Virus record (IMG/VR): IMGVR_UViG_3300036766_000184
Coordinates: 1-64,000 of that record
From: a virus
Reading direction: 5' to 3' (one strand)
DNA: 64,000 nt
Shown here: one piece after another, positions 1 through 64,000 of the stretch
Position numbering within the stretch: position 1 is the stretch's first letter
How the letters are laid out: each line of letters opens with the position of its first letter
Made by a program: the position numbers and the translations under genes
The notes under the pieces: generated by a model
Database searches by the model: none
What the model was told of the DNA's origin: nothing
The model's input: only the letters and a program-made list of their open reading frames with translations

Positions 1-14
1 AACCGCGCGCGATT

Positions 15-1211
15 GTGTGGGTCGAATCGCCACTCGTTGCGTGTATCGCTGGGCCGCTCGCTGCGATAGAGATAGCCGTTAGACGGGGCTCGGCGGTGGA
101 CTCTGCGGTGGACTCGGCGGTGCGCTTGGCGGTGCGCTCGGCGGTGGACTTGGCGGTGGGCTCGGCGGTGGGCTCGGCGGTGGGCTCGGCGGTGCGCTCG
201 GCGGTGCGCTCGGCGGTGGGCTTGGCGGTGGACTCGGCGGTGCGCTCGGCGGTGGGCTCGGCGGTGGACTCTGCGGTGGACTCGGCGGTGCGCTTGGCGG
301 TGCGCTCGGCGGTGCGCTCGGCGGTGGGCTTGGCGGTGGACTCGGCGGTGAACTCGGCGGTGGGCTCGGCGGTGGACTCTGCGGTGCGCTTGGCGGTGGA
401 CTCGGCGGTGGACTCGGCGGTGCGCTTGGCGGTGCGCTCGGCGGTGCGCTCGGCGGTGGACTCTGCGGTGGACTCGGCGGTGCGCTCGGCGGTGCGCTTG
501 GCGGTGCGCTCGGCGGTGGACTTGGCGGTGGACTCGGCGGTGGACTCGGCGGTGGACTCGGCGGTGAACTCGGCTTGGTATAACATCATCGGAGGCCAGT
601 TCTGGTCGTGGTGGCCAGCCTACACGAGCTTCTTCCGCGAGGCCATGCGTCTCCACTTGCCAGACGGTCTTTGGGATCGAGACCGCGCCCATGCCGACAC
701 CGCGATGAGCGCGTGCTGGTGGTGGCCGCATCGAGAGTTCATCATTGTCTCGAATCGGCCGGATACAATTTCGCGCAACGCGCGAGGTCAGCTACACAGC
801 GACACGGGCGCGGCGCTACAATTCCGGGACGGATGGACTCTCTATTCGCTCAACGGCGTGCCGGTCCAGCGGTCTCTGGTAGAGACACGCGCAGAGGATC
901 TAGACCCACGTCTTATCGTCAGCGAGCGTAACGTAGATGTGCGCCGGGAGATCATCCGAAAAATCGGCATCGAGCGTGTCTGCGCTGGGCTTGGCGCGAC
1001 GGTGCTGGACACCGGCACGGACGACGCGGGCCAGCCGTGTGAGGTGTTGGAGCTGCATCTCGGTGATGGGGTTCCGGTGCGGCGGTACGTGAAGCTTCGA
1101 CACCCCGGCGTGGGGACGTACCATATCGAGGCCGTTCATCCCGATTGCCGTACCGTGGAGGCGGCGCTCAGATTTCGTCGCGGCGATCATCCGTTGATTT
1201 GGCAGGCATAG
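15..1211 (+). CDS. DUF6745-like phage protein with long (S/L)AV(D/R/G) repeat tract; probably 5'-truncated by the window
   Basis: Contains CWWWPHREFIIVSNRP...GQLHSDTGAALQFRDGWTLYSLNGV and NVDVRREIIRKIGIER, which I recognise as DUF6745-type motifs. The frame is open to the window edge. Confidence 0.7.
   Translation: MWVESPLVACIAGPLAAIEIAVRRGSAVDSAVDSAVRLAVRSAVDLAVGSAVGSAVGSAVRSAVRSAVGLAVDSAVRSAVGSAVDSAVDSAVRLAVRSAVRSAVGLAVDSAVNSAVGSAVDSAVRLAVDSAVDSAVRLAVRSAVRSAVDSAVDSAVRSAVRLAVRSAVDLAVDSAVDSAVDSAVNSAWYNIIGGQFWSWWPAYTSFFREAMRLHLPDGLWDRDRAHADTAMSACWWWPHREFIIVSNRPDTISRNARGQLHSDTGAALQFRDGWTLYSLNGVPVQRSLVETRAEDLDPRLIVSERNVDVRREIIRKIGIERVCAGLGATVLDTGTDDAGQPCEVLELHLGDGVPVRRYVKLRHPGVGTYHIEAVHPDCRTVEAALRFRRGDHPLIWQA
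89..575 (+). repeat. ~40 tandem 12-bp units, CTCGGCGGTG(GA/CG/GG/AA) with CTTG/CTCT variants
   Basis: Directly visible; in frame and encodes SAVD/SAVR/SAVG/LAVD. Confidence 0.95.
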
Positions 1212-1230
1212 CACCAACACGAGGAGTGCG

Positions 1231-1545
1231 GTGATGCAGAGAGCAGGATTTGGCCATGGTGATGTACTGCTGATCCCGGCCACGATTCCGGTGGACGCGA
1301 AGCTGATTGACCGGCGCGTGCTTGCGCACGGCGAGACAGGGCACGCGCACGCGCTTGTGGACGATGCCGATGTGTCGGTCTACGAGGACGACAAAGGCAC
1401 GCTCTGGCTCCGTGTGGGCCCGAAGGGTGCCGGGATCACGCACGAGGAGCACGGGCGGCACGAGATCGCGCCGGGTGAGTATCGAGTGGGGCGGCAGGCC
1501 GAATGGGACTACGACGCCGCCGAGAGACGGAACGTCGCGGACTAA
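1231..1545 (+). CDS. Conserved small phage protein, usual neighbour of DUF6745 genes
   Basis: Motifs HGDVLL, LAHGETGHAH, THEEH and PGEYRVGRQAEWD; GAGGAG ribosome-binding site. Confidence 0.75.
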   Translation: MMQRAGFGHGDVLLIPATIPVDAKLIDRRVLAHGETGHAHALVDDADVSVYEDDKGTLWLRVGPKGAGITHEEHGRHEIAPGEYRVGRQAEWDYDAAERRNVAD

Positions 1546-1559
1546 CACCTGAGAAAGCG

Positions 1560-1890
1560 ATGAACAAGCCAGAACCGTCCTGGATCACGGCCAACGCAGG
1601 CATGTCGCTGGTCTCGTGCGGCCGATGCTTCGGGGAAGAACGCTTCGAGTTCCCCGTCCAGATGGGAGATTGGGCTGAGCGGTCCAAAGAAGTTCATCGC
1701 GCGGCACAGGACGTGCCCGGAGCCGTGCGCGGGTGCTGATCTTCGCGCGCCGGCGGTTGCGGTGAGTGCGCTGGGGTGGATCGTGTCGGACGATGTCGGC
1801 GTGAGTTCGATGACGATCTGGGCCGTGATGATGGGCGTCCCGTACGCCAGCCAGCATCCCCCACGAGATGTCGGCGACTTCGGCCGGTGA
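1560..1890 (+). pseudogene. Frameshifted and truncated hypothetical phage gene
   Basis: The CxxC N-terminus continues sensibly only in another frame after an extra A near 1686-1688 (KKFIARHRTC...WIVSDDVGVSSMTIWAVMMG...PRDVGDFGR*). Confidence 0.5.
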
Positions 1891-2336
1891 TGAACGGCGA
1901 CTCGCGACCTGACACGATCAAGGACTTCCCGGGGACGACCATGGACCGCGCCGGCGGACACTGGCCCAATCGCCTGACCACAATGATCATGCTCGGCGCC
2001 AGCGGCACGACCACGCCCGAGACCGTGGACATCCCGGCCATCGAGGAGTCCGTCGAGCGCAAGTACAACATCCTCGCCCAGGGGATCGAACACGGCACCT
2101 GGCACACCCATCACGACAGTTTCCTATTCCTCGCCAAGGACCGAGCGGTGCCGGCGACGCTCCGGTTCTACCGGACTCAGTGCGACGCGCTCGGGGCCGG
2201 GCAGGACCAGCTCAACGGAATCGACCGGCTGATCGAGCGCGTGGAGCGCTTCCAGTTACTCCACCCGGAGCTGGTCAAGGTGGCGGACGTGGACCCCGAA
2301 TACGCGGTCAGAATCACAGGACCGAACTCCGCATGA
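1890..2336 (+). CDS. Hypothetical phage protein (FLFLAKDRAVPATLRFY family)
   Basis: Coupled TGATG start; conserved-looking motif. Confidence 0.6.
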   Translation: MNGDSRPDTIKDFPGTTMDRAGGHWPNRLTTMIMLGASGTTTPETVDIPAIEESVERKYNILAQGIEHGTWHTHHDSFLFLAKDRAVPATLRFYRTQCDALGAGQDQLNGIDRLIERVERFQLLHPELVKVADVDPEYAVRITGPNSA

Positions 2337-2845
2337 GCGAGTTGCCCGGCCGGGCAAGGCCCACCCGCCTCGAAGTCGACATCTTCCGGCGCGACGTTCC
2401 GTACTGGCACGACGTCTACGTCTACACGGAAGAGACCCCGGGCGACCTCTCGACGAGCATCCCGGACGGCGGTCCCGACTTCTTCGTCTACCGCGGGCGT
2501 ACAGCCATCGCGGGCTGGCCTCGGGCCCGGGTCAAGGCGTTCCGGTGGGTGGAGAGTGGGGACAAGAAGGATGGTCGGTCTGGTATAGGCATCCAGATCG
2601 CATTGGAGCGCAACGAAGCCGCCTGGAGGCGGGAGACCGAAGCCGCCTTGGAGGAGTACAGCCGTGGTCTCGGGTTCATCAAGGCCCTGCTGAAAGCGAG
2701 GATTGACCGGATTACCCAAGACAAAGCGTGTTATTCGGAATCACCGCATATCCGGTCGGGAATAACGCCATCTACACAGCCAGCGCCGAATCAGCGCCAT
2801 TCCCCGTATCGTTATGGGTACGGGGCAGCGGGTGGGACTACATGA
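2333..2845 (+). CDS. Hypothetical protein
   Basis: ATGA overlaps at both ends. Confidence 0.55.
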   Translation: MSELPGRARPTRLEVDIFRRDVPYWHDVYVYTEETPGDLSTSIPDGGPDFFVYRGRTAIAGWPRARVKAFRWVESGDKKDGRSGIGIQIALERNEAAWRRETEAALEEYSRGLGFIKALLKARIDRITQDKACYSESPHIRSGITPSTQPAPNQRHSPYRYGYGAAGGTT

Positions 2846-2970
2846 TCCGCCTCGTCCTCTTCGCCGTCGGTCTGATCGTCGTGATCTGGACCGTCTACGT
2901 GCTCGGCTACAGGGCCGGATGTGACGACCAGCGGGAGGCTCGTGGTCTACCGTCGATGGACGACCGGTGA
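2842..2970 (+). CDS. Small single-TM membrane protein
   Basis: MIRLVLFAVGLIVVIWTVYVLGY; translationally coupled to its neighbours. Confidence 0.55.
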   Translation: MIRLVLFAVGLIVVIWTVYVLGYRAGCDDQREARGLPSMDDR

Positions 2971-3890
2971 CACCACCCGTCAGCGACACACCACTCCTCG
3001 TCCTCTACGTCCGGGTCACCTGGGCGGCCCGCTGGGCGATCCTGCTGCTGGTCTTCGTCTCGGTCTCGACGACGTTCGGGATACAGCTCCGGGGCGGCCT
3101 CGGGCGCACCTGGGAGGCGAAGGCGAAGCTCGGCATCGACCACGTGGGGGACCTCGGAGGGGCACTCCCGATCCTCAAGGCCCGCCTGACGAGCGGGGAC
3201 TTCGCCCGCGAGATCGGGTTGCCGGCCGGGTCCAGCGTGGCGGTGGTCGGGGTCGCAGTCCTGGATGTCACGGTCTCGTCGACGAGTGCCGATGACTCGA
3301 TCCGGGCCGCGAACGCGCTGGTCGACCGGCTCATCGAGGAACAGAGTGAAGCCCGACAACGATCCGAAGGGGTGCTGTCGGGGCAGGAGGCAGCCCGGAG
3401 AGCGCTGGTCGAGCGCGAGCTGGCGGCGATCAAGACCGGCACGGAGACGATCCGTGCGGAGCTTGCGGCCCTGACTCAATCAGTCCAGGTCGCCGCGACG
3501 GCCGCCGATGCCGCGATCCGTCAGGCCGCCGCGACCCCCAATCGTGGCGTCATCATCGGGGACACCCCGGAAGAGCGTCGCTTGGCCCGGCTTGAACGGG
3601 AGCGGGACAAGGTCGAGGCCGCGGCCGACCACCTGGAGCAGCGTCGGGGCGATCTCATGGCCCCGATGTCACAGGCCGGCCCGGTGACCACGGCGCCCCG
3701 GATGACCCTGACCCGAATCGACCGTGCGGTGGGGGCTACGCGGCTGCCCAGCCACATCTGGACGACCCTTCTATGCTCTGGAATGGGGTCGTTCCTCCTG
3801 GGGGTTCTGCTGGCCGCGCTCCGCTTCTGGTGGCAGGACGAGATGGTGAAGGAGCGTGTCAGGAACGAGCGCATGAAGGCCGGGGCGTGA
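2967..3890 (+). CDS. Wzz/GumC-like polysaccharide co-polymerase (chain-length determinant)-like membrane protein
   Basis: N-terminal TM (RWAILLLVF), then TWEAKAKL and VLDVTVSSTSADDSIRAANALVD, a long coiled coil, and a C-terminal Gly-rich TM (GMGSFLLGVLLAALRFWW). Confidence 0.55.
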   Translation: MTPPVSDTPLLVLYVRVTWAARWAILLLVFVSVSTTFGIQLRGGLGRTWEAKAKLGIDHVGDLGGALPILKARLTSGDFAREIGLPAGSSVAVVGVAVLDVTVSSTSADDSIRAANALVDRLIEEQSEARQRSEGVLSGQEAARRALVERELAAIKTGTETIRAELAALTQSVQVAATAADAAIRQAAATPNRGVIIGDTPEERRLARLERERDKVEAAADHLEQRRGDLMAPMSQAGPVTTAPRMTLTRIDRAVGATRLPSHIWTTLLCSGMGSFLLGVLLAALRFWWQDEMVKERVRNERMKAGA

Positions 3891-4127
3891 GCCGCTCCCA
3901 TGGCCTCTTGATCCCCATCGTGATCTTTGGCATTCTCGCCGCCGTGGCGATCCACTCCCTGTTGACGGAGATCGGGGCGATTCAATGAAACGTGGGACGA
4001 GAGGAGCGGACGATGAGATTTGTCGGAGAGACTGACCCCGGCGTGTCCCCGGAGGCGCGGGAGCGGGCGACCGACGCGCGTTCAGAGCGGCCTGGACGAC
4101 GACGACGCGCGTATCGCCGGAGCCCCA

Positions 4128-4162
4128 CCCATGACGCCCGCTGAGCCGAGGGAGGAATGATG
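4128..4162 (+). repeat. 35-bp direct repeat, copy 1 (copy 2 at 60692-60726)
   Basis: CCCATGACGCCCGCTGAGCCGAGGGAGGAATGATG is identical at both sites. Confidence 0.9.
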
Positions 4163-4513
4163 GAGCACCCGTGAACACCGCCCGCGCCCTCGTGGCGCTG
4201 GTCCCGGCGACGGGGACGGAGGGCGCGTGGGGAGGGCGCGGAGAACTGATCTGATTGCCATCTGGACCGTCACCTACCAGGTCCGGTACGCCGGGGCCGT
4301 CAACGAGCGGTCCCTCACAGTCGCGGCCGGGTGCGTCGAGGACGCGATCAAGAAAGCGAAGGCGCACGTGACGAAGCAGCGTCATCACGCGTGGGTCGTG
4401 ACGGTCGGGGTCGCGCTGCTGGCGAAAGCGGATCTGTGAACCCCGCAATCCTCGTATCCACACGGCCTCGTCGGGTACACTGAGCCCCACGACACCACGA
4501 AGGAGTGACGACT

Positions 4514-4666
4514 ATGGCCAAGCTCCCGAAGAACTTCAAGTCGTTCGTCAAGAAGGGCGCCGAGGGCTCGCCGATCGAAGAGAAGAGCGAGAGCGCGGCC
4601 GAGATGCGGGCCGAGAAGAAGAATCCGTTCGCCGAGATGGCCGAGAAGAAGAAAAAGAAGAAGTAG
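4514..4666 (+). CDS. Small Lys-rich protein (50 aa; not in the ORF track)
   Basis: AAGGAG ribosome-binding site and upstream TACACT -10; MAKLPKNFKSFVKK...MAEKKKKKK. Confidence 0.7.
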   Translation: MAKLPKNFKSFVKKGAEGSPIEEKSESAAEMRAEKKNPFAEMAEKKKKKK

Positions 4667-4722
4667 CGTTGCCCGGCGGGCAGTGATTCCGCTCCCGACC
4701 CTTGACCCAGGAGGAGCCTGAG

Positions 4723-5214
4723 ATGTCCGAGCAGAGAGCACCGTACGGGACCGCTGTCCTCAACGGGGACGACACGCCTGAGACGAGCCCGGACGTGCGC
4801 GAGCAGTTGCGCCGGTGGCTGGACGCCGAAGCGGCCTCGCCCGAGCACGCGATCCTGCTGCCGTCGGCCGCGAAGTCGTACCTGCGCGCCTTCATGGACG
4901 CGCTGGACCGGGCTGAAGAGACGATCGACCGACTCAACCTCGCGGCTGACTTTCTCGCGGGCGACGTTGCTCAGATCACGGCCGCCGAGCACAAGCTGAT
5001 CCGCCAGCGGGACAACGCCCATCGTCTACACGCGGCCCACGAGCGGTTGCTCCGGCGCCACCGGGAGAAGATCCGGGACTTCGAGGCGCTCCGGACTGCC
5101 GTGTTGGGCGAGGAGGGGTTTCACCCTGCGGTGGTCAATGAGATCAAGTGCGCGGCCATCGCCAACGGGTTACCCGAGAAGGCCCTTCAGCGTCGGACTC
5201 GGAAGCCCGCATGA
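4723..5214 (+). CDS. Hypothetical coiled-coil protein
   Basis: AGGAGG ribosome-binding site; GC3-biased ORF. Confidence 0.65.
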   Translation: MSEQRAPYGTAVLNGDDTPETSPDVREQLRRWLDAEAASPEHAILLPSAAKSYLRAFMDALDRAEETIDRLNLAADFLAGDVAQITAAEHKLIRQRDNAHRLHAAHERLLRRHREKIRDFEALRTAVLGEEGFHPAVVNEIKCAAIANGLPEKALQRRTRKPA

Positions 5215-5762
5215 CCACCGGGAACCGCGCGCACGCAGCGCTGTTCGCCATCGTGGCGCTCTGCGTCGTCTTCGTCGCGGCGGGCATGGTCGTGATCCTG
5301 AACATGGAGCGCCCGGTCACACAGAAGCCTGCGGCGACGATGACGGAGGGGAGCCGCGGCGCTACCTCTATCGCCGTCACGGGCGGCGACGGGAAGCTCG
5401 CCATGGGCGACACGAAGGCGACCGCCGCTGTGGCCGCTCTGGCGATCATCACCGCGGAGAAGATCCGCACCGACGAGGAGGCGGCGGCCAAGGCCAAGGC
5501 ACGCAAGGCCCCGCCCACCACGCCGCGCCTCGAGACGAGCGGGTGGAGCGTGCCCTACGGGGTCCACGGGGCTCCGTCGAAGGCTCAGGCAGCCCTGACG
5601 ATGACCGAGGATGTCGGGTATCCGGTCGCCCTACGCCCCGATTACTGGAACGCGCTGGCCTTGGCGGTCGGGTGCCCGCAGACGTTTGCTTGGGGCGGCC
5701 GGCTCACAGACTCGGATGCGCTGGCGATCCTGCGGTGCGCGCAGAGCCCGGTCGCGCGCTGA
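5211..5762 (+). CDS. Hypothetical membrane-anchored protein
   Basis: ATGA coupling; N-terminal TM helix. Confidence 0.6.
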   Translation: MTTGNRAHAALFAIVALCVVFVAAGMVVILNMERPVTQKPAATMTEGSRGATSIAVTGGDGKLAMGDTKATAAVAALAIITAEKIRTDEEAAAKAKARKAPPTTPRLETSGWSVPYGVHGAPSKAQAALTMTEDVGYPVALRPDYWNALALAVGCPQTFAWGGRLTDSDALAILRCAQSPVAR

Positions 5763-5775
5763 GGAGGACACAGCC

Positions 5776-6024
5776 ATGATGACCATTGCGCTCGCGTGTG
5801 CGATCGCCACCACGTTCCTCCCGCCCGCTGGCTGGACCATCGTCAAGATCGAGCCGCCTGCTCAGCACGTAACGAGCATGCTCTACGTGCCGGGGACAAC
5901 AACTTGGCAATCGGAGCGACAACCACCACCGCGGGCCATCGTCCATCTGACGCGTGAGATCAAGCCCGGCGAGTCGGTGACGCCTCCTGACGGCTGCATG
6001 CCCGTGTCCATGAGCGGCCGGTGA
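5776..6024 (+). CDS. Hypothetical protein
   Basis: GAGGAGG ribosome-binding site. Confidence 0.55.
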   Translation: MMTIALACAIATTFLPPAGWTIVKIEPPAQHVTSMLYVPGTTTWQSERQPPPRAIVHLTREIKPGESVTPPDGCMPVSMSGR

Positions 6025-6109
6025 GCGTCCTCTACATCCTCCGGTCCTGGCTGGCCTTCGAGGTCGGCCGTCTCGTGGGTCGCCGCTGGGGACGGACGGA
6101 GCGGTACTG

Positions 6110-6694
6110 ATGGCCTGTACGCTCGACGCCCCCTGCGGCGGGGCCCTCGTGGAAGACGCGGCCATCCTCCGAGAGCAGCTCGGATTCCGCTTCTTCCGTT
6201 GCGGAAACGGTCACAGCCACAAGGTCGTCAAGACGACGCGCCGGCAGTACGGTCGTCCGGTCACGGCCCAGTGCAAGGGCTGCGGGGTCATGTTCGAGCG
6301 GGTCCCGATCAGCCGGCGGGCTGGGCGCCTGCCGCTCTGCTGTTCGCGCGCCTGTGCCCACGACGTCGCGGCCCGAGCCCGTATGAAACTCCACTCCGCG
6401 ACCGTCGTCCGGCTCTACGTGGGCCAACACTGGACGCTGATGCGGATCGCCCGGCACTTCGGTCTCGCACACCACGAGGCGGTGACGACGGCCCTGCGGC
6501 GGGCCGGGGTCAAGCCGCGAGTCCACACGTCCACGCGCCAGTGCATCGAGCCGGACTGCCGGCGTCCTGTGGACGCGCAGGTAGACCGCGCGCGCCACGG
6601 GAGTACGCGGTGTCGGGCGCACCGGATGGCGCGGGAGCGAGCCAGGTCCCTCAAGTGGTGGCGAGCGCATCGCGGGAAGGCTAAGGCGGCATGA
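6110..6694 (+). CDS. Cys-rich Zn-finger/HTH DNA-binding protein
   Basis: CKGCG...CCSRAC motif plus an HTH-like segment WTLMRIARHFGLAHHEAVTTALRRAGV. Confidence 0.55.
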   Translation: MACTLDAPCGGALVEDAAILREQLGFRFFRCGNGHSHKVVKTTRRQYGRPVTAQCKGCGVMFERVPISRRAGRLPLCCSRACAHDVAARARMKLHSATVVRLYVGQHWTLMRIARHFGLAHHEAVTTALRRAGVKPRVHTSTRQCIEPDCRRPVDAQVDRARHGSTRCRAHRMARERARSLKWWRAHRGKAKAA

Positions 6695-6939
6695 GTTTCC
6701 TGTCCCGAGGAATGAATGGAGTTCTCGACTGGCTCACCGCCGACTCCACTGCCCGCCGGGCACGCTCGATGGACTGGCATCTCCGCAACCTCAACTTGGT
6801 GCGCCACCGGCCCTGCGGGAAGTTCGTGATCCAGCGGCCCGACGACCCGGAGATCCAGCGGCTGCTGCGGATGGACCTTGCGGCGTTCAACGCGGCGATC
6901 TGTGGGTGTGAGGCGGGCGCGTTCGTGATGAGCGAATGA
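6691..6939 (+). CDS. Hypothetical protein
   Basis: Coupled ORF. Confidence 0.45.
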   Translation: MSFLSRGMNGVLDWLTADSTARRARSMDWHLRNLNLVRHRPCGKFVIQRPDDPEIQRLLRMDLAAFNAAICGCEAGAFVMSE

Positions 6940-7250
6940 TGGACTGCGAGCCAGAATACCAAACCGCGTTCTATGCGTGCGGGTGCTGGGCAACTGGATA
7001 TGGATACGAACGGATACCAGCCTATTGCCCCGAGCACGGACACCCCGCGGTACCTCCCGGCTCAATCCTTGACGAGTTCCGCTGCTCCGGCGAGTGCCCG
7101 ATTTGTGGCGGTGATGGCCACGTTTGCGAGGCGCACCCAGATCGCCCGTGGCGCGACGGCGACGGATGCTGCGGCGCGGCCGGGATGCCCTGTCCGAACA
7201 TCACGAAGACGCGCGCGGCATTCATGTCCGCGCCCCGTTCCACTTCGTGA
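6936..7250 (+). CDS. Cys-rich hypothetical protein
   Basis: CPICGGDGHVCEAHPDRPW...CCGAAGMPCP. Confidence 0.55.
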   Translation: MMDCEPEYQTAFYACGCWATGYGYERIPAYCPEHGHPAVPPGSILDEFRCSGECPICGGDGHVCEAHPDRPWRDGDGCCGAAGMPCPNITKTRAAFMSAPRSTS

Positions 7251-7376
7251 GCATGGACGCGAAGGCGTGAAACCCAAGCCCCCGAAGCCCGAGCCAACGC
7301 CCCGCCCCGAGAACCACGGGAAGTTGTGTCAGTGTATCGGGTGCCGATCGGCGCGCACTGCCCGGCCGGGCAAGAA

Positions 7377-7601
7377 GTGAAGGTCGAACTCTGGGACCGC
7401 GACGGCGTGCCGCTCCGGTACGCGAATCTTCCGATCGAGCGCGGTGAGAGAGTCGTGAAGATCCCGATCCGTTCACGCCTCACCGCGAGCGCGTTCGACA
7501 GCGGCGACGCCATCCCTGACCACGCCCCATTCCACGACGCGACCTACCTCCGCGTCAACCCCGGACGGGCCGGCGTGCCGATTTTCCGGGAACAGGTGTG
7601 A
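7377..7601 (+). CDS. Hypothetical protein whose 3' end is duplicated in diverged form after tnpB
   Basis: GTGA-coupled start; ends VPIFREQV*. Confidence 0.6.
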   Translation: MKVELWDRDGVPLRYANLPIERGERVVKIPIRSRLTASAFDSGDAIPDHAPFHDATYLRVNPGRAGVPIFREQV

Positions 7602-7626
7602 GCGGCCCCCTACGTCGAGATCTTGA

Positions 7627-8829
7627 GTGCTGATCCACCGCGGCTTCCGCTACCGCATCTACCCGACCCCCGAGCAAGCCGAGCGCTTGCGCCAGTGGGA
7701 AGGGTCGCTACGAGTGCTCTGGAACCTCGCCCACGAGCAGCGCCTTGCGTACCTGCACCGACACGTCAAGATGCCGTCGGCCTTCGACCAGATCAACGAG
7801 TTGACGGCCCTCCGTGCCGACGTGTCGTGGATCGCGGATGTGCCTCGGGATGTGACCGCGCAACTCCTGGTGGACCTCGACGCGGCATGGCAACGGTGTT
7901 TCTCGAAGCTGGCGCGGCGCCCCCGCTGGAAGAAGAAGGGGCGTGACGTGGTAAATATCACCGGGCCGAGATCGGCTAGGTTCCGACTGACCGCCGACGG
8001 CCTTGTATTTCCGAAGCTCGGCGAGATCCGTGCCGCCCTGCACCGACCGATCCGGGGCACCCCGAAACGCTGCACGATCAGTCGAGAGGTCGATCAATGG
8101 TTCGTGTCGATTCTGTGCGAGCAGGACGTGCCCGACCCTGAGATCCGTACCGGCCCGATCGTGGCCATCGACTGCGGGATCACCAACCTGCTCGCCGACT
8201 CGGACGGCGTGCTGACGCCGAATCAGAAACACCTGGAGCAGTCGCTCACGAAGCTGCGACGAGCCCAGCGGGTCGTGGCCCGCCGTGAGAAGGGGTCCCG
8301 TCGTCGCGAGCGTGCAAAGATCCGGGTCGCCAAGATCCACCGGAAGATCCGCCGTCAGCGGGCGCACGTCCTGCACGAACTCTCGTCCCGCTACGCCAAG
8401 AGCCACGGCGTGGTCGTGGTCGAGAACCTGAACATCGCGGGCATGGTCAAGAGCGGGCTCGGCCGGCACATCGCCGGAGCTGGTTGGGGCATCTTCTGCA
8501 CGATGCTCCGCTATAAGCTGGAGGCCACGGGCGGCACGCTCGTTGAAGTCCCCGCCGCCTACTCAAGCCAAGCCTGCGCTCAGTGCGGCGTGGCCGATGC
8601 GGCGAGTCGTCGCGGTGAACAGTTCCGCTGCGTCGCCTGCGGGCATGAAGACCACGCGGACTTGAACGCCGCCAAAGTTCTTCTCAGCCGTCGAAGCGAC
8701 GGTGGTGCTGGCCGTGGAGGCTACGCTGAAGTAAAGCGTCCTGCGAAACGGCAACTTCGCGTCGTAAGGCGCGGACGCTCGACTCAGGGTCTGGGGCCAC
8801 TGCAAAGCCACAGACTTCAGGCCGTGTGA
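7627..8829 (+). CDS. tnpB: RNA-guided endonuclease TnpB (IS200/IS605/IS607 OrfB family), catalytic residues intact
   Basis: GFRYRIYPT N-terminus; RuvC-I VAIDCG, RuvC-II VVVENL, zinc finger CAQCG..CVACG, RuvC-III DHADLNAA. Confidence 0.93.
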   Translation: MLIHRGFRYRIYPTPEQAERLRQWEGSLRVLWNLAHEQRLAYLHRHVKMPSAFDQINELTALRADVSWIADVPRDVTAQLLVDLDAAWQRCFSKLARRPRWKKKGRDVVNITGPRSARFRLTADGLVFPKLGEIRAALHRPIRGTPKRCTISREVDQWFVSILCEQDVPDPEIRTGPIVAIDCGITNLLADSDGVLTPNQKHLEQSLTKLRRAQRVVARREKGSRRRERAKIRVAKIHRKIRRQRAHVLHELSSRYAKSHGVVVVENLNIAGMVKSGLGRHIAGAGWGIFCTMLRYKLEATGGTLVEVPAAYSSQACAQCGVADAASRRGEQFRCVACGHEDHADLNAAKVLLSRRSDGGAGRGGYAEVKRPAKRQLRVVRRGRSTQGLGPLQSHRLQAV

Positions 8830-8856
8830 TGTTTACGCCGATCTTCCAGGAGCAGC
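8690..8856 (+). ncRNA. Predicted omegaRNA overlapping the tnpB 3' end; scaffold ends ~8836, guide ~8837-8856
   Basis: Typical right-end sequence AAGCCACAGACTTCAGGCCGTGTGATGTTTAC after an Arg/Gly-rich ORF tail. The 5' boundary is approximate. Confidence 0.6.
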
Positions 8857-8867
8857 TCTAGCCCGCC

Positions 8868-10523
8868 ATGGCGGTGACCGTCAACGCTCCAAAGGTCGAG
8901 CCCCAGGTGCCGGACGGGGCGAGTGTGTACGCGCCGAGTCCGACCGCCGAGGAGTTCATTCACGCCTGCGCGTCCGGGCCGATCTCCGAATTTCGCGTGC
9001 TGTCTTTAACATCCAGTCGAGGTGAAGGGAAGACAACCGCCGCGATCTACGCCCTCTTCTGTCTCGGTCAGCGTCTCGCCCAAGATGGTCTGTCAGGTCG
9101 CCTTCCGCTCCGCGTCGCCGTCGTGAGAGATACGTTCCTGAACATCCAGAGGACCACGATCGCCTCCCTCCGCAAACAAGCCTCTAAGGGTTTACCGATC
9201 GAGTTTATCGCTGGTGGTGAGCAGGCATTGATGGGGCCGTACCTCCACCTGTTCTTCTTCGGCATGGACAGGCGCGCGGACGTGGACAAGCTCCAGGGCT
9301 TCGAGGCGGCTGCGCTGTGGCTCGAAGAGGTGGCTCCCGGCGCCGAGTTGGATGTTGGCATTCCAGCCGAGACGTTCGGCATCGGGGCCACCTCTCTCCG
9401 CCAAGAGGGTGTCCCGCATCGCATCCTGATGACGATGAACCCACCCGACTCTGACCATTGGAGCCTCAACGTCGATCAAGTACTCGCCGAGAAGGGGCTC
9501 GACCATCTCGTCTTCCGGCGCTTCGAGATGCCACCAGGGGAACGCAGCACCCACTTCAATCACATGGCGACCCGCGCGGCGAAGGACGGGAGGCTGCGCG
9601 AGGCCGCCATGTGGCGGGAGGCGGCTGATGACTTCGACCGATACCGCTCGCTCAACGAAGCATTCTTAGAGTCGATCGGTCGGCACGATCTCGTCTCACG
9701 GATGGTCCACGGCAAGGTCGGCGGTGTCCAGATGGGCGAGGCCGTCATCTCAACCTTTGAGCGCGATCTACACCTGACTGAGCCGGGCGAACGATTGATC
9801 GCGCTGCCGAGTGCTCAATTACTCAGGGCTTGGGACGGCGGCATGACGCCAAGCACCGTCTGGATTCAAGAGACGGCCGCCGGGAACATCGACGTGCTCG
9901 GCTCGCGCACCTCGATCAACCTCGCGATGAGCCAGCACATCCTCAATGAGGTCATTCCCTTTCAGGAGAAGTTCAAGCTCTACCCGAAGCGCGGCACGGA
10001 TGCCTTCGGGAAAGGCCAGCGGATGGGATGGGACTTCCGGGACGTGGGCGATCCCGCACTGTTCCAGGGTGACATGGTGAACAACGCAGAGATCAGCGCC
10101 GGGACCGCCATCGAGAACCTACTCAATACGATCTTCGAGCCGGGCCCGATCGAATGGGCATGGCGACGAGACGCGGGCAACCTCGCATTCGAGCGCGCCG
10201 CGATGGGACACGCGAAACTCGGGGTGATGAGTTCCGACGGCCGCCCACGATCTAGGCCGCGGCTGATTCGTATCCAGCACGACCAGAACGACATTCTCAT
10301 CAAGGGCGCGGCGGGCAGATTTCATTATGTGGTCAACATGGCGACGGGGCGAATCGACCCGAATATCAAAACAGCTAAAAGAGCCTCGGGCCTCTTCGCC
10401 CAGCCGATCGACGCCTTGCTCTACTACCTCGCGATGCGCTTCCCCGCCCACGAGTGGATGAAGAAGCAGCCGCGCCCGCCGGGCACCCCGGAGCAGCCGC
10501 CGCGGGACTGGTCGGGGGTTTGA
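8868..10523 (+). CDS. terL: Terminase large subunit
   Basis: Walker A SSRGEGKTT, Walker B ALWLEE, coupling motif MTMNPPDSDHW, nuclease motifs RAWDGG and IDALLY. Confidence 0.85.
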   Translation: MAVTVNAPKVEPQVPDGASVYAPSPTAEEFIHACASGPISEFRVLSLTSSRGEGKTTAAIYALFCLGQRLAQDGLSGRLPLRVAVVRDTFLNIQRTTIASLRKQASKGLPIEFIAGGEQALMGPYLHLFFFGMDRRADVDKLQGFEAAALWLEEVAPGAELDVGIPAETFGIGATSLRQEGVPHRILMTMNPPDSDHWSLNVDQVLAEKGLDHLVFRRFEMPPGERSTHFNHMATRAAKDGRLREAAMWREAADDFDRYRSLNEAFLESIGRHDLVSRMVHGKVGGVQMGEAVISTFERDLHLTEPGERLIALPSAQLLRAWDGGMTPSTVWIQETAAGNIDVLGSRTSINLAMSQHILNEVIPFQEKFKLYPKRGTDAFGKGQRMGWDFRDVGDPALFQGDMVNNAEISAGTAIENLLNTIFEPGPIEWAWRRDAGNLAFERAAMGHAKLGVMSSDGRPRSRPRLIRIQHDQNDILIKGAAGRFHYVVNMATGRIDPNIKTAKRASGLFAQPIDALLYYLAMRFPAHEWMKKQPRPPGTPEQPPRDWSGV

Positions 10524-10852
10524 TGTCGGGCGAGCAGCGGGTCGCCGCCCTCGACCCCGAGGACGGCATCCACCTGGTGACCCACGAGGGCACACTGATC
10601 CTGCACGGGGTCGGGGCCAGCCAGCCGGTCATCGGGGCGCTCATCGTCGCGGCGTCGATGGACCCGCAGGGATCGGGCCGGCGACAAGCGTCGTTCGGAT
10701 TGCGCGGCGACATCATCGCGACCCTTGAGGCGCTTGGCTATTTTCTGGCGAACAATCGAGCCGCCTGCGACATAGTGCAGGGGGTGATCGCCATCCATAC
10801 CAGCGGCACGCTGTCCGGCGACCCACCGGCACCACAGGAGGGGCCTACATGA
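10523..10852 (+). CDS. Hypothetical protein
   Basis: TGATG-coupled to terL. Confidence 0.6.
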   Translation: MSGEQRVAALDPEDGIHLVTHEGTLILHGVGASQPVIGALIVAASMDPQGSGRRQASFGLRGDIIATLEALGYFLANNRAACDIVQGVIAIHTSGTLSGDPPAPQEGPT

Positions 10853-11208
10853 CGCATCGAGTCACGGTTTTCGCGCTGGCCGTCATGCTGGCGCTCGTAC
10901 TGCTCGTGGCCCCGACCTCGGAGGCCCACAACGTCGCCAAGGGATCGAATTTCTCCTGCACCTCCACCGCCCAACAGGTCGTCGCCCCTTCCAGCACGAC
11001 CGTCGCCCTGTCGATCTTCAACAACGCGGCCTCCGGGGGCACGGTGATCTACTTCTCGGACAATAGTGAAGTCACGCTGACCTCCAGCACAGGCTTCCCA
11101 CTCCCTGGTCAGGCGGCGTTCTTTTTCACTCCGGGCTATACGGGGGCGATCTGGTGCATCACGGCCTCGGGGACGGCGGACCTGCGCTACCTCAAGGAAG
11201 CCAAGTAG
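10849..11208 (+). CDS. Small beta-rich virion-like protein with signal peptide
   Basis: MTHRVTVFALAVMLALVLLVAPTSEA-; LSIFNN...VIYF...TGFPL...AIWCI pattern. Confidence 0.65.
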   Translation: MTHRVTVFALAVMLALVLLVAPTSEAHNVAKGSNFSCTSTAQQVVAPSSTTVALSIFNNAASGGTVIYFSDNSEVTLTSSTGFPLPGQAAFFFTPGYTGAIWCITASGTADLRYLKEAK

Positions 11209-11210
11209 CC

Positions 11211-13388
11211 ATGCGCTGGCTGCGCGCGTTCCTCATCCTCGCGCTCTTGCTCATCACCTTGCCTGGGCGGGCAGTGGCGGCGGATGGGGCCTATCCGACG
11301 GCGGGCGGGACGACTATCACGGCCAACGACTGCGGGAGCTTGGTCGCCAACGGGATCAGCGCGGCTGGCATCCTGGCCTGTGCGGCGGCTGGTGCGGGTG
11401 TCGTGACCTCCATCACGGGGACGGCGGATCAGGTCACTGTGGGCGGCACGGCGGCGGTGCCGGTCCTCTCACTGCCGAATCCGATCGTGCGGAACGTGAC
11501 CGGCAACGTGAGCGGCAGCTCTGGCTCCACGACGGGCAACGCGGCCACGGCCACCGCCCTCGCCGCCGACGGCGCGAATTGCTCGGCGGGGTCGTTCCCG
11601 CTCGGCGTCGATGCGAGCGGCGCTGCGCAAAACTGCACCGCCCTGCCGACCACCATCACGGGCACCGCGAACGAAATCACCGTGTCGGCCTCGACCGGCC
11701 CCATCACGTTCTCGATCCCCTCCGCGCTGACCTTCACGGGCAAGACGATCACGGGCGGCACGTTCGCGTCGCCGACGTTCTCGGGGACGGCGGCGGGTAC
11801 CTACACCCTCGGCGGGACGCCTTCGATCGCGTACACGGCGCTCACCGGGATGGGCACTGGTGTCGCGACGTTCCTTGCCACGCCGTCGAGCGCGAATCTT
11901 CTCGCCGCGCTCACCGACGAAACAGGAACCGGCGCCGCCGTCTTCGGCACCAGTCCGACGATTGCCGCGCCCGTGCTGTCCGGGACGACGACGGGAACGT
12001 ACACGCTCGGCGGTACACCGACGATCACGAACCCGACGATCAACGCGGCGACCTTCGCCGGGACGTTCGCGGGCACGCCCACGATTTCCGGCGCGTGGAC
12101 GTGGAGCGTCGCGCAGACGATGCCGGGGCTGACGCTCACCGGGAGCGGGGCGGGCTATGCCTCGCTGGCCGACTCCAGCGGCAACTACGCCTGGATCGCC
12201 ACCGGCGCCGGGATTAACTCGTGCCCGGACGCGGGCTCGACGGACACCTACGCGTGCAGCATCACGGACGGCACGCACTCGCTCCAGGTGTACGTGACAG
12301 GGATGCCGTATCGCTTCAAGGCGGCCACGCTGAACACCGGCACCGCGTCGATCAACTTCAATTCGTTGGGCGCGAAGACCATCGTCAAGGTGCTCGGCGG
12401 CATCACGACGGCGCTCGTGACGGGCGACATTCTCGCGGGGCAATGGGTCGAGCTGATCTACGACGGCACGAACATGCAGATGACCTCGCAGAGCGCGCTG
12501 ATGCCGCAACCCGCGCAGGGCGGCACCGGCTCCGCGAACACCGCGACCGCAGGCCGCCATCTGATCGGCGACGGGACGAACTTCATCACCGCTTCGGGGG
12601 TCGAGGAATACTGCCTGGACGCGGTGGGGACCGACACCTACGCCTGCAATCTCTCGCCCGCGATCACGGCGTACATCACGGGCGCGCGGTACGCGGTGAA
12701 GGTCGGGACGCTGAACACGGGCGCGGCCACGATCAACCTGAACGGGCTCGGGGCAAAGTCAATCGTCAAGGTATGCGGCGGGGTGACGACCGCGCTCGTG
12801 ACCGGCGACATTCTGGCCGGGCAAGTGATCGACCTCGCATATGACGGCACGAATATGCAGCTGCAATCGACGATTGCCAGCGGGTTGTGTACCGCACTCA
12901 CGGGCGACGTGACGACCGCCGCTGGGGGTGTGGTGACGACGATTGCGGCGAACGCGGTCACGTCGCCGAAAATGGCCGTCGCGAACACCTACTGGGTGTG
13001 CGACATGATGATCGGCGGGACGGATGAGGCAGTGCTCACGGATGCCAACATCGGGCCGCAGAACAATGCGTGCACAGCTCCGGCGGCGATTACGGTGGTG
13101 GAGGTGCGGGTGATCGCCGACGGTGGCACGCCTAGCGCGCTGCCACGTAATACGACCGTTGGACTCTCGTCTACAAACTTCCTGAGTGGCGCGCTCGCGA
13201 CGGGCGCCTCGGGCGTCGTGGCGTGCTCGAACACGGGCGGCACCACGAGCATCTACGGGACGACGACGTGTACGAATACGCTCACCTCCACGACGCTGGC
13301 GGCAGGGGCGCGGGTCGGCATCGTGTCGGGCACAGCGGGCGGCGTGGCGAAGCAGCTCACGGTGACGGTCATTGGCACACGGAATTAG
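11211..13388 (+). CDS. Tail-fibre-like protein with signal peptide
   Basis: Thr/Gly-rich; ATPSSANLLAALTDETGTGAAVFGTSPT; two copies of the NTGxAxINxNxLGAKxI...GDILAGQ..YDGTNMQ fibre domain. Confidence 0.75.
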   Translation: MRWLRAFLILALLLITLPGRAVAADGAYPTAGGTTITANDCGSLVANGISAAGILACAAAGAGVVTSITGTADQVTVGGTAAVPVLSLPNPIVRNVTGNVSGSSGSTTGNAATATALAADGANCSAGSFPLGVDASGAAQNCTALPTTITGTANEITVSASTGPITFSIPSALTFTGKTITGGTFASPTFSGTAAGTYTLGGTPSIAYTALTGMGTGVATFLATPSSANLLAALTDETGTGAAVFGTSPTIAAPVLSGTTTGTYTLGGTPTITNPTINAATFAGTFAGTPTISGAWTWSVAQTMPGLTLTGSGAGYASLADSSGNYAWIATGAGINSCPDAGSTDTYACSITDGTHSLQVYVTGMPYRFKAATLNTGTASINFNSLGAKTIVKVLGGITTALVTGDILAGQWVELIYDGTNMQMTSQSALMPQPAQGGTGSANTATAGRHLIGDGTNFITASGVEEYCLDAVGTDTYACNLSPAITAYITGARYAVKVGTLNTGAATINLNGLGAKSIVKVCGGVTTALVTGDILAGQVIDLAYDGTNMQLQSTIASGLCTALTGDVTTAAGGVVTTIAANAVTSPKMAVANTYWVCDMMIGGTDEAVLTDANIGPQNNACTAPAAITVVEVRVIADGGTPSALPRNTTVGLSSTNFLSGALATGASGVVACSNTGGTTSIYGTTTCTNTLTSTTLAAGARVGIVSGTAGGVAKQLTVTVIGTRN

Positions 13389-13425
13389 CCGCGTGACATC
13401 TCGGGCGTCTGGACGGAGCGCGGGT

Positions 13426-14166
13426 ATGATGCGTCTCGTCGTCGCGCTCGCGTTCCTGCTGATCGCTTCGCCCGCATGGGGCGCGGCGGCGTTTGTGCAG
13501 GCGAAAGCCTCGCAGCTTGCCACCGGGAACCCGCCGACCATCGACGTCACGCTGAACGCCTCCGTGGGGAGCGGAAACGGGCTCTGCGGCATGGTGACGC
13601 ACGGCGCCACTGATACCGCCGTCACCGTGAGCGACGACAAGGGGAATACCTACACCATCGTCCGCGATCTCGGGAGCGCGATCCGCGCCACTACGTTCTA
13701 CCTCACGAACATCACCAACGCCCCCACCACCATCACGGCGACGCCGAACGATAGCACGCTGTACATCCAGATCGTCGTGATCGAGATGAGTGGGGTCAAA
13801 ACCTCAGCCGCGCTTGATGTCGAGACGGGGCAACTGCAATCGTCGCCGGGGACGAGCACCGACGCGATCACAAGCGGCGCCGTCACCACCGCCGAAAACG
13901 GGGAATTCGTCTGTGGGTTTTCCGCCGTGACCGACAACCTACAGAGTAATACCTACACGGCGGGCACGAACTTCACCGAACGGGCTGAAGGCGGCAACGG
14001 GTCGTCAGGCGTTGATGCGGTGGGGGAATCGCTCGTGCAAACCTCAGCTGGGAGCATCGCGGCGACGTTTACGCAATCAACGACAAATAGTACGGCGACG
14101 TTCATCATGACGTTCAAGGCGGCGGCAGCGGCGTCATCTATCCGCCACAAGTCGAGTCAGCAATGA
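13426..14166 (+). CDS. Beta-sandwich fibre/decoration-like protein with signal peptide
   Basis: MMRLVVALAFLLIASPAWG-AAAFVQ; VSDDKGNTYT motif typical of phage structural proteins. Confidence 0.65.
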   Translation: MMRLVVALAFLLIASPAWGAAAFVQAKASQLATGNPPTIDVTLNASVGSGNGLCGMVTHGATDTAVTVSDDKGNTYTIVRDLGSAIRATTFYLTNITNAPTTITATPNDSTLYIQIVVIEMSGVKTSAALDVETGQLQSSPGTSTDAITSGAVTTAENGEFVCGFSAVTDNLQSNTYTAGTNFTERAEGGNGSSGVDAVGESLVQTSAGSIAATFTQSTTNSTATFIMTFKAAAAASSIRHKSSQQ

Positions 14167-15785
14167 TGCAGCGCCTTGAACTCGCGCTCTACTACACTGC
14201 GCTCGTCGCGTGCGGAATCGTCATGCTGCTCATTCTCGTGCTCGGGTTCGGGACACCGCGTGCGCATGCGGAAGAGGCTACGATCGCGGACGGGCTCACA
14301 AAAAGCGATTGGCTGCAAGCGGGCGTTAATAACAACGTCGAGTACTCGACCGCGCTGACGAACACCTTCACCACCAATGGCACGACCACGGTGACGGTTG
14401 CGCACCCCTCCCACGGGAAGAGCGTCACGAATAAGTTCACGATCGAGTCAGGTCCCACGATCGACGGTCTCGACATGAACGGGGCGTGGACCATCGCCAG
14501 CGTTCCGAATAGCAACAGCTACACCTTCACGCACACCGGCACGGCGAGCGGGAGCACCGCGACGACGGGCACCGCGGTGTCTACGTTCGGCGCGGCGGCT
14601 GACGACGGGAAACTGCGGTTTCTCTGCTTGATGAGCCACGCCAACTACGACGATCCGATCAAGTTTCCGGGCACGCCGGGCGCCGCGCACCTTCACCACT
14701 ATTTTGGAAATCGTTCAGCCAACTACGCTTCGACGTATCCGCTCTTACGGGCGTCAGGCGATGGCACCTGCGACGGGGGGCCGCTCAATCGCACAGCGTA
14801 TTGGTTCCCCGCGCTGCTCACGCAAAGCGGCACCAAGATGCTGTATCCGCAGGATGCACAGTGGTACTACGTCAATAACCAGCGGCGCAATTTGATTGAG
14901 TACACGAGCCCGGCGTGCCCGAGTGGATCGCTCGCGTGCCCACAGCTTCCCGTGCGCCGTTTGCAGCGCGGACAGAAGGCTATTTTTGGATTCGATCCAA
15001 GCACGGGCGCCTTCCCCGCAGTCTATGCGAGCGCGACGATGTTGGACTCGTTGTGGACGTGCCAAGACACCAGCGGCAACCAACAGGGCGGCGCGTATCG
15101 GTATCTTCACCATCGCAGCAACGCGTCCCTCGGCTTGTCGAGTAACGTCAGTTGCCCATCAGCGGGGAAGGTTGTCGCGCGGGCGGATGCGCCATCATGC
15201 TGGAACGGGGAACTCGATCACGCGGACCACTACAGCCATTTTACGCAACCGTCGCAAGACGGGTACAGCAACCTCGTGTGTCCCGCAACGCACCCCTATA
15301 GTCACGCCACGTTCACGATCATCCTCACGTGGAACTACACAGGAGGATTTTCGCAGATACAAAACTGGTGGCTGTCGTCTGACCGCCACCATGCGGACTA
15401 CGAGGCGGGGCAATCGTTTCATTGGGACATGCTGTTCGCGTGGAACGATGCCGTCATGGATTTCTGGGCGTCGAATATTTGGGGCGCATCCTCCGATCCG
15501 AATGACCCAGCCACCTACGTCTATCGGACGGCGGGCGGGGGCGGCAACGGCGCGGCGGCGTGGGTTGGTGGCAAGCACATGCGGAATACCAACTCGGGCG
15601 GCCTCGGCGTCGTCAGTATCACGCCCTGCGATTCACTCGGGATCTCCGGCTCGTGCTCGCTGAAAGACCGTACGACGCTGGGGCTCACTACGCCCTCGGA
15701 CACCGAGGTTGATATTCCATCCGCGACGGGCACCACGAAAACACTCGGCGGCAAAGCGGCCGTCGGCGGCAAAGGAGCGATGTGA
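14163..15785 (+). CDS. DUF1996-domain protein with signal anchor
   Basis: DDPIKFPGTPGAAHLHHYFGN, NRTAYWFPAL and PSCWNG...CPATHP are DUF1996 motifs; lower GC than its flanks. Confidence 0.75.
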   Translation: MMQRLELALYYTALVACGIVMLLILVLGFGTPRAHAEEATIADGLTKSDWLQAGVNNNVEYSTALTNTFTTNGTTTVTVAHPSHGKSVTNKFTIESGPTIDGLDMNGAWTIASVPNSNSYTFTHTGTASGSTATTGTAVSTFGAAADDGKLRFLCLMSHANYDDPIKFPGTPGAAHLHHYFGNRSANYASTYPLLRASGDGTCDGGPLNRTAYWFPALLTQSGTKMLYPQDAQWYYVNNQRRNLIEYTSPACPSGSLACPQLPVRRLQRGQKAIFGFDPSTGAFPAVYASATMLDSLWTCQDTSGNQQGGAYRYLHHRSNASLGLSSNVSCPSAGKVVARADAPSCWNGELDHADHYSHFTQPSQDGYSNLVCPATHPYSHATFTIILTWNYTGGFSQIQNWWLSSDRHHADYEAGQSFHWDMLFAWNDAVMDFWASNIWGASSDPNDPATYVYRTAGGGGNGAAAWVGGKHMRNTNSGGLGVVSITPCDSLGISGSCSLKDRTTLGLTTPSDTEVDIPSATGTTKTLGGKAAVGGKGAM

Positions 15786-15921
15786 CGCACGACGAGCTGC
15801 TCCAGCACGCGCGTGATCGGTTCCAGGTGATCTACGCCGCGGAGTACGAGTCCGATCGAGGCGACGGTGGACGGGACGTGGGCGCCGGTGCCGGTGAAGT
15901 GACATCGAGAGGAGACCACCC

Positions 15922-16089
15922 ATGAGGATGACGAAGCTGCCCCGCACGATGCCGATGAAGGTCAAGATCCCGCAGTCGGAGACACTCGCAGCGAAGCTGC
16001 CGACGTTCGCCAAGAAGAAGCGCGGGTCGATGCCGCCGCAGTTCTCGGGTGCGCCCGCGACGGTCGAGCCACCGGCGCCGGGCTACTAA
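15922..16089 (+). CDS. Small basic protein
   Basis: GAGGAG ribosome-binding site; TAATG-coupled to the next gene. Confidence 0.55.
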   Translation: MRMTKLPRTMPMKVKIPQSETLAAKLPTFAKKKRGSMPPQFSGAPATVEPPAPGY

Positions 16090-16304
16090 TGGCGAAGAAG
16101 CGACGATCGAACATCATGAGCTTCGGCCCGATGTCCACGGCCGACATGCTCGACATGCAGGCGGGCAGCATGGCCCGTGACGCCGTGATGGACTGTCCCG
16201 AGACGCAGAAGATGATCGCGGATCGCAAGCGGGACATCCTCAGCGCGGCGAAGAAGCGCGTGACTTCCGGTGGCAAACCCTTCGTCAAGAAGGCTGGCCG
16301 CTAG
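16089..16304 (+). CDS. Small basic protein
   Basis: Coupled ORF immediately upstream of the portal. Confidence 0.6.
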   Translation: MAKKRRSNIMSFGPMSTADMLDMQAGSMARDAVMDCPETQKMIADRKRDILSAAKKRVTSGGKPFVKKAGR

Positions 16305-16310
16305 GCGCCG

Positions 16311-18572
16311 ATGGCCCTCGCCCCCGACACGGCAGTCGCCCGCACCGACGTCGACCTCGGCGCCGATGGCTTCAGTGCGGCCATCGCGCGCTCGGAGCCG
16401 ACCGGGAAGGACTACACCGGACTGCGGGACGACCACGCCGAACGGGTGCGCAACTGGTACATCCTCGCGATCAACCATCCGCTCTGGCAGAAGTACATCC
16501 CGGCCGCGCGCGAGGACGAGGGCTACTACATCGGCGGCGACCTCCAGTGGAGCAAAGACGGCTCGCTCGAAGGGCTGAACCGCCTGCGCGAGAAGCGGCG
16601 CACGACGGTCTCGATCAATCACATCCAGGCGGTCGTGGACGTGCTGGTCGGCTTCGAGCGTCAGAACCGATTCGACCTCAAGGCGTCCCCGCAGGGCGAC
16701 GAAGACATCGAGTCCGCGCGCATCTTGTCGTGGCTCCTGAAGTTCGTTCAGGACCAGGCCGAGATCCAGGAGTACGAGAGCGAGGTCTTCGAGGACGGGC
16801 TGATCCGCGGCGCCTCGGCGCTGCACATCAAGATCCGCTGGGACGGCGACGACATCGACGGCGACATCGAGGTCGAGAAGCTGACCCCCGGCGAGGACTG
16901 TCTCTGGGACCCGTACTTCAAGCGCCGCGATCTGTCGGATGCCCGGTTCGTGCAGAAGTTCCGGTGGGCCTACGTCGATGAGGTGGTCGCCCAGTACCCG
17001 GAACACGAGGCGCAGATCGACGCCGAGTTGGCCCCGCTGAATGCCCTCTTCATGCCGATGTTGTCGAACGTCTCGACGGACGGCGGCCGTGGGGATGCCT
17101 ACGGGAGCGTCTCGGCCCCGAGTCTCGATCGCCTGCGCGAAGAGGAGTTGTTCTACGACGCCCGCGACAAACGGGTCCTGCTCGTCGAGACCTGGTATCG
17201 CCATTACGAAGTCGTCTGGAAGGTGGTCAACCGGAGTACGGGCCAGGTCGAGGATATGGCGAGCCAGCAGGACGCGAAGGACCTCGCCAAGGCCGACCCC
17301 TCGGGGAACCTGACTGCGGTCCGGCGCACGCTCAGGAAGATCCGGCACTCGTTGGTCCTGCCCGCGACGTTCTCGACGCTCTTCGAGGAGCCGAGTGAGC
17401 ACGAGAACGACGACGAGGCGTATCCGATCGTCCCGTTCATCGCCAAGAAGAAGCGGGAGTGGATGTACGGGATCGTTCGGAACATGAAGGACCCGCAACT
17501 CCTGGAGAACAAACGGATCAGTCAGGTGGTGGACATCCTCCAGCGGTGGGCGAACATCCGGCCGCTCATCCCGAAGGGGTCGGTCGAGGACGAGCGCGGT
17601 CTCGACGAGCACTGGTCGACGAGCCCGATCGTCTACGACGCCAAGAAGGGGCTGCCGAGCTGGTACGTCCCGACCGGCCTGGAGCAGGTCGCGCGCGGCC
17701 TGATCGAGATCGCGACCCAGTTCAAGATGAACCTGCGCGAGATCACGGGCGTCAACGCGGATCTGCTCGGCCAGCGGGAGGACACGAACTCCGGCATCGC
17801 CATCGCGCGCCGGCAAGCGCAAGGTCAAGTGATCGCGACCGTGTTCTTCGACAACTTCAAGAGTTTCAGGAAGATCGTCGCGCAGCGGGTGTGCCGTCGC
17901 ATCCAGCAGTCGTTCACGAAGGAGCAGGTCCTGCGGCTCATCAACCCCGACACCGGGGAAGCGGTCGAGGTCCGGCTCAACCCGCAAGAGGCGCAGGATC
18001 TCAAGGGCGAGGAGTGGAAGAACTGGGTCGGCGCTCAAACGGAAGGGACGTCCGGCCAGAAGCCCTACATCCTGCGCTCCGTGGAGGCGCTCAAGTACGA
18101 CGTCATCATCAACGAGGGTCCGTCGACTCCGAGCGCGCGCGCGACTGCCCTGATGGCCCTGCTCGAACTCCTCGGCCGGATGCCCTCGATCCTGCCCGCG
18201 GTGGTCGACAAGATCATCAACCTCGCGGAAGTGCCCGACCGGGCCGAGATCATCGAGCGCATCCACGCGATCATGGCCCAGTCCGGGATTCCGACCGGAC
18301 AACCGCCTCCGGCCGGTGGACCTCCGCCGGCGCCAGGTGTCGCGCCCGTTCCCGGCGGGCAGCCGCCCGTGCCCGGCGGGCAACCATCAGTACCGCCACT
18401 CCCGCTCGCCGCCCCGCTGCCGCTGCCAGCACCGTCCGTGGGATCGCAACCCGGCGGCGCGACCGCCTCGATGGCCCCGGCGATTCGACGAGGCGCGACC
18501 AGCAACGCGATGAAGAAGACGCTCTCACTGGCCTCCGGTGGAATGCCTTCTGGCGTCGCCGGTGCAGTTTGA
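16311..18572 (+). CDS. Portal protein (P22-like podoviral)
   Basis: EDEGYYIGGDLQW, SINHIQAVVDVLVGFERQNR, YGIVRNMKDPQ, ITGVNADLLG..SGIAIARRQAQG and KYDVIINEGPST; Pro-rich tail. Confidence 0.88.
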   Translation: MALAPDTAVARTDVDLGADGFSAAIARSEPTGKDYTGLRDDHAERVRNWYILAINHPLWQKYIPAAREDEGYYIGGDLQWSKDGSLEGLNRLREKRRTTVSINHIQAVVDVLVGFERQNRFDLKASPQGDEDIESARILSWLLKFVQDQAEIQEYESEVFEDGLIRGASALHIKIRWDGDDIDGDIEVEKLTPGEDCLWDPYFKRRDLSDARFVQKFRWAYVDEVVAQYPEHEAQIDAELAPLNALFMPMLSNVSTDGGRGDAYGSVSAPSLDRLREEELFYDARDKRVLLVETWYRHYEVVWKVVNRSTGQVEDMASQQDAKDLAKADPSGNLTAVRRTLRKIRHSLVLPATFSTLFEEPSEHENDDEAYPIVPFIAKKKREWMYGIVRNMKDPQLLENKRISQVVDILQRWANIRPLIPKGSVEDERGLDEHWSTSPIVYDAKKGLPSWYVPTGLEQVARGLIEIATQFKMNLREITGVNADLLGQREDTNSGIAIARRQAQGQVIATVFFDNFKSFRKIVAQRVCRRIQQSFTKEQVLRLINPDTGEAVEVRLNPQEAQDLKGEEWKNWVGAQTEGTSGQKPYILRSVEALKYDVIINEGPSTPSARATALMALLELLGRMPSILPAVVDKIINLAEVPDRAEIIERIHAIMAQSGIPTGQPPPAGGPPPAPGVAPVPGGQPPVPGGQPSVPPLPLAAPLPLPAPSVGSQPGGATASMAPAIRRGATSNAMKKTLSLASGGMPSGVAGAV

Positions 18573-18636
18573 CATCGTGCTCCACACGCGCCGTGTAGTA
18601 AAACAGAGACACTAGACAGCAGAGGAGGCTTCAACC

Positions 18637-18930
18637 ATGGGCGAGATCATCCAGGAAGGTGTCGGAGCGGGCGCGAAGTACTTCGAGGAGACCGTGACGG
18701 GCCCGGCGCTCGACAGCGAAGTCACGATGACGGGCAAGGTCGTGTCGGCCAAGGACCTCGACAACGTGGTCATCGAGCTGTCCAACGGTCGCTGCGTCAC
18801 GGTGCCGGCGCGGTCGATCGAGGGCTGCCTGGTGCGCAAAGAAGTGTCGCTGCCCGCGCGGGCAGACGAGGTGGTCGCCGCTCCGGTCGCAGTGCCGGCT
18901 CCGGTCCCGGTCACGACCGAGGCGCCTTAA
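18637..18930 (+). CDS. Hypothetical protein
   Basis: GAGGAGG ribosome-binding site. Confidence 0.65.
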   Translation: MGEIIQEGVGAGAKYFEETVTGPALDSEVTMTGKVVSAKDLDNVVIELSNGRCVTVPARSIEGCLVRKEVSLPARADEVVAAPVAVPAPVPVTTEAP

Positions 18931-18937
18931 GCGCGCC

Positions 18938-19294
18938 ATGCCGCACGCGGTCGTTCCCGACGAGGTCTTGAAGGCCGTCGCCGAGGTCCCGGATATGTGG
19001 AGCGCCATTCTCGAATGGCACCGCTGGTATCGGGATGCAGGCACCGGCAAGATCGAGATCACGTTCGGGAACGGCCGCGTGAAGGACATAGTGCGTTACG
19101 AGCGGTTGGCGATCGGGGAGGCGGTCAAGCTTCCGGGCGGCGTGGAGCCGTTCTGTGCGGACTGTGCGGGCGTCATGAGCTATCGAGACTACGGAAGCAA
19201 GCTCTACTGCGAGCGGTGCGACCGGACGGTCACCACGTGGGAGGTCAAGGCGGCGCGCAACTACCGGCCCGTTCGGATCGCCGCGGCATCCTGA
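18938..19294 (+). CDS. Hypothetical protein with Zn ribbon
   Basis: TGKIEITFGNG; CADC...CERC. Confidence 0.6.
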   Translation: MPHAVVPDEVLKAVAEVPDMWSAILEWHRWYRDAGTGKIEITFGNGRVKDIVRYERLAIGEAVKLPGGVEPFCADCAGVMSYRDYGSKLYCERCDRTVTTWEVKAARNYRPVRIAAAS

Positions 19295-19297
19295 TCC

Positions 19298-19315
19298 GTG
19301 GTACAGTGAACTCAC
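19298..19315 (+). promoter_or_regulatory. Extended -10 promoter overlapping operator GTGAACTCAC
   Basis: TGGTACAGTGAACTCAC; the motif recurs at 21464, 54580 and 55389. Confidence 0.55.
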
Positions 19316-19321
19316 CGACGC

Positions 19322-19732
19322 ATGACTGAGCCCGTCCCGCCTTCTCCCGAGCAACGCCTGCACGACCAGGACGAAAAGCTGATCGCGCACTTCGCCTGGA
19401 AGGACGTATTGCGTCGCGCCCCCGGCATCCCGACCGCGGTCCTTTGGGAGATCGCGCAAGGTACGAAGGAAATGGTTCCGCATCTGGGCGACCCGATCGC
19501 CTCCCTGGAGTGGCACATCACCAAGGTCATCGACCTCGCCCGCCAGGTGGTCAACAAGGCCCGCGTAGACAACGGCCTGTTCCCGGTGCTGTACTACACC
19601 GCGCTCGATTCAGTCGCGGCGCACCTCTACCGGGATGCGGACGGTCGAGAGGTCGAGTGCGAGACGCTGTTGCCAGCGGCGGTGTGTGAGTGCGGTCGGC
19701 ATGTGCTTGAGTTAGCTGGCGTTCCGATCTAA
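19322..19732 (+). CDS. Hypothetical protein
   Basis: ORF between the promoter and the methylase. Confidence 0.55.
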   Translation: MTEPVPPSPEQRLHDQDEKLIAHFAWKDVLRRAPGIPTAVLWEIAQGTKEMVPHLGDPIASLEWHITKVIDLARQVVNKARVDNGLFPVLYYTALDSVAAHLYRDADGREVECETLLPAAVCECGRHVLELAGVPI

Positions 19733-20497
19733 ATGCCGCGGCTATTGGATCTGTTTTCAGGCGCCGGCGGCGCAGCGATGGGCTATCACCGCGCGGGCTT
19801 CGATGAGATCGTCGGCGTGGACAATCGCCCGCAGCCGCGCTATCCGTTCGCGTTCGTCCAGGGTGACGCGCTCGACTACCTCGCGGCCCACGGGCGGGAG
19901 TTCGATGCGATCCATGCGAGCCCGCCGTGTCAGGCATTTACCGCGCTCAAGACGATGTGGAACTCGCGCGAGCACGCGGACCTCGTGGAGCCGACGCGCG
20001 GCCTGCTGCGCGCTACCACGTTGCCGTGGGTGATCGAGAACGTGCCGGGCGCACCGCTCGCGCGCGGCGCCGCGATGCTCTGCGGCACGATGTTCAACCT
20101 CGGCACGAACGACGGCCGCGCGGAGTTACGCCGGCATCGCTACTTCGAGTTGAGCCACGCGCTGACGACGCTGATCCCCGAGTGCGCGCACGGCGGCATC
20201 ACGGTCGGTGTCTACGGGGACGGAAACGGGCGCGACTATCGGCGCGATCCGGTCGTCATCGGCGTGTACGGCAGGCACGGGCGCGACCGCCGCCGCATCA
20301 AGCCCTCGGTTGGCGTCTACGGCCACGCGGGCGGGAAGTCCGTGCGCGACGGCACGCAGCAATTCTCCACGAAGGAACGCGGCGAGGCGATGGGCATCGA
20401 CTGGATGACCAGCAACGAACTGTCCCAGGCGATTCCGCCCGCCTATACCCAGTGGATCGGCGCCCGCCTCCTCGCCGCGATGGCGTCCCACGCCTAG
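19733..20497 (+). CDS. C5-cytosine DNA methyltransferase
   Basis: LDLFSGAGG (motif I), HASPPCQ (motif IV), VIENV (motif VI), SQAIPPAYT. Confidence 0.88.
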   Translation: MPRLLDLFSGAGGAAMGYHRAGFDEIVGVDNRPQPRYPFAFVQGDALDYLAAHGREFDAIHASPPCQAFTALKTMWNSREHADLVEPTRGLLRATTLPWVIENVPGAPLARGAAMLCGTMFNLGTNDGRAELRRHRYFELSHALTTLIPECAHGGITVGVYGDGNGRDYRRDPVVIGVYGRHGRDRRRIKPSVGVYGHAGGKSVRDGTQQFSTKERGEAMGIDWMTSNELSQAIPPAYTQWIGARLLAAMASHA

Positions 20498-20959
20498 GTG
20501 CGCTCCTTCTCGATGCGCGCCGACGACATCGCCTCGATCGTGAATCACGCCCGCGGCGAGTGGCCCAACGAAGCCTGCGGCATCCTCATGGAGAACCCCG
20601 CCGGCGTGCGGATGCTCTACCCGGCCCCGAACCTGATCGGCCTCTTACACCACGCGGAGCCGATCGCCTGGCGCCCCCCGACCGAGGGCTACGTGATGGA
20701 CCCGAAGAGCTTGAAGGCCGCGCTCTCGTGGCGCACGCAAGGCTTCGAGTTGACCGTGCTCTACCACAGCCACACGAACGGCGCGCCGAGCTTGTCGGCC
20801 GAGGACATCCGGGTCGCGCTCAAGCCGGACGGGACCCCGTACTTCCCGAAGGTGGTCTACCTCGTGGTGGGCGTTGCCCGCGCGGGCAGCGTGCCGACAC
20901 TCACGGCGTGGAGCTGGACCGGGAAGCGGTTCGGGGAACGGAAAGTTGTGGCGGCGTGA
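20498..20959 (+). CDS. JAB/MPN+ (Mov34) metalloisopeptidase
   Basis: PNEACGIL...YHSHTNGAPSLSAED is an intact JAMM motif. Confidence 0.85.
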   Translation: MRSFSMRADDIASIVNHARGEWPNEACGILMENPAGVRMLYPAPNLIGLLHHAEPIAWRPPTEGYVMDPKSLKAALSWRTQGFELTVLYHSHTNGAPSLSAEDIRVALKPDGTPYFPKVVYLVVGVARAGSVPTLTAWSWTGKRFGERKVVAA

Positions 20960-21438
20960 AGATTACCGCCCGCCTCCACCGCTACCAGCGGCCCGGCACC
21001 TCCGACTGGGTCGCCGCGGGCACGATCTTCGCGGAGCAGCCCACGGTGTCGCCCGCCCGCGCCTACGCGGATGCCGACGGTGCGACTGCCGCCGCCCACG
21101 GCAATCCAGACGAGGTGTCCACGGAGGTATTCGGGGACCATCCGAGCGGCGAGTCTCGCGTGACCGGGGTGGTGTGGTCGACCACGGACGCCGAGCGCGC
21201 GATGTACGGGCCCGTGCGGATTCGCCTTGACGGGATTTCGGGCGACGCCCTCACCGCCAAGCGGCACGGGCGCACGGGGCTCGCGATCCACGGCGGGCCG
21301 CTCCGTGACGGGAAGCTCCGGGCAACTCACGGCTGTTTAAGAGTTGACGACGACACCGCGATGGCGCTGGCCCGCGCGGTTGAGACGGAACTCCGGGCCG
21401 GTCGATCTGTGGTCTATTCGTGTGAGGCTATTCGGTGA
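20956..21438 (+). CDS. L,D-transpeptidase (YkuD/Tlde1-like) catalytic-domain protein
   Basis: GRTGLAIHGG...RATHGCLRV; GTGA-coupled start. Confidence 0.7.
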   Translation: MKITARLHRYQRPGTSDWVAAGTIFAEQPTVSPARAYADADGATAAAHGNPDEVSTEVFGDHPSGESRVTGVVWSTTDAERAMYGPVRIRLDGISGDALTAKRHGRTGLAIHGGPLRDGKLRATHGCLRVDDDTAMALARAVETELRAGRSVVYSCEAIR

Positions 21439-21456
21439 GCGCGTGATGGTAAGTCG

Positions 21457-21473
21457 TGCTAATGTGAACTCAC
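21457..21473 (+). promoter_or_regulatory. Extended -10 promoter overlapping operator GTGAACTCAC
   Basis: TGCTAATGTGAACTCAC directly before the helicase ATG. Confidence 0.55.
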
Positions 21474-22841
21474 ATGACTAACTACGAGGCGTTTCTCGCC
21501 AGCAAAGCCATCGCCGTTCCGTTGCGCGGCGTGACCCACGCGCCGAAACTCGCCAAGCATCTGTTCGGCTATCAGGCGACGAGCACGGACTTCCTACTCC
21601 GCGCGGGATCGGGAGGGTTGTTTTTAGATACTGGCATGGGGAAAACCCTGTGCGAGCTGGAGTGGTCCCGCCACGCCGCCGAAGCCACGAACGGGCGCGC
21701 GCTGATCCTCACACCCCTGGCCGTCGCGCGCCAGATCGAAGCGGAGGGGCGTCGCTTCGACTACGAGGTGCGCGTGATCCGAGATCAGTCGGATGTGGGC
21801 GATGGTATCAACATCTGCAACTACGACCGATTCGACAAGCTGGACCCGGGCGCGTTCGGATCTGTCGCGTGTGACGAGTCAGGGATCATCAAGAACTTCA
21901 CGGGCATGACGTCGCGCGCCCTGATCGCCGCATTCGCCGGGCATCGGTTCCGACTGTCCGTGAGCGCGACGCCGGCGCCCAACGATCATGTTGAAATCGC
22001 GCAGCACGCCGCCTTCTGCGGACTCATGGCGCGCGACGAAATGCTCGTGCGCTGGTTCATCAACGACGCGAGCGATACGAAGTCCTGGCGGCTCAAGCGT
22101 CACGGTGTCACAGCGTTCTTCGATTGGATGGCCTCGTGGTGCCGCATGGCCGAGCATCCACGCGATCTGGGCGACGACATGCCGGGGTTCGATCTCTTGC
22201 CGCTAAATATCCACCGGCACCATGCTGTCGACAGCGCCAACGTGCCCACGGACGGGCTGTTCGGGATCGCGCTCTCCGCGACGACGCTCCACGACGTGAA
22301 GCGGGCCACCGCGAAGGCGCGGGCTGATGTTGTGGCAGGGCTTGTCCACGCAGAACCCGACGAGCCGTGGGTTGTCTGGGTCGATACGGACTACGAAGCG
22401 GATGCGATGGCCGCTGTATTGCCAGAGGCTGTGGAGGTGCGCGGCTCGCATTCAATCGAGCGCAAAGAAGATGCGCTCGCCGCGTTCGCGGACGGCTCCG
22501 CGCGCGTCATTCTGAGCAAGCCCTCGATCTGCGGCCATGGACTCAACTGGCAGCACGCCGCGCGCATGGCGTTCGTCGGCCGCTCGTTCTCCTACGAATC
22601 GTGGTATCAGGCCGTTCGGCGCGAGTGGCGCTTCGGCCAAACGCGGCCCGTTGATGTGCATCTGATCGTCGCCGAAGGCGAAGACCAGATAGGACGCGTG
22701 ATCGACCGCAAGGCCGATGACCACAAAATAATGAAAGCGGCGATGGTCGCTGCGATGCGGCGCGCGATGGGACAGTCGGCCCATCTTCGGGTCGCGTACG
22801 ACCCGCGCCATGAAGGACGACTGCCAGCATGGCTGCTGTAA
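21474..22841 (+). CDS. SNF2-like SF2 helicase
   Basis: LDTGMGKT, CDES, SATPAPND, GHGLNWQH and YQAVRREWRFGQ. Confidence 0.9.
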   Translation: MTNYEAFLASKAIAVPLRGVTHAPKLAKHLFGYQATSTDFLLRAGSGGLFLDTGMGKTLCELEWSRHAAEATNGRALILTPLAVARQIEAEGRRFDYEVRVIRDQSDVGDGINICNYDRFDKLDPGAFGSVACDESGIIKNFTGMTSRALIAAFAGHRFRLSVSATPAPNDHVEIAQHAAFCGLMARDEMLVRWFINDASDTKSWRLKRHGVTAFFDWMASWCRMAEHPRDLGDDMPGFDLLPLNIHRHHAVDSANVPTDGLFGIALSATTLHDVKRATAKARADVVAGLVHAEPDEPWVVWVDTDYEADAMAAVLPEAVEVRGSHSIERKEDALAAFADGSARVILSKPSICGHGLNWQHAARMAFVGRSFSYESWYQAVRREWRFGQTRPVDVHLIVAEGEDQIGRVIDRKADDHKIMKAAMVAAMRRAMGQSAHLRVAYDPRHEGRLPAWLL

Positions 22842-23224
22842 CGCATACAGGGACCTGCCTGCACTGCGGCGCGCCGTTCGTGGCGTACCGAAGCCCGAAA
22901 CGCCCAGCGCCGAAGTTTTGCAGCTTGACGTGCGTTGGGGCGGCACAGCGGGGCGCGCGTAATCCATCCTACCGCGGCGGTCGCTATGTGGACCCGAACG
23001 GCTACGTGCAGGTGCTCAACGCGAATCATCCGCTCGCGGACTGCCGCGGTTACGTCTATGAGCATCGGCTTGTCGCCGAGCAGAAGCTTGGTCGGCCGCT
23101 CCGCGCGGGCGAGGTTGTCCATCACCACAACCGCCGCAAGAGCGACAACTCACCAGAGAACATTGAGGTCTACGAGAGTCAGGCCGAACACGCTCGGCAT
23201 CATGCGGCTGCGGCCAGCGCATGA
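22829..23224 (+). CDS. HNH homing endonuclease
   Basis: CLHCG..FCSLTC; YVYEHRLVAEQKLGRPL...EVVHHHNRRKSDNSPENI. Confidence 0.88.
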   Translation: MAAVTHTGTCLHCGAPFVAYRSPKRPAPKFCSLTCVGAAQRGARNPSYRGGRYVDPNGYVQVLNANHPLADCRGYVYEHRLVAEQKLGRPLRAGEVVHHHNRRKSDNSPENIEVYESQAEHARHHAAAASA

Positions 23225-24093
23225 GGTGTCTCGCGGAGGTTCATGGGGATAGGTTTGCGGCGTATCACGGAGACGCGGTTGATGTAGTGGCCCAACTACC
23301 TGACGAGTCTATCGGACTGTCGTGCTATAGCCCGCCCTTCTCGAATCTGTTCCTCTACTCCGACAGCGCCGCCGACATGGGCAACTCCGGGAGCGATGCG
23401 GAATTCCTTGAGCACTACGGCTACCTGCTCCGCGAGCTGTACCGCGTGACGAAACCGGGCCGGATCTCGGCCGTTCACATCTCCGACGTGCCGTTGCAGA
23501 AGTGGCGCGACGGCGTGATCGGCATCAAGGACTTGTCCGGGTCGGTCATCCGAGCCCACGAAGAAGCGGGCTGGATTCTCCACTCCCGCATCACGATCTG
23601 GAAATCCCCCGTCGTGGAAATGACGCGGACCAAGGCCCTCGGGCTGCTCTACAAGCAACTACAGAAGGACTCGTGCCGTTCGCGCACAGGGATGGCCGAC
23701 TACCTACTCGTATTCCGAAAAGACGGCGAGAACCCGGAGCCGGTCCGCCAGACCCCGGAGTCGTTCCCGCTCTCCCAATGGCAGGAGTGGGCGTCGCCGG
23801 TGTGGATGACGGTCGATCAAACGCGCGTGCTGAATGTGCGGGCTGCGCGCGAGGCGAACGATGAGCGCCACCTCTGCCCGCTCCAGCTCGACGTGATTGA
23901 CCGCGCGCTAATCCTGTGGAGCAACCCCGGCGATACCGTGGTGTCGCCATTCATGGGCATCGGCTCCGAAGGCGTGTGCGCGCTGAGGCTCGGTCGCCGC
24001 TTCATTGGTGTGGAGCTGAAAGAGTCGTACTTCGCGCAAGGCAGCGGCTATCTGAACGCGGAAGATCGACAGATGGAACTGACGACCCTCTAG
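23221..24093 (+). CDS. N4/N6 amino-DNA methyltransferase
   Basis: YSPPF catalytic motif; HLCPLQLD; VSPFMGIGSEG SAM-binding motif. Confidence 0.9.
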   Translation: MRCLAEVHGDRFAAYHGDAVDVVAQLPDESIGLSCYSPPFSNLFLYSDSAADMGNSGSDAEFLEHYGYLLRELYRVTKPGRISAVHISDVPLQKWRDGVIGIKDLSGSVIRAHEEAGWILHSRITIWKSPVVEMTRTKALGLLYKQLQKDSCRSRTGMADYLLVFRKDGENPEPVRQTPESFPLSQWQEWASPVWMTVDQTRVLNVRAAREANDERHLCPLQLDVIDRALILWSNPGDTVVSPFMGIGSEGVCALRLGRRFIGVELKESYFAQGSGYLNAEDRQMELTTL

Positions 24094-24431
24094 ACCAGCT
24101 TCCGATTCGCCGGGACCCACTCAAGCAGCCCCACCTTCGCCAACTCCACTACGCGTGCCCCTTCGGTCATCGTCGCCAACCTCGCGCCGATCCGACACCG
24201 ATCGCAGCGTGGAACGCCGGGTGCGATCTTGGTCCAGCAGGTGTCGCACCGGGAGAGCGCCTGAGACTCGCCTGACCGCGCCCGCAGCGAGCGGTCGATC
24301 TCCGCCTGTAGGACGTGCTCGCGGGGGATCGCGGGCCGTTCGACCATGTGTCCGCAGGCCGTGCAGACGTAGGCCGCGGGTTCCGTTCGCATGAAGCCCC
24401 GGCACCGATCACAGCGTTTCGCTTTCGCCAC
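24090..24431 (-). CDS. Zn-ribbon protein; the only credible minus-strand gene
   Basis: GGAGG ribosome-binding site and TACTAT -10 on the minus strand; CDRC..CTAC and CDTC..CDRC. Confidence 0.6.
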   Translation of the reverse strand: MAKAKRCDRCRGFMRTEPAAYVCTACGHMVERPAIPREHVLQAEIDRSLRARSGESQALSRCDTCWTKIAPGVPRCDRCRIGARLATMTEGARVVELAKVGLLEWVPANRKLV

Positions 24432-24477
24432 GGGCTACCTCCGGGAGTGTTGAGCCTCGCCGCATAGTACTAGAAAA

Positions 24478-24507
24478 TTGACATTGACAACGCCCGCGTC
24501 CTAACAT
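24478..24507 (+). promoter_or_regulatory. Sigma70-type promoter for head genes
   Basis: TTGACA-18 nt-TAACAT in an AT-rich intergenic gap. Confidence 0.6.
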
Positions 24508-24522
24508 CGCGTCAACGTAGTA

Positions 24523-24600
24523 CCGGGACGCCTTCTGACAAGAAGCCCGGGGTGCAGATGGAGAGAGTCGTTCTCTCTGTCCAGCGCTCCGGGCTTTTTG
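24523..24600 (+). terminator. Leader with alternative hairpins and a terminator (attenuator-like)
   Basis: AAGCCCGGG...TCCGGGCTT followed by a T-run; a competing CCGGG..CTTCT/AGAAG-CCCGG hairpin overlaps it. Confidence 0.55.
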
Positions 24601-24651
24601 CGTTCGGCGCACGGACTCCAGGCTGCCCGACCGGGCAAGGAGAGGACACAC

Positions 24652-25791
24652 ATGGCGACCAAGACCGACGGAGGTAGCGTGGCGACAGCGACTGAAGGCG
24701 AGATCGAGATCGTGGTCCCCGAGGGGATGGAAGACATCCTCGACGCGGCGACCGGCGCGCCCGTGCGCCTGGACGGCGATCGTCTCCCGACCGACATCGA
24801 GGGCGCCTTCGCGGGCGACGAGACGATCGGTGAGAACGTACCAGCGCTCGCGCCTGAGCCGGTCGCCGCCGCGACCCCGGCCGCCGAGCCGGTCGTGCCA
24901 TCTACCGAACCCGCCGCCGAGGTGGTCGCGTCACCGCCCCTCGACCCCCGAGCCTCCCGCCACGCCCTTGAAGCGCAGGCCGACCTGGACCGGATCGACG
25001 AAGAGATCGAGCTGGGCCGCAAGACGATGCGCGCGGCGGCCCCGATCGACGCCGAGACGGAGATGTCGGACGAGGACTGGGGCAAGCTCCAGGCCAAGGT
25101 CGTTGAGAAGGCCGGGGAAGCGCAGGACTTCGGCCAGGCCGTCAACGAAGTGTTCTCGACCCTCCGCGAGATCGACAAGCAGAAGGCGGTCACGCGCGCC
25201 TCGAAGCAGACCTTCACCAATCGAAACGCAGCCCTCACGGCCATGACGGAAGCGGCCCGCGAGCGGCACCCGGATTTCGACGCGATCGTGACCGATTCCG
25301 GCATCTGGGCTCAGGCCCACCTGGACAGCCCCACGAAGGACCCGGCGATCTCCAAGCTGGTCTACTCCGCGATCGACCCGGCCGAGAAGGCGTACTGGCT
25401 GGGCCGGACCAAGATTGCCAGGGCGAACAAACGCGATCCCTCGGACCCGGACTTCGCGAAGCCGATCGGGGCGCCGGTCGCCGCCGCCGTGCCCGCCGCC
25501 GTGCCGGCTGTCGTACCGGCTGTTGTGCCAGACCCCGAGCCCGCGCCAGGGACCCCGGCCGCGATCCGCCGGGACGCCACGAGGGCGACCGTCGACAAGC
25601 TGGCGGCCACGAGCACGCGCGGGCGTGGCGTCGACACCTTCACGCCGGCAGGGCGACCCACGACCACGATGTCGATCGAGCGTCTGGACCGACTTCAAGA
25701 GCAGAACCCGGAGGCGTATCAGCGCCTCATCACCGCCAATCCGGGCCTGGGCGACGCCCACATGATGGGCGACCTCACTCAAGTCGCATGA
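24652..25791 (+). CDS. Putative capsid scaffolding protein
   Basis: Acidic and helical; ARERHPDFDAIV...DPAEKAYWLG; directly upstream of the major capsid gene. Confidence 0.7.
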   Translation: MATKTDGGSVATATEGEIEIVVPEGMEDILDAATGAPVRLDGDRLPTDIEGAFAGDETIGENVPALAPEPVAAATPAAEPVVPSTEPAAEVVASPPLDPRASRHALEAQADLDRIDEEIELGRKTMRAAAPIDAETEMSDEDWGKLQAKVVEKAGEAQDFGQAVNEVFSTLREIDKQKAVTRASKQTFTNRNAALTAMTEAARERHPDFDAIVTDSGIWAQAHLDSPTKDPAISKLVYSAIDPAEKAYWLGRTKIARANKRDPSDPDFAKPIGAPVAAAVPAAVPAVVPAVVPDPEPAPGTPAAIRRDATRATVDKLAATSTRGRGVDTFTPAGRPTTTMSIERLDRLQEQNPEAYQRLITANPGLGDAHMMGDLTQVA

Positions 25792-25811
25792 AAATAAGGA
25801 GATAGAGACCC

Positions 25812-26855
25812 ATGAAGACCCTCACCCATCAGCTCCAGGCGGCCTACGAGGCCCTCGGCCTGCCCATCATCATGGGTGGGACGGACACCGAAGTCCTCAC
25901 GGGCGACGCCGTCACCGTCAAGCGGTGGGCGAGTCGTCTCTGGGTCGAGATGCCCCGGTCGATCTACTGGGCGAAGTTCATGAAGACCAACGACATGAAC
26001 TCGATCATCGAGGTCAAGGAAGACCTGGTCGGCCAGCCCGGAGATCAGATCACCTTCACGCTCCTGCGCAAGCTGACGGGCGCCGGCGTGTCGGGTGACA
26101 ACACGATGGAAGGCAGCGAAGAGGCGATGGTGCCGTATTCCGACACCGTGGTCCTCGATCAGGTCAGGAACGCCGTCCGGCTCAAGGGCAAGCTCTCGGA
26201 GCGCCGCACCGCATGGTCGCAGCGCAACGCGGCCAAGACCATCCTCCAGACGTGGATGGCCGAGACGATCGACGACGACATCTTCACCCAGTTCGACAGC
26301 TCCCCGTCGACCGCGCTCTACGGCGGCTCCGCGACCGCGACGGCCAACATCACGACCTCCGACAAGGTGACCCCGAGTCTGTTCAACCGGGCGGTCGCCA
26401 AGTCCCGCAAGTCCATCCCGAAGATCTGGCCGGTGCGCCTGAACGGCAAGGACCTGTTCGTCTCGGTCCTGCACACGGATGTCGCGTACGACCTGGAGCA
26501 GGACTCGACCTGGCAGGCGTTCCAGCGTGACGCGGCGATGCGCGGGGACGACAACCCCATCTTCACCGGCATGAACGGCATGATCGGCGGCGTCATCATC
26601 CACTCGCACGAGAAGGTGCCGATCTCGACCACGTACGGCGCGGGCGGCAATCTGACCGGCGCGGCCAACTTCTTCCTCGGGAGACAGGCGGGACTGTTCG
26701 CTTGGGGTGAGCGTCCCAAGTGGTGGGAAAAGGAATTCGATTACGGGAACGCGACTGGATTTTGCATCGGGGCTACCTGGGACTTCACAAAGGCAGTGTT
26801 TAACAGCGTGGATCACGCTTTCATCAGTCTTCGTTCGTATAGAACTTCCGTCTAG
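25812..26855 (+). CDS. Major capsid protein (N4-gp56/DUF4043-like)
   Basis: DLVGQPGDQITFTL...GVSGDNTMEGSEE...LDQVRNAV; NPIFTG; EKEFDYGN. Confidence 0.9.
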   Translation: MKTLTHQLQAAYEALGLPIIMGGTDTEVLTGDAVTVKRWASRLWVEMPRSIYWAKFMKTNDMNSIIEVKEDLVGQPGDQITFTLLRKLTGAGVSGDNTMEGSEEAMVPYSDTVVLDQVRNAVRLKGKLSERRTAWSQRNAAKTILQTWMAETIDDDIFTQFDSSPSTALYGGSATATANITTSDKVTPSLFNRAVAKSRKSIPKIWPVRLNGKDLFVSVLHTDVAYDLEQDSTWQAFQRDAAMRGDDNPIFTGMNGMIGGVIIHSHEKVPISTTYGAGGNLTGAANFFLGRQAGLFAWGERPKWWEKEFDYGNATGFCIGATWDFTKAVFNSVDHAFISLRSYRTSV

Positions 26856-26937
26856 AGAATCTTCTTGACTCTCACGATGGATGTTGCTAAGCTGCCCTCC
26901 ATGGCCAGCGCTACTGGCGGCCATGGAGGAGTCAGCG

Positions 26938-27519
26938 ATGGAAGAGGAGAGAACCAAACGATGCGGTGTTTGCAAACTGGACAAGCCGCTCTCGGCCTTC
27001 TACGCCAAGCCAGGCGTGAAGGACGGACGGATGTCGAAGTGCAAGGACTGCCAACGTCAGTACGTGCAGGGTCGCTACAACCGCATCCGTCCGGTGTGGC
27101 CCGAGGGTCACAAGTACTGCCCGCGATGCAAGCGGGTATTGCTGTTCGCGGAGTTCGACAAGAACGCGCGCCGCGGAGATGGCTTGCAGACCTACTGCAA
27201 GACGTGCTGGCCGGAGTACCAGAAGTACTGGCGCAAGCGGCCCGAGGCGGGCTTCATGGCGACCGAGAAAATCAAGCGGAGCCTGAAGACTCCTGTCGGC
27301 GCGCTCAAGGCTCGGGCACGTCAACTCACCGCGCTGGCCATTCAGTTCGGCCACCTCGTGCCTGCGCCCTGCGAGGCCGACGGGTGCGGAAGCCTGGATG
27401 TCCAGGCGCATCACACGCAGTACGAGAAGCCGCTCGACGGGATTCGCTGGTACTGCGAGAAGCACCACTTGGACGTGGGCCACGGCGGTCAGTGGACGAA
27501 TCCGCCGGTGGGCGCCTAA
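26938..27519 (+). CDS. Zn-finger/HNH-like homing endonuclease
   Basis: KRCGVCKLDKPLSAFY..DGRMSKCKDC repeated; VQAHHTQYEKPL..WYCEKHH; own promoter TTGACT-17-TAAGCT and GGAGG site. Confidence 0.75.
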   Translation: MEEERTKRCGVCKLDKPLSAFYAKPGVKDGRMSKCKDCQRQYVQGRYNRIRPVWPEGHKYCPRCKRVLLFAEFDKNARRGDGLQTYCKTCWPEYQKYWRKRPEAGFMATEKIKRSLKTPVGALKARARQLTALAIQFGHLVPAPCEADGCGSLDVQAHHTQYEKPLDGIRWYCEKHHLDVGHGGQWTNPPVGA

Positions 27520-27603
27520 GCCGTGCCGCTCCACGCCCCTCGTGGGCCGCCTAGCAGGAGGGCCTCGACGCCGCCAAGGCGAAGGCCAGGAGGAAGAGAG
27601 ACC

Positions 27604-28299
27604 ATGGACACCGTGACAGCCCAGAAGCCCCTGAAGGCCCCGAAGGCTCCGAAGCCGCGCCCCGGCGATGACTACGACGACGCGCTGGCTGACTCCTCGG
27701 ATGACGTCGAGCAGCGGGCCGCCGAAGCGCATCAGGCCCAGATGGGTTCGGCCCAGATGGACGACGACCTCGATCTGTCCATCGTGGAAGATCGTGATGT
27801 CGAGATCGGGATGCCGCTGATCCCGCGCGCCCGCGTGGTCTATGTCGGGTCGCATCCCAAGAAGAACGAGCCGATCCGGGGCCAGATGGTCACCGAGTCG
27901 TGGGAAGCCGAGCCCGCCGTCGAGGCCGACCCGAAACGTGGGATCGCGGCTCGGCCGGCCGTCATGGAGTACAGCAAGACGCCCACGACCGAGTCCGGGA
28001 TCACGAGCTACAACTTCGCCATCCGGGACGAGCGGGGCCGAATCTTGACTCAGCGCCTGATGCCGCGGGACGCCAACCAGAAGGTCGCGGGCAAGCCGTG
28101 GGGGGTCTGTGAGCACCCCGAGCACCTGCGGTACTTCTTGCGCAAGCGGGATCGGGCCGGCGTGCGCGAGTACGAGGTCCTGATCCCCCAGGCGAAGCGG
28201 GCCGCGTTCGACAACTACGTGTCCGACAAGGAACGCGCGATCGGTCGCCACCACGCCCTCGCGGACTACTCGGCGGGGCTGCGTCAGACCCCTGAGTAA
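27604..28299 (+). CDS. Hypothetical head-module protein
   Basis: AGGAGG ribosome-binding site; position after the capsid gene. Confidence 0.65.
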   Translation: MDTVTAQKPLKAPKAPKPRPGDDYDDALADSSDDVEQRAAEAHQAQMGSAQMDDDLDLSIVEDRDVEIGMPLIPRARVVYVGSHPKKNEPIRGQMVTESWEAEPAVEADPKRGIAARPAVMEYSKTPTTESGITSYNFAIRDERGRILTQRLMPRDANQKVAGKPWGVCEHPEHLRYFLRKRDRAGVREYEVLIPQAKRAAFDNYVSDKERAIGRHHALADYSAGLRQTPE

Positions 28300-28311
28300 A
28301 GGAGCTGCGCC

Positions 28312-28626
28312 ATGAGTGACCAGAAGGAATCCGGCAAGAACATGACCGGCATGGCCGATCCGGGCCGGGACGGGAAGCCCTACAGCGGGGCCTCGGATCT
28401 GGGCGAGTTTTCGACCAGCGGCGAGCCACGGAAGATCAACGCGGCCGGCCGCGCCAACGTGGAAGACACGACCCCGGCCAACGGGGAGAGCAAGAGCGCC
28501 AGCGGGGCGCTCGCGGAGTTCGGCGGGGTCAGTGACCCGCAGCGGATCAGCGCCCTCAAGGTCTCCGGGGCCTCGATCGAGATCCCGCGTGAGGGGTACG
28601 ACGACGCCAAGAACCTGAAGGTTTAG
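28312..28626 (+). CDS. Hypothetical head-module protein
   Basis: AAGGAG ribosome-binding site. Confidence 0.65.
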   Translation: MSDQKESGKNMTGMADPGRDGKPYSGASDLGEFSTSGEPRKINAAGRANVEDTTPANGESKSASGALAEFGGVSDPQRISALKVSGASIEIPREGYDDAKNLKV

Positions 28627-28746
28627 GGTCGGCATGCCGCGCCGGGCATCCGCGCCCGGCGCTCTCGCCCTCGCCCTGCCGGGGTGCGGGGGCGCCCGAC
28701 ACGATCGGGATTCCTTGCCCGCGCGGGCAGCGAAGGTGTCCTCGTC

Positions 28747-29628
28747 GTGGCGATAAACGACCTCCTGTCGTATGAAGACGTTTTGGATCTCGTGCTCTCG
28801 AAGTCGAACGAGGAGACGGACGGCTCCTCCGACTGGGACCTCGAAGCGCGCGCGGCCGTGGTCGCCCAGCACCGCCGTCTCGTCAACCTCTTCCCGTGGG
28901 TCTGCCTGGAGAAGTCTCCGCCCGGGATGCTCCTGACCACGGCGGCGATCACGAGCCTGACGATCGCCGTCGCGGCGGCCGGGATCGGGGTCGCGGTGAG
29001 CCTCAGCGCGGTGCCGTCCCGAGACATCACGGGCGAGAAGATCACGCTCGGCAAGGACTACGTACTGCGCGTGCTCTCGGGCGGCACGACCGCGACCCCG
29101 GTCGTCGACATGGTGCCGGAAGTGATCGCCTCCGGGACGGCCTGCACGATCTATCAGGACGAGTACACCCTGGCGAGCGACTTCAACATGCTCGTCAACG
29201 GCCTCTGGACCCGCGGTGGGCGCTTCATCCCGGTCACCGATGACGAGCGGACCCGCCGCACCGCCTGGGGCCCGGCTCCGTCGCAGCAAGGCTGGCCGCC
29301 CCGTATGGCGACCATGGTGGGCCCCCAGCGCATCCGCATCTCGGGCTGGGACACGCAGCGCCACCCGATCGAGTACCCCTACACGTATAACCCCGGCGAT
29401 CCGTCCGGAACCGGCGCGATGACGATCGAGCCCAGCTTGCGCGTCCTCCTGGTCTCCATGGCGCTCCCGGAGGTCCTCGATCTCAAGCGCGGGTTTTCGG
29501 AGTCGCTCAAGCTGCGCCAGTTCGAGCCGGGCCTGATCGAGGAAGCCAAGGACACGGATCATCGCCGCCGGCGCGGTGGAGAACTCGGTCGCCTGAGCCG
29601 CGAGCAGTCGGAAAGCCCGTGGGCCTAA
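28747..29628 (+). CDS. Putative head-tail adaptor
   Basis: Position; motifs FPWVCLE, YQDEYTLASDF and GWPPR. Confidence 0.55.
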   Translation: MAINDLLSYEDVLDLVLSKSNEETDGSSDWDLEARAAVVAQHRRLVNLFPWVCLEKSPPGMLLTTAAITSLTIAVAAAGIGVAVSLSAVPSRDITGEKITLGKDYVLRVLSGGTTATPVVDMVPEVIASGTACTIYQDEYTLASDFNMLVNGLWTRGGRFIPVTDDERTRRTAWGPAPSQQGWPPRMATMVGPQRIRISGWDTQRHPIEYPYTYNPGDPSGTGAMTIEPSLRVLLVSMALPEVLDLKRGFSESLKLRQFEPGLIEEAKDTDHRRRRGGELGRLSREQSESPWA

Positions 29629-29632
29629 CCTG

Positions 29633-31210
29633 ATGTGGGATGATACGCAGGATCTGAAGATCGTACTTGGGCGTGAGGGTTTTTTTGGTCTCCGGCAGCG
29701 CGACAGAATAGCGTTGGGCGGCCTCGTCACTCTTCGTAACGCCACCCTGGAAGACAACACGCTGCGCACCGTCGGGGGGGCCTCGAAGTTCGGCATCCCC
29801 GTCACGGGCGCGCCGCATGTCTTGGGCTGCCACGATTACTGGGAAGACCCGATCACTCAGCGCAACGTCGTGATGGGGTCCGATGGCAAGCTCTGGGAAG
29901 ACGACGGGGCGGCCGGGGCGTGGGCTGATGTCACCGGGGCGCTCGGTGCGCTGACCGTGACGGGGGCGGTGCCGCACTTCTCGGACGGTGGGAAAGAGAC
30001 CACAGGGCTGAGCCGGGCTCTGTTCTACGCCGATGGCGTCAACGCGCAACGGGTCCGGCGCGGGTCCGGGGCCTTCGCGGCCTTGACCAACCCGGCCCCT
30101 GAGTGGGCGGGCACGAACCGGCCCCGCGGATTCTTCATCAACCAGCAATACAACTGGGCTTTCGGCAACCCGAGCTTCCCGCACCACCTGATCCGGTCGC
30201 TCGACACGAACCACGAGAACTTCACCGCGACCCCGTTCGCGGCGCCGATCTTCCCCGGTCAGGGGCTCTACATCTCGTGCTGCCTGGACTTCAAGGGCCT
30301 CATCATCGTGTGGAAGTTCCCGGAAGGGGTCTACGCCTACGACACCCGGGACGCCGATTCCTCGAAGTGGTACGCGGTCAAGGTCGGGTCCGGTGGGTGC
30401 CCGAGCCCGACCGGGGCCGAGGTGGTCGAGAACGACGTGATCTGGGTCGATCTCACGGGCGGCCTCCATCTGCTATCGGCCGTGCAGGAAACGGGCTCGG
30501 TCAAGGCCGAGGATCTGTCCTACAAGAAGTTGTCCCGCTACATCCCGGACAAAATCAGCCGGCCGATGCTGACGCGGTGCCAGTTGCGCTACAACCCGGA
30601 TCGCCAGAAAGTCGTCCTGGCCTGTGCCGCACAAGGGTCGACCACGCTCAACCGGCGACTGACGCTGGACTACAACAACAAGGCCGAGGTCGGCGAGCGC
30701 TGGATCATCGAAGACCGGGATGTCAACGAATCCCTCTTCATGCGACGCGACGCAGCCGACAACGTCCTCAAGCCGATCATGGGCGATGACGTCGGGCAGC
30801 TCTGGAAGCTCGACACGGACGCGCGGACCAAGGACGGCGCGGGTTATACCTTCGAGTGGTGGACCGCCGACTCGGATTTCTCGCAGCTTGCGCCGACCTT
30901 CATGGGCAAGTCGATCAACGGGGCCTATATCCAGTTGGTCTACGATCCGCGCGGCTCGGTCGATCACACGATCCGGGTCTGGCGGGACGGGACGATGCGC
31001 CAGTCGATCCCCTTCACGCTGAGCGGCGGGGACAACACACTCCCCTTCGTGTTCCCGATCGTCTTCGGGGCTTCCACGATGATGGCGACGCGGAAACGTC
31101 GGTTGCTCGGGTCTGCGCGCCGCTGGGCGTTCCAGGGGTTGTCGAGCGCGACGGGCGCGGATGTGTCGATTGCGGGACTGATCCTCGGGTTGCACGTTGG
31201 GCGGGAATGA
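29633..31210 (+). CDS. Putative tail nozzle/stabilisation protein (beta-propeller)
   Basis: Size, beta-rich composition, GGCPSP...ENDVIWVD motif, position after the adaptor. Confidence 0.65.
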   Translation: MWDDTQDLKIVLGREGFFGLRQRDRIALGGLVTLRNATLEDNTLRTVGGASKFGIPVTGAPHVLGCHDYWEDPITQRNVVMGSDGKLWEDDGAAGAWADVTGALGALTVTGAVPHFSDGGKETTGLSRALFYADGVNAQRVRRGSGAFAALTNPAPEWAGTNRPRGFFINQQYNWAFGNPSFPHHLIRSLDTNHENFTATPFAAPIFPGQGLYISCCLDFKGLIIVWKFPEGVYAYDTRDADSSKWYAVKVGSGGCPSPTGAEVVENDVIWVDLTGGLHLLSAVQETGSVKAEDLSYKKLSRYIPDKISRPMLTRCQLRYNPDRQKVVLACAAQGSTTLNRRLTLDYNNKAEVGERWIIEDRDVNESLFMRRDAADNVLKPIMGDDVGQLWKLDTDARTKDGAGYTFEWWTADSDFSQLAPTFMGKSINGAYIQLVYDPRGSVDHTIRVWRDGTMRQSIPFTLSGGDNTLPFVFPIVFGASTMMATRKRRLLGSARRWAFQGLSSATGADVSIAGLILGLHVGRE

Positions 31211-32379
31211 GAGGGGTGATCGCTGTGAGACGGATCGGACTGGTACTCGGCCTTATCATGGCGCTCGCGCTCGGTGTCGCGGGGACCGTGTCCGCAGGAA
31301 ACTGCGGGACGTATTCCACGTACTCCACCGGGTCAAGTTTTGGCGCCGCCGACATCAACGGCATCCAGATTCTCCTGGGCCAAACAAACATGACGCCACT
31401 CTGCGTCTCGCCATACGCGGCCACCGCTGGCCAGATGCAGACGACGACCGACCCCTATCCCGCAGGGGCCGTGAGCCTGCCCACGAGTCTTCAAGGCGAA
31501 CTGACCGGCCTCCGCCACGTCATCAAGCAGCTCACGGGCTGGACCTACTGGTACACCCACACGGACGACTTCACCCGGAACGCGACGTGGAACACGCTCG
31601 GGCAGAGCTTCTGCGCGTTCTGCGTGAACATCACCGACACGGCGAGCCATCCGATTTCTAGGTTCATCGACCTCGTGATCGTGGGCACCGGCTCGAAGTT
31701 CTCGGTCGACAAGGCCGGGAATACGGTGATCGGCGGGACGTTGGCGCTCACAGGCGCGTTCACGGGCACGATCCCGGTCACGGCATTCAACAGCGGCACC
31801 GGCGCGTCGGCCTCGACCGTCCTGCACGGCAACAGCACGTGGGGCGCGGTCAATCTCGCCTCCCAGGTCACCGGCAATCTTGGGGTCGCCAACCTCAACA
31901 GCGGCACCGGAGCATCCTCGGCGACCTTCTGGCGTGGTGACGGCACGTGGGGCGCGGCGGGCGCGGCGGTCGTCCAGATCAAAAGCGCGACCTATTCAAC
32001 GGCGGGTACCGCGACTGGAACGACGCTGACCGATAGCGGCCTCTCGGTAACCATCACGCCGACGAGTGCCAGCAATAGCGTGCGCATCACGGCGGTCCAG
32101 AACGGAGTCAGCGTCAACACGGCGGGCCAGTGGGGGCTCTTGAGGCTCCTGCGGGGCGCGGGCGTCATCGCGTCCACGCTGCAATACGGCGGCTCAATCG
32201 CGACCGCCTTCGGGTCGGTCACGGTTGTCATCGGCCCGTACTGTGATAGCCCGGCCACCACTGGGGCCACGACCTACAAGACCCAGTACGCGGGCAGCGC
32301 GGGCGGGGTCAGTATCTCTGTGCAGGACTCATCGTCGACATCGTTCATCGTCGCGGAAGAGGTGACCTCATGTTCGTAA
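31207..32379 (+). CDS. Tail fibre with signal peptide
   Basis: SLQGELTGLRHVIKQLTG..WY docking motif, NSGTGASSATFWRGDGTW repeats, VVQ...SVTITPTSASN tip domain. Confidence 0.75.
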   Translation: MRGVIAVRRIGLVLGLIMALALGVAGTVSAGNCGTYSTYSTGSSFGAADINGIQILLGQTNMTPLCVSPYAATAGQMQTTTDPYPAGAVSLPTSLQGELTGLRHVIKQLTGWTYWYTHTDDFTRNATWNTLGQSFCAFCVNITDTASHPISRFIDLVIVGTGSKFSVDKAGNTVIGGTLALTGAFTGTIPVTAFNSGTGASASTVLHGNSTWGAVNLASQVTGNLGVANLNSGTGASSATFWRGDGTWGAAGAAVVQIKSATYSTAGTATGTTLTDSGLSVTITPTSASNSVRITAVQNGVSVNTAGQWGLLRLLRGAGVIASTLQYGGSIATAFGSVTVVIGPYCDSPATTGATTYKTQYAGSAGGVSISVQDSSSTSFIVAEEVTSCS

Positions 32380-32708
32380 TACTCGCGCTCGCCGTGCTGT
32401 TCGTGACCACGCCCGCGTGGGCGCTCGATGCCAAGGCCATCGCAACGACGATCACGGGCCAGTGCCCGGACGCCGAGTTTTCCTATCAAGGTGACGGGTC
32501 CTCGCTCGGCGCGCACACGGCGGCGAACGGCGACAAGGCCACGGGGCTCACATGGATCGCGTCATCGACCTGTCCCACGAGACCGACACTGGCTGAGATT
32601 CAGGCGTGGGCCGCCGCGAAGCCAGCCCCGGAGAAGATCGCGGATCGTATCGAGGCTGCCAAGACGTTGAACGACCTGAAGGTCATCCTCAAGGAGCGCC
32701 TGAAGTGA
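32370..32708 (+). CDS. Fibre-associated (XkdW/chaperone-like) protein with signal peptide
   Basis: MFVILALAVLFVTTPAWA-; W...PTRPTLAEIQAW. Confidence 0.55.
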   Translation: MFVILALAVLFVTTPAWALDAKAIATTITGQCPDAEFSYQGDGSSLGAHTAANGDKATGLTWIASSTCPTRPTLAEIQAWAAAKPAPEKIADRIEAAKTLNDLKVILKERLK

Positions 32709-32959
32709 TGAGAATGGTGCTCCTCTCGGCCCTCGCGGCTATCCTACTGGTCGTGGGTGCCGCGCAGGCGCAGGCCCCACCGGCGGGGTCGACGTGCGAA
32801 GGTAAGCTCGAAGAGCAGTCGATCATGCTGCAAGCGGTGTCGGCGGGGCGGATTCGGGCCGAGGCCGAGAGCGCGGTGGAGATCGCCCGACTCCGCCAGC
32901 AGGTGCGGGAACTGGCCAAGAAGCTGGACGACGTTGCCCGGACGGGCAAGGGGAACTGA
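32708..32959 (+). CDS. Small coiled-coil protein with signal peptide
   Basis: MRMVLLSALAAILLVVGAAQA-. Confidence 0.6.
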   Translation: MRMVLLSALAAILLVVGAAQAQAPPAGSTCEGKLEEQSIMLQAVSAGRIRAEAESAVEIARLRQQVRELAKKLDDVARTGKGN

Positions 32960-34726
32960 GTGGCTGACGACGAACTCGACTTCAACACGTTCGGGCAGGA
33001 CAGCAACGCCGGGAGTGTCGATCAGCTTGAATCCGCGTTCCAGCAGCAGCACGCCAACAACGCCGACAACTTTGTCACCACGATCCCGTCGAGCACGAAC
33101 TTCTCCCTAACGCGACCGGACGGAACGACGGTCTCCCCCGCCGACTACTCGTTGATGGTCGGCAAGCTTGCGGTCGCCCCGGAGATGCAGGGTCTCGTGG
33201 TCGACAAGGCCGGGAACGTCTTGAACTCGGACGGGACACCGCTCAATCCATCTCAGAAAGATGGGCTACTCAAGACCCTCGGGAGCTTCTTCGACTCCTC
33301 CACGGGGCGCCTGATCGGTTCTCTTGCGCTCGGGGCGGCCGGGATGGGCCTCGGCAAGCTGGTGGCGGGTCCCGGCGGTACTCTCACGCTGCCCTCGACC
33401 ACGGCGGGACAGAACCCGGTCGTCGCCGCGGCGCAGCCGCAGTTGCTCGCCTCGCTGGCCGGTCAGGGCGGGGCCGATCTCAAGTCGGCCCTCGATGCGA
33501 ACTTCGCCGGGCAGAAGACCCTCGCCTCGGCCTCCACCGAAGACATCGCGCGCGCGAGTGCCGCCAACGCCCAGATCGAGGCACAGTCGGCCCCACTGCG
33601 CTCTCTGGCTGCGGCAAACCTCCCCGGCTATATGACCGGCACGGCCCCCCACCCGTCTGCGGCCTACGACGCCACCACGAGTGCCGCGATGGCCCAGATG
33701 GAGAAGCTGCTCGGCCTGCCGACCGGCACGCTGACGGGGGCTGGCGCTGCGGCGGGCGGCGGCGGCATCACGGACGACCAGTTCACCGCGAAGGGCATCT
33801 TCGATCCCGGACTGCGCAATATCATCAGAACGGATCCGACCGAAGCCTACAACTACGGCCTCGGCCCGAACCCTGCGACGACGCCTGGCGCGGCCGACAC
33901 GACCGCCCCGGCGGGTGTGACCCAGGACTCGCTGCTTCCGGCCATCACGGACAAGCTCAGCAAGACGATGGCTGGCGGCCCCGCAGCCTACTACAGCGCG
34001 GACCCGGTGCAGGCCCAGATGGCAGCGCGGCTTCAGAACGCGCTCGCGGGAGGGGAACTGGACCCGGCGACCGAGCGCAGCATCCGGGAACAGCTCGACA
34101 TCCTGCACAACAACCTCAAGCGGGCCTACGGGGACGCGGGGGCCGAGTGGAACTCGACGGTCGGGCAGAGCCTCGCGGCCAAGAGCGCCGAGTCGGTCGC
34201 GGCCCTGCGGTACGGAGTCAACCGAGATGTCGTGAACTCGCTCGGGCCTCAAGAGCAGGCGCGCCGGACCTTCGCGATCACGAACCCGCAGAATATGTAC
34301 CTGGCCGATCTCGGGTTCTACGGGGGCCAGCAGCAGCAGCGCAGTCAGTTGCCGGCCGCCGAGACCCGGGCCCTCCTGGCGCAATACTTCCCCACGGTCG
34401 CCCAGAACGCGGCCTTCAACGAGAACGCCCGTCAGGTGAACGTGGCCCAGAACGCCGCGATCACCGGACTCAATCGCCCCACGCTGGCGACCGGCTCGAA
34501 CGCGCTCGGGAACCAGATCACCTCGTTGTCGCCGCTGCTCGGTGTCAACGAGCCGAACGTGTTCCCGACTCTCGCGGCGGCGAGCACGAGCGCCTTCAAT
34601 GCGCAGCAGGCCGCCGATGCCGCGCAGGCCAAGAGCATCGCGGACATCTTCGGCAACGCGGCGGGCACGCTCAAGCCCGCCACGAACGTCACACTGGCGC
34701 CGACCGGCACCGGGATGTTCTCCTAG
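32960..34726 (+). CDS. Putative DNA ejection/pilot protein
   Basis: Ala/Gln/Gly-rich helical protein with a GAAGMGLG segment, at the podoviral ejection-gene position. Confidence 0.6.
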   Translation: MADDELDFNTFGQDSNAGSVDQLESAFQQQHANNADNFVTTIPSSTNFSLTRPDGTTVSPADYSLMVGKLAVAPEMQGLVVDKAGNVLNSDGTPLNPSQKDGLLKTLGSFFDSSTGRLIGSLALGAAGMGLGKLVAGPGGTLTLPSTTAGQNPVVAAAQPQLLASLAGQGGADLKSALDANFAGQKTLASASTEDIARASAANAQIEAQSAPLRSLAAANLPGYMTGTAPHPSAAYDATTSAAMAQMEKLLGLPTGTLTGAGAAAGGGGITDDQFTAKGIFDPGLRNIIRTDPTEAYNYGLGPNPATTPGAADTTAPAGVTQDSLLPAITDKLSKTMAGGPAAYYSADPVQAQMAARLQNALAGGELDPATERSIREQLDILHNNLKRAYGDAGAEWNSTVGQSLAAKSAESVAALRYGVNRDVVNSLGPQEQARRTFAITNPQNMYLADLGFYGGQQQQRSQLPAAETRALLAQYFPTVAQNAAFNENARQVNVAQNAAITGLNRPTLATGSNALGNQITSLSPLLGVNEPNVFPTLAAASTSAFNAQQAADAAQAKSIADIFGNAAGTLKPATNVTLAPTGTGMFS

Positions 34727-36480
34727 TGGCCGCACCGTTCTCGGTCGCCTACCCGAGTGCCGGGAACGCGGCGGGGTCGCAGTTCGTCGACAGCTACCTG
34801 CGCGCGAAGTCACTCGCGATCCAGGAGCAGAACGCGGACGCGCTCAATCAGTACCGGGCGCTTCAGATGCAGGAGATGCAGGAGGCCGCTGCCCGCCGGG
34901 CAGGGGACGAGCGCGCGCTGTCAGCGGTTGCCAATGCCCCGACGGGTCCGATTACGCTGGCGTCCGAACAGCGCACCCCCGGCGCGATCGTAACCCCCGC
35001 ATCGCCGGGCACCATGGCCGCCGAGGTCCCCGACGAGATGGGAGTCGCGCCGCCGATCTCGATGGCCGCGACGAACCCGACCGCGGAAGTCCGTGCGCCC
35101 GATCAGGTCACCCCAGCCATCACGACGCCGGGGATCGCCATGTCGGACATCACGAAGTCGCTCGCGGCCGATCCGAAGGCTCTCGCGGGTCTCGCAACCC
35201 CGCAGGCCGCGGCCCTCATGAAGCAGCGCGGCGTCCTGTCGAGCGCCGACATCGAGCGCAAGAAGAACCTCGCGGATGCCAAGACGGAAGCGATCGGCTA
35301 CCGGGACCAGATCCAGGAGATGATGAGCGGTCGCGACGTGGACCCGATCAAAATCGCGCTCACCCGGAAGGCGTACCACGAGAAGGCCGCGATGGTCTAC
35401 GCCGAGAGCGATCCCGCGCAGGCGCGCGAGCATCGTCAGGCGGCCGAGGCGTTCATGACCGAGGCGATCGGACTCTCGAACAACAAGCACGAGAATGATC
35501 TGGCGCGGGACGATCTCCGGTCCTTCAACGCCGCCGTGACGAAGTTCGACACCAAGGGCGGCAATACCCCGGAGAACATGAGCGCGGTGCTCGACGCCGT
35601 GGCGGACTTCCAGAGCAAGGGCTTGGGCGCGACCCGGACGGCGTTCATCAACCACAAGCTGACGAACATGATCGCCTCGATCCAGGACCCGGCCTACAAG
35701 GAGTTCGTCTCGGGCGTCGTGCAGAGCATGAACGCCCAGACCGGCACGCAGGATCTCCACAAGGCGTTCCTGGCTCAGAGCCTGATCGACCCGGACACCA
35801 TGACGCGCATGATCGGCGACAAGGGGCACTTCGGGGACTGGGCCCGCAAGGCACTCTCACCGGATCGGACGCTGAGCCTGAGCGCAGTCGGGGTCGCCCA
35901 GAAGCGAGTGGACGCGGAGATCGCGGCCGGGAGTCGGCCGGGCGTCGAGCAAGGGTCGGCCGCCTACTGGAAGCTCGTCAGTCAGTTCGCGCAAGAGGGT
36001 GTCAACGCCCGCGATGCGAGCCGTCACGACGACGCTGAGCGCCGACGCAGCCTCCAGCTTTATGACCGGGAAATCGCGATCCACAAGAGCGAACTGGGGC
36101 GGATTCGTGCCGATCTCAAGGCCATTGAGAAAACCCCCTACGCCGAGCGAGCGGCGCGGCGCAAAGAGTTGACCGAGCGGGAAGCCGAAGCCGACCGGCT
36201 GCTGAAAGAAGCGGAGAGCGGCCTCGCGGCATTCAAGAAGACGGCCGAGCCCACAGACTCAGGCGAGCGCGCCGACCTTGAGCAACAGGTCAAGGACGCC
36301 AAGGGCTCGACGGCCGCGTCTGCGCAAGGCACGGCGGCGGCGACCTTCGAGTCGGCCCCGCCCGCGTCCAAGAAGGCGGCCGTCATCGCCATGACGAACG
36401 CGCTCTTTCCGAAGCGCACATGGCCGCAGTTGAACGAACAGGAGCGGACGACAGTTCTCGGTCGCCTCACGGGCCGCTAG
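34726..36480 (+). CDS. Putative DNA ejection protein
   Basis: TAGTG-coupled start; helical/coiled-coil composition. Confidence 0.6.
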   Translation: MAAPFSVAYPSAGNAAGSQFVDSYLRAKSLAIQEQNADALNQYRALQMQEMQEAAARRAGDERALSAVANAPTGPITLASEQRTPGAIVTPASPGTMAAEVPDEMGVAPPISMAATNPTAEVRAPDQVTPAITTPGIAMSDITKSLAADPKALAGLATPQAAALMKQRGVLSSADIERKKNLADAKTEAIGYRDQIQEMMSGRDVDPIKIALTRKAYHEKAAMVYAESDPAQAREHRQAAEAFMTEAIGLSNNKHENDLARDDLRSFNAAVTKFDTKGGNTPENMSAVLDAVADFQSKGLGATRTAFINHKLTNMIASIQDPAYKEFVSGVVQSMNAQTGTQDLHKAFLAQSLIDPDTMTRMIGDKGHFGDWARKALSPDRTLSLSAVGVAQKRVDAEIAAGSRPGVEQGSAAYWKLVSQFAQEGVNARDASRHDDAERRRSLQLYDREIAIHKSELGRIRADLKAIEKTPYAERAARRKELTEREAEADRLLKEAESGLAAFKKTAEPTDSGERADLEQQVKDAKGSTAASAQGTAAATFESAPPASKKAAVIAMTNALFPKRTWPQLNEQERTTVLGRLTGR

Positions 36481-36481
36481 T

Positions 36482-39400
36482 ATGGCCGTCACCATCCGCG
36501 ACATCGACGCGCTCTTCGACGAAGAGCCGAAGAAAGACAGCGCGGCCTCAGCGCCCGCCACAACCCCGGCAGCACTCGCACCGCCCATAACGACGGTCGG
36601 GGACATTGACAAGCTCTTCGCCGAGTCGCCCGACGATTCAGCATCGACCTTCCCCGCGAGCACGCCGGAGATCAGGCAGGCCGAACTCGACCGGAACCTC
36701 CGCGACATCAAGGCCGGAAATGTCCCGCCGACCATCCAGGCCCCGATCGCCGCGGTCGATCCTGCGACGGGTGTCCCGCTCGACATGCCATCCCCGACAC
36801 CACCCGTGACATCGGGCGAACCCGGCATCCTCACGCGCCTCGGTCGTGCCGCGCGCAACGTCATCATGGGCACGCCAGCCGCCGCCCAGCCCGCGACACG
36901 TGATGGCTCCGGGGGCGTCATCGAGCCGCCGCCGAGTCAGGCTGAGGTGCGCGCGACCGCGCCGGGTGGAGGGCCGTTGGTCACACCACCTCCGGCGACA
37001 CCTGCGGTCACTACGCCGATCGTCTCAGCGTCTACGGTGCCGGCGCCTCCTGCCCAGCGCTCATCCACGCAGCCGGTGTTCACACCACCCGCACCCGTGA
37101 CGCCGGAGAATCCTCTTCCCGAGTGGGCGGTCGAGCGCAATAAGATCACGCCGACCCCATCCAGCGCTCCCGTCATCAACTCGGTCAGGGACCTCGCGCC
37201 TCATGTCGCCGATCTTGTCGCGCCGCCGATCAATGCACGTCCCGCTATCGAGGATGCTGGTCAGCAACTCGACGCCTTCAGGGCTCGACTTGACCAGGAG
37301 CATACGGCCCTTGTGGCGGAGCGGTCTGCGCTGAATGCTGCGCGCGCGAGCCTTGAGTCGCGCCTCGGGCAATCACGAGCCCCAGGAGCACGAGCGGCCA
37401 TCGAGGCTGAGGTCGCCAGCTACAACGAGCGCGAGGGGGTATTCAGCCAGCGCAGGGGGGCCTTCGGAATTGCCGCCGAGAGTTTCAACGCTCGCGCGGA
37501 TAGGCTCAGGGCGCTGGACAAGGACGAGTCGTCGCGTGGCGGGATCGTTGAGCGTGGGACGCGCGCCGCCGTTGAAGCGCAGCGCAGCGGCATCAGTCGA
37601 GCAGCGCAAGCCGTCACCTCGCTGGGCGAAATCCCCTTGTACGCGGGGCCGGGCTCAACGAGCGAGCGGGTCAATGTCCCCAATATCGTCTGGCAAGCCT
37701 CCCTCAATCTCGCCAACGGGCTGTTGCAGGCCGGCGCAGCACCAGCCATTGGCGTTGGAGCGGCGGGCCGGGCGGCCCTTGAAAAGGCAGATCCAGAACT
37801 CGCGAGCACGACGCTTGTCGGCGACGACGCGACGGCGCGTGGCATCCGACTCGGATTGATGCCGACAGAAATCCCCGTGGATCGCACCCCCGAGGAACAC
37901 GCCGCCCTTGGTGCGCCGATCACCGTCGGGGAAGCCGTCGAGATCCTCGGTGCCCTCGGCACGATCATGGGTATCGGGCGCATCGCGTCGAGCAACACGC
38001 GCTACGTGATTAACTGGGGTCGGCCTGGCCCGAGGTTCGGTCGCATTGAGCCGATGAAGGCCCTGCCACCAGCGCCACCCGAGGCGCTCTCAGGCGTGGT
38101 CGCTCGCCCTGAGCCGGTCGGTCCATCTGGATCAGCCCCCACCATCGACCTGACCGTGACACTCGGCGACATCTCGTCTGCCCGCGCGGGCAAGGCGAAT
38201 CTTGCTGAGTCACTGGCGGATGCAGCGGTCAGCCGACTCAAACCGCTCCCCGCGGAATGGGATGCCGGTCGCCGTGTCTTCACGCTCACGGAAGACATCC
38301 CCGGCCATGCCCGCGGTGATGTCGTCAGCGCAACACAGGCCGCAGCGGAGGGCTATGACCCGTTGCGCCTTGCCGCGCGGACCAGCGCGACGCCGACCAC
38401 TCGGCCGGTCGCTACAGCGGCGCGTCCTGAGCCGATCCTCATCGAGTCCGAGCCAGCGGCGGCTGGGTCGGGGCCGCTTGCGCCGGCCGCAGAGGCAGCG
38501 AAGGCTCGGCTCGCGCAACGGGCACCGACGCCACCGTTCGGGCCATCAGAACCACTCGCGTCCACGGCCCCCGTCACCACCGAGGACATCGACGCGCTCT
38601 TCGTACCGCCCGCCAGAAACGAGCCGGAAACGACCCCCGAGTCGGCCGATCTCAAGCCCGCGCCATCGTTGACATCGCCGGGAAATCAACGGGGCGCCAT
38701 GACTCCGCTCACTCCCGAATCGGTGGCCGCCGCGCTGGAGGATGCGAACGGCAACTACATCACGGCTGCGGAGGCGCTCGCCGGGAGCGACAACCTCCTG
38801 AGCGTCCTGAACGCGGCGAATCAGGCCCGGAAACTCTCGCCCGAGTTCAACGACGCGATGGGCAACCGGCCCCGCACGGGCTCGATGCTCAAGGTGGAAC
38901 GGGACCGGCTCGCGCAAGAAGACCGCGGCGGATGGGACCTCAACAACGACAACGACCTGATCGCCTTCGTGAAGAGTAAGGGGGGTATCCGACCGGACCC
39001 CGGCGGGGACCTCTCCGAGAAATGGGAGGCGATCCCGAAGGAACTGCGGAGCAAGACCAAGGGGCTCACGCCGTCGCAGATGGCGGAAGTCGTCAACGAA
39101 TCCCTCGGACGCGAGCGCAACACGAATGTCATCAACGACGCGGAGATCCTGCGCCGCTTGTCGAAGTCGACGGTGCGCGGCGGAGCGCGCGGCCAGCGTG
39201 AAGAGGTTGACCGTGCGCAGGCCGAGCAGGAACGTCAGGCCGCCGATGCCCACGCGCGCTTCATGGACATGCCGGAAGCCGAACAGATCGCCGCGCTTCG
39301 TGATATGACCGGGGCCTCGGAGGCGGATGCGCGAGCGCTTCTCAAGGCCCGACAGGATGCCGCGAGGCCCGTCGAGTTCCTGTCCGACAAAGACGAACCG

Positions 39401-42400
39401 ACCGGCGAGAAGGGCGCGCTCGACAGGGCGCTCCTCGAAGGCTTCCTGGCAGGACCGGAACGGGAGCCGCGCGAGATCATCCGTGAGGTGCTCGATCAGG
39501 TCGGCGGCCACGAGGCGGTCGCCAAGGGGATGTTCGGCGGCGATATAGGCGAACTCGACGCCTTCGTGCGCCGTGTCCATGCGGAGGCGGTGGAGTCGAG
39601 CAAGGCGATGGAGCCGAGAGCGCCCTATGGTGGTCGCGGCACCTCCTTGCCCGCGCGGGCAATGTTTCGCGGCGTCAAGGCTGGCCGAGATCCTCACGCC
39701 ATCGAGGGCACCATCGGCGGCACGACATTCTCGCCTGACGAAAAGGTGGCGCGCGCCTACGCGGGCGAAGACGGTCGTGTTGTGCGCGAGAACCTCGGAT
39801 TCAAGAATCTGCTCGCGGCCAAGAACTGGATGGAGGCTAAGCGCGCACTCGAACTCCCCGCATCGGCGACCATGCCAGAGCTGATCCGGGCGGCGAGTGA
39901 CGCTGGGCACGACGGTCTCGCGTTTCAGGGCGCGCACGGGCAGGAGTACATCAAGATCCCATCCAAGGGACCAGAGCCCAAGACCGAGAAGACCCCACTC
40001 GGCGATCAGGTCTTGGTCCCCGACACCCCCAAGCGCTCGATCCCCACCGGGAAAGCCAAGGCCCGCGTCGAGCAGCGCCCCTTGGACTCGACGCCGCTGT
40101 TCGGACAGGACAAAGCGGAACGAGATCGGAATTCCGACGACGCGCAGGGGATGCTTCTTGAGGACCGCGCGCCGTTCCAGGCACAGGAGAAAGCGGCCAA
40201 AGCTCAGGAGAAGGCCGCTGAGGCGCTCACGAAAGCTGCTGGCGCGATCAAGGATGCGGCCGACGAAGTGCGGGCGGCCGTTCCCGAGGCCCCGAAGCCC
40301 GCGCCGGTCACGTGGGGCGGCTGGCAGGAGCGCTTCAACAAGGAGCCGCTGCCGCTCTGGTCTCTGACCCAAGACATCCCCGGCCACCCGAAAGGCTCTA
40401 CGGTCGGCCCCCAGGCGCTCCAGAAGGCGGGATTCGAGGTCCCCGAGCCCCCGGAAGCGGCCCCGACCGGCGCATCGCCGTACAAGTACTCAAGCGTAGA
40501 GATCCGACTGCCGGCCGGGATCGGAGACGCGGTGCGCCGGTTCGCGCAGACGATCCCGCAAGATCAGTTGGCGCCGAAGGGTGTCGAGGCGGTGTCTCAC
40601 GTAACCGTTCGTTATGGCATCCAAAGCTCAGAGCCCGACCGGATTAAGGACGCGCTCAAGGATCAGGGCCCCGTCGAGATCACGCTCGGCACGGTCAAGA
40701 GCTTCCCGGACACCGGCGACGGAGAAGTCCTCTACGTGGAGGCCCAGGGCCCGGCGGTCGACGCGCTCCACGAGCACCTGACGGACGCGCTCGTGACCGT
40801 CGACACCCAGAAGACGTTCAAACCTCACGTCACCCTCGCCTATTTGAAGAAGGGCGAAGCCAAGGCCCACGTCGGCGACACCAGTTTCGTCGGCCGGACC
40901 TTCACGGCCTCCGAGGTCGTGTTCTCGCCGCGCGATGGAGCGGAGCCTACGGTACTGGCCTTGCCCGGGCGGGCAGTGGAGCCAGCCACCGAAGCGCCGC
41001 GTGTGTCAGACACACCATCCGGTGTGCTAGACACACAGCCGCCGACCGCCGTCAACGAACCAGTCGCCCCCTACACCACGGAGCCCGCCCCGGCTTTCTT
41101 CTCCGCACTCCGTGACGCAGCCGACAAGCGTCTGCCCGCGCGGGCCAGCGCCGAGCAGATCATGGCGACCATCCGGGCGACCCCAGGCGTCAAGGCCGAC
41201 GAGATCACCTGGACCTACCTCCCCGAGTGGTTGGCCGAACAGAAAGGCCCGATCGCCAAGGCGGACGTGCTGGCGTATCTGGACGACTACGGCGTCAAGG
41301 TGCGGGAAAGCCTGCGCGGGCAGGGAGCGGGGAGCGATCCGGGCCAAGAGGCATTCCGTCGAGCGTTCGAGCCCGCCGCGCCCGGCGAGTACGCGCGCAC
41401 ATTCCGCGACCTGATCGAGCCGCTTGGCTACCACCCGGAGCATGCGTCCTCGGGGCCGGGCTATCTCGTCATCCGCGCCGCGCCCATCGTCAATCCGGAA
41501 GTGGGCCTGGACGAATTGAACCGACGGATGGATCTGCTCGAAGCCGAGCGCGAGCCTGCCTATCGGGCCGCACACCGTCTCGGCATCATCGACACGCGCA
41601 GTGAGGCTGAGGACATGGAACTCGCCCGCCTCACACAGACCTTGACGATCATCGACGGACAGGAACAAGAGATCGACGACCAGATTCAAGAGGTCGTTGA
41701 CCGGGATCGTCCGCGCTACTTCACCATCCGCGCTGAGGGCCGCGTACTGCTCAACGACGACGAGGGGGCCGCCGACTTCGATGAGGCTGTCGTGAATGCG
41801 TGGCGTGACCAGGAGGATCGCGCAGGACGCAGTACCACACCGAACGCCAATCTCTCGCCCGCCGAGTACGAAGGCTACAAGGCCGTCAGAGGCGGTGAGA
41901 GCTACCGCGAGCTACTGTTCCTCTATGAGAGGCCGCCAACAGAGCTTGACAAAGAGATTCGTGCGCTCTCGCGGGGCAGGGGGCGACCGGGCTCAGGCCA
42001 TGACGATGCTTTCTCGATACAACCGGAAGACCAGCCACGCTTGGACGCGCTGCTCAGCCGTCGTGTCGGGCTACCCCGCCATGTTTTCCGGCCCCCTCAC
42101 TTCCGCAACGCCGAGGACATGATTGCGCATGTCCGATTCGATGTCCGCACCGACGCCGACGGCCGGCGCGGACTCCTGATCCAAGAGGTGCAGGACGACC
42201 TCGACAACCAGATCCGCAAGCGACAGGACAACTTGAAGTCGATGGAGCGCGCATTGCCGGATGTCGCAGAAGGAACGCCAGCGCGACCCGGACTAGAAGG
42301 AAACATCGCGGACGCGAAGACCGAGATCGCCCGCCTCGAAGCCCTTCTCCCCTTCCGGGGCGGCAAGTCGAACGAGTTGGTGATGAAGCGCGTCCTGCGT

Positions 42401-45400
42401 TTTGCTTCGGAACAGGGCTACGACTTCGTGGGGTTGGCGACGGGCGCGCAGCAGGCGGAATTGTACAACCTCTCGACGCACGTCAAGCGGATCATGCTCT
42501 ACGACGCCAGCGGCGGCATCAGCGTGCCCAAAGATGGACCGTTCGTAAGCGGGATGTTCGTGGCGACCCCGCGAGATCGCGGACAACAGATTGAGCGCCG
42601 CATTGACTTGGCGCAAGACCCAGAAGCGCTGAACGATCTCGTCGGCCCTGAGATGGCGGCGCGACTCCTGGCGCGTCCGTCTCGCGTGGGCAACTGGGCT
42701 GGACTCGGCGCGCGTATCCGTTCGCTGGAAGATCTGGACCTCGAAATGCCGAGTAAGCAAGCGCAAGGCAAGAAGAAGACCTACGACGAGATCCTCCTCG
42801 CCGTCCTGAACAAGCTGGCGAAGCCGTGGGGACAGAAGGTGGAGGATCGGTACCTGAAGGCTGATGCGGGATCTCGGACGATGGCGAATGATGACGCTGG
42901 TTCCGCAGCGGCGATCGGCGCCGCGCCCATCCACGCTATCGCCATCACCCCCGAGATGCGCGAGGCCCTCCTGCGTCACGGCTTCCCGCTCTTCGAGGAC
43001 CGCGCGGCCTACGGGGCACTCCCCGCTGAGGCCAAGGTCGCCGCTGACGCTCTCAACGCGCAGGACATCCGCAACAACCCCAACTTTACAAGGTGGTTCG
43101 GAGCCTCGAAGGTGGTGGACGAGAAGGGCGCCCCGAAGGTCGCCTACCGCGGCGACAACCGCGCGGATCGCCTCGACCGTCTCCGCAAGGCTCGCGCGTC
43201 CAGCGCGCATGGGTTCTTCTTCACCGAAGACCCGGCCATCGCGTCGAGCTACGCCACGGGGAAGGTCGACCGGAACGCGGTCGACGACGTGATGGAGGGC
43301 GAGAACTTCCGCAACTACTTCCGATTCACGCGCCCCGGCGTGCGCGGCACGATCAACCTGCACGATCTCTGGTATCACCTGAGTCGAGCCGAGCAAGCGC
43401 GCGTCGAGGACGTGGTACGCAAGTCGGACTACACGGAAGAGCAGCCGGACGGCACGGTCGGCCCGCGCTACTGGGACTTCAGCGGCGAGCGTAGTGTGCG
43501 CGATCAGGCTGGATGGGATTACGAGATTCGTGACAACCGAGGCAACGTGCTCGACGCAGCGGCCTCGACCTACTTGGGCGGCGCGATTCTGCACGGCGAT
43601 GGTGACGAGGCGCTCTTCCTCGATCTCCTGAAAGAGGCCGGGATCGAGGGCGAGTACGTCGACCCGTGGGCGGAAGCCCCCGCCGTCACACCGGTCTATC
43701 TTGCGATCCAGACTCCGCTCGATACGGCGGCAATCCCACCGGCCGTGGTCGACCGACTCCGAGCCGTCGCGCGCCGCTCACGCCGTCAGCCGAAAGAGGG
43801 CTACGGCGACCCGTGGAACATGGCGGCCATCACGCCGAAGGTGTGGATCAGCGAGCTTGAAGACAACCTGACGAAGGGCACGACGACCGCGTGGACCTCG
43901 ATCCCGAAAGAGATCGTGCGCGCGCTCCAAGGGCTCGGCTACGACGGGATCAAGGACACGGGCGGGAAGATGGGCGGCCAGCCCCACGCGGTCTGGATTG
44001 CGTTCGAGCCGACGCAGGTCAAGAGCGCCATCGGGAATCGGGGCACGTTCGATCCGTCGAGCCCGTCACTGGTCCGAGAAGAAGCGACGCCCTACGCCGA
44101 GTTGCCCGCCCGGGCAGAGCCAGCTCCCGCGTTCTACTCGACGCTCCTCCAAGCCGCCGAGAAGCGCCTGATGCCGAAGATGTCCCGCGCTCAGGTCCTC
44201 GGGGTACTCGGGTCCACGCCGGGCGTCAAGAAGATCGAGATCCACTGGACCGGCCTTGAGGCGTGGCTCGCCGGCCAGCCCGAGGTCGGGATCAAGAAGA
44301 CGGACGTGCTCGACTTCATCCGGGCGAATCAGGTCCGGGTGGCGATCAGGGAGTTGAGCGAGGCGACCTCGGAGACCGAGCAGCGACGGATCGAAGCAGA
44401 GTCCGGCCTCGATCTCTCCGAAGAATACGGAGGCATGGGCAGCTTCGACTCCGCGTGGGACGAGGTGCGCGCGCTCGACCCAGATCCTGAGTACGTGAAG
44501 GAGATGCGCGCCGAAGACCCGGACTGGGAGCCGAGCGACGAGGAGATCGAATACCGCTCGTCTCATCCGGCCGGGTACGAGGTGACCGGGAATCGTGAGA
44601 GCGGTTTCTCGGTCTGGGTCCCTGATGCGTCTAAGGGCGTCGGGCGCAGGGGCGTGCGCGATGACGGCGGCGTCCAGTTCGATCGCCTCGACGCCGCACA
44701 AGAAGCCGCTGGCTTAGACTACTTCAACTGGCTTGAGAGAGCGGCTGACGATGGGGCCGCTCCTCGTCACGGCGAACACGTCGAGCCCGGCGGTCTCCCC
44801 GGCACCTATCGGGAGCGGCTGTTCGTGTGGCCGCCGGAGACGCTGGAGCCAGCGCCGACATCTCGAAGCCTGTGGCGCGAGAAAGCAGAGCAGGTCGCAG
44901 GCGAGAACGGCATCGAGCAGCCGCACCTGCTCAGCGATGCCGCTCTTCGAGAGCGTGTGGGCGAGATGGCCGCACAGGAGGACGTGAGCGCTGTTGATCG
45001 GCCTCGGCGCGACGACACGCTGTACGAGCCCCCATCTTCCCACTTCGATCAGCCCAACCTGATCGCCCACGCGCGCCTGGACGACGGGACGCTTGTCGAT
45101 GGGACGCCGGTGCTGCGGATGCAGGAAGCGCAATCCGACTGGCGGCACGCCGTCCTTTCCGAAGGCGAGCGCACCCCCGAGCCGCCGCCCGTCCTGACGG
45201 AGTTGCCGGAGGGGTACAAGGTGGAGTCGGCTCCGAGTCAGGTGGTCGAGCAGGGTGCCGGGAAGTTCCGCTATTCACCCGTCACGAAGGTCCTGTCCCA
45301 TGTAGGGCCAGAGGGTCAGGAGTGGCGTCGCGACGGTGTCGAGCCGATCAACCTGGGCCTTTTCATGGACGAGTTCACGGCCGGCAAGCTATTCGACCGC

Positions 45401-48400
45401 CTCGAAGCCATCGGCGTCCTCAAGAAAACCCTCAGAAAGAGGTCCTGGGTCGTCCGTCAGCCTGACGGGGTCGTGATGGTCAGAGCCGAGGCGACGGCGA
45501 GTCGCGCCGAAGCGGTCAAGCGCGCCGTGAGCCAACTCAACCGCGACCGCCACAACGCCTGGTCCCGCGCCGTCCCGCCCTTCCCCTGGTTGAAGAACTG
45601 GCTGGAACTGGTCATGAAGGACGGGATCAGCGAGGCGGCCCGGACGGGCAAGCAGTGGTTCGTCTGGACGACAGGCAAGCAGCAGGCCGAGCGGTGGAGC
45701 CAGAAGGTCACCGAGAACATCGCGGCGGTGCGGTATCACAAGACGGGGCACTCGGACGGCCCCGCCGATTGGGTTCTCGACGGGTGGAGCGCCAAGCGAT
45801 CACAGAAGCGCGAGGGCGAATGGCGCGACCCCGATGTCGTCCAGCGCGTCACCCCCGATGAGTTGCCGAACTACGTCGGCAAGGAACTCGCCCAGAAGTT
45901 GATCGCGGCGGACGGGGAGGTGCTGACCGGCCAGGATCTGACGTTCGGAGGTTCTGAGTTTCGCGCCATCTACGACACCATGGCCCTCTCTTTCGCGCGC
46001 GCGTTCGCCAAGCCGTTCAAGTCGCGGGTGGAGGATGTGCAGGTCAACACGGCGCCGACTGGCAACCCGCGCGTGGGCATGACCATGCACGGCATCTCGA
46101 TCACGCCTGAGATGGTGTCCACCGTCTTGACCCACGGCCTGCCGATCATGGAGCCGCGCGCCCCGTTTGCCGCCGTCCCTGAACCACGCTATCCTCTCCG
46201 CGATGGAGCCGACCGGACGAAGAGCTACGCGCTCTTCCACGAGGCGGCGCGTGAGCAGTTGGATCTGTTTGGAGGGAACCGTGGGGAGCCAGGGAAGCAA
46301 GCGGAAACTCAGGCTGTCGAACCGGCGATCCCGGCTGCGCAAGGTGACACCGGAAGAGCTGGAAACGCACGCGCGCCTGTTCGTGCATCCCAGCCCGCCC
46401 TACGGGGATTCGACGCCGGAGCCGGAGTCCGCACTCTCGCCCTTGCGCTTGCCCGCGACCTCGCCAACCTCGGCTACGTCTCCCTCCGCGGCTACCGAGT
46501 AAGCTCCGCCGAAGAACTCGGCCCCCTCGCGCAGATCTGGCGCGATCCGCGCTACGAAACCTTCCGCATCGTCTACGTGGACGACGCGGGCACCATCCTC
46601 GCCCATGAGGCCATGACGTCTCGGAGCGCCGGAGCCGCAGAGGCGTGGAAGCCTGACGACGACGTGGACGACTGGATCGCCACGCGCCGCGTTCGGATGG
46701 CGAAGATGGGCGCGACCGGATACTACCTGCTGCACAACCACCCAACGACGGCCCCGATCCCGTCACGCGAGGATCGCGCGCTCACGACCAGAATCTCGCG
46801 GGCGCTGACTGGGTTCAAAGCACACGTCATCATCGACCACGGGAGCTTCGGCATCCTCCGCCCTGACGGGACTGAGGTCATGCGTCCCGTGACGGCGCAG
46901 CCGGATGCGCGCTACATCCCCGCCGTCCCGCACGACATTCTCGATGTTCAACTGACGAGTCCCCAGGATGTCGTGAGGCTCGGCAAAGCCATCGAGGTCC
47001 GCGACGGTTGGGTCGCGCTGCTCTACCGTGGCGCGGCAGGGCAGATCATTGCGGCTCAAGAAATGCCACGGGCGCTGTTCCTTCACCCGACAGAGGCGAC
47101 CAACTATCTACGCGCCCAAAAGAATAAGTGGGATGCCGACAGCATCTTTGCTTATTCATCCGTGCGCGGCGACGCTGCCGTGATCGCGGCGGCGCAATCC
47201 CTTGTCGACGATGGACGACTTCGCGATGCGTGGGTTGGCGCTCACGGCGCGGAGATTCTCAGCGACCGAGAGCGAGGCGTGCGCGCTAACGAAGATCTCG
47301 CGACCCGTCCTATCGTTCGCTTCGCAGAATCCGGCGCCCCCTACAACGACACGACCGACGAGGATCTCCGCGAGCTGGGCCGGGCCTTCCTGACCGATCC
47401 ACCAGACTACGAATCGTGGGCGGCGCAGATGCGGACACACGTGAGCCCGGCGTACTACGCGCGGCTGGCGAAGACGTATCAGGATCTCACCGCGTCGGCC
47501 TCGGATGTCCAGACGTCGAGCGCGCGCCCGACCGGCGTGCAGAATCCGGCCCAGACCGCCGCGGGCGATCTCAACGCCGCGCGCGGCATCCCACTGCCCG
47601 CCGGGCAAGCCCTCATGGAGCGACTGCACAAGATTCTCGACGTGCCGATCTCCGAGGGGCGCGTCGGTGGCGGGGCCGGGCGTCTCGGGTTCACGCGGCT
47701 CAAGGGCGGGCGTGCCGAGGCCGCTCGGCTCAAGGTCTCCGAGGATCTCTCGACGGCCGCCCACGAGGCCGGACACGTCATCTCGGCGATCGTCTGGGGT
47801 GCCCGCCCCGGCGCGCGCGATGCCTTCTACATGCGCCACTCGCCTGACCTGATGCAGTTGGCTGAGGGGCACGTGACACCGAACCAGGAAGAGGGCTGGG
47901 CCGAGTTCTGGCGGCTCTACTTGCAGAACGCCGACAGCACGCGCGCGATCTACCCGGACCTGACCCGCGACATTGAAGACGCGCTGGCTCGCGAGGATCA
48001 GCCGCTCCTATCCGCACTCCAGCAGTGGGGCGACGACTACCGGGCGTGGCGTGGATCTCGGCCCCGGGACCGGATTCGCAGTCACGTGGTCCGCGAAGTC
48101 GGCAAGACCCGTGACCTCCGCGGCACGCTGCGGCGGACCTACACCAACCTGCTCTGGGAAGGGGCCCCGCTGGACCGCGCGGTCAATACACTCGCGGCTG
48201 GGCACCCGCTGGGGCCCGAGCAGAATGCGAGCCTGCTCAAATCGGTCTTGGCCGGCGCCCCGAAGCTGGCCGAGTACTTCCTCTTCGACAAGAACGGCCA
48301 CGGCGGGACCCTCGACTTCCACACACGCCAGGTGACCGGGCCGTCGCTGGAAGCCGTGCTCAATCCCGTCAAGGCGACCTGGCAGGACTGGTCGGACTAC

Positions 48401-51103
48401 ATGATCGCCCGTCGTCTCCGGGAGTTGATGGGTCGCCCAGACGACAACGGCAAGCGCGCGGCCGGACTCCTGATGCAGGTGCTCGAAATGAGCGCGGCCG
48501 ATGTCCACGGCGAGCTGGCCGCGTGGGAGATCGAGCACCCGGAGTACGAGGCGGTCGCCGCGGCCTTCCAGACCTGGAACAAGAGCCTGCTCAAGTACCT
48601 CGAAGACGCCGGCGTCACGTCAGCCGAGAGCCGGGTCGCCATCGAGGAGGCCAACCAGGACTACTTCCCGTTCCATCGCTTCTTCGCCGACGACGCTGAA
48701 GCTGGCGCGAAGCCGATGGGGGCCGGGGGCGGGGTCGCCAACGTCAGGAGTCCGGTCAAGACCCTCAAGGGGTCGGGCAGGAAGCTCACCGATCCGCTCG
48801 GCTCGGCGGTCAGGAATACCTACGTGATGGTGATGCGGGCCGAGCGCAACGCCGTCCTAGAGGCACTCGTGTCGCTCGCCGAGTCGACGCCGGGCGGCGG
48901 GGCCTTGATCGAGCCGCTCCCGGCCCCACAGACGGGCCAGCAGGTCATGACCGTGGAGGCCATCGCCCAGATCCGGCGCGACCTGGAGCGCAACGGCTTG
49001 CCGACCGTCGCGCTTGACATGCTCGACCCGACCCAGCTCCGCGAGGTGGTCCGCACCTTCCGACCGGATCTGTTCCGGGCGACGCTCCCCGGTGAAATCT
49101 GGGTGCTCAGGAAGGGCAAGCCCGCGCACTACCAGATCCACGACCCGGAGCTGTATGGGGCGCTCGCCAACCTCGACCGGGCCAGCGCGCAGTGGCTCAA
49201 GCACCCGCTGGCTCAGGGTCTCCTGGTTGCGCCGGCTGCCCTTCTGCGCGCCGGCGCAACCCTGTCACCGGAGTTCCTCGGCCGCAACCCCGTGCGCGAC
49301 ACCTTCGCGCGCATCCTGTATACGGCGGCAGCCTCAAAGGTCCCCCTCGTCGGCCCGTACATCGACGCCGGCAAGGCTCTCGACGGCTTCGTCAGGGGGG
49401 TCTTCTCGGCCATCCGACAGGATGCCTGGTATGACGTGTGGAAACGGAGTGGGGCCGCGATCACGGCGCTCTCGTCGCTGGATCAGGAGAGTCTCCAGAA
49501 GCACCTCGATGACGTGCTGGCCGGCCGGGATGGTGTTCGCCTGCCTGGCTACAAGGGCACTCCGATCCGTTTCGGGACGGTCATCCAGACGCCGATTCAG
49601 TTGCTCAGGCTTGTCAGCGAAACCATGGAAGAGGCCAGCCGGATTGCCGAGACGCGCGACGTGCTGCGAGGGCTCGGGGTAACTAACCCCGGACAGGCGA
49701 CCAAGGGGCAACTCCTCGAAGCGGGCGGTGCCGCGCGGGATGTCACCCTCGACTTCAACCGCATGGGCGTGTTCTTCAAGGTCACAGGACTCAACCGAGT
49801 CGCCGCATTCGTCAACCCCTCGTGGCAGTCGTGGGACAAGCTCGCGCGCGAGGCGGGGCTCGGACAGGTGCCAGCCGGCCTCGACCTCGGCGGTGGGGCT
49901 GGCGGCGCCGGCGGTGGCGGGCGCACGCCGCCCGTTGGCGGGGCTGGTCTCCCGCAGGGGCCACAGGGCCGGCGCATCCTCGAATGGCGCGCCCGGAAGA
50001 TGCGCGGGTTCTCCTACCGGATACTCATGCTGATGACCCTGCCCTCACTCCTGCTCTGGTGGTACAACCACCAGGACGCTCGGTGGGTGGAGATCCCCCA
50101 GTGGCAGAAGGACATCTCGTGGATCGTCTTCTCGCGCCGGATCACCAAGGATCAGTGGACGACCATGACCGAAGATGAGCGTGTCGAGGCGATGCGGGAC
50201 GGCATCGTCCGCATCCCGAAGCCCTTCGAGCTGGGCGTCCTGTTCGGCTCGGTCCCGGAACGGATCGCCGAGTGGATCGTCGGCCAGAATCCGAACGCCC
50301 TCAAGTCGATCGGTCAGAGCCTCGCGACCGCGGCGGGCACGTCCATGATCCCGATGCCGACCGTGCTCTGGCCGCTCATCAGCATCGCGATGAACTGGAA
50401 CAACTTCTTCGACCGGCCGGTGGTGTCCAGGGGCCTCCAGGACATCGACCCGGAGTTCCAGAGCGGCCCCGGCACCAGCCGATCGGCCGAGTCGATGGCG
50501 CGCTCGCGCCCGATGGGTTGGCTCTCTCACGGACTCGAAGCCAGCAAGCTCGTTCCGACGTTCCTGACCGAGGCGATCCGGTCCCCGATCCAACTAGAAA
50601 GCCTGATCCAGGGCTACGCGGGGAACCTTGGGCGCATCGGTCTCAACGCGGGAGATCTGGCCCTTAAGGCCCTCGATGCCCACGGGCCGGCCGAGCCCGA
50701 GAAGACGTGGAGCGATGTCCCGGGCATCCGGGGATTCCTGGTCCGCTACCCGTCTGGGAGCGCCACCTCGATTCAGGACTTCTACACGATCTACGCGGAC
50801 GCCCAGAAGGCCGTCAAGACCCTGCAATTCATCGCCAAGAAGAAGCCGCGAGAGGACCCGGAAGCCTACGAGCGCGAGCACGAGTTCGCGCTGCTCGAAT
50901 ACGTCGCCATGCAGGCGACCGCGAAGTCCCTCACGCAGTCCCGTGCCGACTTGCAAGAGATCCGTGAGGACAAGGCGATGGACGCGCAGACCAAGCGCAA
51001 GGAAATGGATCGTGTCACGCTCGGCATGATCGAAGAAGCCAGAGGGGCCGTTGAGGGTCGTCGCACCGCCGAGGCAGCCTACCGAGCGGCCCGCAAGCCG
51101 TAG
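36482..51103 (+). CDS. Giant polyvalent injected protein (4873 aa): ART-like x2, 2H phosphoesterase, duplicated ~600-aa module, RadC-type JAB, zincin, LPD38-like C-terminus
   Basis: ART FRG..FSPDEKVARAY (39660); HVT x2 (40598, 40826); NFTRWFGASKVVDEKG..GFFFT..QVKSAIGNRGTFD (43075-44065); HNHPTTAPIPSRED (46730); HEAGH..EEGWAE (47762); RIPKPFELG (50210). Confidence 0.85.
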   Translation: MAVTIRDIDALFDEEPKKDSAASAPATTPAALAPPITTVGDIDKLFAESPDDSASTFPASTPEIRQAELDRNLRDIKAGNVPPTIQAPIAAVDPATGVPLDMPSPTPPVTSGEPGILTRLGRAARNVIMGTPAAAQPATRDGSGGVIEPPPSQAEVRATAPGGGPLVTPPPATPAVTTPIVSASTVPAPPAQRSSTQPVFTPPAPVTPENPLPEWAVERNKITPTPSSAPVINSVRDLAPHVADLVAPPINARPAIEDAGQQLDAFRARLDQEHTALVAERSALNAARASLESRLGQSRAPGARAAIEAEVASYNEREGVFSQRRGAFGIAAESFNARADRLRALDKDESSRGGIVERGTRAAVEAQRSGISRAAQAVTSLGEIPLYAGPGSTSERVNVPNIVWQASLNLANGLLQAGAAPAIGVGAAGRAALEKADPELASTTLVGDDATARGIRLGLMPTEIPVDRTPEEHAALGAPITVGEAVEILGALGTIMGIGRIASSNTRYVINWGRPGPRFGRIEPMKALPPAPPEALSGVVARPEPVGPSGSAPTIDLTVTLGDISSARAGKANLAESLADAAVSRLKPLPAEWDAGRRVFTLTEDIPGHARGDVVSATQAAAEGYDPLRLAARTSATPTTRPVATAARPEPILIESEPAAAGSGPLAPAAEAAKARLAQRAPTPPFGPSEPLASTAPVTTEDIDALFVPPARNEPETTPESADLKPAPSLTSPGNQRGAMTPLTPESVAAALEDANGNYITAAEALAGSDNLLSVLNAANQARKLSPEFNDAMGNRPRTGSMLKVERDRLAQEDRGGWDLNNDNDLIAFVKSKGGIRPDPGGDLSEKWEAIPKELRSKTKGLTPSQMAEVVNESLGRERNTNVINDAEILRRLSKSTVRGGARGQREEVDRAQAEQERQAADAHARFMDMPEAEQIAALRDMTGASEADARALLKARQDAARPVEFLSDKDEPTGEKGALDRALLEGFLAGPEREPREIIREVLDQVGGHEAVAKGMFGGDIGELDAFVRRVHAEAVESSKAMEPRAPYGGRGTSLPARAMFRGVKAGRDPHAIEGTIGGTTFSPDEKVARAYAGEDGRVVRENLGFKNLLAAKNWMEAKRALELPASATMPELIRAASDAGHDGLAFQGAHGQEYIKIPSKGPEPKTEKTPLGDQVLVPDTPKRSIPTGKAKARVEQRPLDSTPLFGQDKAERDRNSDDAQGMLLEDRAPFQAQEKAAKAQEKAAEALTKAAGAIKDAADEVRAAVPEAPKPAPVTWGGWQERFNKEPLPLWSLTQDIPGHPKGSTVGPQALQKAGFEVPEPPEAAPTGASPYKYSSVEIRLPAGIGDAVRRFAQTIPQDQLAPKGVEAVSHVTVRYGIQSSEPDRIKDALKDQGPVEITLGTVKSFPDTGDGEVLYVEAQGPAVDALHEHLTDALVTVDTQKTFKPHVTLAYLKKGEAKAHVGDTSFVGRTFTASEVVFSPRDGAEPTVLALPGRAVEPATEAPRVSDTPSGVLDTQPPTAVNEPVAPYTTEPAPAFFSALRDAADKRLPARASAEQIMATIRATPGVKADEITWTYLPEWLAEQKGPIAKADVLAYLDDYGVKVRESLRGQGAGSDPGQEAFRRAFEPAAPGEYARTFRDLIEPLGYHPEHASSGPGYLVIRAAPIVNPEVGLDELNRRMDLLEAEREPAYRAAHRLGIIDTRSEAEDMELARLTQTLTIIDGQEQEIDDQIQEVVDRDRPRYFTIRAEGRVLLNDDEGAADFDEAVVNAWRDQEDRAGRSTTPNANLSPAEYEGYKAVRGGESYRELLFLYERPPTELDKEIRALSRGRGRPGSGHDDAFSIQPEDQPRLDALLSRRVGLPRHVFRPPHFRNAEDMIAHVRFDVRTDADGRRGLLIQEVQDDLDNQIRKRQDNLKSMERALPDVAEGTPARPGLEGNIADAKTEIARLEALLPFRGGKSNELVMKRVLRFASEQGYDFVGLATGAQQAELYNLSTHVKRIMLYDASGGISVPKDGPFVSGMFVATPRDRGQQIERRIDLAQDPEALNDLVGPEMAARLLARPSRVGNWAGLGARIRSLEDLDLEMPSKQAQGKKKTYDEILLAVLNKLAKPWGQKVEDRYLKADAGSRTMANDDAGSAAAIGAAPIHAIAITPEMREALLRHGFPLFEDRAAYGALPAEAKVAADALNAQDIRNNPNFTRWFGASKVVDEKGAPKVAYRGDNRADRLDRLRKARASSAHGFFFTEDPAIASSYATGKVDRNAVDDVMEGENFRNYFRFTRPGVRGTINLHDLWYHLSRAEQARVEDVVRKSDYTEEQPDGTVGPRYWDFSGERSVRDQAGWDYEIRDNRGNVLDAAASTYLGGAILHGDGDEALFLDLLKEAGIEGEYVDPWAEAPAVTPVYLAIQTPLDTAAIPPAVVDRLRAVARRSRRQPKEGYGDPWNMAAITPKVWISELEDNLTKGTTTAWTSIPKEIVRALQGLGYDGIKDTGGKMGGQPHAVWIAFEPTQVKSAIGNRGTFDPSSPSLVREEATPYAELPARAEPAPAFYSTLLQAAEKRLMPKMSRAQVLGVLGSTPGVKKIEIHWTGLEAWLAGQPEVGIKKTDVLDFIRANQVRVAIRELSEATSETEQRRIEAESGLDLSEEYGGMGSFDSAWDEVRALDPDPEYVKEMRAEDPDWEPSDEEIEYRSSHPAGYEVTGNRESGFSVWVPDASKGVGRRGVRDDGGVQFDRLDAAQEAAGLDYFNWLERAADDGAAPRHGEHVEPGGLPGTYRERLFVWPPETLEPAPTSRSLWREKAEQVAGENGIEQPHLLSDAALRERVGEMAAQEDVSAVDRPRRDDTLYEPPSSHFDQPNLIAHARLDDGTLVDGTPVLRMQEAQSDWRHAVLSEGERTPEPPPVLTELPEGYKVESAPSQVVEQGAGKFRYSPVTKVLSHVGPEGQEWRRDGVEPINLGLFMDEFTAGKLFDRLEAIGVLKKTLRKRSWVVRQPDGVVMVRAEATASRAEAVKRAVSQLNRDRHNAWSRAVPPFPWLKNWLELVMKDGISEAARTGKQWFVWTTGKQQAERWSQKVTENIAAVRYHKTGHSDGPADWVLDGWSAKRSQKREGEWRDPDVVQRVTPDELPNYVGKELAQKLIAADGEVLTGQDLTFGGSEFRAIYDTMALSFARAFAKPFKSRVEDVQVNTAPTGNPRVGMTMHGISITPEMVSTVLTHGLPIMEPRAPFAAVPEPRYPLRDGADRTKSYALFHEAAREQLDLFGGNRGEPGKQAETQAVEPAIPAAQGDTGRAGNARAPVRASQPALRGFDAGAGVRTLALALARDLANLGYVSLRGYRVSSAEELGPLAQIWRDPRYETFRIVYVDDAGTILAHEAMTSRSAGAAEAWKPDDDVDDWIATRRVRMAKMGATGYYLLHNHPTTAPIPSREDRALTTRISRALTGFKAHVIIDHGSFGILRPDGTEVMRPVTAQPDARYIPAVPHDILDVQLTSPQDVVRLGKAIEVRDGWVALLYRGAAGQIIAAQEMPRALFLHPTEATNYLRAQKNKWDADSIFAYSSVRGDAAVIAAAQSLVDDGRLRDAWVGAHGAEILSDRERGVRANEDLATRPIVRFAESGAPYNDTTDEDLRELGRAFLTDPPDYESWAAQMRTHVSPAYYARLAKTYQDLTASASDVQTSSARPTGVQNPAQTAAGDLNAARGIPLPAGQALMERLHKILDVPISEGRVGGGAGRLGFTRLKGGRAEAARLKVSEDLSTAAHEAGHVISAIVWGARPGARDAFYMRHSPDLMQLAEGHVTPNQEEGWAEFWRLYLQNADSTRAIYPDLTRDIEDALAREDQPLLSALQQWGDDYRAWRGSRPRDRIRSHVVREVGKTRDLRGTLRRTYTNLLWEGAPLDRAVNTLAAGHPLGPEQNASLLKSVLAGAPKLAEYFLFDKNGHGGTLDFHTRQVTGPSLEAVLNPVKATWQDWSDYMIARRLRELMGRPDDNGKRAAGLLMQVLEMSAADVHGELAAWEIEHPEYEAVAAAFQTWNKSLLKYLEDAGVTSAESRVAIEEANQDYFPFHRFFADDAEAGAKPMGAGGGVANVRSPVKTLKGSGRKLTDPLGSAVRNTYVMVMRAERNAVLEALVSLAESTPGGGALIEPLPAPQTGQQVMTVEAIAQIRRDLERNGLPTVALDMLDPTQLREVVRTFRPDLFRATLPGEIWVLRKGKPAHYQIHDPELYGALANLDRASAQWLKHPLAQGLLVAPAALLRAGATLSPEFLGRNPVRDTFARILYTAAASKVPLVGPYIDAGKALDGFVRGVFSAIRQDAWYDVWKRSGAAITALSSLDQESLQKHLDDVLAGRDGVRLPGYKGTPIRFGTVIQTPIQLLRLVSETMEEASRIAETRDVLRGLGVTNPGQATKGQLLEAGGAARDVTLDFNRMGVFFKVTGLNRVAAFVNPSWQSWDKLAREAGLGQVPAGLDLGGGAGGAGGGGRTPPVGGAGLPQGPQGRRILEWRARKMRGFSYRILMLMTLPSLLLWWYNHQDARWVEIPQWQKDISWIVFSRRITKDQWTTMTEDERVEAMRDGIVRIPKPFELGVLFGSVPERIAEWIVGQNPNALKSIGQSLATAAGTSMIPMPTVLWPLISIAMNWNNFFDRPVVSRGLQDIDPEFQSGPGTSRSAESMARSRPMGWLSHGLEASKLVPTFLTEAIRSPIQLESLIQGYAGNLGRIGLNAGDLALKALDAHGPAEPEKTWSDVPGIRGFLVRYPSGSATSIQDFYTIYADAQKAVKTLQFIAKKKPREDPEAYEREHEFALLEYVAMQATAKSLTQSRADLQEIREDKAMDAQTKRKEMDRVTLGMIEEARGAVEGRRTAEAAYRAARKP

Positions 51104-51159
51104 ACAGAGCGCCGAAAAGTCACCCCCTGTGGGGTAGGCGTCGGGATAGAATCGGCCGC

Positions 51160-51498
51160 ATGGGCACCGACGACGGCGGCCGGATCATCCGCGATGTTGC
51201 GGAACTGAAGGCGATCCTGACCGAGAGGGGGCGCGACGCCGAGGTGTTCCGGGGCGAGATGCGCGATGGCGTCCGCGATATGAATGGCTTCCTGGTCGAT
51301 CACGCCGCCGAGGACACGCGCCGATTCGAGAAGTCCGGTGAGGTCCTGGACGAAAAGGTCGCCGGGCTCTACGAGTACATGGAGAAGCAGGCGAACGCCC
51401 AGCGGACGAGGGCGTGGCAGATCGCCGGGATTGTGATGACGGCGGTGCTCGGGTTGGCCGGTGTCTTGATCGCGGCGCACAAGTCGGGGTTGCTGTGA
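51160..51498 (+). CDS. Coiled-coil protein with C-terminal TM (holin-region protein)
   Basis: C-terminal hydrophobic helix; first gene of the lysis region. Confidence 0.6.
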   Translation: MGTDDGGRIIRDVAELKAILTERGRDAEVFRGEMRDGVRDMNGFLVDHAAEDTRRFEKSGEVLDEKVAGLYEYMEKQANAQRTRAWQIAGIVMTAVLGLAGVLIAAHKSGLL

Positions 51499-51550
51499 GG
51501 TTTGTCGTGAAAACATTCTTGAGGCACGCTCAAGGAAAGGCTCAATAGGC

Positions 51551-52006
51551 ATGCCATTCAACGCCACGCGACCCAAGCGCTTCACGGGCGTCCTCGGGGA
51601 CATGCCGGCCTATGAACAGGCCGCCTGTATCGTCCTCTCGGAGGCATTGCACATTCCACCCGCGATGCTCGGCGCTATCCGCTGGCACGAGAACGGCCGA
51701 GGCGGCAATGAGAAGACAACGAGTCTCGCCTTCGGTGTCAAGAGTCTCGATGCGGCAGACCAGGACGAATACGGCGAGCAGGCCATGTTGTGCGCGGAGT
51801 CGATCAGAAACAACATCACGAGATTTCAGCGAGCCTCTGGCCACGCCGCGTGGGTCGGTGACCGGCTCTCGGACGGGTTCATTGCTTTTATGGGTTCACG
51901 GTACTGCCCGGTTGGGGCAGCAGACGACGCGGTTACTAATCTGAATCGTTTCTGGGTCGAAAAGGTCACCGAGATTTATAGAGGTTCTGGGATTGAGTGG
52001 GCGTGA
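51551..52006 (+). CDS. Putative lysozyme-fold endolysin
   Basis: AIRWHENG..FGV...FIAFMGSRYCPVGAADD..NLNRFWVEKV resembles glucosaminidase-like lysins. Confidence 0.65.
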   Translation: MPFNATRPKRFTGVLGDMPAYEQAACIVLSEALHIPPAMLGAIRWHENGRGGNEKTTSLAFGVKSLDAADQDEYGEQAMLCAESIRNNITRFQRASGHAAWVGDRLSDGFIAFMGSRYCPVGAADDAVTNLNRFWVEKVTEIYRGSGIEWA

Positions 52007-52221
52007 TGAACTACGGGGAAGCTATGACCGGAGTCCGCGTCGAACTGTTCAAGGCCCGCAACGGCAAGTGGGGCTTCCGCACCATCGCCGCGAACGGGCG
52101 GAAGGTGCTGACCTCGGGCCAGACGTTCCGGGGATCGAGCACGCACGCACGCCGGGCCATCGCGCGGGCGCTGCGGCTCACGGCGGACGCCTTCGCGCAT
52201 GGCAGGGTGGTGGTGCGATGA
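52006..52221 (+). CDS. DUF1508/YegP-like protein
   Basis: ELFKARNGKWGFRTIAANGRKVLTSGQTF. Confidence 0.75.
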   Translation: MNYGEAMTGVRVELFKARNGKWGFRTIAANGRKVLTSGQTFRGSSTHARRAIARALRLTADAFAHGRVVVR

Positions 52222-52514
52222 CCCAGATGACGACCCAGGAGGCGATCCAACTGGCGACCGCGGTGGGGGCCATCGCGGGTCCGCTGCTCACGTTCTGGGT
52301 CGCGTCACGGCTCAGAATCTACAAGCTAGAGATCAACTCGCGCATGAGCGAGCTGATGAACTCGACGCGCGCCCTCGCCCATGCGGAGGGGGTGACACAG
52401 CAGCGCGATAAGCAGGACGAAATTGATGCGCAGCGCGCGCTCGGCAAGGCCGAGAGCGTCGAGATCACCAACGGGTCCGACGTCAGGATCGTGCAGGAGC
52501 CACCGACGCCATGA
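52218..52514 (+). CDS. Membrane protein (holin-like)
   Basis: N-terminal TM followed by INSRMSELM...AEG. Confidence 0.55.
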   Translation: MTQMTTQEAIQLATAVGAIAGPLLTFWVASRLRIYKLEINSRMSELMNSTRALAHAEGVTQQRDKQDEIDAQRALGKAESVEITNGSDVRIVQEPPTP

Positions 52515-52951
52515 TCGCGTGGAAGTGGCTCCTGATTATCGACGCTGCAACGATGTTCATCATCACCATGGGCACCACGCTCGGGGTCGTGATGTTGGAA
52601 GTCGGCAAGAACGAGCAGATCATGTGGCGCTCGATCATCGGCGCCACCCTCGGGGCCCTAGTGGCCTGCGCAAACCAGTTGCGGGCCCGGCTGGCCCTGC
52701 CCCCACCGACTAGCGGCATGATCGCAGCAGCGGTCGCGGCGACCGCTCCGATCGCTGCGCGCGTGGCTGCGGAAGCCGCGGCACCGGCAGCGGCGCTTGC
52801 GGCTGCCCCGGCGGCAGCCCGCGCAGCAGCTCCCGAAGCGGCTGCGATTGCCGCACCCGCCGCCGCCGCCGCTGCTGCGCCAGCGGCGGCGCGTGAGGCT
52901 GCGCCCGAAGCGGTCGCCATTGAAGTCGCCAAGATCCAGATCACCCAATGA
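52511..52951 (+). CDS. Two-TM holin-like protein with Ala-rich tail
   Basis: Two hydrophobic helices. Confidence 0.5.
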   Translation: MIAWKWLLIIDAATMFIITMGTTLGVVMLEVGKNEQIMWRSIIGATLGALVACANQLRARLALPPPTSGMIAAAVAATAPIAARVAAEAAAPAAALAAAPAAARAAAPEAAAIAAPAAAAAAAPAAAREAAPEAVAIEVAKIQITQ

Positions 52952-52962
52952 CAGGAGAACGT

Positions 52963-53439
52963 ATGAAGAGCCTCAGCGTGTTCGCCCTCATCGCGATCGT
53001 CCTTACCGGCTGCGCCACCGGGGCTCCGATTAGCGGGAACCCGGCCCAGGATGCGTTCGCGAACCGGCCGGTCAAGCTCTCGGGCGCGCTGTCCATCGAG
53101 GACGGATTGAAGGAAATGGCCTTCAACCTCGACAGCGCGATCACCGTGCAGGCGATCCCGGCCGACGACCCGCTCTCCGCGTGCGTGAAGGGGATCATGA
53201 AGGATCTCGGCATCGGGGATGTGAAGGACGTCGCGCCGTCGTTCGTCCCGAAGGAAGACACGCTCCTCGGCCGCGGCTCTGTCCTCTACATCCGCGCGCA
53301 GCAAGCGCAGCGCATGGCCGGTGCCGGCACGAAGCTCCCGATCTCGTGCGAGGCTTCAATCGGGAAGATCGTGATCGACGTCGCCCGGGCCAACGCGAAG
53401 AGCATGCCGGGCGGGGGGCTTTTGCCGGCCCTCAGGTAG
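52963..53439 (+). CDS. Lipoprotein
   Basis: Lipobox LTGC; AGGAG ribosome-binding site. Confidence 0.7.
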   Translation: MKSLSVFALIAIVLTGCATGAPISGNPAQDAFANRPVKLSGALSIEDGLKEMAFNLDSAITVQAIPADDPLSACVKGIMKDLGIGDVKDVAPSFVPKEDTLLGRGSVLYIRAQQAQRMAGAGTKLPISCEASIGKIVIDVARANAKSMPGGGLLPALR

Positions 53440-53638
53440 GGGGAACGCATGATCGAGCCCGACCCGGAGTCCTGATGGACGCCATCTCGATGATCGGTCG
53501 GTGCGCGGCCCGGCAACTCGACGCCGAAGAGCACTCGCATTACTGCCCGCTGCATCACGGGAACTGGCGTGGGCCGTGCGCTTGTACGACACCGGAGGCG
53601 CTGAGTCAGTCGTGCCGGTCGTGTCGTGAGCGAGTCGG

Positions 53639-54313
53639 ATGAGCACGCCGATCTTGATCTTGTTCGGGACATGGGGAAGGGCGCAGCAGTGGTACAAGCC
53701 GAACTCGCCGCTATGGACTGCGCTTGAAGCGCGCGGCTTTTCTCCAATCGTCTGCCCCTGGTCTGGCTTCTTGGGTGGCTACCACCACCCGATCATCGTT
53801 CCGCCCGCCTCCGACATTCGCGGCACGCTGGAGTTGTGGCGCTCAGAAGCGGAGAAGGCCGCGCTGTTCTGCAAGACCATCGGCCTGGAGCGGCCACATG
53901 TGATTTCACATTCTCATGCGATCAACCTCGTGGCCTTCGCCGCCGCGGGCACGGACTTCACGCCGCCCCAGCCATTCGCGACCGTGCTCAGTATTTCTGG
54001 TCCCATCCGTCAGGACATGGCGTTCACGCGCGCGCAGGCCAAGCTGAACATCCAGAAGTGGATTCAGGTGACCGATCCCAAAGACGACCACACGATCCGT
54101 CAGGGCGAGTTCCTTGACGGCCACATCGGCTGGAACTACCACCTCCCCGAGGCCGACGTGAACATCGACGCGCCGGGCTGGGGGCATTCCCGGCTCACGG
54201 TGGAGATCGAGCCCGCGTGGACGGACCTCGGCCTGTGGCGGGAGCTGGTTCCTGAGACGCCAGCCCCTCCAGCCGTGGTACATTTCGACCCGCCCTATCT
54301 CGACCGCGCCTAG
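53639..54313 (+). CDS. Alpha/beta-hydrolase-fold protein
   Basis: LILFGTW; HVISHSHA nucleophile-elbow-like motif; GHS near the C-terminus. Confidence 0.55.
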   Translation: MSTPILILFGTWGRAQQWYKPNSPLWTALEARGFSPIVCPWSGFLGGYHHPIIVPPASDIRGTLELWRSEAEKAALFCKTIGLERPHVISHSHAINLVAFAAAGTDFTPPQPFATVLSISGPIRQDMAFTRAQAKLNIQKWIQVTDPKDDHTIRQGEFLDGHIGWNYHLPEADVNIDAPGWGHSRLTVEIEPAWTDLGLWRELVPETPAPPAVVHFDPPYLDRA

Positions 54314-54412
54314 CCGTTCTACGAAAGCGAGGTGATGCAGATGGATACCCCGAAGCCCGATCCGAAGCCGAAGCCCGAGCCGGAGCCTCAGTCTCCGTAG
54401 CGGGGTATGGTC

Positions 54413-54567
54413 TGCGCGCTGAGCATCCCGGTGAGAACGGGAGCGGTCCTTCAACAGCCGAGGCGGCGCAACGGCATATGGCGCCGTGAAATCCGGGACC
54501 GTCTGGCAACCTCCTCGGCGACAGTTTCGCCGGGCACCGGGTTTGAATCCCGGCCAGCGCGCAACCA
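54413..54567 (+). ncRNA. ~155-nt tRNA-like RNA ending in ACCA
   Basis: TGCGCGCTG pairs with CAGCGCGCA, followed by ACCA; T-arm CCGGG-TTTGAAT-CCCGG; three internal hairpins. Confidence 0.65.
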
Positions 54568-54597
54568 TTGACAGGCCGCATGAGTTCACGGTAGTCT
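54568..54597 (+). promoter_or_regulatory. Promoter with operator in its spacer
   Basis: TTGACA-18-TAGTCT containing ATGAGTTCAC. Confidence 0.65.
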
Positions 54598-54605
54598 GTC
54601 TCCCG

Positions 54606-54959
54606 ATGGCACGACAAGTCAGGATGTCCCGACCGCTTGCGTCGTACCCGCTCCTCGTCGTCTTGCGCGACCGCGCCGAGGCGTTCGCTCGATCCCCCGA
54701 CGATGCGCCCTTGACCGTCCGTGAGATCAACGACCTGGAGGCGCGCGAGAAACACGCGCTCGTCGACCTGCGGAACCTGATCTCGCTCCACGGCCTTCGT
54801 CAGGACGTGATCGCCCGGGCCTGTAAGGTGGACCGCACGATGGTCAACAAGGTCTGGAACTCCGGCAAGGGCGGGCGCGAGCGCCAGTGGACCCGGAGTC
54901 AGCGGGTGGTGGCGGCGACGTATCGGGCGCTGGAGTCCGCGGGATGGATTCCGGCATGA
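54606..54959 (+). CDS. HTH (XRE-like) regulator
   Basis: GLRQDVIARACKVDRTMVNKVWN. Confidence 0.65.
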   Translation: MARQVRMSRPLASYPLLVVLRDRAEAFARSPDDAPLTVREINDLEAREKHALVDLRNLISLHGLRQDVIARACKVDRTMVNKVWNSGKGGRERQWTRSQRVVAATYRALESAGWIPA

Positions 54960-55237
54960 CCTCGCGCATCCGAGCGCTGGTAGAGATGGAGACGACGATC
55001 AAGGATCGCTACCTCGGGCGCGCAGTCGAAGGGGTCATCGTGCCGCCCGTGAATCACTTCCGCGTGCTCATAGATCGCTCGATTGAGCAGGAGGAGCGCG
55101 GCGAAGATCCAGTGCTGTTGCTCCTGACCGCCATGGCGGTCACGACCGATCTTGTCAATGGGCTGGCGGCCGAAGTCGTGGACGCGCGTCGCGTAGCCGA
55201 AGCGGCGACTCTCATCGCTGAATCGTGCGTCCGATGA
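54956..55237 (+). CDS. Hypothetical protein
   Basis: ATGA coupling. Confidence 0.5.
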   Translation: MTSRIRALVEMETTIKDRYLGRAVEGVIVPPVNHFRVLIDRSIEQEERGEDPVLLLLTAMAVTTDLVNGLAAEVVDARRVAEAATLIAESCVR

Positions 55238-55376
55238 TCGGCCGACCGTACCACCCGACACCGCCCCCCGCCTCCGTGCCACGCGAAGTTGCCCGCGCGG
55301 GCAGTGCGGTATTCCTGCTCGGCCTTCTCGTGCTGATCGCAGTCGCGCTCGTCAGCTAGCCGCCCAGCCTTTCCGC

Positions 55377-55406
55377 TTGACAATCGGAGTGAGTTCACAG
55401 TACATT
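55377..55406 (+). promoter_or_regulatory. Promoter with operator in its spacer
   Basis: TTGACA-18-TACATT containing GTGAGTTCAC. Confidence 0.7.
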
Positions 55407-55428
55407 TCCTCGTAGTAGGAGGAACGAC

Positions 55429-56538
55429 GTGCCCATTCATGGCCTATCGGACAAGCGGCGGTTGGTTCGCCTCGGAAAAATCAAGATGGGGGTCATGGTG
55501 CAGCCCGCGCAGGGCAAGCCCTACCCCCGCGCAACCGACTTCTTCGTGGTCCCCGACTCCGTACAGAAGGTCTACGGCGAGAAACCGCGCGCGCTCGGGA
55601 TCATGCTGCCATCAGACAGCCCCGACGAGGTCTTTCCGCAGGAACTGAAAGCCTACAAGGCTTCGGGTCTTTTCTGCGCCGGGGACAACCGCGTCGCGAA
55701 GCGCTGGCATGAAGGCAGGCTGGTCGAGCGCCCCTGCCCGTGCGAGATGTTGGACTCGGGAGAGTGTCAGCCGACCGCGACCTTGAACGTGATGCTCTAC
55801 AGGGTCGCCGGACTCGGGGTCTGGCAGCTCACCGTGCGCCAGGAAGCGGCCATCATCGAGATCAACACGACCCTGGAGAAGTTCACGACCATGTTCGGCG
55901 GGCTCCGCGGCATCCCGTTCGTCCTCCGGTTGGAGCAGGTCCAGCGCCAGCGGTACGACGAGAAGACGAAGGCGATGGTCAAGGTCATGGTCTGGACACC
56001 AAAGATCGACACCGAGATGACCCTTGAGGAGATCTTCACGTCCCGCAAGGCCCTCGGCGCCGGCGTCGATCGTCTCATGCTACCCGCCATGGGCGAGATC
56101 GAGGAGGACGACCACCCAGTCACGACCTCCGAAGCCACTGAGAGCCCCCAGGGGGCCGTCGAAGACGCCACCCTGACCCAGATGGCACCCCCAGCCGAGA
56201 TCGTGGCCCCTGCCGCCACCACGCCTGCGACAGACCTCTTCCCGGCCCCTGCCGCCAGCCAGCACGACGACCCGGCCCCGCCGGCCGCTGCCCAGGGCAA
56301 GGTCGAGGGTGCCGGCCTGCTGATGGACGAGTGTTTCGAGCTGGCCCAGAAGCTCGACGTGGATGCCGCGACCTACCGGGCCTATCTTCAGGCGATCCAC
56401 GGGACGGTCGACCTGCCCCACGAGTCGGCCGCGACCGAGATCGAGCGGCTCCGGGACGCGATGAAGAACCCAGGTACGGCAGGCGCGGCCAAGGCGGCCA
56501 TGAAGGCCGGGGCGAGGAAGATCGGTGGCGGACGATGA
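55429..56538 (+). CDS. Gp3-like (recombination directionality factor-like) phage recombination protein
   Basis: RLVRLGKIKMG..YPRATDFF..YGEKP..C.GD..CPC..C...LNVML...GVWQL; AGGAGG ribosome-binding site. Confidence 0.65.
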   Translation: MPIHGLSDKRRLVRLGKIKMGVMVQPAQGKPYPRATDFFVVPDSVQKVYGEKPRALGIMLPSDSPDEVFPQELKAYKASGLFCAGDNRVAKRWHEGRLVERPCPCEMLDSGECQPTATLNVMLYRVAGLGVWQLTVRQEAAIIEINTTLEKFTTMFGGLRGIPFVLRLEQVQRQRYDEKTKAMVKVMVWTPKIDTEMTLEEIFTSRKALGAGVDRLMLPAMGEIEEDDHPVTTSEATESPQGAVEDATLTQMAPPAEIVAPAATTPATDLFPAPAASQHDDPAPPAAAQGKVEGAGLLMDECFELAQKLDVDAATYRAYLQAIHGTVDLPHESAATEIERLRDAMKNPGTAGAAKAAMKAGARKIGGGR

Positions 56539-56746
56539 GCGGTCGAGTTGCCCGCGGCGGGCAGTTGGTTCCACCGGGCCCCATGACCGACCTCGCCGCC
56601 GCCCTCATAGTCCTTCACGCTCGGGGCTTCGCCTCCTGCTACGGCCTCGTGCCGGACACGGAGACGCCGGAGGAACGGCACGAACGGTTGCGGCATGGGT
56701 TGCCCTCGCCTCACGGGGCGCGAGTGACGACGATGGAGGAGCGGCC

Positions 56747-57067
56747 ATGAGGAAGCTGCGGGTACTGAATCTCTATAGCGCGGCGTACGCGTCCGGCCAC
56801 GAGCCCGAAGTGTATTCGGATCGCGTCGTGCTTCGGCTCTACGGCAACCCCTCCTCGTCGGGCTATCGACAAGTCGTGCGCGTGCATCTCGAGTGGGGCG
56901 CGCTGCCGTGGCTCATGCGAAAGCTGTGGGCGGCGTGGTGGCGGCACAAGGCGGATGTCCTTCGGAATCTGTCATGGATCGAGCGGGAGCTGGCCGGGGC
57001 CGGCGTCGAGAAACCGAAAGAGTTGACGACGTCGGACCGGGAGCGCGGGGAGGCGGTGGGGGCGTGA
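56747..57067 (+). CDS. Hypothetical protein
   Basis: GGAGG ribosome-binding site. Confidence 0.55.
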   Translation: MRKLRVLNLYSAAYASGHEPEVYSDRVVLRLYGNPSSSGYRQVVRVHLEWGALPWLMRKLWAAWWRHKADVLRNLSWIERELAGAGVEKPKELTTSDRERGEAVGA

Positions 57068-57381
57068 GCGCGAAGGACTGGCGGATGGTCGCGCCGTGCG
57101 AGACGTGCCCGTTCTCAGATTCCGAGGGCGGCACGCGCATGCGCCGGTCGCTGCGACCCGGACGCGTGGCGAGCATCAAGCGCGGGCTCCTGCGCGGCGA
57201 CGCGTTCCATTGCCACAAGACGGTCGGACACGACGACGAGGATGAGGCCGTCATCGGGGCCGGCGCCCGACTGTGCGCCGGGGCGTTGGCGTGGCAGAAC
57301 GGACGCGGCGCGTCGTCCAACTATCAGCGCGTCTGCGAATCGCTCGACTACGTCGCGGAGCGGCGAAAGGCGCGCCCGTGA
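57064..57381 (+). CDS. Cys/His conserved phage protein (PCxxCPF...FxCHK...CAGA)
   Basis: Motif pattern. Confidence 0.6.
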   Translation: MSAKDWRMVAPCETCPFSDSEGGTRMRRSLRPGRVASIKRGLLRGDAFHCHKTVGHDDEDEAVIGAGARLCAGALAWQNGRGASSNYQRVCESLDYVAERRKARP

Positions 57382-57869
57382 ACGTGACGCCAGCCGAGTA
57401 CGCCCAATTGCAGGCGCGGGCTCAGTCACCCGTGCGTGAGGGTTGGCGAGACGGCGCGTTGAGCGTTTTTGTCCCCGGCATCCCCTACAACTTCAAGAGC
57501 GGCGGGCAGACGACCCGCGGCGGCTTGATGAAGCATCGTCGGCTCGTGAAGGAATGGCGGGAGCGGACGGCGGATCGCATCTTCGCCGTCATGTCGGAGA
57601 ACGACCTCGGCGAGAAACGCGCACCCTTCCTCGCCTGGAAACAGAGCGACCCGAAGCGCGTGACGTTCACGGTCTACTCGCGCAACGCCTTCGACAGCGA
57701 CGGACGCGAAGTCTGCTGTTCGCCGTCGCGCGATGCGTTGAAGGATATGCACCTCGTGACCGACGACCGCGACTCCGCGGGCAATGTTTTCATCTACGAA
57801 CAGATCACGAGCCGGAAGGCCACGTTCGTTCGCGGCATCGCGATCCGCATCGAACTGAGAAAGGACTGA
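57378..57869 (+). CDS. RusA-like Holliday junction resolvase (divergent)
   Basis: VFVPGIP...FDSDG...RDALKDMHLVTDD. Confidence 0.5.
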   Translation: MNVTPAEYAQLQARAQSPVREGWRDGALSVFVPGIPYNFKSGGQTTRGGLMKHRRLVKEWRERTADRIFAVMSENDLGEKRAPFLAWKQSDPKRVTFTVYSRNAFDSDGREVCCSPSRDALKDMHLVTDDRDSAGNVFIYEQITSRKATFVRGIAIRIELRKD

Positions 57870-57870
57870 C

Positions 57871-58167
57871 ATGAGACAGAGAGTCATGAGACAGAGAGCA
57901 GTGCTCGTCACGACGAGTCATCGCGGTGTGTTCTTCGGCTACGAGCAAACCTCGCTGAAGCGCGGCAACGTGACGCTCACGGATGCACGGAACTGCTTGT
58001 ATTGGTCGGCGGACGTGAAAGGATTCATGGGGCTAGCCGCGAGCGGCCCGAGCAAGTCCTGTCGGGTCGGCCCCGCCGTCAAGTCGATCACATTGACCGG
58101 CGTCACTTCCGTGGCTGCTGTAAACGCTGACGCCGAAAAGCGGTGGACTGATGCCGCCTGGAGCTAA
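57871..58167 (+). CDS. DUF6948-like small phage protein
   Basis: VLVTTSHRGVFFG...VTLTDARNCLYWS...GLAASGP. Confidence 0.7.
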   Translation: MRQRVMRQRAVLVTTSHRGVFFGYEQTSLKRGNVTLTDARNCLYWSADVKGFMGLAASGPSKSCRVGPAVKSITLTGVTSVAAVNADAEKRWTDAAWS

Positions 58168-58699
58168 GGCGGCAGTAGCGTTCGGCTCCGGCTCCGTCTC
58201 CGGCGACGGCTACGGCGACGGCTACGGCGACGGCTACGGCGACGGCTCCGGCTCCGGCTCCGGCGACGGCGACGGCTCCGCCTACGGCGACGGCTCCGGC
58301 TCCGGCTCCGGCTCCGGCGACGGCGCTTACTGGCGCGCCGCGATTGCGTCCTATGTCGGCCGCTGGACACCTGCCCAACGAGACCGTATGCGCGTACTCA
58401 AGCGGCAGGGCGCGACCATCGCCTACTGGCAGTCGGATGCGAACGGATTACCGGCGAACGGCGGGGCTTGGGCTTCGGTTGGCCCCGCTGAGGCAGGGCT
58501 TATTCAGCGCACCCTCGGCCCGCTGAGTCTCTGTGAGGCGGGCACGCTCCACGCCACGCTGATCCCGCCGAAGTGGGCAGGAACGCGCCGGTGGATTGTC
58601 GCGCTCACCGGCACGGTGGTCGGCGACGAAGACAAGTACGGCGCGCTGACTCGTGAAATCTTGGGCGAGGCGATCGGCCAGAACCAAGGAAAGGACTGA
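58151..58699 (+). CDS. Protein with GDGYG/GSGSG low-complexity repeat
   Basis: Repeat at 58183-58325; C-terminal LCEAGTLHAT. Confidence 0.65.
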   Translation: MPPGAKAAVAFGSGSVSGDGYGDGYGDGYGDGSGSGSGDGDGSAYGDGSGSGSGSGDGAYWRAAIASYVGRWTPAQRDRMRVLKRQGATIAYWQSDANGLPANGGAWASVGPAEAGLIQRTLGPLSLCEAGTLHATLIPPKWAGTRRWIVALTGTVVGDEDKYGALTREILGEAIGQNQGKD

Positions 58700-59450
58700 C
58701 ATGCCCGTCACCCTGAAGGATCTCCGCGCGTCGGCTCTCGACCGTGGACGCCAGTGCGCCGAGTTCGCGTATGAGTCAACGTGCGATCCGTCGCGCCCAT
58801 TTGCCGTCGTCACCGCGAGGAGCGGCGTCAAGTACGAACGCTGTACGTGCGGCATCGTGACCGAAGTCCGGCCCGAGGCGGCGGCGCAATGACCTTCCTT
58901 CACCTGCCCGCGGGCGTCATCCTCGGCTACCCGCCCGAGCTGCCGCTCTCGCTCGTCGTGCACGGCATCGGCGCGCTCATGACGGTGGTCCTCATCGTGG
59001 TGGCGTGGCGCGTGTGGCGGGGATGATGGGCCAGATCACCGAGGACATCCTTGACGGCTCTCAGTGCAGCGGATGCGGCGTCTGTTTCGAGACGGAGCAC
59101 GGCTATCCGGTGCTCTGCGGTGATTGCTGGTATCGCGCCGAGCACGAGGCACGGCACGGAATGCAGCGCGCGACGAAGCGGGAACTGTGATGCCCCGCCG
59201 CATCACGAACCGCCGCCTCCTCGCGGCATTCCTCGCCGGCCGCTCTGTCCTCGGGCTGGCGCGGACGTACGGGAGGACGGTCGCGCAGATCGAGGCGCGG
59301 CTGCGGCGCGCGGCGAAACCGTGGTGGGCGCGAGTTCCCCGCGCGGAAGCCGGGAGCGATGAACGGATGACCCGCGCGCAAATCTTCCCGTCGCCGAGTT
59401 GTTCGCATGACCCTCACCCTCGCGCCTGAGTGCACAGGAAAGGATCGACG

Positions 59451-59891
59451 ATGAGCCGCTACGCCGAAGGCACCGCCGTCCCCGTCGAACGCAGCGAGGC
59501 CGAGATCAAGCGCGTCCTGCAACGCTACGGCGCGGAAAAGATCGGCATCATGTCGGAGCCGACGAAGGCCACGATCTATTTCGGCGTGAAGGGGCGCGAC
59601 GTACAAATGGCGCTCCCGCTCGTCCGCAAGGGCGACGCCAGCAAGAAGGGGCAGGCGTGGACGGAGAACGCCGCGCAGGCGGAAGGCCGGCGCCGCTGGC
59701 GTGTCCTCGTGCTCACGCTCAAGGCGATGCTCGAAGCCGTCGAGTCGCAGATCACGACCTTCGACGCCGTGTTTCTCGCGCACATCGCGCTCCCTGGCAC
59801 GGGCCGCACGATCGGCGAGGAACTCGTGCCGAAGCTGCCGGAACTCTACAAGGGCGCATCGCTCCGCGCGCTGCTCGCGGAAAACCCATGA
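59451..59891 (+). CDS. Conserved hypothetical phage protein
   Basis: YAEGTAVPVERSEAEI..RYGA...WRVLVLTLKAMLEAVESQITTF..VFLAH. Confidence 0.7.
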   Translation: MSRYAEGTAVPVERSEAEIKRVLQRYGAEKIGIMSEPTKATIYFGVKGRDVQMALPLVRKGDASKKGQAWTENAAQAEGRRRWRVLVLTLKAMLEAVESQITTFDAVFLAHIALPGTGRTIGEELVPKLPELYKGASLRALLAENP

Positions 59892-59937
59892 CCCCCGCCC
59901 TCGCGCCCGATCGCGCGCGGTCAAGAAAGGACTAGCG

Positions 59938-60132
59938 ATGTCGAAGGTCCGCACGAACAGTTTGCGTCGCGATGCATTCTCCGTCTTCGCGCGGGCGATG
60001 GCGCGCTATCTCGACACGCAGGGGTGGACGGTGTTGGTCGCGGGCGGCGTCGGCATTGAGGCCCGGCCTCCGCTGAAATACAACTACCGCCTCGTGATGG
60101 ACTTCACCGGAAAGAAACGAGTGACGCCATGA
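59938..60132 (+). CDS. Hypothetical protein
   Basis: AAGGA ribosome-binding site. Confidence 0.5.
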   Translation: MSKVRTNSLRRDAFSVFARAMARYLDTQGWTVLVAGGVGIEARPPLKYNYRLVMDFTGKKRVTP

Positions 60133-60352
60133 CGGAGCCGAGCGCGATGGCGATGGAGCGGGCGCGGAATCTTGTGACCAGCATTGTGCGTAGCTCGGAA
60201 GGCGGATGCGGATGCAGCCTCGATCCGTGCGGCTTCCACGCGCCGTTCGTCACGCGGCTCCTCAGTTTCGCCGAGTCCTACGCGGCCGAGCGGGTGGAGG
60301 GGCTGCGGGGCGCTCTCGTACCCGCGTCCCCGCCGGCGCCAGGGCTGGAGTG

Positions 60353-60724
60353 ATGGGGCGCGCTAGTGAGTGCCGCATCTACGCGATCCGGGATGGCTCC
60401 GGCGCGCCGATTCTCGTATGGGCGGACGTGCGCGTCACAGCCATGACGACGAAAATCATCTCGTCGTCGGATCGGGAGGCGTGGGGCTTCAAGACGTTCC
60501 TCAGCCACTATGTGCGATATGCGCGCTCGCCGTCCGAGGCGTGGGCGGGTTACGCAGACCAACTACGAGACACCATCCGTGAGCATACCGCGCAGATCGC
60601 GCGGTGTCGCGCACTGATCCCCCTCGCTGAGGCATCCGCGAAGGCATCCGTGCTAGACGCGCCGACGGCGGATACCTTGGAGATCGCCCCGCCCATGACG
60701 CCCGCTGAGCCGAGGGAGGAATGA
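60353..60724 (+). CDS. Hypothetical protein ending in the 35-bp repeat
   Basis: Coupled ORF; ends PPMTPAEPREE. Confidence 0.5.
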   Translation: MGRASECRIYAIRDGSGAPILVWADVRVTAMTTKIISSSDREAWGFKTFLSHYVRYARSPSEAWAGYADQLRDTIREHTAQIARCRALIPLAEASAKASVLDAPTADTLEIAPPMTPAEPREE

Positions 60725-60726
60725 TG
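60692..60726 (+). repeat. 35-bp direct repeat, copy 2
   Basis: Identical to 4128-4162. Confidence 0.9.
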
Positions 60727-60728
60727 CG

Positions 60729-61163
60729 ATGAGCCACGAAGACGCCACGCTGGAAGAGGTGTCAGACGCCTACCTCGCGCAGATCGCGCACACGGATTTC
60801 GTGCGCGCGGAATATCAGCGACGACTCGCCACCCTCCGCGCTCGCGTGGCGACGCTGGAGGGGGAACGGATGCGGGCGTTGGCTGAGCCGACGTGCGGGT
60901 GCCGAGTGACTCTCGCAGCTGGAGACTACGATGCACCAATGGTCGGGCACGGCGTGCGCGGAGAGATGATCTACGGTCGCATCGCCCAGTGCCCCCTGTG
61001 CGCGAGTGCGGGGGCACTGCGGGCGGCGCTGACCGATGTTATTGAGAGCGCCGTGGAGTTCGACGACGATCGGGTCGGCTACGTCGTCATGCAGATCGAC
61101 CGTGGTGATTTAGCGCGCGCGCAACGTGCTCTCGCCCCGACGCCGGAGACGCCCGCGCGATGA
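60729..61163 (+). CDS. Hypothetical protein
   Basis: GGAGG ribosome-binding site supplied by the repeat. Confidence 0.55.
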   Translation: MSHEDATLEEVSDAYLAQIAHTDFVRAEYQRRLATLRARVATLEGERMRALAEPTCGCRVTLAAGDYDAPMVGHGVRGEMIYGRIAQCPLCASAGALRAALTDVIESAVEFDDDRVGYVVMQIDRGDLARAQRALAPTPETPAR

Positions 61164-61216
61164 GGGGCTGGATAGCGTCCCCACATGGCGAGTAAGCGAC
61201 GACTGAGGCGGAAGGA

Positions 61217-62620
61217 ATGCTCCAAGAAGGAGAATATGTCGTGATCCTCGAAAAAGTTTTGGACTACTACGAGTCTGACGATGTGGACATGAAGAAGCGC
61301 CGCAAGCCGGGCAGCGGCAATCCGACCGGCTCGGCCTTCGGTAAGTGCGCCGCCCAGATGGTCCTCCACCGCTACAAGGAGATCGGCAAGCCCGAGGAGT
61401 ACCGAGCGCGCACGGTCATGACCTTCGAGGAAGGCGACCGCATTGAGGAGTGGCTCAAGGCTCGGATCGCGTCGGTCTACCCAGGGCTCGTCGGCGCCGC
61501 GCAGGGGCTCACCTACCTCGATGTCGATCTGGACGACGACGAGATCGAGGCGCTTCGTCCGCACGTCGGCGGCGCGTGGGAAGATCCGCATCGCATCTGG
61601 GGCGAGGTCCGACACAACTTCCAAGGTGGACGGCCACGGGTGAGCGCCGATGGGAAACTCGTCGCGCGCCAGCTCAACCCCAAGGCCGGATTCATCCTCG
61701 ATCCGGTCCAGAAGAAGCTCTGGGCGCCGATCTTCATCGACTTCGCCGCCAAGACCGAAGACCGCGGCCACGTCATCGTGGAGATCAAGTCCGTCAGCGA
61801 CGGAACCTTCCGCCGGCTGCTGATGGGCGAGTTGGATGCCTCGAAGAAAGCGCAGGCGGCCGGGATCGTGGAGGCGACGGGGTTGCCGTTCGTGATGATC
61901 GCCTGCCGCAAGATGACTTCGCATCTACTCGAAATCTCCTACCTGCCGACACCGGGCGGGGACATCCAGGTGCGGCTCATGCGGACGAATCGGATGGTGG
62001 ACGAGTTCCGGGTCAAGCCCGGCACCGATCTAGTCTTCACGCCCGACGGGAGCAAGGCGACGCTACCGAACGACCAGGGCTGGGAGATCGGCGAGGTGTG
62101 GACGCCGCACGATCCGGCGCTGCTCTCCGAGATCCGCGCCCGCATCAAGCGCGTTCTGCTCTGGCGTCCAGGCGACCCACTACCGCGTGAAGCTGGCCCG
62201 GATTTCGTCTGTCAGAAGTGCCGTGGCCTCGGTGATCGCGTCTGTGGCCAGTGCCACGGCACCGGCGTCACCGCGAAGCTCAAGAAAACGTGCGGCCCTT
62301 GCGGCGGCGCGAAAAGGGTCACGTGCGAGGCGTGCGACGGGAAGCGGCTGCTCGATGAGGTCGCGTTGCCGCCTATGCCATGTTCGTATTGCGGTGTAAA
62401 AAACGCCTGTCTCGGCGAGCCACTGATGGCTACCGGCATCGAGGACGCCTTTCGTCTCGAAGTCTCCGAGGGCAAAGCTCCTAAGTGGATCGTCAAGCGC
62501 GCGGCGTGGGAGAAGGCCGGGCTCAGCTATGTGACACCGCCGAGCCAGAGGAAGGCGTCGCTGATAGTGGAAGGACCACCGTTGGCAGAACAGACGCCAC
62601 TCATGGAGGTATCCGCATGA
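61217..62620 (+). CDS. Cas4-like PD-(D/E)XK exonuclease with inserted DnaJ-type Zn finger
   Basis: SAFGKC, FEEG, FIDF..VEIKS, four CxxCxG motifs, terminal CSYCGVKNAC. Confidence 0.7.
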   Translation: MLQEGEYVVILEKVLDYYESDDVDMKKRRKPGSGNPTGSAFGKCAAQMVLHRYKEIGKPEEYRARTVMTFEEGDRIEEWLKARIASVYPGLVGAAQGLTYLDVDLDDDEIEALRPHVGGAWEDPHRIWGEVRHNFQGGRPRVSADGKLVARQLNPKAGFILDPVQKKLWAPIFIDFAAKTEDRGHVIVEIKSVSDGTFRRLLMGELDASKKAQAAGIVEATGLPFVMIACRKMTSHLLEISYLPTPGGDIQVRLMRTNRMVDEFRVKPGTDLVFTPDGSKATLPNDQGWEIGEVWTPHDPALLSEIRARIKRVLLWRPGDPLPREAGPDFVCQKCRGLGDRVCGQCHGTGVTAKLKKTCGPCGGAKRVTCEACDGKRLLDEVALPPMPCSYCGVKNACLGEPLMATGIEDAFRLEVSEGKAPKWIVKRAAWEKAGLSYVTPPSQRKASLIVEGPPLAEQTPLMEVSA

Positions 62621-63342
62621 CCACCATCGCCAAGATCATCCCACCGAACGTGACCCTGCTCGCGTTCTCACCCGCCGAGATGGCGACCGCGCAGGCGGAC
62701 CTCATCCTCTGGGGCCGGCAGAAAGTCGCCACCGAGCAGGCCCGTGTCGACGAGTTGGAGGCCGAACTCGCCCGCGCCCGCTCGAATGCGTGGGGCTGGA
62801 AAAGCTGGGACGTTGAGGTCAAGCGCCAGAAGAAGCTCGTCGTCTACTACGGCAAGCTCCTGCGCGCCTTCCAGGCGGGCTACCTCGTGATCCCGGACTT
62901 CCCGATCCGCGCCTTCGCCATCAGGACGAACGCGCCGTCGCCCGACGAGCAGGGCTCGAAATGGCACGGCGACACGCGCTATCAGAAAGCGCGCCCGCTG
63001 CCGATCGGGGAAGGGCGCTACGTCTCACCCGAGCCCGTAGTCTACGAGAGCGAGCGGCCTGGCGAGAAGCCGGGGGAGATGACGAAGTGGTACTACGCGG
63101 GCGATTTCCGCGAGATCACCTTCCCGGGCCGGATGGTCAAGCCGGAGATCGTGGCCCAGACCGAGCGCGCGATGGCGCTGGAACTGTTCGACGAGGTGGG
63201 GTTGGTCGGGCCGGCGCCCGAGAAGAGGCGCGACCCCATCGTGGTCGGCCGCATCCTCGATCCGCGCGGGCCGCGCTATGAGTCGCCGCGTCGCGGCGTC
63301 AGTTATTTCATTTCCTGGTGGCTCGATTTATCCACGCTGTAG
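62617..63342 (+). CDS. Hypothetical protein
   Basis: GGAGG ribosome-binding site; GC3 bias. Confidence 0.7.
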   Translation: MTTIAKIIPPNVTLLAFSPAEMATAQADLILWGRQKVATEQARVDELEAELARARSNAWGWKSWDVEVKRQKKLVVYYGKLLRAFQAGYLVIPDFPIRAFAIRTNAPSPDEQGSKWHGDTRYQKARPLPIGEGRYVSPEPVVYESERPGEKPGEMTKWYYAGDFREITFPGRMVKPEIVAQTERAMALELFDEVGLVGPAPEKRRDPIVVGRILDPRGPRYESPRRGVSYFISWWLDLSTL

Positions 63343-63502
63343 CCACGCGACCCGCTGCCCGCCGGGCAGGGACCGCGCGCTCGCGTCGCCCTGTAGTGGC
63401 CCGTCCACGAGCGCTCTACAAGCCCTAGCGGCCAAACGATTTGCGTTGACTGGCGCCGACGAAGTTGCGTAGCGTGACCGCGCGATGGAGCCCATGAAAA
63501 GC

Positions 63503-63647
63503 TTGACACCGCACGCGGCGATTTCGTAAAGTCGGCTCGTGAAACTTGGGGTGTCTCGTGCTATTTCCTCTCGCCGTCCACCTCGGCGCAACGCCGAGGG
63601 CCTCGTGATTCCCCAAGTTTCACAGTGGCACGGACGGCGAGTTTTTT
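63503..63647 (+). promoter_or_regulatory. Promoter plus structured attenuator-like leader
   Basis: TTGACA-18-TAAAGT; complementary pairs 63539-51/63611-23 and 63570-79/63632-41, followed by T6. Confidence 0.6.
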
Positions 63648-63649
63648 AG

Positions 63650-64000
63650 ATGCGCGACATAGCGCAGATACTAGGCAAGCTTGAGCGCATACTCAGCGCC
63701 CTTGAGCACGACGAGCAGCAAACCATCCTCCGTTGCCTCATGCTCCGTTACCCATCAACGAACGCCGTTCGTATGCGCAATGTACGTGCGCAACCTGCAC
63801 AGCGTGCAGAACAACGTGCAGAACTCAGTTCTGAACAGCGTGCAGAACAGGTAAGTGCGACGCGCAAGGTGTTGACTTTACCTGCTGTAGATTCTTTAGC
63901 TTCTAAAGCAGTAGAATCTAAAGGTTCTAAGGCAGTAGAGCCTGAAGGATTTGCTGAGTTCTGGAATGCGTATCCACTCAAAAAAGACATAAATCGCGCT
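63650..64000 (+). CDS. Phage replication initiator, 3'-truncated by the window (not in the ORF track)
   Basis: Open frame from ATG 63650 ending GFAEFWNAYPLKKDINRA (FxxFWxxYPxK motif). Confidence 0.7.
   Translation, partial: MRDIAQILGKLERILSALEHDEQQTILRCLMLRYPSTNAVRMRNVRAQPAQRAEQRAELSSEQRAEQVSATRKVLTLPAVDSLASKAVESKGSKAVEPEGFAEFWNAYPLKKDINRA
63803..63939. repeat. Iteron-like repeats and AT-rich tract (putative origin inside the initiator gene)
   Basis: CGTGCAGAAC x3 (63803, 63815, 63839); TTCTAA(A/G)GCAGTAGA x2 (63901, 63925). Confidence 0.6.

Follow-up and report, generated by a model that had tools for sequence, protein, structure and literature searches.

The tnpB gene that lies between a small gene (gene X) and a terminase-like gene of this phage probably marks a 5'-truncated insertion of the IS200/IS605 family, for which a history of recombination between gene X alleles and a targeting mechanism for TnpB together offer the best available explanation. 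The window referred to throughout is the whole stretch of DNA that was analysed, 64,000 nucleotides in length (positions 1 to 64,000 of the IMG/VR virus record IMGVR_UViG_3300036766_000184), and its features at this locus are collected in Table 1. A first-pass annotation of the window had proposed an RNA-guided homing element that carries the displaced end of the upstream gene as its guide and supplies a recoded replacement; the origin of that replacement is revised below.

Table 1. Positions of the features at the tnpB locus, numbered from the first nucleotide of the window
Feature	Position	Strand	Basis or remark
Gene X, function not assigned	7326..7601	+	ORF
Gene X upstream copy (working 3' end)	7577..7601	+	GGCGT before it, no inferred TAM
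25-nt spacer	7602..7626	+	Only the last bases element-derived, from alignments with relatives
tnpB, 400 aa, GTG start	7627..8829	+	Pfam, PDB alignment
omegaRNA scaffold / right end, overlapping the tnpB 3' end (predicted)	8640..8836	+	Alignment of 5 sequences; 5' limit approximate
Relic, probably the 3' end of another gene X allele; guide template by position (about the first 16-20 nt)	8837..8861	+	
AGGAG, candidate ribosome-binding site	8848..8852	+	In the relic, 15 nt before the terminase-like start codon; long spacing
Terminase large subunit-like gene, 551 aa	8868..10523	+	Distant homologue, Atlas clusters

The TnpB protein and its predicted omegaRNA

The product of tnpB is matched by the Pfam domains OrfB_IS605 (PF01385, 1.8e-24), PF07282 (1.1e-19) and PF12323 (7.8e-12), the domain matches being named OrfB_IS605, Cas12f1-like_TNB and HTH_OrfB_IS605, and it aligns to the ISDra2 TnpB chains with an E-value of 7e-36. 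The RuvC D-E-D triad, previously described as intact, is borne out by this alignment, in which D182, E266 and D345 fall in the D/E/D columns of 8h1j_A, the RuvC catalytic positions of ISDra2 TnpB. Two CxxC pairs are also present, at residues 317-320 and 335-338. Judged by its sequence, the TnpB nuclease looks intact.

The right end can be placed to the base. Five of the seven sequences in the right-end alignment (the window, L002, L049, L050 and L052) end in the identical terminus TGATGTTTAC, which occupies 8827-8836 in the window; L051 is cut by the end of its contig, and the right end of L053 (53% identical) differs. Since four relatives share this terminus with the window and diverge from it directly afterwards, the boundary of the right end falls precisely at 8836|8837, which is where the first-pass annotation had predicted the end of the omegaRNA. 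A consensus fold of the five sequences contains 59 pairs, of which 15 show compensatory changes. Of the 59, 51 are retained in the window and 51-57 in the four relatives, and the predicted phage RNA scaffold thus pairs as well as the scaffolds of its relatives. A single-sequence fold of the region was uninformative (z = -1.5), and an Rfam scan of 7000-9500, with E-values up to 1, matched no family.

Complete relatives and the lost left half

The closest relatives of this tnpB are found in Rokubacteria and Nitrospira metagenome-assembled genomes, and their TnpB proteins are 69-74% identical to that of the phage. These cellular relatives are complete IS200/IS605 elements, with a TAM, a left end bearing a hairpin, a Y1 tnpA, tnpB, and a right end that ends in the terminus described above. 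A Y1 transposase gene is present in all four cellular relatives with upstream sequence (L049, L050, L051 and L055; the L050 TnpA matches Y1_Tnp at 6.5e-39), and its stop codon overlaps the tnpB start. The left-end hairpin, CCCCGGCC-TTCA-GGCCGGGG, is found in all four full-length relatives, and the left end begins directly after TTCAT in three of them and after ATCAT in the fourth. The TAM used below, TTCAT/ATCAT, is drawn from these four left-end junctions.

The phage copy retains tnpB and the omegaRNA/right end only. In alignments to the relatives, homology to the element starts in the window at about 7624, at a TGA-GTG junction, where the TGA (7624-7626) is a remnant of the tnpA stop codon that overlaps the tnpB start in the relatives. 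The distance of 25 bp previously given between the upstream stop codon and tnpB is correct, and corresponds to 7602-7626, up to the GTG. The absence of tnpA and of a left-end hairpin had also been noted, and both absences hold: a tblastn search of the whole 87,863-bp (87.9-kb) record with the L050 TnpA gave a best E-value of 0.5, and no hairpin of this kind is present at the locus. A left-end profile searched with nhmmer found nothing near the locus, its sole match being a 30-nt fragment at genome positions 71235-71264.

Gene X and its displaced 3' end

Gene X encodes a protein of 91 amino acids with the C-terminal sequence ...VPIFREQV*, to which Pfam and PHROG searches gave no match. A single homologue was found, at L012:18-299, which is 38% identical and ends in ...IPIYRERP*. 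A word-index search with gene X returned the phage's own protein alone. When 1.84 billion representatives were searched in full with an HMMER profile, the matches were gene X itself, a single repeat protein and the protein of L012, and no homologue emerged from IMG/VR when it was scanned with the alignment of the two gene X sequences.

The central observation of the first-pass annotation was the resemblance between the end of gene X, 7577-7601 (GCCGATTTTCCGGGAACAGGTGTGA), and 8837-8861 (GCCGATCTTCCAGGAGCAGCTCTAG, reading PIFQEQL*). Its coordinates and letters are as claimed, and the two copies are identical at 18 of 25 nt. The claimed identity of 16 of the first 19 nt was reproduced, as was the common stop position, since both copies read P-I-F-x-E-Q-x-stop in register, and the similarity ends at the stop codon. 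The relic differs from the working gene X end by two synonymous changes, R/Q, V/L and TGA/TAG (7 differences in 25 nt), and it starts exactly where the relatives diverge after the right end. Other matches to the relic 25-mer at 18 or more of 25 positions occur in the 64-kb window, on both strands, at 7577 and at an unrelated site (21021) alone, a frequency of about 1-2 per 128,000 positions, and such matches are so rare that one in register with the stop of the tnpB-adjacent gene is very unlikely to arise by chance. Matches to the 16-nt guide at no more than 3 mismatches number 5 in the window, 1.14 being expected. The junctions are not the artefact of one assembler, since an independent Logan assembly of the same run holds 6900-9500 in one contig with 0 differences, although the underlying reads are the same.

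Origin of the locus

The proposal that the element entered the 3' end of gene X is supported, and the displaced end starts exactly at the right-end boundary, from which IS200/IS605 guides are templated. The further proposal, that the element itself supplied the recoded end, is not supported. The relatives carry tnpA and a hairpin left end upstream of tnpB and nothing that resembles gene X, and because homology to the element begins only at about 7624 and the replacement end lies outside it, the element was not its source. The most likely source of the replacement end is a second gene X allele, acquired through a recombination in which the left end and tnpA would also have been lost; this two-allele step is based on 7 differences in 25 nt, which are typical of two coding alleles.

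As set out in a preprint by Meers et al., IS200/IS605 elements insert 3' of a TAM without target duplication, TnpA and TnpB recognise the same TAM, the target consists of the TAM and the right-end flank, and excision requires both ends. The history envisaged for the phage locus has two steps. TnpA would have inserted the element after a TTCAT-like motif in one gene X allele, in the codon that precedes the conserved P-I-[FY]; this site is eight codons from the stop, immediately before the terminase gene. The locus would then have recombined with a second gene X allele, an exchange that would have put the PIFREQV* end and a few additional bases before the tnpB start, restored gene X, deleted the left end and tnpA, and left an element that is now immobile. 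At the homologous spot, the gene X homologue in L012 reads AGCAT|C CCGATCTACCGGGAG, one base off ATCAT.

The terminase-like neighbour and the search for relatives

Pfam, PHROG and PDB sequence searches with the terminase-like gene gave no match. A distant homologue, P0056, matches Terminase_3 at 24.9 bits, and the Atlas clusters nearest to the gene are named terminase large subunit (score 0.98). The family is a hot spot for free-standing homing endonuclease-type elements; PF14528 occurs in 9 of 56 homologues, and in L012 an HNH_3 gene lies directly upstream of the terminase-like copy, with three small ORFs and this HNH gene between the gene X homologue and the terminase-like gene. Because the relic stands directly before the terminase start and contains AGGAG, it may be retained for a reason other than its use as a guide. 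Between gene X and the terminase-like gene, a scan for promoters and terminators gave no prediction.

Relatives of the locus were sought in several collections. A blastn search of 6900-10600 against 50,697 phage records gave no match, nor did an IMG/VR search with the terminase-like protein alone; a 14-sequence terminase-like alignment recovered 4 loci from IMG/VR (39-47% identity), and a terminase-like search of a metagenome collection recovered 37 loci, the best being 69% identical. A gene X homologue is present at one of these 41 loci, L012. No empty-site relative was found among the 41, of which the 27 with enough upstream sequence were inspected, and at none of those 27 does an ORF ending like gene X abut the terminase-like gene; at the other 14 the 5' end of the gene is missing. 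One sequencing run, probably that of the source sample, and no RNA run was found to contain the locus; the contigs of this run show no joint that skips the element, contigs being prone to drop rare variants.

A survey was also made in which the downstream flank of tnpB was compared with the 120 nt upstream at 62 of 87 tnpB loci, the other 25 having failed length or coverage filters, and no second guide/upstream-gene match was found. Outside the window, the best matches came from intact tnpB-only elements, in which the hairpins of the left and right ends matched each other. No second copy was found for the guide of L002 or for that of the other tnpB in this phage.

Predicted targeting and self-protection

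Under the mechanism proposed for the locus, tnpB would be transcribed with the gene X/terminase operon, and the guide of the TnpB-omegaRNA complex would be copied from 8837 onward (GCCGATCTTCCAGGAG...). TnpB would cut TTCAT followed by the guide sequence, which would direct it to the unoccupied gene X/terminase junction of sibling phages with the second allele. The susceptible gene X variant would read ...TTCATGCCGATCTTCCAGGAGCAGCTCTAG, followed by the terminase-like gene.

The phage's own copies would be spared. The right-end flank is preceded by GTTTAC in place of a TAM, and the upstream copy, for which immunity had been claimed, is predicted to escape targeting because it is preceded by GGCGT instead of TTCAT/ATCAT and has 3 mismatches to the guide, at positions 7, 12 and 16. 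No TCAT-flanked match to the guide with up to 4 mismatches was found in the phage's own record. A role for TnpB in packaging, as a nuclease standing in for the HNH protein seen in L012, was rejected, since the record contains no TAM-flanked self target.

During co-infection, the genome with tnpB would serve as the template for repair of a cut in the sibling genome, or the rival would be destroyed, and the outcome would be TnpA-independent homing or marker exclusion of the kind associated with free-standing phage homing endonucleases. A search of IMG/VR for the exact 16-mer guide gave 58 matches, which are read as chance because none has TTCAT and none extends past the 16-mer (beyond 13 of 27 positions). 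The gene X site in L012 has 3 mismatches to the guide and an imperfect TAM. A homing or competition role for the locus is plausible. A fuller proposition is put forward only tentatively: a transposase-free TnpB would have colonised the phage, or been domesticated by it, and would act as an RNA-guided homing and marker-exclusion nuclease, with the insertion-site fossil as its guide and with the phage's own gene end TAM-less and target-divergent.

Alternative explanations

The same insertion and repair history could have left an inert scar, in which TnpB and the omegaRNA are now inactive, the gene has persisted through drift or because the event happened recently, and the relic is kept only for its position at the terminase start. 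Such a scar is rather unlikely, although several observations are consistent with it: no target-bearing genome was found, the element is unable to transpose without a left end and tnpA, the AGGAG at 8848-8852 falls inside the relic, and the subterminal hairpin of the right end is imperfect, with 5 of 7 positions paired in the window compared with 7 of 7 in L049, L050 and L052. Separation from tnpA is also common, given that about three quarters of tnpB genes have no nearby tnpA according to figures in the preprint of Meers et al., and that tnpA was detected within the flank at just 22 of 80 cellular and 0 of 10 viral tnpB loci in the present set. Inactivity is harder to reconcile with an open 400-aa frame in which all catalytic and zinc-binding residues are present, and with an RNA scaffold whose pairing equals that of the relatives and whose alignment contains compensatory changes. 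The dN/dS of about 0.2 (0.18 between the window and L050, 0.22 between the window and L049) is not above the value between the mobile relatives (0.23 between L049 and L050), but it averages the time before and after capture and is thus no proof of selection in the phage. A further argument comes from L002, a similarly truncated, tnpA-less tnpB in another phage, with a GC3 of 0.59 that is close to that of its phage flanks (0.56) and below that of cellular relatives (0.76-0.90), and with a tnpB dN/dS of 0.11-0.14. Its composition points to long residence, that phage apparently having kept the copy until the base composition matched its own.

An in-situ duplication is considerably less probable. 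A tnpB cassette captured at a staggered break, where fill-in made a 25-bp direct repeat and the copies then diverged, would involve no second allele and no insertion by TnpA, and would be consistent both with the direct repeats that flank the cassette and with a left junction that is not a transposon end. However, the position of the right junction is, to the nucleotide, that at which the transposon ends in four relatives, which points to cleavage by TnpA, and according to the Meers et al. preprint the insertion of IS200/IS605 elements gives no target duplication. The repeat also ends exactly at the stop codon, and the non-coding copy, for all its 7 changes, can still be read in frame as the end of a gene, stop codon included.

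Binding without cleavage had been offered by the first-pass annotation as its own alternative, in the form of autoregulation. Guide-directed binding of the TldR type at the mismatched upstream copy, a partial match located 26-50 bp before tnpB begins, might regulate tnpB or gene X, but this is highly improbable, since the site is preceded by GGCGT and not by the presumed TAM TTCAT/ATCAT; the mismatches at guide positions 7 and 12 are in the TAM-proximal part, and the RuvC triad is intact, whereas the known TnpB-derived regulators are nuclease-dead. The least credible explanation is that 7577-7601 resembles 8837-8861 by chance, for although the same 2.4 kb contains further repeats of 19 nt at 84%, so that the repeat is not striking without regard to position (p = 0.02 in a position-blind local-alignment test), there is one other match of at least 18 of 25 in 128,000 positions, and the one at the end of gene X keeps the register of that gene's stop codon and begins exactly at the independently defined right-end boundary.

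Comparison with known systems

A truncated insertion, most likely repaired from a second allele, with a TnpB that may still be guided by the displaced gene end, can be compared with several established systems. The locus shares with IS200/IS605 TnpB systems the protein family, the domain order, the RuvC D/E/D and the zinc finger. Its omegaRNA is predicted to overlap the 3' end of tnpB and to stop at the right end, as theirs does, and its guide would likewise be templated by the right-end flank, with a putative TAM that is the insertion motif of the transposase. It differs from them in that it has no tnpA and no left end, and in that a second copy of the gene end, upstream of tnpB and divergent from the target, appears to have made the interrupted gene whole again. 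TnpB keeps its transposon in place after TnpA excision; without tnpA and a left end there is no excision and no donor joint in the phage genome, and restorative homing is therefore without an object.

In a preprint, Mears et al. (PMC11870625) report that TnpB drives IS200/605 elements through multicopy plasmids in a TnpA-independent manner. A 2026 review (PMC13565253) includes a category of 'transposon non-restorative homing' for coinfected phages and plasmids, in which homing into co-infecting phages figures as a theoretical case only. The phage TnpB, like the plasmid gene drive so described, is predicted to cut element-free co-resident replicons and to favour the element-bearing copy. The plasmid drive is experimental and concerns complete elements on plasmids, whereas the present case concerns a phage and a truncated element and was analysed in silico. 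In the phage, the distinction between self and non-self would rest on the loss of the TAM and on mismatches in the duplicated gene end.

Free-standing homing endonucleases of phages, such as SegF, SegG and Mob of T4, are associated with intronless homing or localized marker exclusion in the same review (PMC13565253). Here too a nuclease gene stands between conserved phage genes, tnpB lying between gene X and the terminase-like gene; its presumed target is in a neighbouring conserved gene of nuclease-free relatives, and its own allele would be protected by substitutions (3 mismatches and no TAM, as predicted in silico). Those endonucleases recognise their sites by protein, whereas the phage TnpB would use an RNA guide and a TAM, and, unlike theirs, its target would be recorded in cis as the relic of the insertion site.

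TldRs are nuclease-dead, TnpB-derived, RNA-guided transcription factors that are tnpA-less and immobilised and have a fixed guide. The phage locus resembles them as a tnpA-less, immobilised TnpB homologue with a fixed guide, and differs in its intact triad and in that the sole near-match in the genome has no TAM; a TldR-like regulator was rejected on account of the intact RuvC triad. IStrons, in which a group I intron is fused to an IS605 or IS607 element (PMC10690162), similarly place a tnpB element inside a gene whose function is preserved, but the phage gene is preserved by a duplicated end and not by splicing. An IStron was rejected because the Rfam scan described above found neither a group I intron nor any other family.

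Implications for phage competition

Even with an inactive TnpB, the locus would cleanly illustrate how an important phage gene is repaired after an IS200/IS605 insertion and how the insertion is stranded. If the targeting mechanism is correct, the locus would represent a natural gene drive within a population of viruses, RNA-guided and independent of transposition, in which co-infecting siblings with the susceptible allele would be cut and converted, or eliminated. The locus is thus a concrete natural candidate for homing into co-infecting phages, where a nuclease has outlived its transposase, where the presumed target is an allele of a phage gene, and where a resistant copy is built in. It offers a testable system of three parts, namely the guide (8837-8856), the inferred TAM TTCAT and the resistant site (7577-7596), with which one may ask whether RNA-guided nucleases serve as homing endonucleases in the competition between phages.

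Organization of the tnpB locus

The tnpB gene lies between a small gene, here called gene X, and a terminase large subunit-like gene, with all surrounding genes on the + strand, in an IMG/VR record of 87,863 bp (G+C ~66%) whose first 64 kb make up the window. A Logan contig from the sole public run with the sequence covers positions 6900-9500 with 0 differences. In sequence searches of Pfam, PHROG and PDB the 551-aa protein has no match, and it is called terminase large subunit-like because its distant homologue P0056 (E 1.5e-44) matches Terminase_3 at 24.9 bits and because the protein-atlas clusters closest to it bear the name terminase large subunit (score 0.98). Its closest relative (69%), encoded on the related contig L012 (L012:1321-3897), has an internal insertion that brings it to 858 aa, and 12 of 56 homologues have at least 831 aa. 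Gene X is almost an orphan, as searches by word index, HMMER profile and IMG/VR scan gave essentially a single homologue, also in L012 (38% identical, C-terminus IPIYRERP*). A promoter and terminator scan from gene X to the terminase-like gene detected no sigma-70-like promoter and no intrinsic terminator.

Features of the tnpB locus, with positions in the window
Feature	Position	Strand	Length and product
Small ORFs	upstream of gene X	+	
Gene X	7326-7601	+	91 aa, C-terminus VPIFREQV*
Spacer	between gene X and tnpB		25 nt
tnpB	7627-8829	+	400 aa
Gap, tnpB to relic			7 nt
Relic stretch	8837-8861	+	25 nt, reads PIFQEQL*
Gap, relic to 551-aa gene			6 nt
Terminase large subunit-like gene	8868-10523	+	551 aa

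Element boundaries and relatives

Relatives of this TnpB are found on another viral contig (L002, 70% identical), in Rokubacteria and Nitrospira metagenome-assembled genomes (L049-L052 and L055, 69-74%) and in a Conexibacter genome (L053, 53%). The 3' regions of seven sequences (window, L002, L049-L053) were aligned, and five of them (window, L002, L049, L050, L052) align through TGATGTTTAC and are unrelated beyond it; L051 stops with its contig and the end of L053 differs. This common terminus followed by divergence sets the right end of the element at 8836, so that the relic begins at the first base outside it, as the omegaRNA boundary drawn in the first-pass annotation had implied.

A Y1 transposase gene (Y1_Tnp 6.5e-39 in L050) is present in each of the four cellular relatives for which upstream sequence exists (L049, L050, L051, L055); its TGA overlaps the GTG of tnpB, and the left end, whose hairpin is CCCCGGCC-TTCA-GGCCGGGG, lies upstream of that gene. 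Left-end similarity starts directly after TTCAT (L049, L050, L051) or ATCAT (L055), and from these four junctions we infer that (T/A)TCAT is the insertion motif and hence the predicted TAM. Similarity of the window to these elements starts only at TGA-GTG (7624-7629), with nothing like tnpA or a left end upstream of 7624 in the alignment to the cellular relatives, and the reported lack of tnpA extends to the whole 87,863-bp record. The L002 tnpB (L002:3001-4210) is likewise broken off at its start codon, with no tnpA and no left end within 3 kb. The gene preceding it, read by eye, is a putative lytic transglycosylase.

Integrity of the nuclease and its RNA

The tnpB product has the three TnpB domains (Pfam) and two CxxC pairs, and its RuvC triad, described earlier as intact, is indeed so, with D182, E266 and D345 aligning with the catalytic columns of ISDra2 TnpB. 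Nei-Gojobori dN/dS is 0.18 between the window and L050, 0.22 between the window and L049 and 0.23 between L049 and L050, figures that, with dS at ~0.8-0.9, average over long periods on either side of capture. The L002 tnpB has a dN/dS of 0.11-0.14 and a GC3 of 0.59, like its phage, the cellular relatives having 0.76-0.90. The last 197 nt of five sequences give an RNAalifold consensus with 59 pairs, 15 of which show compensatory changes; the window forms 51 of these and the relatives 51 to 57. The right-end DNA hairpin, which TnpA would recognise, is paired at 5/7 positions in the window and 7/7 in L049, L050 and L052. No Rfam family matched at the locus.

The repeated gene end and its proposed history

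The resemblance first seen between the end of gene X (7577-7601) and the relic holds, with 16 identical positions among the first 19, 18/25 overall and the stop codons in register. As only one other site (21021) on both strands of the whole window matches the downstream 25-mer at 18/25 or better, an in-register match at the stop of the gene adjoining tnpB is far beyond chance; in a position-blind test the repeat has p=0.02, with comparable repeats nearby, and is unremarkable without the positional argument. The relic differs from the working end by two synonymous changes, R/Q, V/L and TGA/TAG, and the likeness ends at the stop codon. This pattern is that of two putative alleles, each having evolved as the end of a gene, and not that of a copy in decay as non-coding sequence.

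According to the preprint of Meers et al., TnpA insertion puts the left end beside the TAM without target duplication. The base-precise right junction implies that TnpA catalysed the insertion, and the present left side is therefore secondary. The element would have inserted behind a TTCAT-type motif, eight codons ahead of the stop of one gene X allele, and recombination with a second allele would then have restored gene X and deleted the left end and tnpA. A truncated insertion sequence with the relic as its flank is highly probable as structure and history, and the two-allele recombination step less so. The first suggestion, a recoded end brought in by the element itself, is unsupported, since this end lies outside element-derived sequence and the relatives have nothing similar. 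At the homologous position L012 has AGCAT followed by C CCGATCTACCGGGAG, one base off ATCAT, which makes a TAM at that codon plausible in other alleles. Translated from a GTG overlapping the gene X stop (7598-7633), the spacer reads M-S-G-P-L-R-R-D-L-E-C, weakly like M-R-F-R-R-R-E-V-Y-R-C, the start of an L012 ORF (L012:297-340) that overlaps the gene X stop; this peptide, too short for a test, might be what is left of the gene following gene X in the second allele.

Predicted target and the inert-scar alternative

IS200/IS605 guides are described in the same preprint as templated by the sequence just outside the right end. By position, the guide is predicted to be GCCGATCTTCCAGGAG..., and its predicted target is this sequence behind TTCAT, as at an unoccupied gene X/terminase-like junction in phages that carry the relic-type allele. 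In the near-match of this phage itself, GGCGT stands at the TAM position and guide positions 7, 12 and 16 are mismatched, and the right end places GTTTAC before the true flank.

A serious rival is that the same locus is an inert scar, its TnpB and omegaRNA having no present function. In IMG/VR the guide has 58 exact matches, none with a TAM and none extending further. The 41 terminase-related loci include zero empty-site siblings, gene X is nearly an orphan, the sole sequencing run yielded contigs only, and the predicted TAM comes from four junctions. The relic contains AGGAG, 15 nt ahead of the ATG of the terminase-like gene, and so might be kept for translation of that gene. The guide/upstream-gene match, which the first-pass annotation had proposed to seek elsewhere, has no second case in 62 tnpB loci. 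Together, these points keep the inert scar in serious contention with a functional TnpB.

An occupied and an empty site in related phages

L027 and L032 are groundwater phage contigs, mutually 90-95% identical, with terminase-like proteins 41% identical to that of the window. A tnpB-only element with hairpins at both ends (L027:1903-3051) is inserted after CGTGAC, ~70 nt downstream of the terminase-like gene, and its empty counterpart lies between L032:5752 and 5753. When the element is virtually excised, the first 6 nt right of the junction are identical, followed by ~40 nt rich in substitutions and small indels and then by 108 nt that are 100% identical. Because of the diverged ~40 nt, the L032 allele fails to match the presumed L027 guide from position 7; in this single pair, with a partly intergenic patch, the empty allele looks as a drive-resistant allele would. 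In the L027 TnpB, Gly occupies the place of the RuvC-II Glu (E266 in the window).

Other sites in the same genome

Beyond the window, a second tnpB (genome 73794-74981, L187:3795-4982; 395 aa, 31% identical to the first) has all three Pfam domains and no Y1 tnpA nearby. Comparison with two viral relatives (51-53% identical) suggests a right end terminating in GGATGTCAACTG at genome 75021, and its presumed guide has no further copy within the genome. A 30-nt stretch, also beyond the window at genome 71235-71264 (L187:1236-1265), CTCAT-AGAACCTCCTC-GGCGCGGAAACCCCG, which includes a TAM-like CTCAT, aligns with the initial part of the left end in the element family of the first tnpB (nhmmer E 4e-4), breaking before hairpin closure; its opposite strand holds the GGAGG and ATG of a small ORF. 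It may be the left-end relic of another insertion, or chance. Within the window, 25812-26855 encodes a Phage_capsid_3 major capsid protein (8.8e-36). For the ORF that follows it (26881-27519), Pfam gives no HNH family match with E of 0.01 or below and just a sub-threshold one to Stc1.

Possible homing or competition

TnpB is known to re-cut the donor joint. Excision of IS200/IS605 elements needs both ends, according to Meers et al., and the phage element therefore cannot excise, which leaves this re-cutting with no substrate in this phage. PF14528, which we take to be the LAGLIDADG intein-endonuclease family, is found in 9 of 56 homologues of the terminase-like protein, and an HNH_3 gene (L012:821-1279) lies immediately upstream of the L012 terminase-like gene; that this family attracts selfish elements is counted as indirect support for homing, as is the truncated L002 tnpB with its phage-like GC3 and low dN/dS.

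Phage TnpB genes are already on record, for instance in cyanophage A-1(L) and the Thermus Lalka phages. Among the matches listed in the literature on phage TnpB and homing, there is no transposase-less phage TnpB guided by a displaced gene end and no description of TnpB homing between phages. A TnpA-independent drive is reported as demonstrated in plasmids in the abstract of PMC11870625, and a review (PMC13565253) has a category of 'transposon non-restorative homing'. The action proposed for the window TnpB would follow the same logic as that category and as the free-standing phage endonucleases of intronless homing (PMC13565253), and active homing or competition by this TnpB is proposed tentatively, as a rather doubtful role that it may have.

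What the first reader, a model, noticed from the sequence alone, without database searches (positions are those of the whole stretch)
10849..32959. Fibre and structural genes consistently carry Sec-type signal peptides
Seen: seven virion-module ORFs start with basic residues or Met, a hydrophobic core and a small-residue cleavage site. They are 10849 (..APTSEA), 11211 (..GRAVA), 13426 (..SPAWG), 14163 (..PRAHA), 31207 (..GTVSA), 32370 (..TPAWA) and 32708 (..GAAQA). Several are rich in Cys. Portal, capsid, adaptor and nozzle lack such leaders. Known: tailed-phage fibres normally fold in the cytoplasm. Inference: the fibres are exported, fold with disulfides in the periplasm and join the particle at or after lysis, or they decorate the host surface.
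Basis: partly seen in the sequence, partly recalled or inferred. Interest (0 to 1): 0.72.

Follow-up and report, generated by a model that had tools for sequence, protein, structure and literature searches.

The report
Phage tail fibres carrying export signals
An uncultured 88-kb short-tailed phage from sediment puts ordinary bacterial secretion signals on its tail fibre and six other late proteins, so its host-recognition proteins probably fold outside the cytoplasm where phage particles are built.

Summary
Observation confirmed. All seven ORFs begin with a charged start, an uncharged hydrophobic core and a small-residue cleavage site. A strict screen passes 13 of 117 genes against 1 of 307 spurious ORFs, and the hits cluster (p 0.004).

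The leaders recur in relatives:
- DUF1996 protein: 22 of 23 homologues.
- Fibre 31207: P0002, P0004 and L130.
- 32370: its one homologue.
- 13426 family: leaderless members start exactly at the predicted cleavage point.

Only two of the seven are fibre-like by homology (11211, 31207). Gene 31207 sits after a P22-gp10-like hub gene. Its orthologues in two syntenic relatives (L034, L131) have no leader. L131 starts at the cleavage point, and L034's next gene is a tail assembly chaperone. In L130 both the fibre and the next gene carry leaders. A cysteine pair in the 11211 domain occurs only in leader-bearing versions (5 of 8 against 0 of 7).

Export is likely (about 0.8). Whether the exported pool joins particles at lysis is inferred only (about 0.3).

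No trained predictor, structure model or experiment was available. This scan has noted the same pattern on other genomes. I found no paper describing it.

The parts
10849..11208 (+). 119-aa ORF with a signal-peptide-like leader (cleavage after ..TSEA), 2 Cys
   Evidence: AGGAGG lies 8 nt upstream and the ATG overlaps the upstream stop. Weak hit to phrog_30212, function unknown, E 2.7e-6. Homologues not examined.
11211..13388 (+). 725-aa tail-fibre-type protein with leader (..RAVA) and 14 Cys. It has two copies of a roughly 90-aa domain (about 338-425 and 468-555), each with a Cys pair.
   Evidence: The domain recurs in 32 IMG/VR loci and in annotated tail fibres of Pseudomonas phages vB_PpuM-* and E. 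coli phage Pondi. 12 of the 26 homologue ORFs I read have leaders. The Cys pair occurs only in leader-bearing versions.
13426..14166 (+). 246-aa single-domain protein with leader (..PAWG), 2 Cys
   Evidence: The family has 1,909 representative clusters at E up to 0.001. Of 12 aligned members, 9 have leaders and 3 start exactly at the mature end. It occurs in runs of leader-bearing ORFs in IMG/VR locus L134.
14163..15785 (+). 540-aa DUF1996 protein with a long leader (..RAHA), 10 Cys in the mature part
   Evidence: Pfam PF09362, 76.6 bits against a cut-off of 27. 22 of 23 fetched homologues have leaders. There are 8 invariant Cys and the sequence just after the cleavage site is conserved.
31207..32379 (+). 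Tail fibre (390 aa from ATG 31207, 384 aa from GTG 31225) made of a leader (..TVSA), a conserved N-domain starting GNC, fibre repeats and a tip domain
   Evidence: It lies directly after the hub gene. Syntenic orthologues L130 (with leader) and L034 and L131 (without) are. No leaderless paralogue exists in the genome.
32370..32708 (+). 112-aa ORF with leader (..PAWA) at the position of a fibre partner or chaperone
   Evidence: Its single homologue P0190 (49% identity) keeps the leader but not the 2 Cys. No chaperone homology was detected.
32708..32959 (+). 83-aa ORF with leader or membrane anchor (..AAQA) and a coiled-coil-looking tail, 1 Cys
   Evidence: No embedded lipoprotein partner. Homologues not examined.
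28747..31210 (+). Context: adaptor-like gene (28747-29628) and a 525-aa tail hub gene (29633-31210), both without leaders
   Evidence: In the Atlas, the hub gives TM 0.83-0.85 to a viral cluster in which 17% of members carry PF11134 (P22 gp10 family); this is a lead only. Both genes are conserved in the same order in L034, L130 and L131. Not flagged. No match to isolated phages.
16311..26855 (+). Context: portal (16311-18572) and major capsid protein (25812-26855), without leaders. DNA methylase, helicase and HNH genes lie between them.
   Evidence: phrog_156 at 3.8e-91 and phrog_334 at 1.6e-66. The capsid is 33-35% identical to Bcep22-type capsids.
32960..51103 (+). Context: two proteins of about 585 aa and a 4,873-aa giant protein after the fibre block, with no Cys in 6,045 aa. 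Internal or ejection proteins by position.
   Evidence: The position matches Bcep22 gp74-gp75.

Best explanation
The seven leaders are genuine Sec-type signal peptides that signal peptidase I cleaves. The proteins are made late, from two tightly packed gene blocks, and are moved unfolded across the inner membrane. They fold in the periplasm, where their cysteines can pair.

Gene 31207 is the phage's own tail fibre. After cleavage it begins at the same residue as the leaderless fibres of syntenic relatives, and it keeps their N-terminal domain, which docks on the tail hub. The two small exported proteins after it (32370, 32708) are its partners.

DNA-filled, fibre-less particles wait in the cytoplasm. 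The fibre is added as the last assembly step, when holin lesions merge cytoplasm and periplasm at lysis.

The upstream block (10849-15785) holds a second fibre-type protein, a lectin-like domain protein and a DUF1996 enzyme-like protein. It is exported in the same way. It either adds further appendages or acts freely on envelope glycans.

Shown: the leader anatomy, its conservation, the orthology and synteny of the fibre, and the cysteine patterns.
Inferred: export itself (about 0.8), and attachment at lysis (about 0.3, which is the confidence given).
For: - Leader anatomy in 7 of 7 ORFs. A strict screen passes 13 of 117 genes against 1 of 307 spurious ORFs, and hits are adjacent more than in shuffles (p 0.004).
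- Controls: T7 0 of 16, Bcep22 0 of 28.
- Leaders kept in character but not in sequence: DUF1996 homologues 22 of 23; fibre homologues P0002, P0004 and L130; P0190.
- Leaderless members start at the predicted cleavage point. This holds for 3 of 12 aligned members of the 13426 family and for the L131 fibre.
- The same three genes, in the same order (adaptor-like, hub, fibre), occur in L034 and L130. L131 holds the hub and the fibre.
- L034's fibre is followed by a Pfam tail assembly chaperone (PF16778, 46.2 bits against 26.6).
- In L130 both the fibre and the next gene carry leaders. In L034 neither does.
- No leaderless copy of any of the eight leader-bearing proteins is in the genome. No other fibre-like gene turned up in the PHROGs and Pfam scans.
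- The Cys pair in the 11211 domain occurs in 5 of 8 leader-bearing proteins and 0 of 7 leaderless ones.
- Cys content is 1.71% in the leader set and 0 in 6,045 aa of internal proteins.
- 11 of 12 leader-bearing homologues in IMG/VR have Gln at +1, the Bacteroidota rule for signal peptidase I substrates (abstract start of PMC10653852).
- Exported, phage-fibre-like trimers do fold outside the cytoplasm in Bdellovibrio (passages of PMC10769870).
- That tailspikes can be added to P22 heads in vitro as the last step is recalled, not seen here.
Against: - No trained predictor, no structure model and no experiment was available.
- L034 and L131 show that this fibre family works without a leader.
- In-frame ATG 31258, the public gene call, and GTG 31288 could give a leaderless isoform.
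- The N-domain Cys pair (GNC...C) is also kept in the leaderless orthologues. The two Cys of 32370 are not kept in P0190.
- No homology of 32370 to any chaperone.
- The upstream block lies outside the tail operon. DUF1996 is common in bacterial genomes (204 loci), so that block may be accessory.
- Fibres and particles would be diluted at lysis.
- No lysis genes could be named and the host envelope is unknown.
- The co-variation rests on very few loci and is not corrected for relatedness.
- Later checks of similar findings in this scan priced the bold reading at about 10 in 100.
Confidence: 0.3

Rival explanations
1. Two pools. The leader-bearing form is exported and acts freely in the envelope. 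It could mask or cut the receptor glycan, block superinfection, or stop progeny sticking to debris. A leaderless isoform, made from an internal start (ATG 31258 or GTG 31288) or escaping export, stays in the cytoplasm and builds the virion fibre.
For: - In-frame ATG inside the hydrophobic core of the fibre leader in this phage and in L130.
- The public gene call starts at 31258.
- GTG codons lie next to the cleavage site in 11211, 13426 and 31207.
- Leaderless orthologues show that the mature fibre folds in the cytoplasm.
- The genome also holds a weak Wzy_C-like membrane protein and a protein with Wzz-like architecture. These hint at envelope glycan remodelling.
Against: - No Shine-Dalgarno-like motif before 31258.
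- P0002 and P0004 have no internal Met in the leader.
- GTG is the common Val codon in 66% G+C DNA, so nearby GTGs are expected by chance.
- The leader on the downstream partner co-varies with the leader on the fibre. That fits one shared compartment better than two pools.
Confidence: 0.25
2. Exported accessory proteins only. None of the seven is a virion part. They are phage-borne secreted glycan-binding or glycan-cutting proteins, built from fibre-type and cellular domains, that change the host envelope during infection. The particle uses another receptor-binding protein that has not been recognised.
For: - DUF1996 proteins are common leader-bearing proteins of bacteria. The 13426 family is large, at 1,909 clusters of unknown origin.
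- The block 10849-15785 lies between a 551-aa gene and the portal, not in the tail operon, and has lower third-position G+C.
- Phage genes of unknown function with host-type signal peptides were noted in Porphyromonas phages and read as envelope modifiers (passage of PMC10367356).
Against: - Gene 31207 keeps the N-domain shared with leaderless fibres that sit after the hub gene and before a tail assembly chaperone.
- No other fibre-like gene was found.
- No integrase or resolvase is present, so long-term conversion of a lysogen is unlikely.
Confidence: 0.2
3. Not export signals. The hydrophobic N-termini are mis-called starts. Or they are uncleaved anchors that hold the proteins in the inner membrane, or that insert into the host membrane at infection, as in ejection proteins. 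For 32370 and 32708 they could be holin- or spanin-like lysis proteins.
For: - Bcep22 gp70 is annotated as a virion protein with a 'potential signal peptide'. Its JC1 homologue gp64 was found in virions (passages and Table 6 of PMC9144972). Its N-terminus looks like a membrane segment rather than a classic leader.
- 32708 is small, with one N-terminal hydrophobic helix and a charged coiled tail.
- T7 has a holin right after its fibre gene.
Against: - Small -3/-1 residues in 7 of 7.
- Leaderless homologues begin exactly at the predicted cleavage point.
- Gln at +1 in 11 of 12 Bacteroidota-type homologues.
- For 10849 and 32370 no start codon lies downstream of the hydrophobic core within 60 codons.
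- No lipoprotein partner lies in or next to 32708.
- Only 1 of 307 spurious ORFs passes the screen.
Confidence: 0.15

Closest known systems
Leaderless tail fibres and tailspikes of short-tailed phages that dock by an N-terminal domain on the adaptor and hub (P22 gp9 on gp4/gp10 type). Here the direct comparison is with the fibres of IMG/VR locus L034 and metagenome locus L131.
   Same: Same locus after the hub gene. Same N-domain, 42-46% identical over about 90-110 residues. Modular distal parts are shared with other fibres. A tail assembly chaperone follows in L034.
   Different: This phage, L130, P0002 and P0004 add a cleavable export leader in front of that domain. Here and in L130 the next gene also carries one.
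Bdellovibrio bacteriovorus MAT fibres (Caulton et al. 2024, PMC10769870; passages read)
   Same: Phage-tail-fibre-like trimers with a signal peptide, directly followed by a conserved N-domain of about 130 aa and variable tips. They are exported and displayed outside the cytoplasm.
   Different: They are cellular genes of a predator, anchored on its own surface, and not part of a virus particle. Sequence homology to the proteins here was not tested.
Phage genes with host-type signal peptides in Porphyromonas phages (Matrishin et al. 2023, PMC10367356; passages read)
   Same: Phage-encoded proteins adapted to the host's general secretion system, including the Gln at +1 rule. I also see that rule in 11 of 12 leader-bearing homologues of the 11211 domain.
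   Different: That paper names capsid proteins, spanins and five unknowns. The passages I read do not mention tail fibres.
Bcep22-type podophages (Lessievirus), including gp70 annotated 'contains potential signal peptide'
   Same: Related capsid (33-35% identity) and portal (24%), and a giant virion protein at the same position. The JC1 homologue of gp70 is in virions.
   Different: Their three or four tail fibre genes have no leaders (0 of 28 ORFs flagged). gp70 looks like a membrane-active internal protein.
Filamentous phage coat proteins and exported lysis proteins (spanins, signal-anchored endolysins); recalled, not looked up here
   Same: Virus proteins that use the host's Sec machinery.
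   Different: Filamentous phages assemble at the membrane by design. Lysis proteins are not virion parts. No tailed-phage fibre is known to me to be exported.

Membership tests
Sec-type signal peptide cleaved by signal peptidase I | At the very N-terminus: a short N-region of net charge 0 or more, then an uncharged hydrophobic core of about 10-20 residues | tested here: met
   7 of 7. Net charge is 0 for 14163 and 32370, and +1 or +2 for the rest.
Sec-type signal peptide cleaved by signal peptidase I | Small uncharged residues at -3 and -1 a few residues after the core, and no lipobox Cys at +1 | tested here: met
   7 of 7. The LVAC inside the core of 14163 is not kept in the 17 aligned homologues.
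Sec-type signal peptide cleaved by signal peptidase I | Leader kept in character but not in sequence among homologues; the mature part starts at a fixed point | tested here: met
   - 14163: 22 of 23.
- 31207: P0002, P0004, L130.
- 32370: 1 of 1.
- 13426: 9 of 12 aligned, including itself; the 3 leaderless start at the cleavage point.
- 11211: 12 of 26.
- Not examined for 10849 and 32708.
Sec-type signal peptide cleaved by signal peptidase I | Positive call by a trained predictor (SignalP or similar) | not testable with these tools
   No such predictor is on hand. Only my own rule-based screens were run.
Sec-type signal peptide cleaved by signal peptidase I | Export and cleavage shown experimentally | not testable with these tools
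   Uncultured phage from a sediment metagenome.
Tat (twin-arginine) signal peptide | S/T-R-R-x-F-L-K motif before a weakly hydrophobic core (motif recalled) | tested here: not met
   Only the 31225 form begins M-R-R. None of the seven has the motif, and the cores are strongly hydrophobic (mean Kyte-Doolittle 2.2-3.1).
Tailed-phage tail fibre (gene 31207) | Gene in the tail operon next to the hub or adaptor genes | tested here: met
   Directly after the 525-aa hub gene. The order is kept in L034, L130 and L131. The hub identity is a lead only.
Tailed-phage tail fibre (gene 31207) | Shares domains with proteins annotated as tail fibres; a fibre chaperone follows in relatives | tested here: met
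   The tip domain is 36% identical over residues 283-388 to a stretch of Pelagibacter phage HTVC026P annotated 'putative tail fiber protein | hypothetical protein' (E 6e-5). Repeats are shared with many fibre-like proteins. PF16778 chaperone lies after the L034 orthologue.
Tailed-phage tail fibre (gene 31207) | Trimeric fibrous fold; presence in purified particles | not testable with these tools
The Atlas model of the N-part is poor (pTM 0.43). There is no culture.
Tailed-phage tail fibre (gene 11211) | Shares domains with annotated tail fibres | tested here: met
   42-43% identity over two pieces within residues 356-554 (20% of the query covered) to tail fibres of six Pseudomonas phages vB_PpuM-*; also E. 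coli phage Pondi.
Tailed-phage tail fibre (gene 11211) | Gene lies in the tail operon | tested here: not met
   It lies between an unassigned 551-aa gene and the portal gene.
DUF1996 (Pfam PF09362), gene 14163 | Match above Pfam's gathering score | tested here: met
   76.6 bits against 27, covering profile positions 1-237 of 237.
Tail fibre assembly chaperone (PF16778 / XkdW), gene 32370 | Sequence or profile match to the family | tested here: not met
   No Pfam hit for 32370. P0190 gives a weak XkdW hit, E 0.056. hhalign probability to the L034 chaperone is 0.15%. Only the position after the fibre fits.
Two-component spanin (gene 32708 as the inner-membrane part) | Adjacent or embedded outer-membrane lipoprotein partner within a lysis cassette | tested here: not met
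   The one embedded ORF I translated (32428-32670, inside 32370) is Arg-rich and has no lipobox; no other-frame ORF of 50 aa or more lies within 32708-32959. The nearest gene I read as a lipoprotein starts at 52963.
Bdellovibrio MAT fibre family | Signal peptide directly followed by a conserved N-domain of about 130 aa, then a variable fibre | tested here: inconclusive
   The same layout is seen in 31207 and its homologues. Homology to MAT proteins was not tested; the feature is taken from a passage of PMC10769870.

The most novel reading that the evidence does not exclude
The last step of building this tailed phage takes place outside the cytoplasm. The canonical tail fibre and its partner proteins are exported by Sec, oxidised and folded in the periplasm, and snap onto finished fibre-less particles only when the inner membrane is breached at lysis.

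Leader-bearing fibre-type genes occur in runs in many unrelated viral contigs, and their leaders are tuned to the host. So this would be a widespread second route of tailed-phage morphogenesis that cultured model phages do not show.
Probability: 0.25. Interest if true: 0.9.

Novelty: new variant of a known kind. Interest (0 to 1): 0.7.

Why it matters
Textbook assembly of tailed phages is wholly cytoplasmic. A canonical tail fibre that carries a conserved, host-adapted export signal breaks that picture in one of two ways. Either particles are finished outside the cytoplasm, or phages release free copies of their receptor-binding proteins into the host envelope.

Either reading bears on several things:
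- How host range is set.
- How fibres gain disulfides, and perhaps sugars, that stabilise them in the environment.
- How progeny avoid being trapped on debris.
- How receptor-binding proteins should be expressed for phage engineering, since a periplasm-folded fibre may misfold in the cytoplasm.

This window adds an unusually clean test case. Orthologous fibres with and without the leader sit at one locus, and the leaderless ones start at the predicted cleavage point.

Tried and rejected
- **Structure route.** Sequence searches of the PDB gave nothing for 11211, 31225 and 14163. The Atlas search of the fibre N-domain gave only sub-threshold leads (0.86-0.89, TM 0.39-0.46).
- **Close relatives.** megablast of 16311-31210 against phages found no match. 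tblastn of the hub gene against phages found no match. An IMG/VR scan with the hub protein found none. Only the portal and capsid match Bcep22.
- **Family scans.** PHROGs and Pfam gave nothing for most tail-module and lysis-region proteins.
- **Terminase.** 8868-10523 has no terminase signal. A weak Terminase_6C-like hit lies on minus-strand gene 79393-80649.
- **Host envelope.** No lysis gene could be named. I read a lipoprotein at 52963 and membrane proteins next to it by eye only.
- **Temperate lifestyle.** No PF00589 or PF00239.
- **Separate transcription units.** No promoter-like sites, and terminator-like sites no higher than about two standard deviations above the shuffled mean (5 against 4.9, sd 2.1; 10 against 5.4, sd 2.2).
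- **Rejected readings.** Tat signals, lipoprotein signals, a spanin pair at 32370/32708, and 32370 as a detectable chaperone homologue.
- **My first two leader screens were too loose.** The second flagged 18 of 117 genes and 17 of 429 spurious ORFs. I replaced them with the screen.
- **Rows dropped.**
  - In one search I read 26 of the 32 loci. L025, L027 and L029-L032 were left out as short or truncated.
  - In one search my pattern found the domain in 15 of those 26 ORFs.
  - In one search I aligned 17 of the 23 homologues fetched.
- **Hand-computed statistics.** The Fisher values for one search are 0.019 with the window and 0.035 without it, one-sided, computed by hand.
- **Sequencing runs.** One DNA run from a sediment metagenome, possibly the source; no RNA holder listed.
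- **Literature.** Searches (listings and abstract starts only) showed no paper on Sec leaders on tailed-phage fibres. Searches did not bring up the original Bcep22 paper. One search found no known function for DUF1996. Search 104 and one search did not yield the P22 in vitro tailspike statement, so that point is recalled.

Full report
**What the window is.** The window is the first 64 kb of a single 87,863-base IMG/VR virus record of 66% G+C.
- About the first 155 bases recur at the end of the record. I therefore read it as a complete or nearly complete genome, although IMG/VR classes it as linear and CheckV estimates 83% completeness.
- One public DNA run, from a sediment metagenome, holds it.
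- Nearly all genes lie on the + strand.
- The portal (16311-18572) and major capsid protein (25812-26855) are clear.
- The capsid is 33-35% identical to those of Bcep22-type podophages. As in Bcep22, a giant protein (36482-51103, 4,873 aa) follows the tail genes.
- Only the portal and capsid match Bcep22 by tblastn, so the phage is a distant relative.
- No tyrosine integrase or serine recombinase family was found.

**The observation.** Each has a short N-region, an uncharged hydrophobic core and small residues at -3/-1.
- My first screens were too loose.
- A stricter screen passes 13 of 117 called genes, including all seven, an eighth at genome 83250-83999, one lipoprotein, and four others (three with uncleaved-looking anchors and one with a lipobox-like start).
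- The same screen passes 1 of 307 spurious ORFs of 80 aa or more from the same DNA.
- Flagged genes are adjacent more often than in shuffles (p 0.004).
- It flags 0 of 16 large ORFs in T7 and 0 of 28 in 41 kb of Bcep22.
- Portal, capsid, adaptor-like and hub genes are not flagged.

The starts are supported by gene packing and by Shine-Dalgarno-like motifs. For 10849 and 32370 no start codon lies beyond the hydrophobic core within 60 codons. The fibre has three candidate starts, and the public gene call uses ATG 31258, which truncates the leader.

**Are the leaders real?** SignalP was not available, so I used comparative tests.
- *14163.* This is a DUF1996 protein (76.6 bits). 22 of 23 fetched homologues carry leaders that differ in sequence. 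The residues just after the cleavage site and 8 cysteines are invariant in the 18-row alignment.
- *13426.* It belongs to a family of 1,909 representative clusters. In an alignment of 12 members, 9 have leaders. The 3 without begin with Met placed exactly at the predicted mature end.
- *32370.* Its one homologue, at 49% identity, keeps the leader.
- *11211.* It shares a duplicated domain with 32 IMG/VR loci. Of the 26 ORFs I read, 12 have leaders and 14 do not; one of the 14 is ambiguous.
- *Gln at +1.* 11 of those 12 leaders are followed by Gln. That is the rule for signal peptidase I substrates in Bacteroidota (abstract start of PMC10653852; also noted for phage genes in PMC10367356). Those leaders are therefore tuned to the host's export system.
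- *Cys pair.* A pair of cysteines flanking a conserved loop of this domain occurs in 5 of 8 leader-bearing proteins and 0 of 7 leaderless ones. Hand-computed one-sided Fisher is 0.019, or 0.035 without the window. It is not corrected for relatedness.
- *Cys content within the genome.* The eight leader-bearing proteins hold 1.71% Cys. The three proteins after the fibre block hold none in 6,045 aa, the portal holds 2 in 753, and the capsid 1 in 347.

**Are they fibres?** Only two are fibre-like by homology.
- 11211 matches annotated tail fibres of Pseudomonas phages vB_PpuM-* and E. coli phage Pondi.
- 31207 has repeats and a tip domain shared with many fibre-like proteins, and with a stretch of Pelagibacter phage HTVC026P annotated 'putative tail fiber protein | hypothetical protein'.
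- 14163 is an enzyme-like DUF1996 protein. Its domain is common in bacterial genomes (204 loci, mostly Sphingomonadales, Bdellovibrionota and Acidimicrobiia). It also occurs in 14 IMG/VR loci. The screen flags a leader in 9 of them and I see one more by eye; 3 start just before the domain and 1 is open at its 5' end.
- 10849, 13426, 32370 and 32708 have no assignable function.

**The key locus.** Gene 31207 follows a 525-aa gene. The Atlas model of that gene resembles viral beta-propeller tail proteins, and one neighbouring cluster carries the P22 gp10 family in 17% of its members. This is a lead only.

Three relatives keep the order of the hub gene and the fibre gene:

| Relative | G+C | Fibre leader | Other features |
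|---|---|---|---|
| L034 | not measured | none: about 36 bases separate the hub gene's stop from the conserved GNC | next gene is a Pfam tail assembly chaperone (46.2 bits against 26.6) |
| L131 | 53% | none: the fibre starts Met-Ala and then GNC | - |
| L130 | 68% | clear leader | the next gene also has a clear leader |

L034 and L130 also keep the adaptor-like gene ahead of the hub.

- P0002 and P0004 are the closest homologues of the N-domain. They too have full leaders of unrelated sequence, and four invariant Cys follow.
- So the leader is an add-on to a genuine tail fibre gene, and mature leader-bearing fibres start where leaderless ones start.
- The genome holds no leaderless copy of any of these proteins.

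**The wider pattern.** Runs of consecutive leader-bearing large ORFs occur in unrelated viral contigs.
- In L007 (42% G+C) four in a row lie between a large terminase gene, a portal-sized gene and a capsid gene.
- Similar runs are in L003, L012, L015, L018, L024 and L134.
- In the IMG/VR loci fetched through the 11211 domain, 33 of 249 large ORFs are flagged. These loci were chosen through a leader-bearing query, so the rate is biased upwards.

This scan has noted the same pattern on many other genomes. Several follow-ups confirmed the observation, and later checks priced the bold reading at about 10 in 100. I treat those notes as leads, not as evidence.

**Mechanism.** I hold export at about 0.8. 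For the fate of the fibre I rank four readings:
- It joins finished particles when holin lesions merge the compartments (0.3).
- An exported pool acts in the envelope while a leaderless isoform supplies the particle (0.25).
- None of the seven is a virion part (0.2).
- The leaders are not export signals (0.15).

- The docking domain is retained, and no other fibre gene exists.
- The leader on the next gene co-varies with the leader on the fibre.
- Exported fibre-like trimers are known to fold outside the cytoplasm in Bdellovibrio.

Against it:
- The family works without a leader.
- Internal starts exist.
- The evidence rests on few loci.
- Nothing was measured.

The upstream block (10849-15785) lies outside the tail operon. 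It has lower third-position G+C. It is the part most likely to be accessory.

A weak Wzy_C-like membrane protein (17.6 bits, below the cut-off) and a protein with Wzz-like architecture (no Pfam hit) lie nearby on the circular map. They hint that envelope glycans are a target.

**Novelty.**
- Phage genes with host-type signal peptides have been noted before (PMC10367356, passages), and so have exported fibre-like trimers of bacteria (PMC10769870, passages).
- I found no paper describing Sec leaders on tail fibres of tailed phages (searches; listings and abstract starts only).
- I rate this a new variant of a known kind. It would be categorically new if the exported pool proves to build the particle.

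Noticed in passing
window 32960-51103: The three proteins after the fibre block (588, 584 and 4,873 aa) contain no cysteine in 6,045 residues. This fits proteins that must unfold and pass through the tail.
   Followed up: partly
window 2967-3890, and genome 86210-87529 (L129:6210-7529): A 307-aa protein has one membrane segment at each end and a long helical middle. That is Wzz-like architecture only, with no Pfam hit. A 439-aa protein with many membrane segments gives a weak Wzy_C hit (E 0.0035, 17.6 bits against a cut-off of 31.7). Together they may form a surface-polysaccharide remodelling pair.
   Followed up: partly
genome 83250-83999 (L129:3250-3999): An eighth leader-bearing ORF (249 aa, 4 Cys) lies far from the virion genes. 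It has no Pfam or PHROGs hit.
   Followed up: partly
L034:9966-10138: The leaderless fibre orthologue has no ATG, GTG or TTG in frame between the upstream stop and its conserved N-domain. Possible causes are an unusual start codon, a frameshift or a contig error.
   Followed up: partly
L007:9911-16510; also L003, L012, L015, L018, L024, L134: Runs of two to four consecutive leader-bearing large ORFs lie inside the structural modules of unrelated viral contigs of 42-58% G+C.
   Followed up: partly
IMG/VR loci L002-L024 (homologues of the 11211 domain): 11 of 12 leaders are followed by Gln, the Bacteroidota rule for exported proteins. This suggests those contigs are phages of Bacteroidota.
   Followed up: partly
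window 1-155 and genome 87709-87863: About the first 155 bases of the contig recur at its end, although IMG/VR classes the record as linear.
   Followed up: partly
window 7627-8829 and genome 73794-74981: Two transposase genes of about 400 aa. The first hits phrog_506 at E 1.1e-88. The second starts with a similar sequence. One sits just before the 551-aa gene that precedes the first leader block.
   Followed up: no
window 19733-24093 and 26881-27519: DNA methylase, helicase and HNH endonuclease genes are interleaved between the portal and capsid genes, and just after the capsid gene.
   Followed up: no
several homologues of 13426 (P0201, P0203, P0211, P0219): Leader-bearing members often end in a shared L-M/L-G-V-G/x tail. 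It could be a sorting or anchoring signal.
   Followed up: no
homologues of 14163 (A3, last columns): Many DUF1996 homologues end in a short, strongly basic tail after a conserved I/V-P. Its function is unknown.
   Followed up: no

Follow-up and report, generated by a model that had tools for sequence, protein, structure and literature searches.

The window analysed here (the whole 64-kb stretch of DNA) comes from an 88-kb, short-tailed phage with a P22-type portal; the phage record is 87.9 kb long, with a CheckV completeness of 83%. A P22-like portal gene (16311-18572) and the major capsid gene (25812-26855) both lie upstream of a giant ORF (36482..51103; all features described below are on the plus strand), the listed translation of which has 4873 aa and is referred to here as P0001. 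With its matches to the Pfam families LPD38, ART-PolyVal, 2H superfamily and RadC, P0001 is a phage-type polyvalent protein of the virion module, with N-terminal cargo modules and a conserved C-terminal core, and is probably packed into the phage particle and then injected or ejected. The C-terminal 900-1100 residues, which comprise the HEAGH region and LPD38, form a core common to many podophages: aa 3942-4858 (48305..51055) are matched by tblastn in 51 phage records, including Pelagibacter HTVC034P, Escherichia Pondi, PTXU04 and Bacillus Palmer; LPD38 itself occupies aa 4532-4748 (50075-50725; Pfam E = 7.5e-30); and aa 3749-4462 are also found in Vibrio and Shewanella podophage proteins.

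The first ~3600 residues consist of an orphan N-terminal region, a 2H phosphoesterase, module A, ART-PolyVal, module B and RadC-JAB. The 2H domain (aa 1372-1460; 40595..40861) matches Pfam 2_5_RNA_ligase2 (E = 1.6e-10; 41.7 bits, cutoff 27) and, weakly and below cutoff, Acb1 (E = 0.0085). Module A (aa 1532-2171; 41075..42994) matches no Pfam family at E <= 1, and 49 of the first 172 homologues match it by phmmer. Its paralogue is module B (aa 2539-3223; 44096..46150). Between the two lies ART-PolyVal, or ART-2 (aa ~2193-2532; 43058..44077; Pfam 52.7 bits, cutoff 31.2); with aa 2150-3260 as query, 11265 library proteins match at E <= 1e-3, and most of the best 150 of these 11265 matches fall mainly at query positions 44-385, the ART part. 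The RadC-like JAB domain (aa 3357-3449; 46550..46828) scores 29.3 bits against Pfam RadC in the whole protein and 35.7 bits in the segment (cutoff 22.1), and contains the JAMM motif H-N-H-P-x6-S-R-E-D (aa 3418-3431; 46733-46774; regular expression H.H.{7}S..D). A regular expression also located the sole HExxH of P0001, HEAGH (aa 3761-3765; 47762..47776), in a stretch with no Pfam peptidase family above cutoff.

We found exactly seven copies of the motif E-x-x-[AT]-[PA]-[YF] when a regular expression was run on the translated ORF, with the peptides and coordinates given in the original prediction. EPRAPY, preceded by KAM (aa 1044-1049; 39611..39628), aligns with KEPNV-Y in P0002, the closest homologue, from which the ~90 residues after this motif are missing. 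EDRAPF, preceded by MLL (aa 1227-1232; 40160..40177), is followed by an Ala/Lys/Glu-rich stretch. EPVAPY, preceded by AVN (aa 1526-1531; 41057..41074), lies 5 residues upstream of the module A start (PAFFSAL), has 15 BLAST HSP starts within aa 1525-1550, and corresponds to ESDRY in P0002. EDRAAY, preceded by PLF (aa 2172-2177; 42995..43012), directly follows the conserved module A end G-x-P-L-F, which continues as PLFEKGTPY in the distant homologue P0004 and as PLFQPEGDRY in P0002; stand-alone ART proteins begin ~16 residues or more past aa 2177. EEATPY, preceded by LVR (aa 2533-2538; 44078..44095), begins two residues after the ART-PolyVal tail GTFDPSSPSL, at a place where 150 HSPs end (within aa 2525-2550) and where P0004 has SMVAEGEASY. 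EPRAPF, preceded by PIM (aa 3224-3229; 46151..46168), follows immediately on module B and is the paralogue of EDRAAY. ESGAPY, preceded by RFA (aa 3616-3621; 47327..47344), stands at the end of the RadC module, where P0004 has VRVQEESSY, its relative L001 the aligned VRVQEEREPY and P0175 RRVGEEPSPY. A second distant homologue, P0116, has MREEQSPY at aa 3025, just past the end of its RadC alignment (aa 2934), and G002, another P0004 relative, has RVQEAGAPY at aa 2009, within the stretch aligned to P0001 aa 3295-3677.

In alignments with 205 homologues, the starts and ends of HSPs accumulate at aa 1526, 2172, 2533 and 3224, in keeping with the prediction that the motifs lie between modules; the boundaries at aa 1044, 1227 and 3616 are covered by too few homologues to be defined in this way. 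Homology suggests that the sites lie in linkers, and a crude composition profile of P0001 did not mark them as disordered. One of the predicted flanking modules was not confirmed: 'ART-1' (aa 1050-1226) has no Pfam support, and hhalign against an ART alignment gave it a probability of 0.4%.

From the composition of P0001, 0.66 copies of the six-residue motif are expected, and none of 2000 residue shuffles reached seven (maximum 6), so that the motif is enriched over shuffled sequence. For the strict core E..AP[YF], the count is 5 and the expectation 0.17. Six of the seven copies have V, L, I or F two residues before the Glu (binomial ~8e-4, with V/L/I/F plus M making up 22.9% of P0001), which extends the motif to eight residues, [VLIF]-x-E-x-x-[AT]-[PA]-[YF], found 6 times against 0.24 expected. 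These nominal P values overstate significance, as the pattern was defined after the sequence had been seen; moreover, modules A and B are paralogous and their alignment (1514-2181 with 2521-3233) spans both flanking motifs, so that four of the copies form two paralogous pairs and the independent occurrences number about five rather than seven. The 18-nt codings of the copies differ by synonymous codons, which places conservation at the peptide level, as predicted. A six-frame scan of the window gave only 6 further matches, and the conserved C-terminal core (aa 3942-4858) has none.

The motif is not a general feature of these giant proteins. Among 206 homologues an excess is confined to P0001, P0004 (5 copies, 0.19 expected) and P0116 (4 copies, 0.20 expected), and the other 203 are at background (33 copies against 29.8 expected); in P0004 and P0116 the motif recurs at junctions between other types of domain. 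The P0004 sites are outside Pfam matches, in the gaps between ddrB-ParB, RelA/SpoT, ART and RadC; in P0116 one site separates LPD1 from ART, and the remaining ones come after ART and after RadC. Of 240 ART tails and 37 module ends, 4 and 3, respectively, carry a relaxed form of the motif. L001, 52-82% identical to P0004, is encoded by the phage G001, whose capsid and portal proteins are 62% and 44% identical to those of the phage studied here. It retains V-x-E...Y at four of the five alignable P0004 junctions, with different flanks and cassettes, and the fifth has another residue for the Glu but keeps P-Y. G002 has a single canonical copy, and in P0174 and P0018, near relatives with the RadC module, no junction code was found.

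P0002 has a different peptide, E-x-D-R-Y, four times against 0.034 expected, and two of these copies occupy the equivalents of the P0001 junctions at aa 1526 and 2172. In a scan of 1200 patterns over the 206 proteins, P0001 and P0002 rank second and third.

The original prediction named the HEAGH zincin or the JAB domain of P0001 as the cutting enzyme. The zincin is not supported by the homologues: four bearers of the motif or of a code (P0004, P0024, P0175 and P0002) lack HExxH, and across homologues HExxH shows no association with the motif. The JAB domain is compatible with that role, if weakly: all motif-bearing homologues have H-x-H-x7-S-x2-D intact, but so do P0174 and P0018, both without the junction motif. 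The domain occurs in 3 of 3 motif bearers and in 22 of 203 others, a difference confounded by kinship and by a sample drawn partly through the RadC region.

Several explanations of the junction peptide have to be weighed. Chance, in an Ala/Pro/Glu-rich high-GC protein and amplified by internal duplication and an after-the-fact pattern, is very improbable: although the data themselves guided the choice of pattern, four copies form two paralogous pairs, leave-one-out PSSM scores are low at aa 2533 (1.1 bits) and 3616 (2.4 bits), and AP[YF] alone is not enriched (5 against 2.3 expected), the shuffles, the independent matches in P0004 and P0116 over a flat background in 203 proteins, and the coincidence of the sites with domain boundaries all speak against it. 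The consensus of the T4 head-maturation protease is (L/I)-x-E, and the hydrophobic residue at -2 in six copies could fit targets of such an enzyme, cut after the Glu of hydrophobic-x-Glu. T4 gp21 is described as trimming gpAlt and the internal proteins IPI-III (PMC9958956) and SPN3US gp245 as cutting after A-x-E (PMC10052503), so that head-packaged effectors, including an ADP-ribosyltransferase, are trimmed at sites that, like those of P0001, are short, have a Glu-ended half and a defined residue two positions before the Glu. We nevertheless disfavour this explanation strongly. The 87.9-kb record gave no Peptidase_S77, S78, S49, ClpP or Mu-like_Pro match at E <= 1, G001 (rated 100% complete) gave none to S77 or S78, and the tested ORFs between the portal and capsid genes matched no protease family; apart from five sporadic cases, the motif is absent from ORFs of at least 100 aa, capsid and portal included. 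Furthermore, the conserved A-P-Y half has no counterpart in the sites described for T4 and SPN3US, where the cuts remove N-terminal propeptides and do not separate modules, and in the P0002 code position -2 is not hydrophobic.

A legacy of cassette exchange, in which the motif marks seams of insertion, deletion or swapping and travels with cassettes while having little present function, is unlikely but has more in its favour. Differences between relatives end at or beside the motif, as with the residues after EPRAPY that P0002 lacks and with P0004 aa 1012-1217 and 1578-2567, which are missing from L001 and each adjoin a motif copy; the L001 hybrid 'RVAEPKA-LTEGQPLF' resembles a deletion scar, and the peptide that follows the ART tail is of a different type in each ART-rich homologue. 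These observations lend some support to the earlier suggestion of a domain-shuffling junction. However, the codons differ, so that homologous exchange would have no long run of identical nucleotides to act on; the persistence of the motif between P0004 and L001 amid changed linker residues requires selection on the peptide; and module GC3 (0.72-0.87) does not clearly point to a recent import. A less remote alternative, which we still consider doubtful, is that the peptide is uncleaved and was selected as a docking or hinge element, for example one that touches the inside of the capsid, the portal or a chaperone, or as a cap that lets neighbouring modules fold or unfold independently while a single chain threads the tail. 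The arguments for selection are those that also speak for processing; the motif follows closely on the hydrophobic residues that end the preceding module (PLF-E, PIM-E, SLVR-E), whereas its distance to the next varies from 5 to ~90 residues; at the RadC end of P0004, L001 and G002 it runs on into a conserved PYGDF(E/D)RL, like a structural element; and N4 vRNAP is described as packaged unprocessed (PMC5512222). On the other hand, an eight-residue motif after unrelated folds would be an unusual structural cap, the use of another peptide at the matching joints of P0002 is easier to reconcile with a reader that co-evolves than with a demand of the fold, and a docking element has no known partner.

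The closest known systems are the polyvalent proteins described by Iyer, Burroughs, Anand, de Souza and Aravind (Iyer et al. 2017; PMC5512222), which likewise carry ART-PolyVal, 2H and LPD38 among many conflict-related domains on one polypeptide encoded in the phage virion module. Release of domains by embedded peptidases is predicted there, but the relevant passages name no cleavage or junction motif. [quoted passage not shown] The same authors draw an analogy with eukaryotic RNA virus polyproteins, in which distinct domains share one chain and an embedded protease recognises short conserved sites at the joints; neither their domains nor their peptidases are homologous to those of P0001, in which cleavage is putative. 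The LPD38 core is common to P0001, phi24B gp47, which is abundant in virions and a proposed ejection protein (bioRxiv 10.64898/2026.04.10.717836), and PTXU04_00025, which is required for efficient infection (bioRxiv 10.1101/2023.09.18.558157) and matches P0001 aa 4032-4854 at 25% identity. Those two proteins have 2200-2800 aa, compared with ~3600 extra cargo residues in P0001, and the available parts of both preprints report no junction peptide or processing.

The junction peptide of P0001, which sits after non-homologous modules, is probably a cutting or docking signal. Its non-random occurrence, its recurrence in P0004 and P0116 and the different peptide in P0002 fit a recognition signal, and we favour, with a probability of about 0.4, a lineage-specific junction code that serves most likely as a processing site. 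Under this interpretation, based on sequence comparison, each cargo module would be followed by one eight-residue peptide recognised by a site-specific endopeptidase, for which the embedded RadC-type JAB (JAMM) domain is a better candidate than the HEAGH zincin. Related proteins would have retained the joints, with a changed peptide in some, and the modules may be separated inside the capsid or after ejection.

Exactly seven matches to the expression E..[AT][PA][YF] are found in the 4873-residue giant protein P0001 (ORF 36482-51103, + strand), starting at residues 1044, 1227, 1526, 2172, 2533, 3224 and 3616, where the original prediction had placed them. Composition alone would give 0.66 copies; none of 2000 shuffled sequences reached seven, and the shuffle maximum of six was seen once. 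The window, read in its six frames, has only six more matches. The copies are coded differently at synonymous positions, which bears out conservation at the peptide level. Position -2 relative to the Glu is L, V, I or F in six of the seven copies and A in the seventh; because this hydrophobic residue is kept, we write the motif as [VLIF]-x-E-x-x-[AT]-[PA]-[YF], an eight-residue form with six copies in P0001 (0.24 expected). All seven copies lie within the cargo part of the protein (residues 1044-3621), and neither the first 1043 residues nor the C-terminal core has any. Modules A (residues 1514-2181) and B (2521-3233), which have no Pfam family, are paralogues (28-43% identity with tiled BLAST queries) whose alignments take in the motif on both sides; the seven copies therefore represent about five independent occurrences. 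Outside P0001, E-x-R-A-P-[YF] preceded at -2 by a hydrophobic residue occurs twice in the six frames of the whole record (0.21 expected): as MSEQRAPY (4729-4746) at or adjoining the N-terminus of ORF 4702-5214 (+, GC3 0.85), and as LGEKRAPF (57612-57629) in ORF 57273-57869 (+, GC3 0.79). GC3 is gene-like in both ORFs, and neither has a Pfam match over cutoff or a PHROG match.

The record from which the window is taken (G000; 87,863 bp, GC about 66%) has a CheckV completeness of 83%. The giant ORF lies downstream of, and on the same strand as, a gene for a P22-like portal (16311-18572, +; Pfam E = 9e-89) and the gene for the major head protein (25812-26855, +). Four Pfam domains exceed their cutoffs: a 2H-superfamily domain (residues 1372-1460; 2_5_RNA_ligase2, 41.7 bits), an ART-PolyVal domain after motif 4 (PF18760, here ART-2; best stretch 2399-2523; 52.7 bits, cutoff 31.2), a RadC-like JAB domain (3357-3449, window 46550-46828; 29.3 bits in the whole protein and 35.7 in the segment, cutoff 22.1) and LPD38 (4532-4748; 104.9 bits). 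P0001 thus combines a number of unrelated domains, effector or enzymatic, within a single polypeptide, and has the phage origin and the location in or beside the virion module by which phage-type polyvalent proteins are recognised. Its last 900 or so residues (3942-4858) have matches in 51 phage records, for the most part podophages that infect Pelagibacter, Escherichia (phages Pondi and PTXU04), Bacillus and Vibrio, and the Vibrio and Shewanella phage matches begin at residue 3749, just ahead of HEAGH (residue 3761). The core has no match in the records G002 and G003. In the portions available to us of two preprints on LPD38 giants, the 2811-residue gp47 of phi24B is an abundant virion component and a proposed ejection protein (bioRxiv 10.64898/2026.04.10.717836), and PTXU04_00025 is required for efficient infection (bioRxiv 10.1101/2023.09.18.558157). 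Because the core is common to podophages, and because of these two reports, we infer that P0001 is a packaged polyvalent protein, in which a conserved C-terminal core carries about 3600 residues of N-terminal cargo. Gene position and, by analogy, the phi24B gp47 proteomics suggest that it would be present in the virion and delivered with the DNA.

Several searches with the cargo returned little. Phage records searched by tblastn with residues 1000-3700 gave seven weak partial matches, viral-contig scans with module A and with the homologue P0174 gave none, phmmer searches of PDB sequences with ART-2 and the RadC segment gave nothing usable, and the only ESM Atlas matches to module A were unnamed clusters at 0.84, under the level that counts. 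GC3 of the individual modules is 0.72-0.87, a range that is not decisive on recent cassette import.

Other repeated elements were seen in the protein. D-I-D-[AK]-L-F occurs twice at the extreme N-terminus (residues 7 and 41; window 36500-36517 and 36602-36619) and once at residue 702 (38585-38602); the N-terminus of P0174 has two D-L-D-A-L-D copies, and SLLDEAF and ALVDEAF lie close to the probable start of the G002 giant ORF. This repeat may serve as a targeting or packaging signal at the N-terminus. An element L-T-x-D-I-P-G-H-x-[KR]-G, which belongs to no family, is present in two copies (residues 587-626 and 1272-1319; window 38240-38359 and 40295-40438) and also in the nearest homologue P0002 (LWDLTHDIPDHPKGST) and the G002 giant (LWGLTQDIPGYPKGST). 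The window further contains an IS605 OrfB/TnpB-type transposase gene (7627-8829, +; OrfB_IS605, Cas12f1-like TNB and HTH domains). Between the portal and capsid genes, the interval 19733-24093 (+) holds C5-methyltransferase-like, C-terminal YkuD (L,D-transpeptidase), helicase-like and N6/N4 methyltransferase ORFs; it looks like an insertion, because the two genes are just 1.6 kb or so apart in the related phage G001.

We judged by homology whether the motif copies fall at module boundaries. A library search with residues 2150-3260 gave 11,265 proteins at E <= 1e-3, and most of the best 150 of these matches cover mainly residues 2193-2534, the ART-PolyVal domain. ART-2 is 35-40% identical to many stand-alone ARTs, which start near query position 44, 16 residues past motif 4. 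The ART tail, Q-[IV]-K-S-A-x-G-N-x-G-T-F-D-P-x-x-P-x-[ILM], stops two residues before motif 5, and two natural proteins, P0051 and P0063, terminate 5 and 9 residues past it. Among 481 BLAST HSPs from 205 homologues, ends pile up at residues 2525-2550 (150) and 3200-3250 (38), and starts at 2175-2225 (164) and 1525-1550 (15). The predicted boundary position is thus supported at the four sites with pile-ups, whereas motifs 1, 2 and 7 have too few homologues. The joints are short, with no long floppy linkers: the Glu comes immediately after the hydrophobic end of the module before it (G-x-P-L-F, L-P-I-M or P-S-L-V-R), and the following module begins 5 to about 90 residues downstream. A disorder-propensity and composition profile (TOP-IDP, a rough scale) placed the motif flanks at unremarkable percentiles and did not mark them as disordered; it was dropped as evidence either way. 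The name ART-1 for residues 1050-1226 is not supported, the stretch having no Pfam match at E <= 1 and an hhalign probability of 0.4% against the ART alignment; it has short local likeness only (TTFSPDEKVARAYAG versus FFTEDPAIASSYATGK).

The motif was then counted across homologous giant proteins, in a set of 206 comprising P0001 and 205 others collected by one exhaustive and three word-index searches. Two distant homologues are enriched in the eight-residue form, P0004 (5 copies, 0.19 expected, P = 1.7e-6) and P0116 (4 copies, 0.20 expected, P = 5e-5), whereas the remaining 203 are at background (33 copies in total, 29.8 expected). With the six-residue expression P0004 has 4 copies (0.50 expected). 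Scored with a PSSM derived from the seven sites, 172 homologues show no enrichment (12 observed at 12 bits, 21 in shuffles), so that the family as a whole does not share the motif; in a relaxed form it comes after 4 of 240 ART tails and after 3 of 37 module ends, compared with 98 of 20,000 random windows. The copies in P0004 lie outside Pfam matches, in the gaps between ddrB-ParB, RelA/SpoT, ART and RadC, with a sixth variant, VRVQEESSY, behind the RadC module. P0116 has one copy between its LPD1 and ART domains and further copies downstream of ART and of RadC. The peptide therefore goes with joints and not with one kind of domain. Three other homologues (P0024, P0175 and P0091) have one or two copies at joints that correspond, and no code was found in P0018 or in P0174, which is 41% identical in RadC. 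Six homologues rich in ART tails (P0008, P0029, P0031, P0084, P0142 and P0154) each have their own post-tail peptide (RL[KR]R[KR], TRRA, L-x-S-[AT], FSGWDE, RFSR and RK-x-N-x-NHD), for which recent tandem duplication is possible.

A closer view of turnover at the joints comes from phage G001 (IMG/VR; 89,082 bp, rated 100% complete), whose portal and capsid proteins are 44% and 62% identical to the window's; a capsid protein at least 50% identical to the window's was found at only five loci in IMG/VR. The locus L001 of G001 is 52-82% identical to P0004, and V-x-E-x-x-x-x-Y is kept at four of the five alignable junctions (P0004 versus L001: RVAEEKAPY, RVAEEEAPY; RVAEREAPY, RVAEKPAEY; GVRETRAAY, GVAEPKAGY; VRVQEESS-Y, VRVQEEREPY). 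At the fifth (PLFEKGTPY versus PLFSPESPY) the Glu is lost and P-Y kept. L001 is without two cassettes of P0004 (residues 1012-1217 and 1578-2567), each of which ends beside a motif copy. At 13700-14300 it has a hybrid junction, RVAEPKA-LTEGQPLF-SPESPY, where about 1000 residues of P0004 (ART plus a module) are missing; the hybrid resembles the product of a deletion running from a junction peptide to a module end. A third relative, G002, has a single canonical copy (RVQEAGAPY, following RadC), and its other versions are degenerate.

The nearest homologue, P0002 (identity to P0001 of 54% for module A and 37% for the first 1300 residues), lacks the motif and has a different peptide. E-x-D-R-Y occurs in it four times (0.034 expected, P = 6e-8), and the chance of at least two further copies beyond the two that suggested the pattern is 6e-4. 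Its ESDRY aligns to motif 3 and its EGDRY to motif 4, and E.[DQ]RY is absent from P0001, P0004, P0116, P0024, P0175 and P0174. In a restricted-family scan of the 206 proteins with 1200 patterns of the type E-x(1-3)-a-b-[YF], E..AP[YF] in P0001 ranked second (adjusted P = 0.0011) and E.DR[YF] in P0002 third (adjusted P = 0.0015); the first rank and several others are words repeated inside repeated domains. These observations fit a junction peptide that is kept by protein-level selection and read by something able to change its specificity.

Its most likely meaning, to which we give a probability of roughly 0.4, is a putative processing site. The original prediction of a protease site is thus upheld in part: the motif as a real junction feature at the peptide level is supported, and the HEAGH zincin as cutting enzyme is not. 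A zincin-like MPTase domain is common, though not obligatory, in phage-type polyvalent proteins; HEAGH is the sole HExxH of P0001, and no Pfam peptidase family exceeds its cutoff in residues 3622-4530. HExxH is absent from P0004, P0024, P0175 and P0002, and its presence is not associated with the motif; the zincin was rejected as the cutting enzyme on this failure to co-occur. The leading candidate is the other enzyme proposed, the JAB domain. Its assignment to the RadC-like JAMM/JAB fold combines the Pfam match, the H-x-H-x7-S-x2-D motif (HNHPTTAPIPSRED, residues 3418-3431) and an upstream Glu (AHEAMTS, read in the P0001 translation). All motif bearers have a RadC module with intact H-x-H-x7-S-x2-D, and JAMM is present in 3 of 3 proteins with at least three motif copies versus 22 of 203 others (P = 0.0016, by Fisher's exact test), an association that is only a lead, given the sampling bias and the kinship among these proteins. 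The words E-I-A-S-S-Y and E-x-P-A-S-Y, conserved inside ARTs and caught by the relaxed expression E..[ASTG][PAS][YF], were excluded from this co-occurrence test; neither fits the eight-residue form. The RadC and LPD38 combination is also seen in several other giant phage-contig proteins. We know of no activity for a RadC-type JAB domain.

The same observations can be read in other ways. The strongest competitor, somewhat unlikely in our estimation, is that the peptide serves for docking or as a hinge and is never cut; in the part of Iyer et al. available to us (PMC5512222), N4 vRNAP, ArdC and TraC1 are cases that stay whole. A legacy of cassette exchange, the shuffling junction of the original prediction, is improbable; the cassettes missing from L001 end beside motif copies, and the peptide is kept at most of the alignable junctions. 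Coincidence, which would have to produce the copies in P0001, P0004 and P0116 alike, can be set aside almost entirely.

A T4-type head-protease site is just as hard to credit. The T4 head-protease consensus resembles the [VLIF]-x-E part of the motif, and [VLIF]-x-E in six copies and A-x-E in the seventh fit the rule of a hydrophobic or small residue, any residue and Glu before the scissile bond. In the accessible parts of the sources, SPN3US gp245 cleaves after A-x-E (PMC10052503), and T4 gp21 trims gpAlt and internal proteins (PMC9958956). However, S77, S78, S49, ClpP and Mu-like_Pro have no match at E <= 1 in the 83% complete G000, nor have S77 and S78 in the complete G001, and the tested ORFs between the portal and capsid genes match DNA methyltransferase, helicase or YkuD families or nothing, with no protease. 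This reading was rejected because no head-maturation protease gene was found.

If the putative processing site is real, a bolder and quite doubtful extension is that RadC-type JAB domains are the processing peptidases of this class of polyvalent proteins, which would read a lineage-specific code and cut the injected chain into effectors. The code would be [VLIF]-x-E-x-x-A-P-[YF] in P0001 and E-x-D-R-Y in P0002. An N-terminal Tyr or Phe belongs to the bacterial N-degron class; cleavage immediately ahead of the invariant Tyr/Phe would give every released module such an N-terminus and would time-limit early effectors. In the sections of Iyer et al. (2017) available to us, embedded zincins are proposed to process polyvalent proteins, a nucleic-acid substrate is favoured for RadC, and RadC is confined to polyvalent proteins of conjugative elements, unlike its occurrence here in a phage-type, LPD38-bearing protein (PMC5512222). 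The literature available to us describes no junction or cleavage motif for polyvalent proteins, and the supplementary alignments of Iyer et al. could hold one.

The value of the motif as a putative cleavage site is tempered by its limitation to a few proteins, and the evidence directs attention from the zincin to the RadC/JAB domain. The motif marks module limits, including those of two large orphan modules, for separate expression. Polyvalent proteins are thought to be a pre-packaged counter-defence kit of phages and plasmids, and their dismantling after delivery has been a proposal since 2017, with no known site. A short, testable peptide that reappears behind unrelated modules, persists in a related lineage and is swapped at equivalent joints in the nearest homologue offers a concrete handle on that dismantling.
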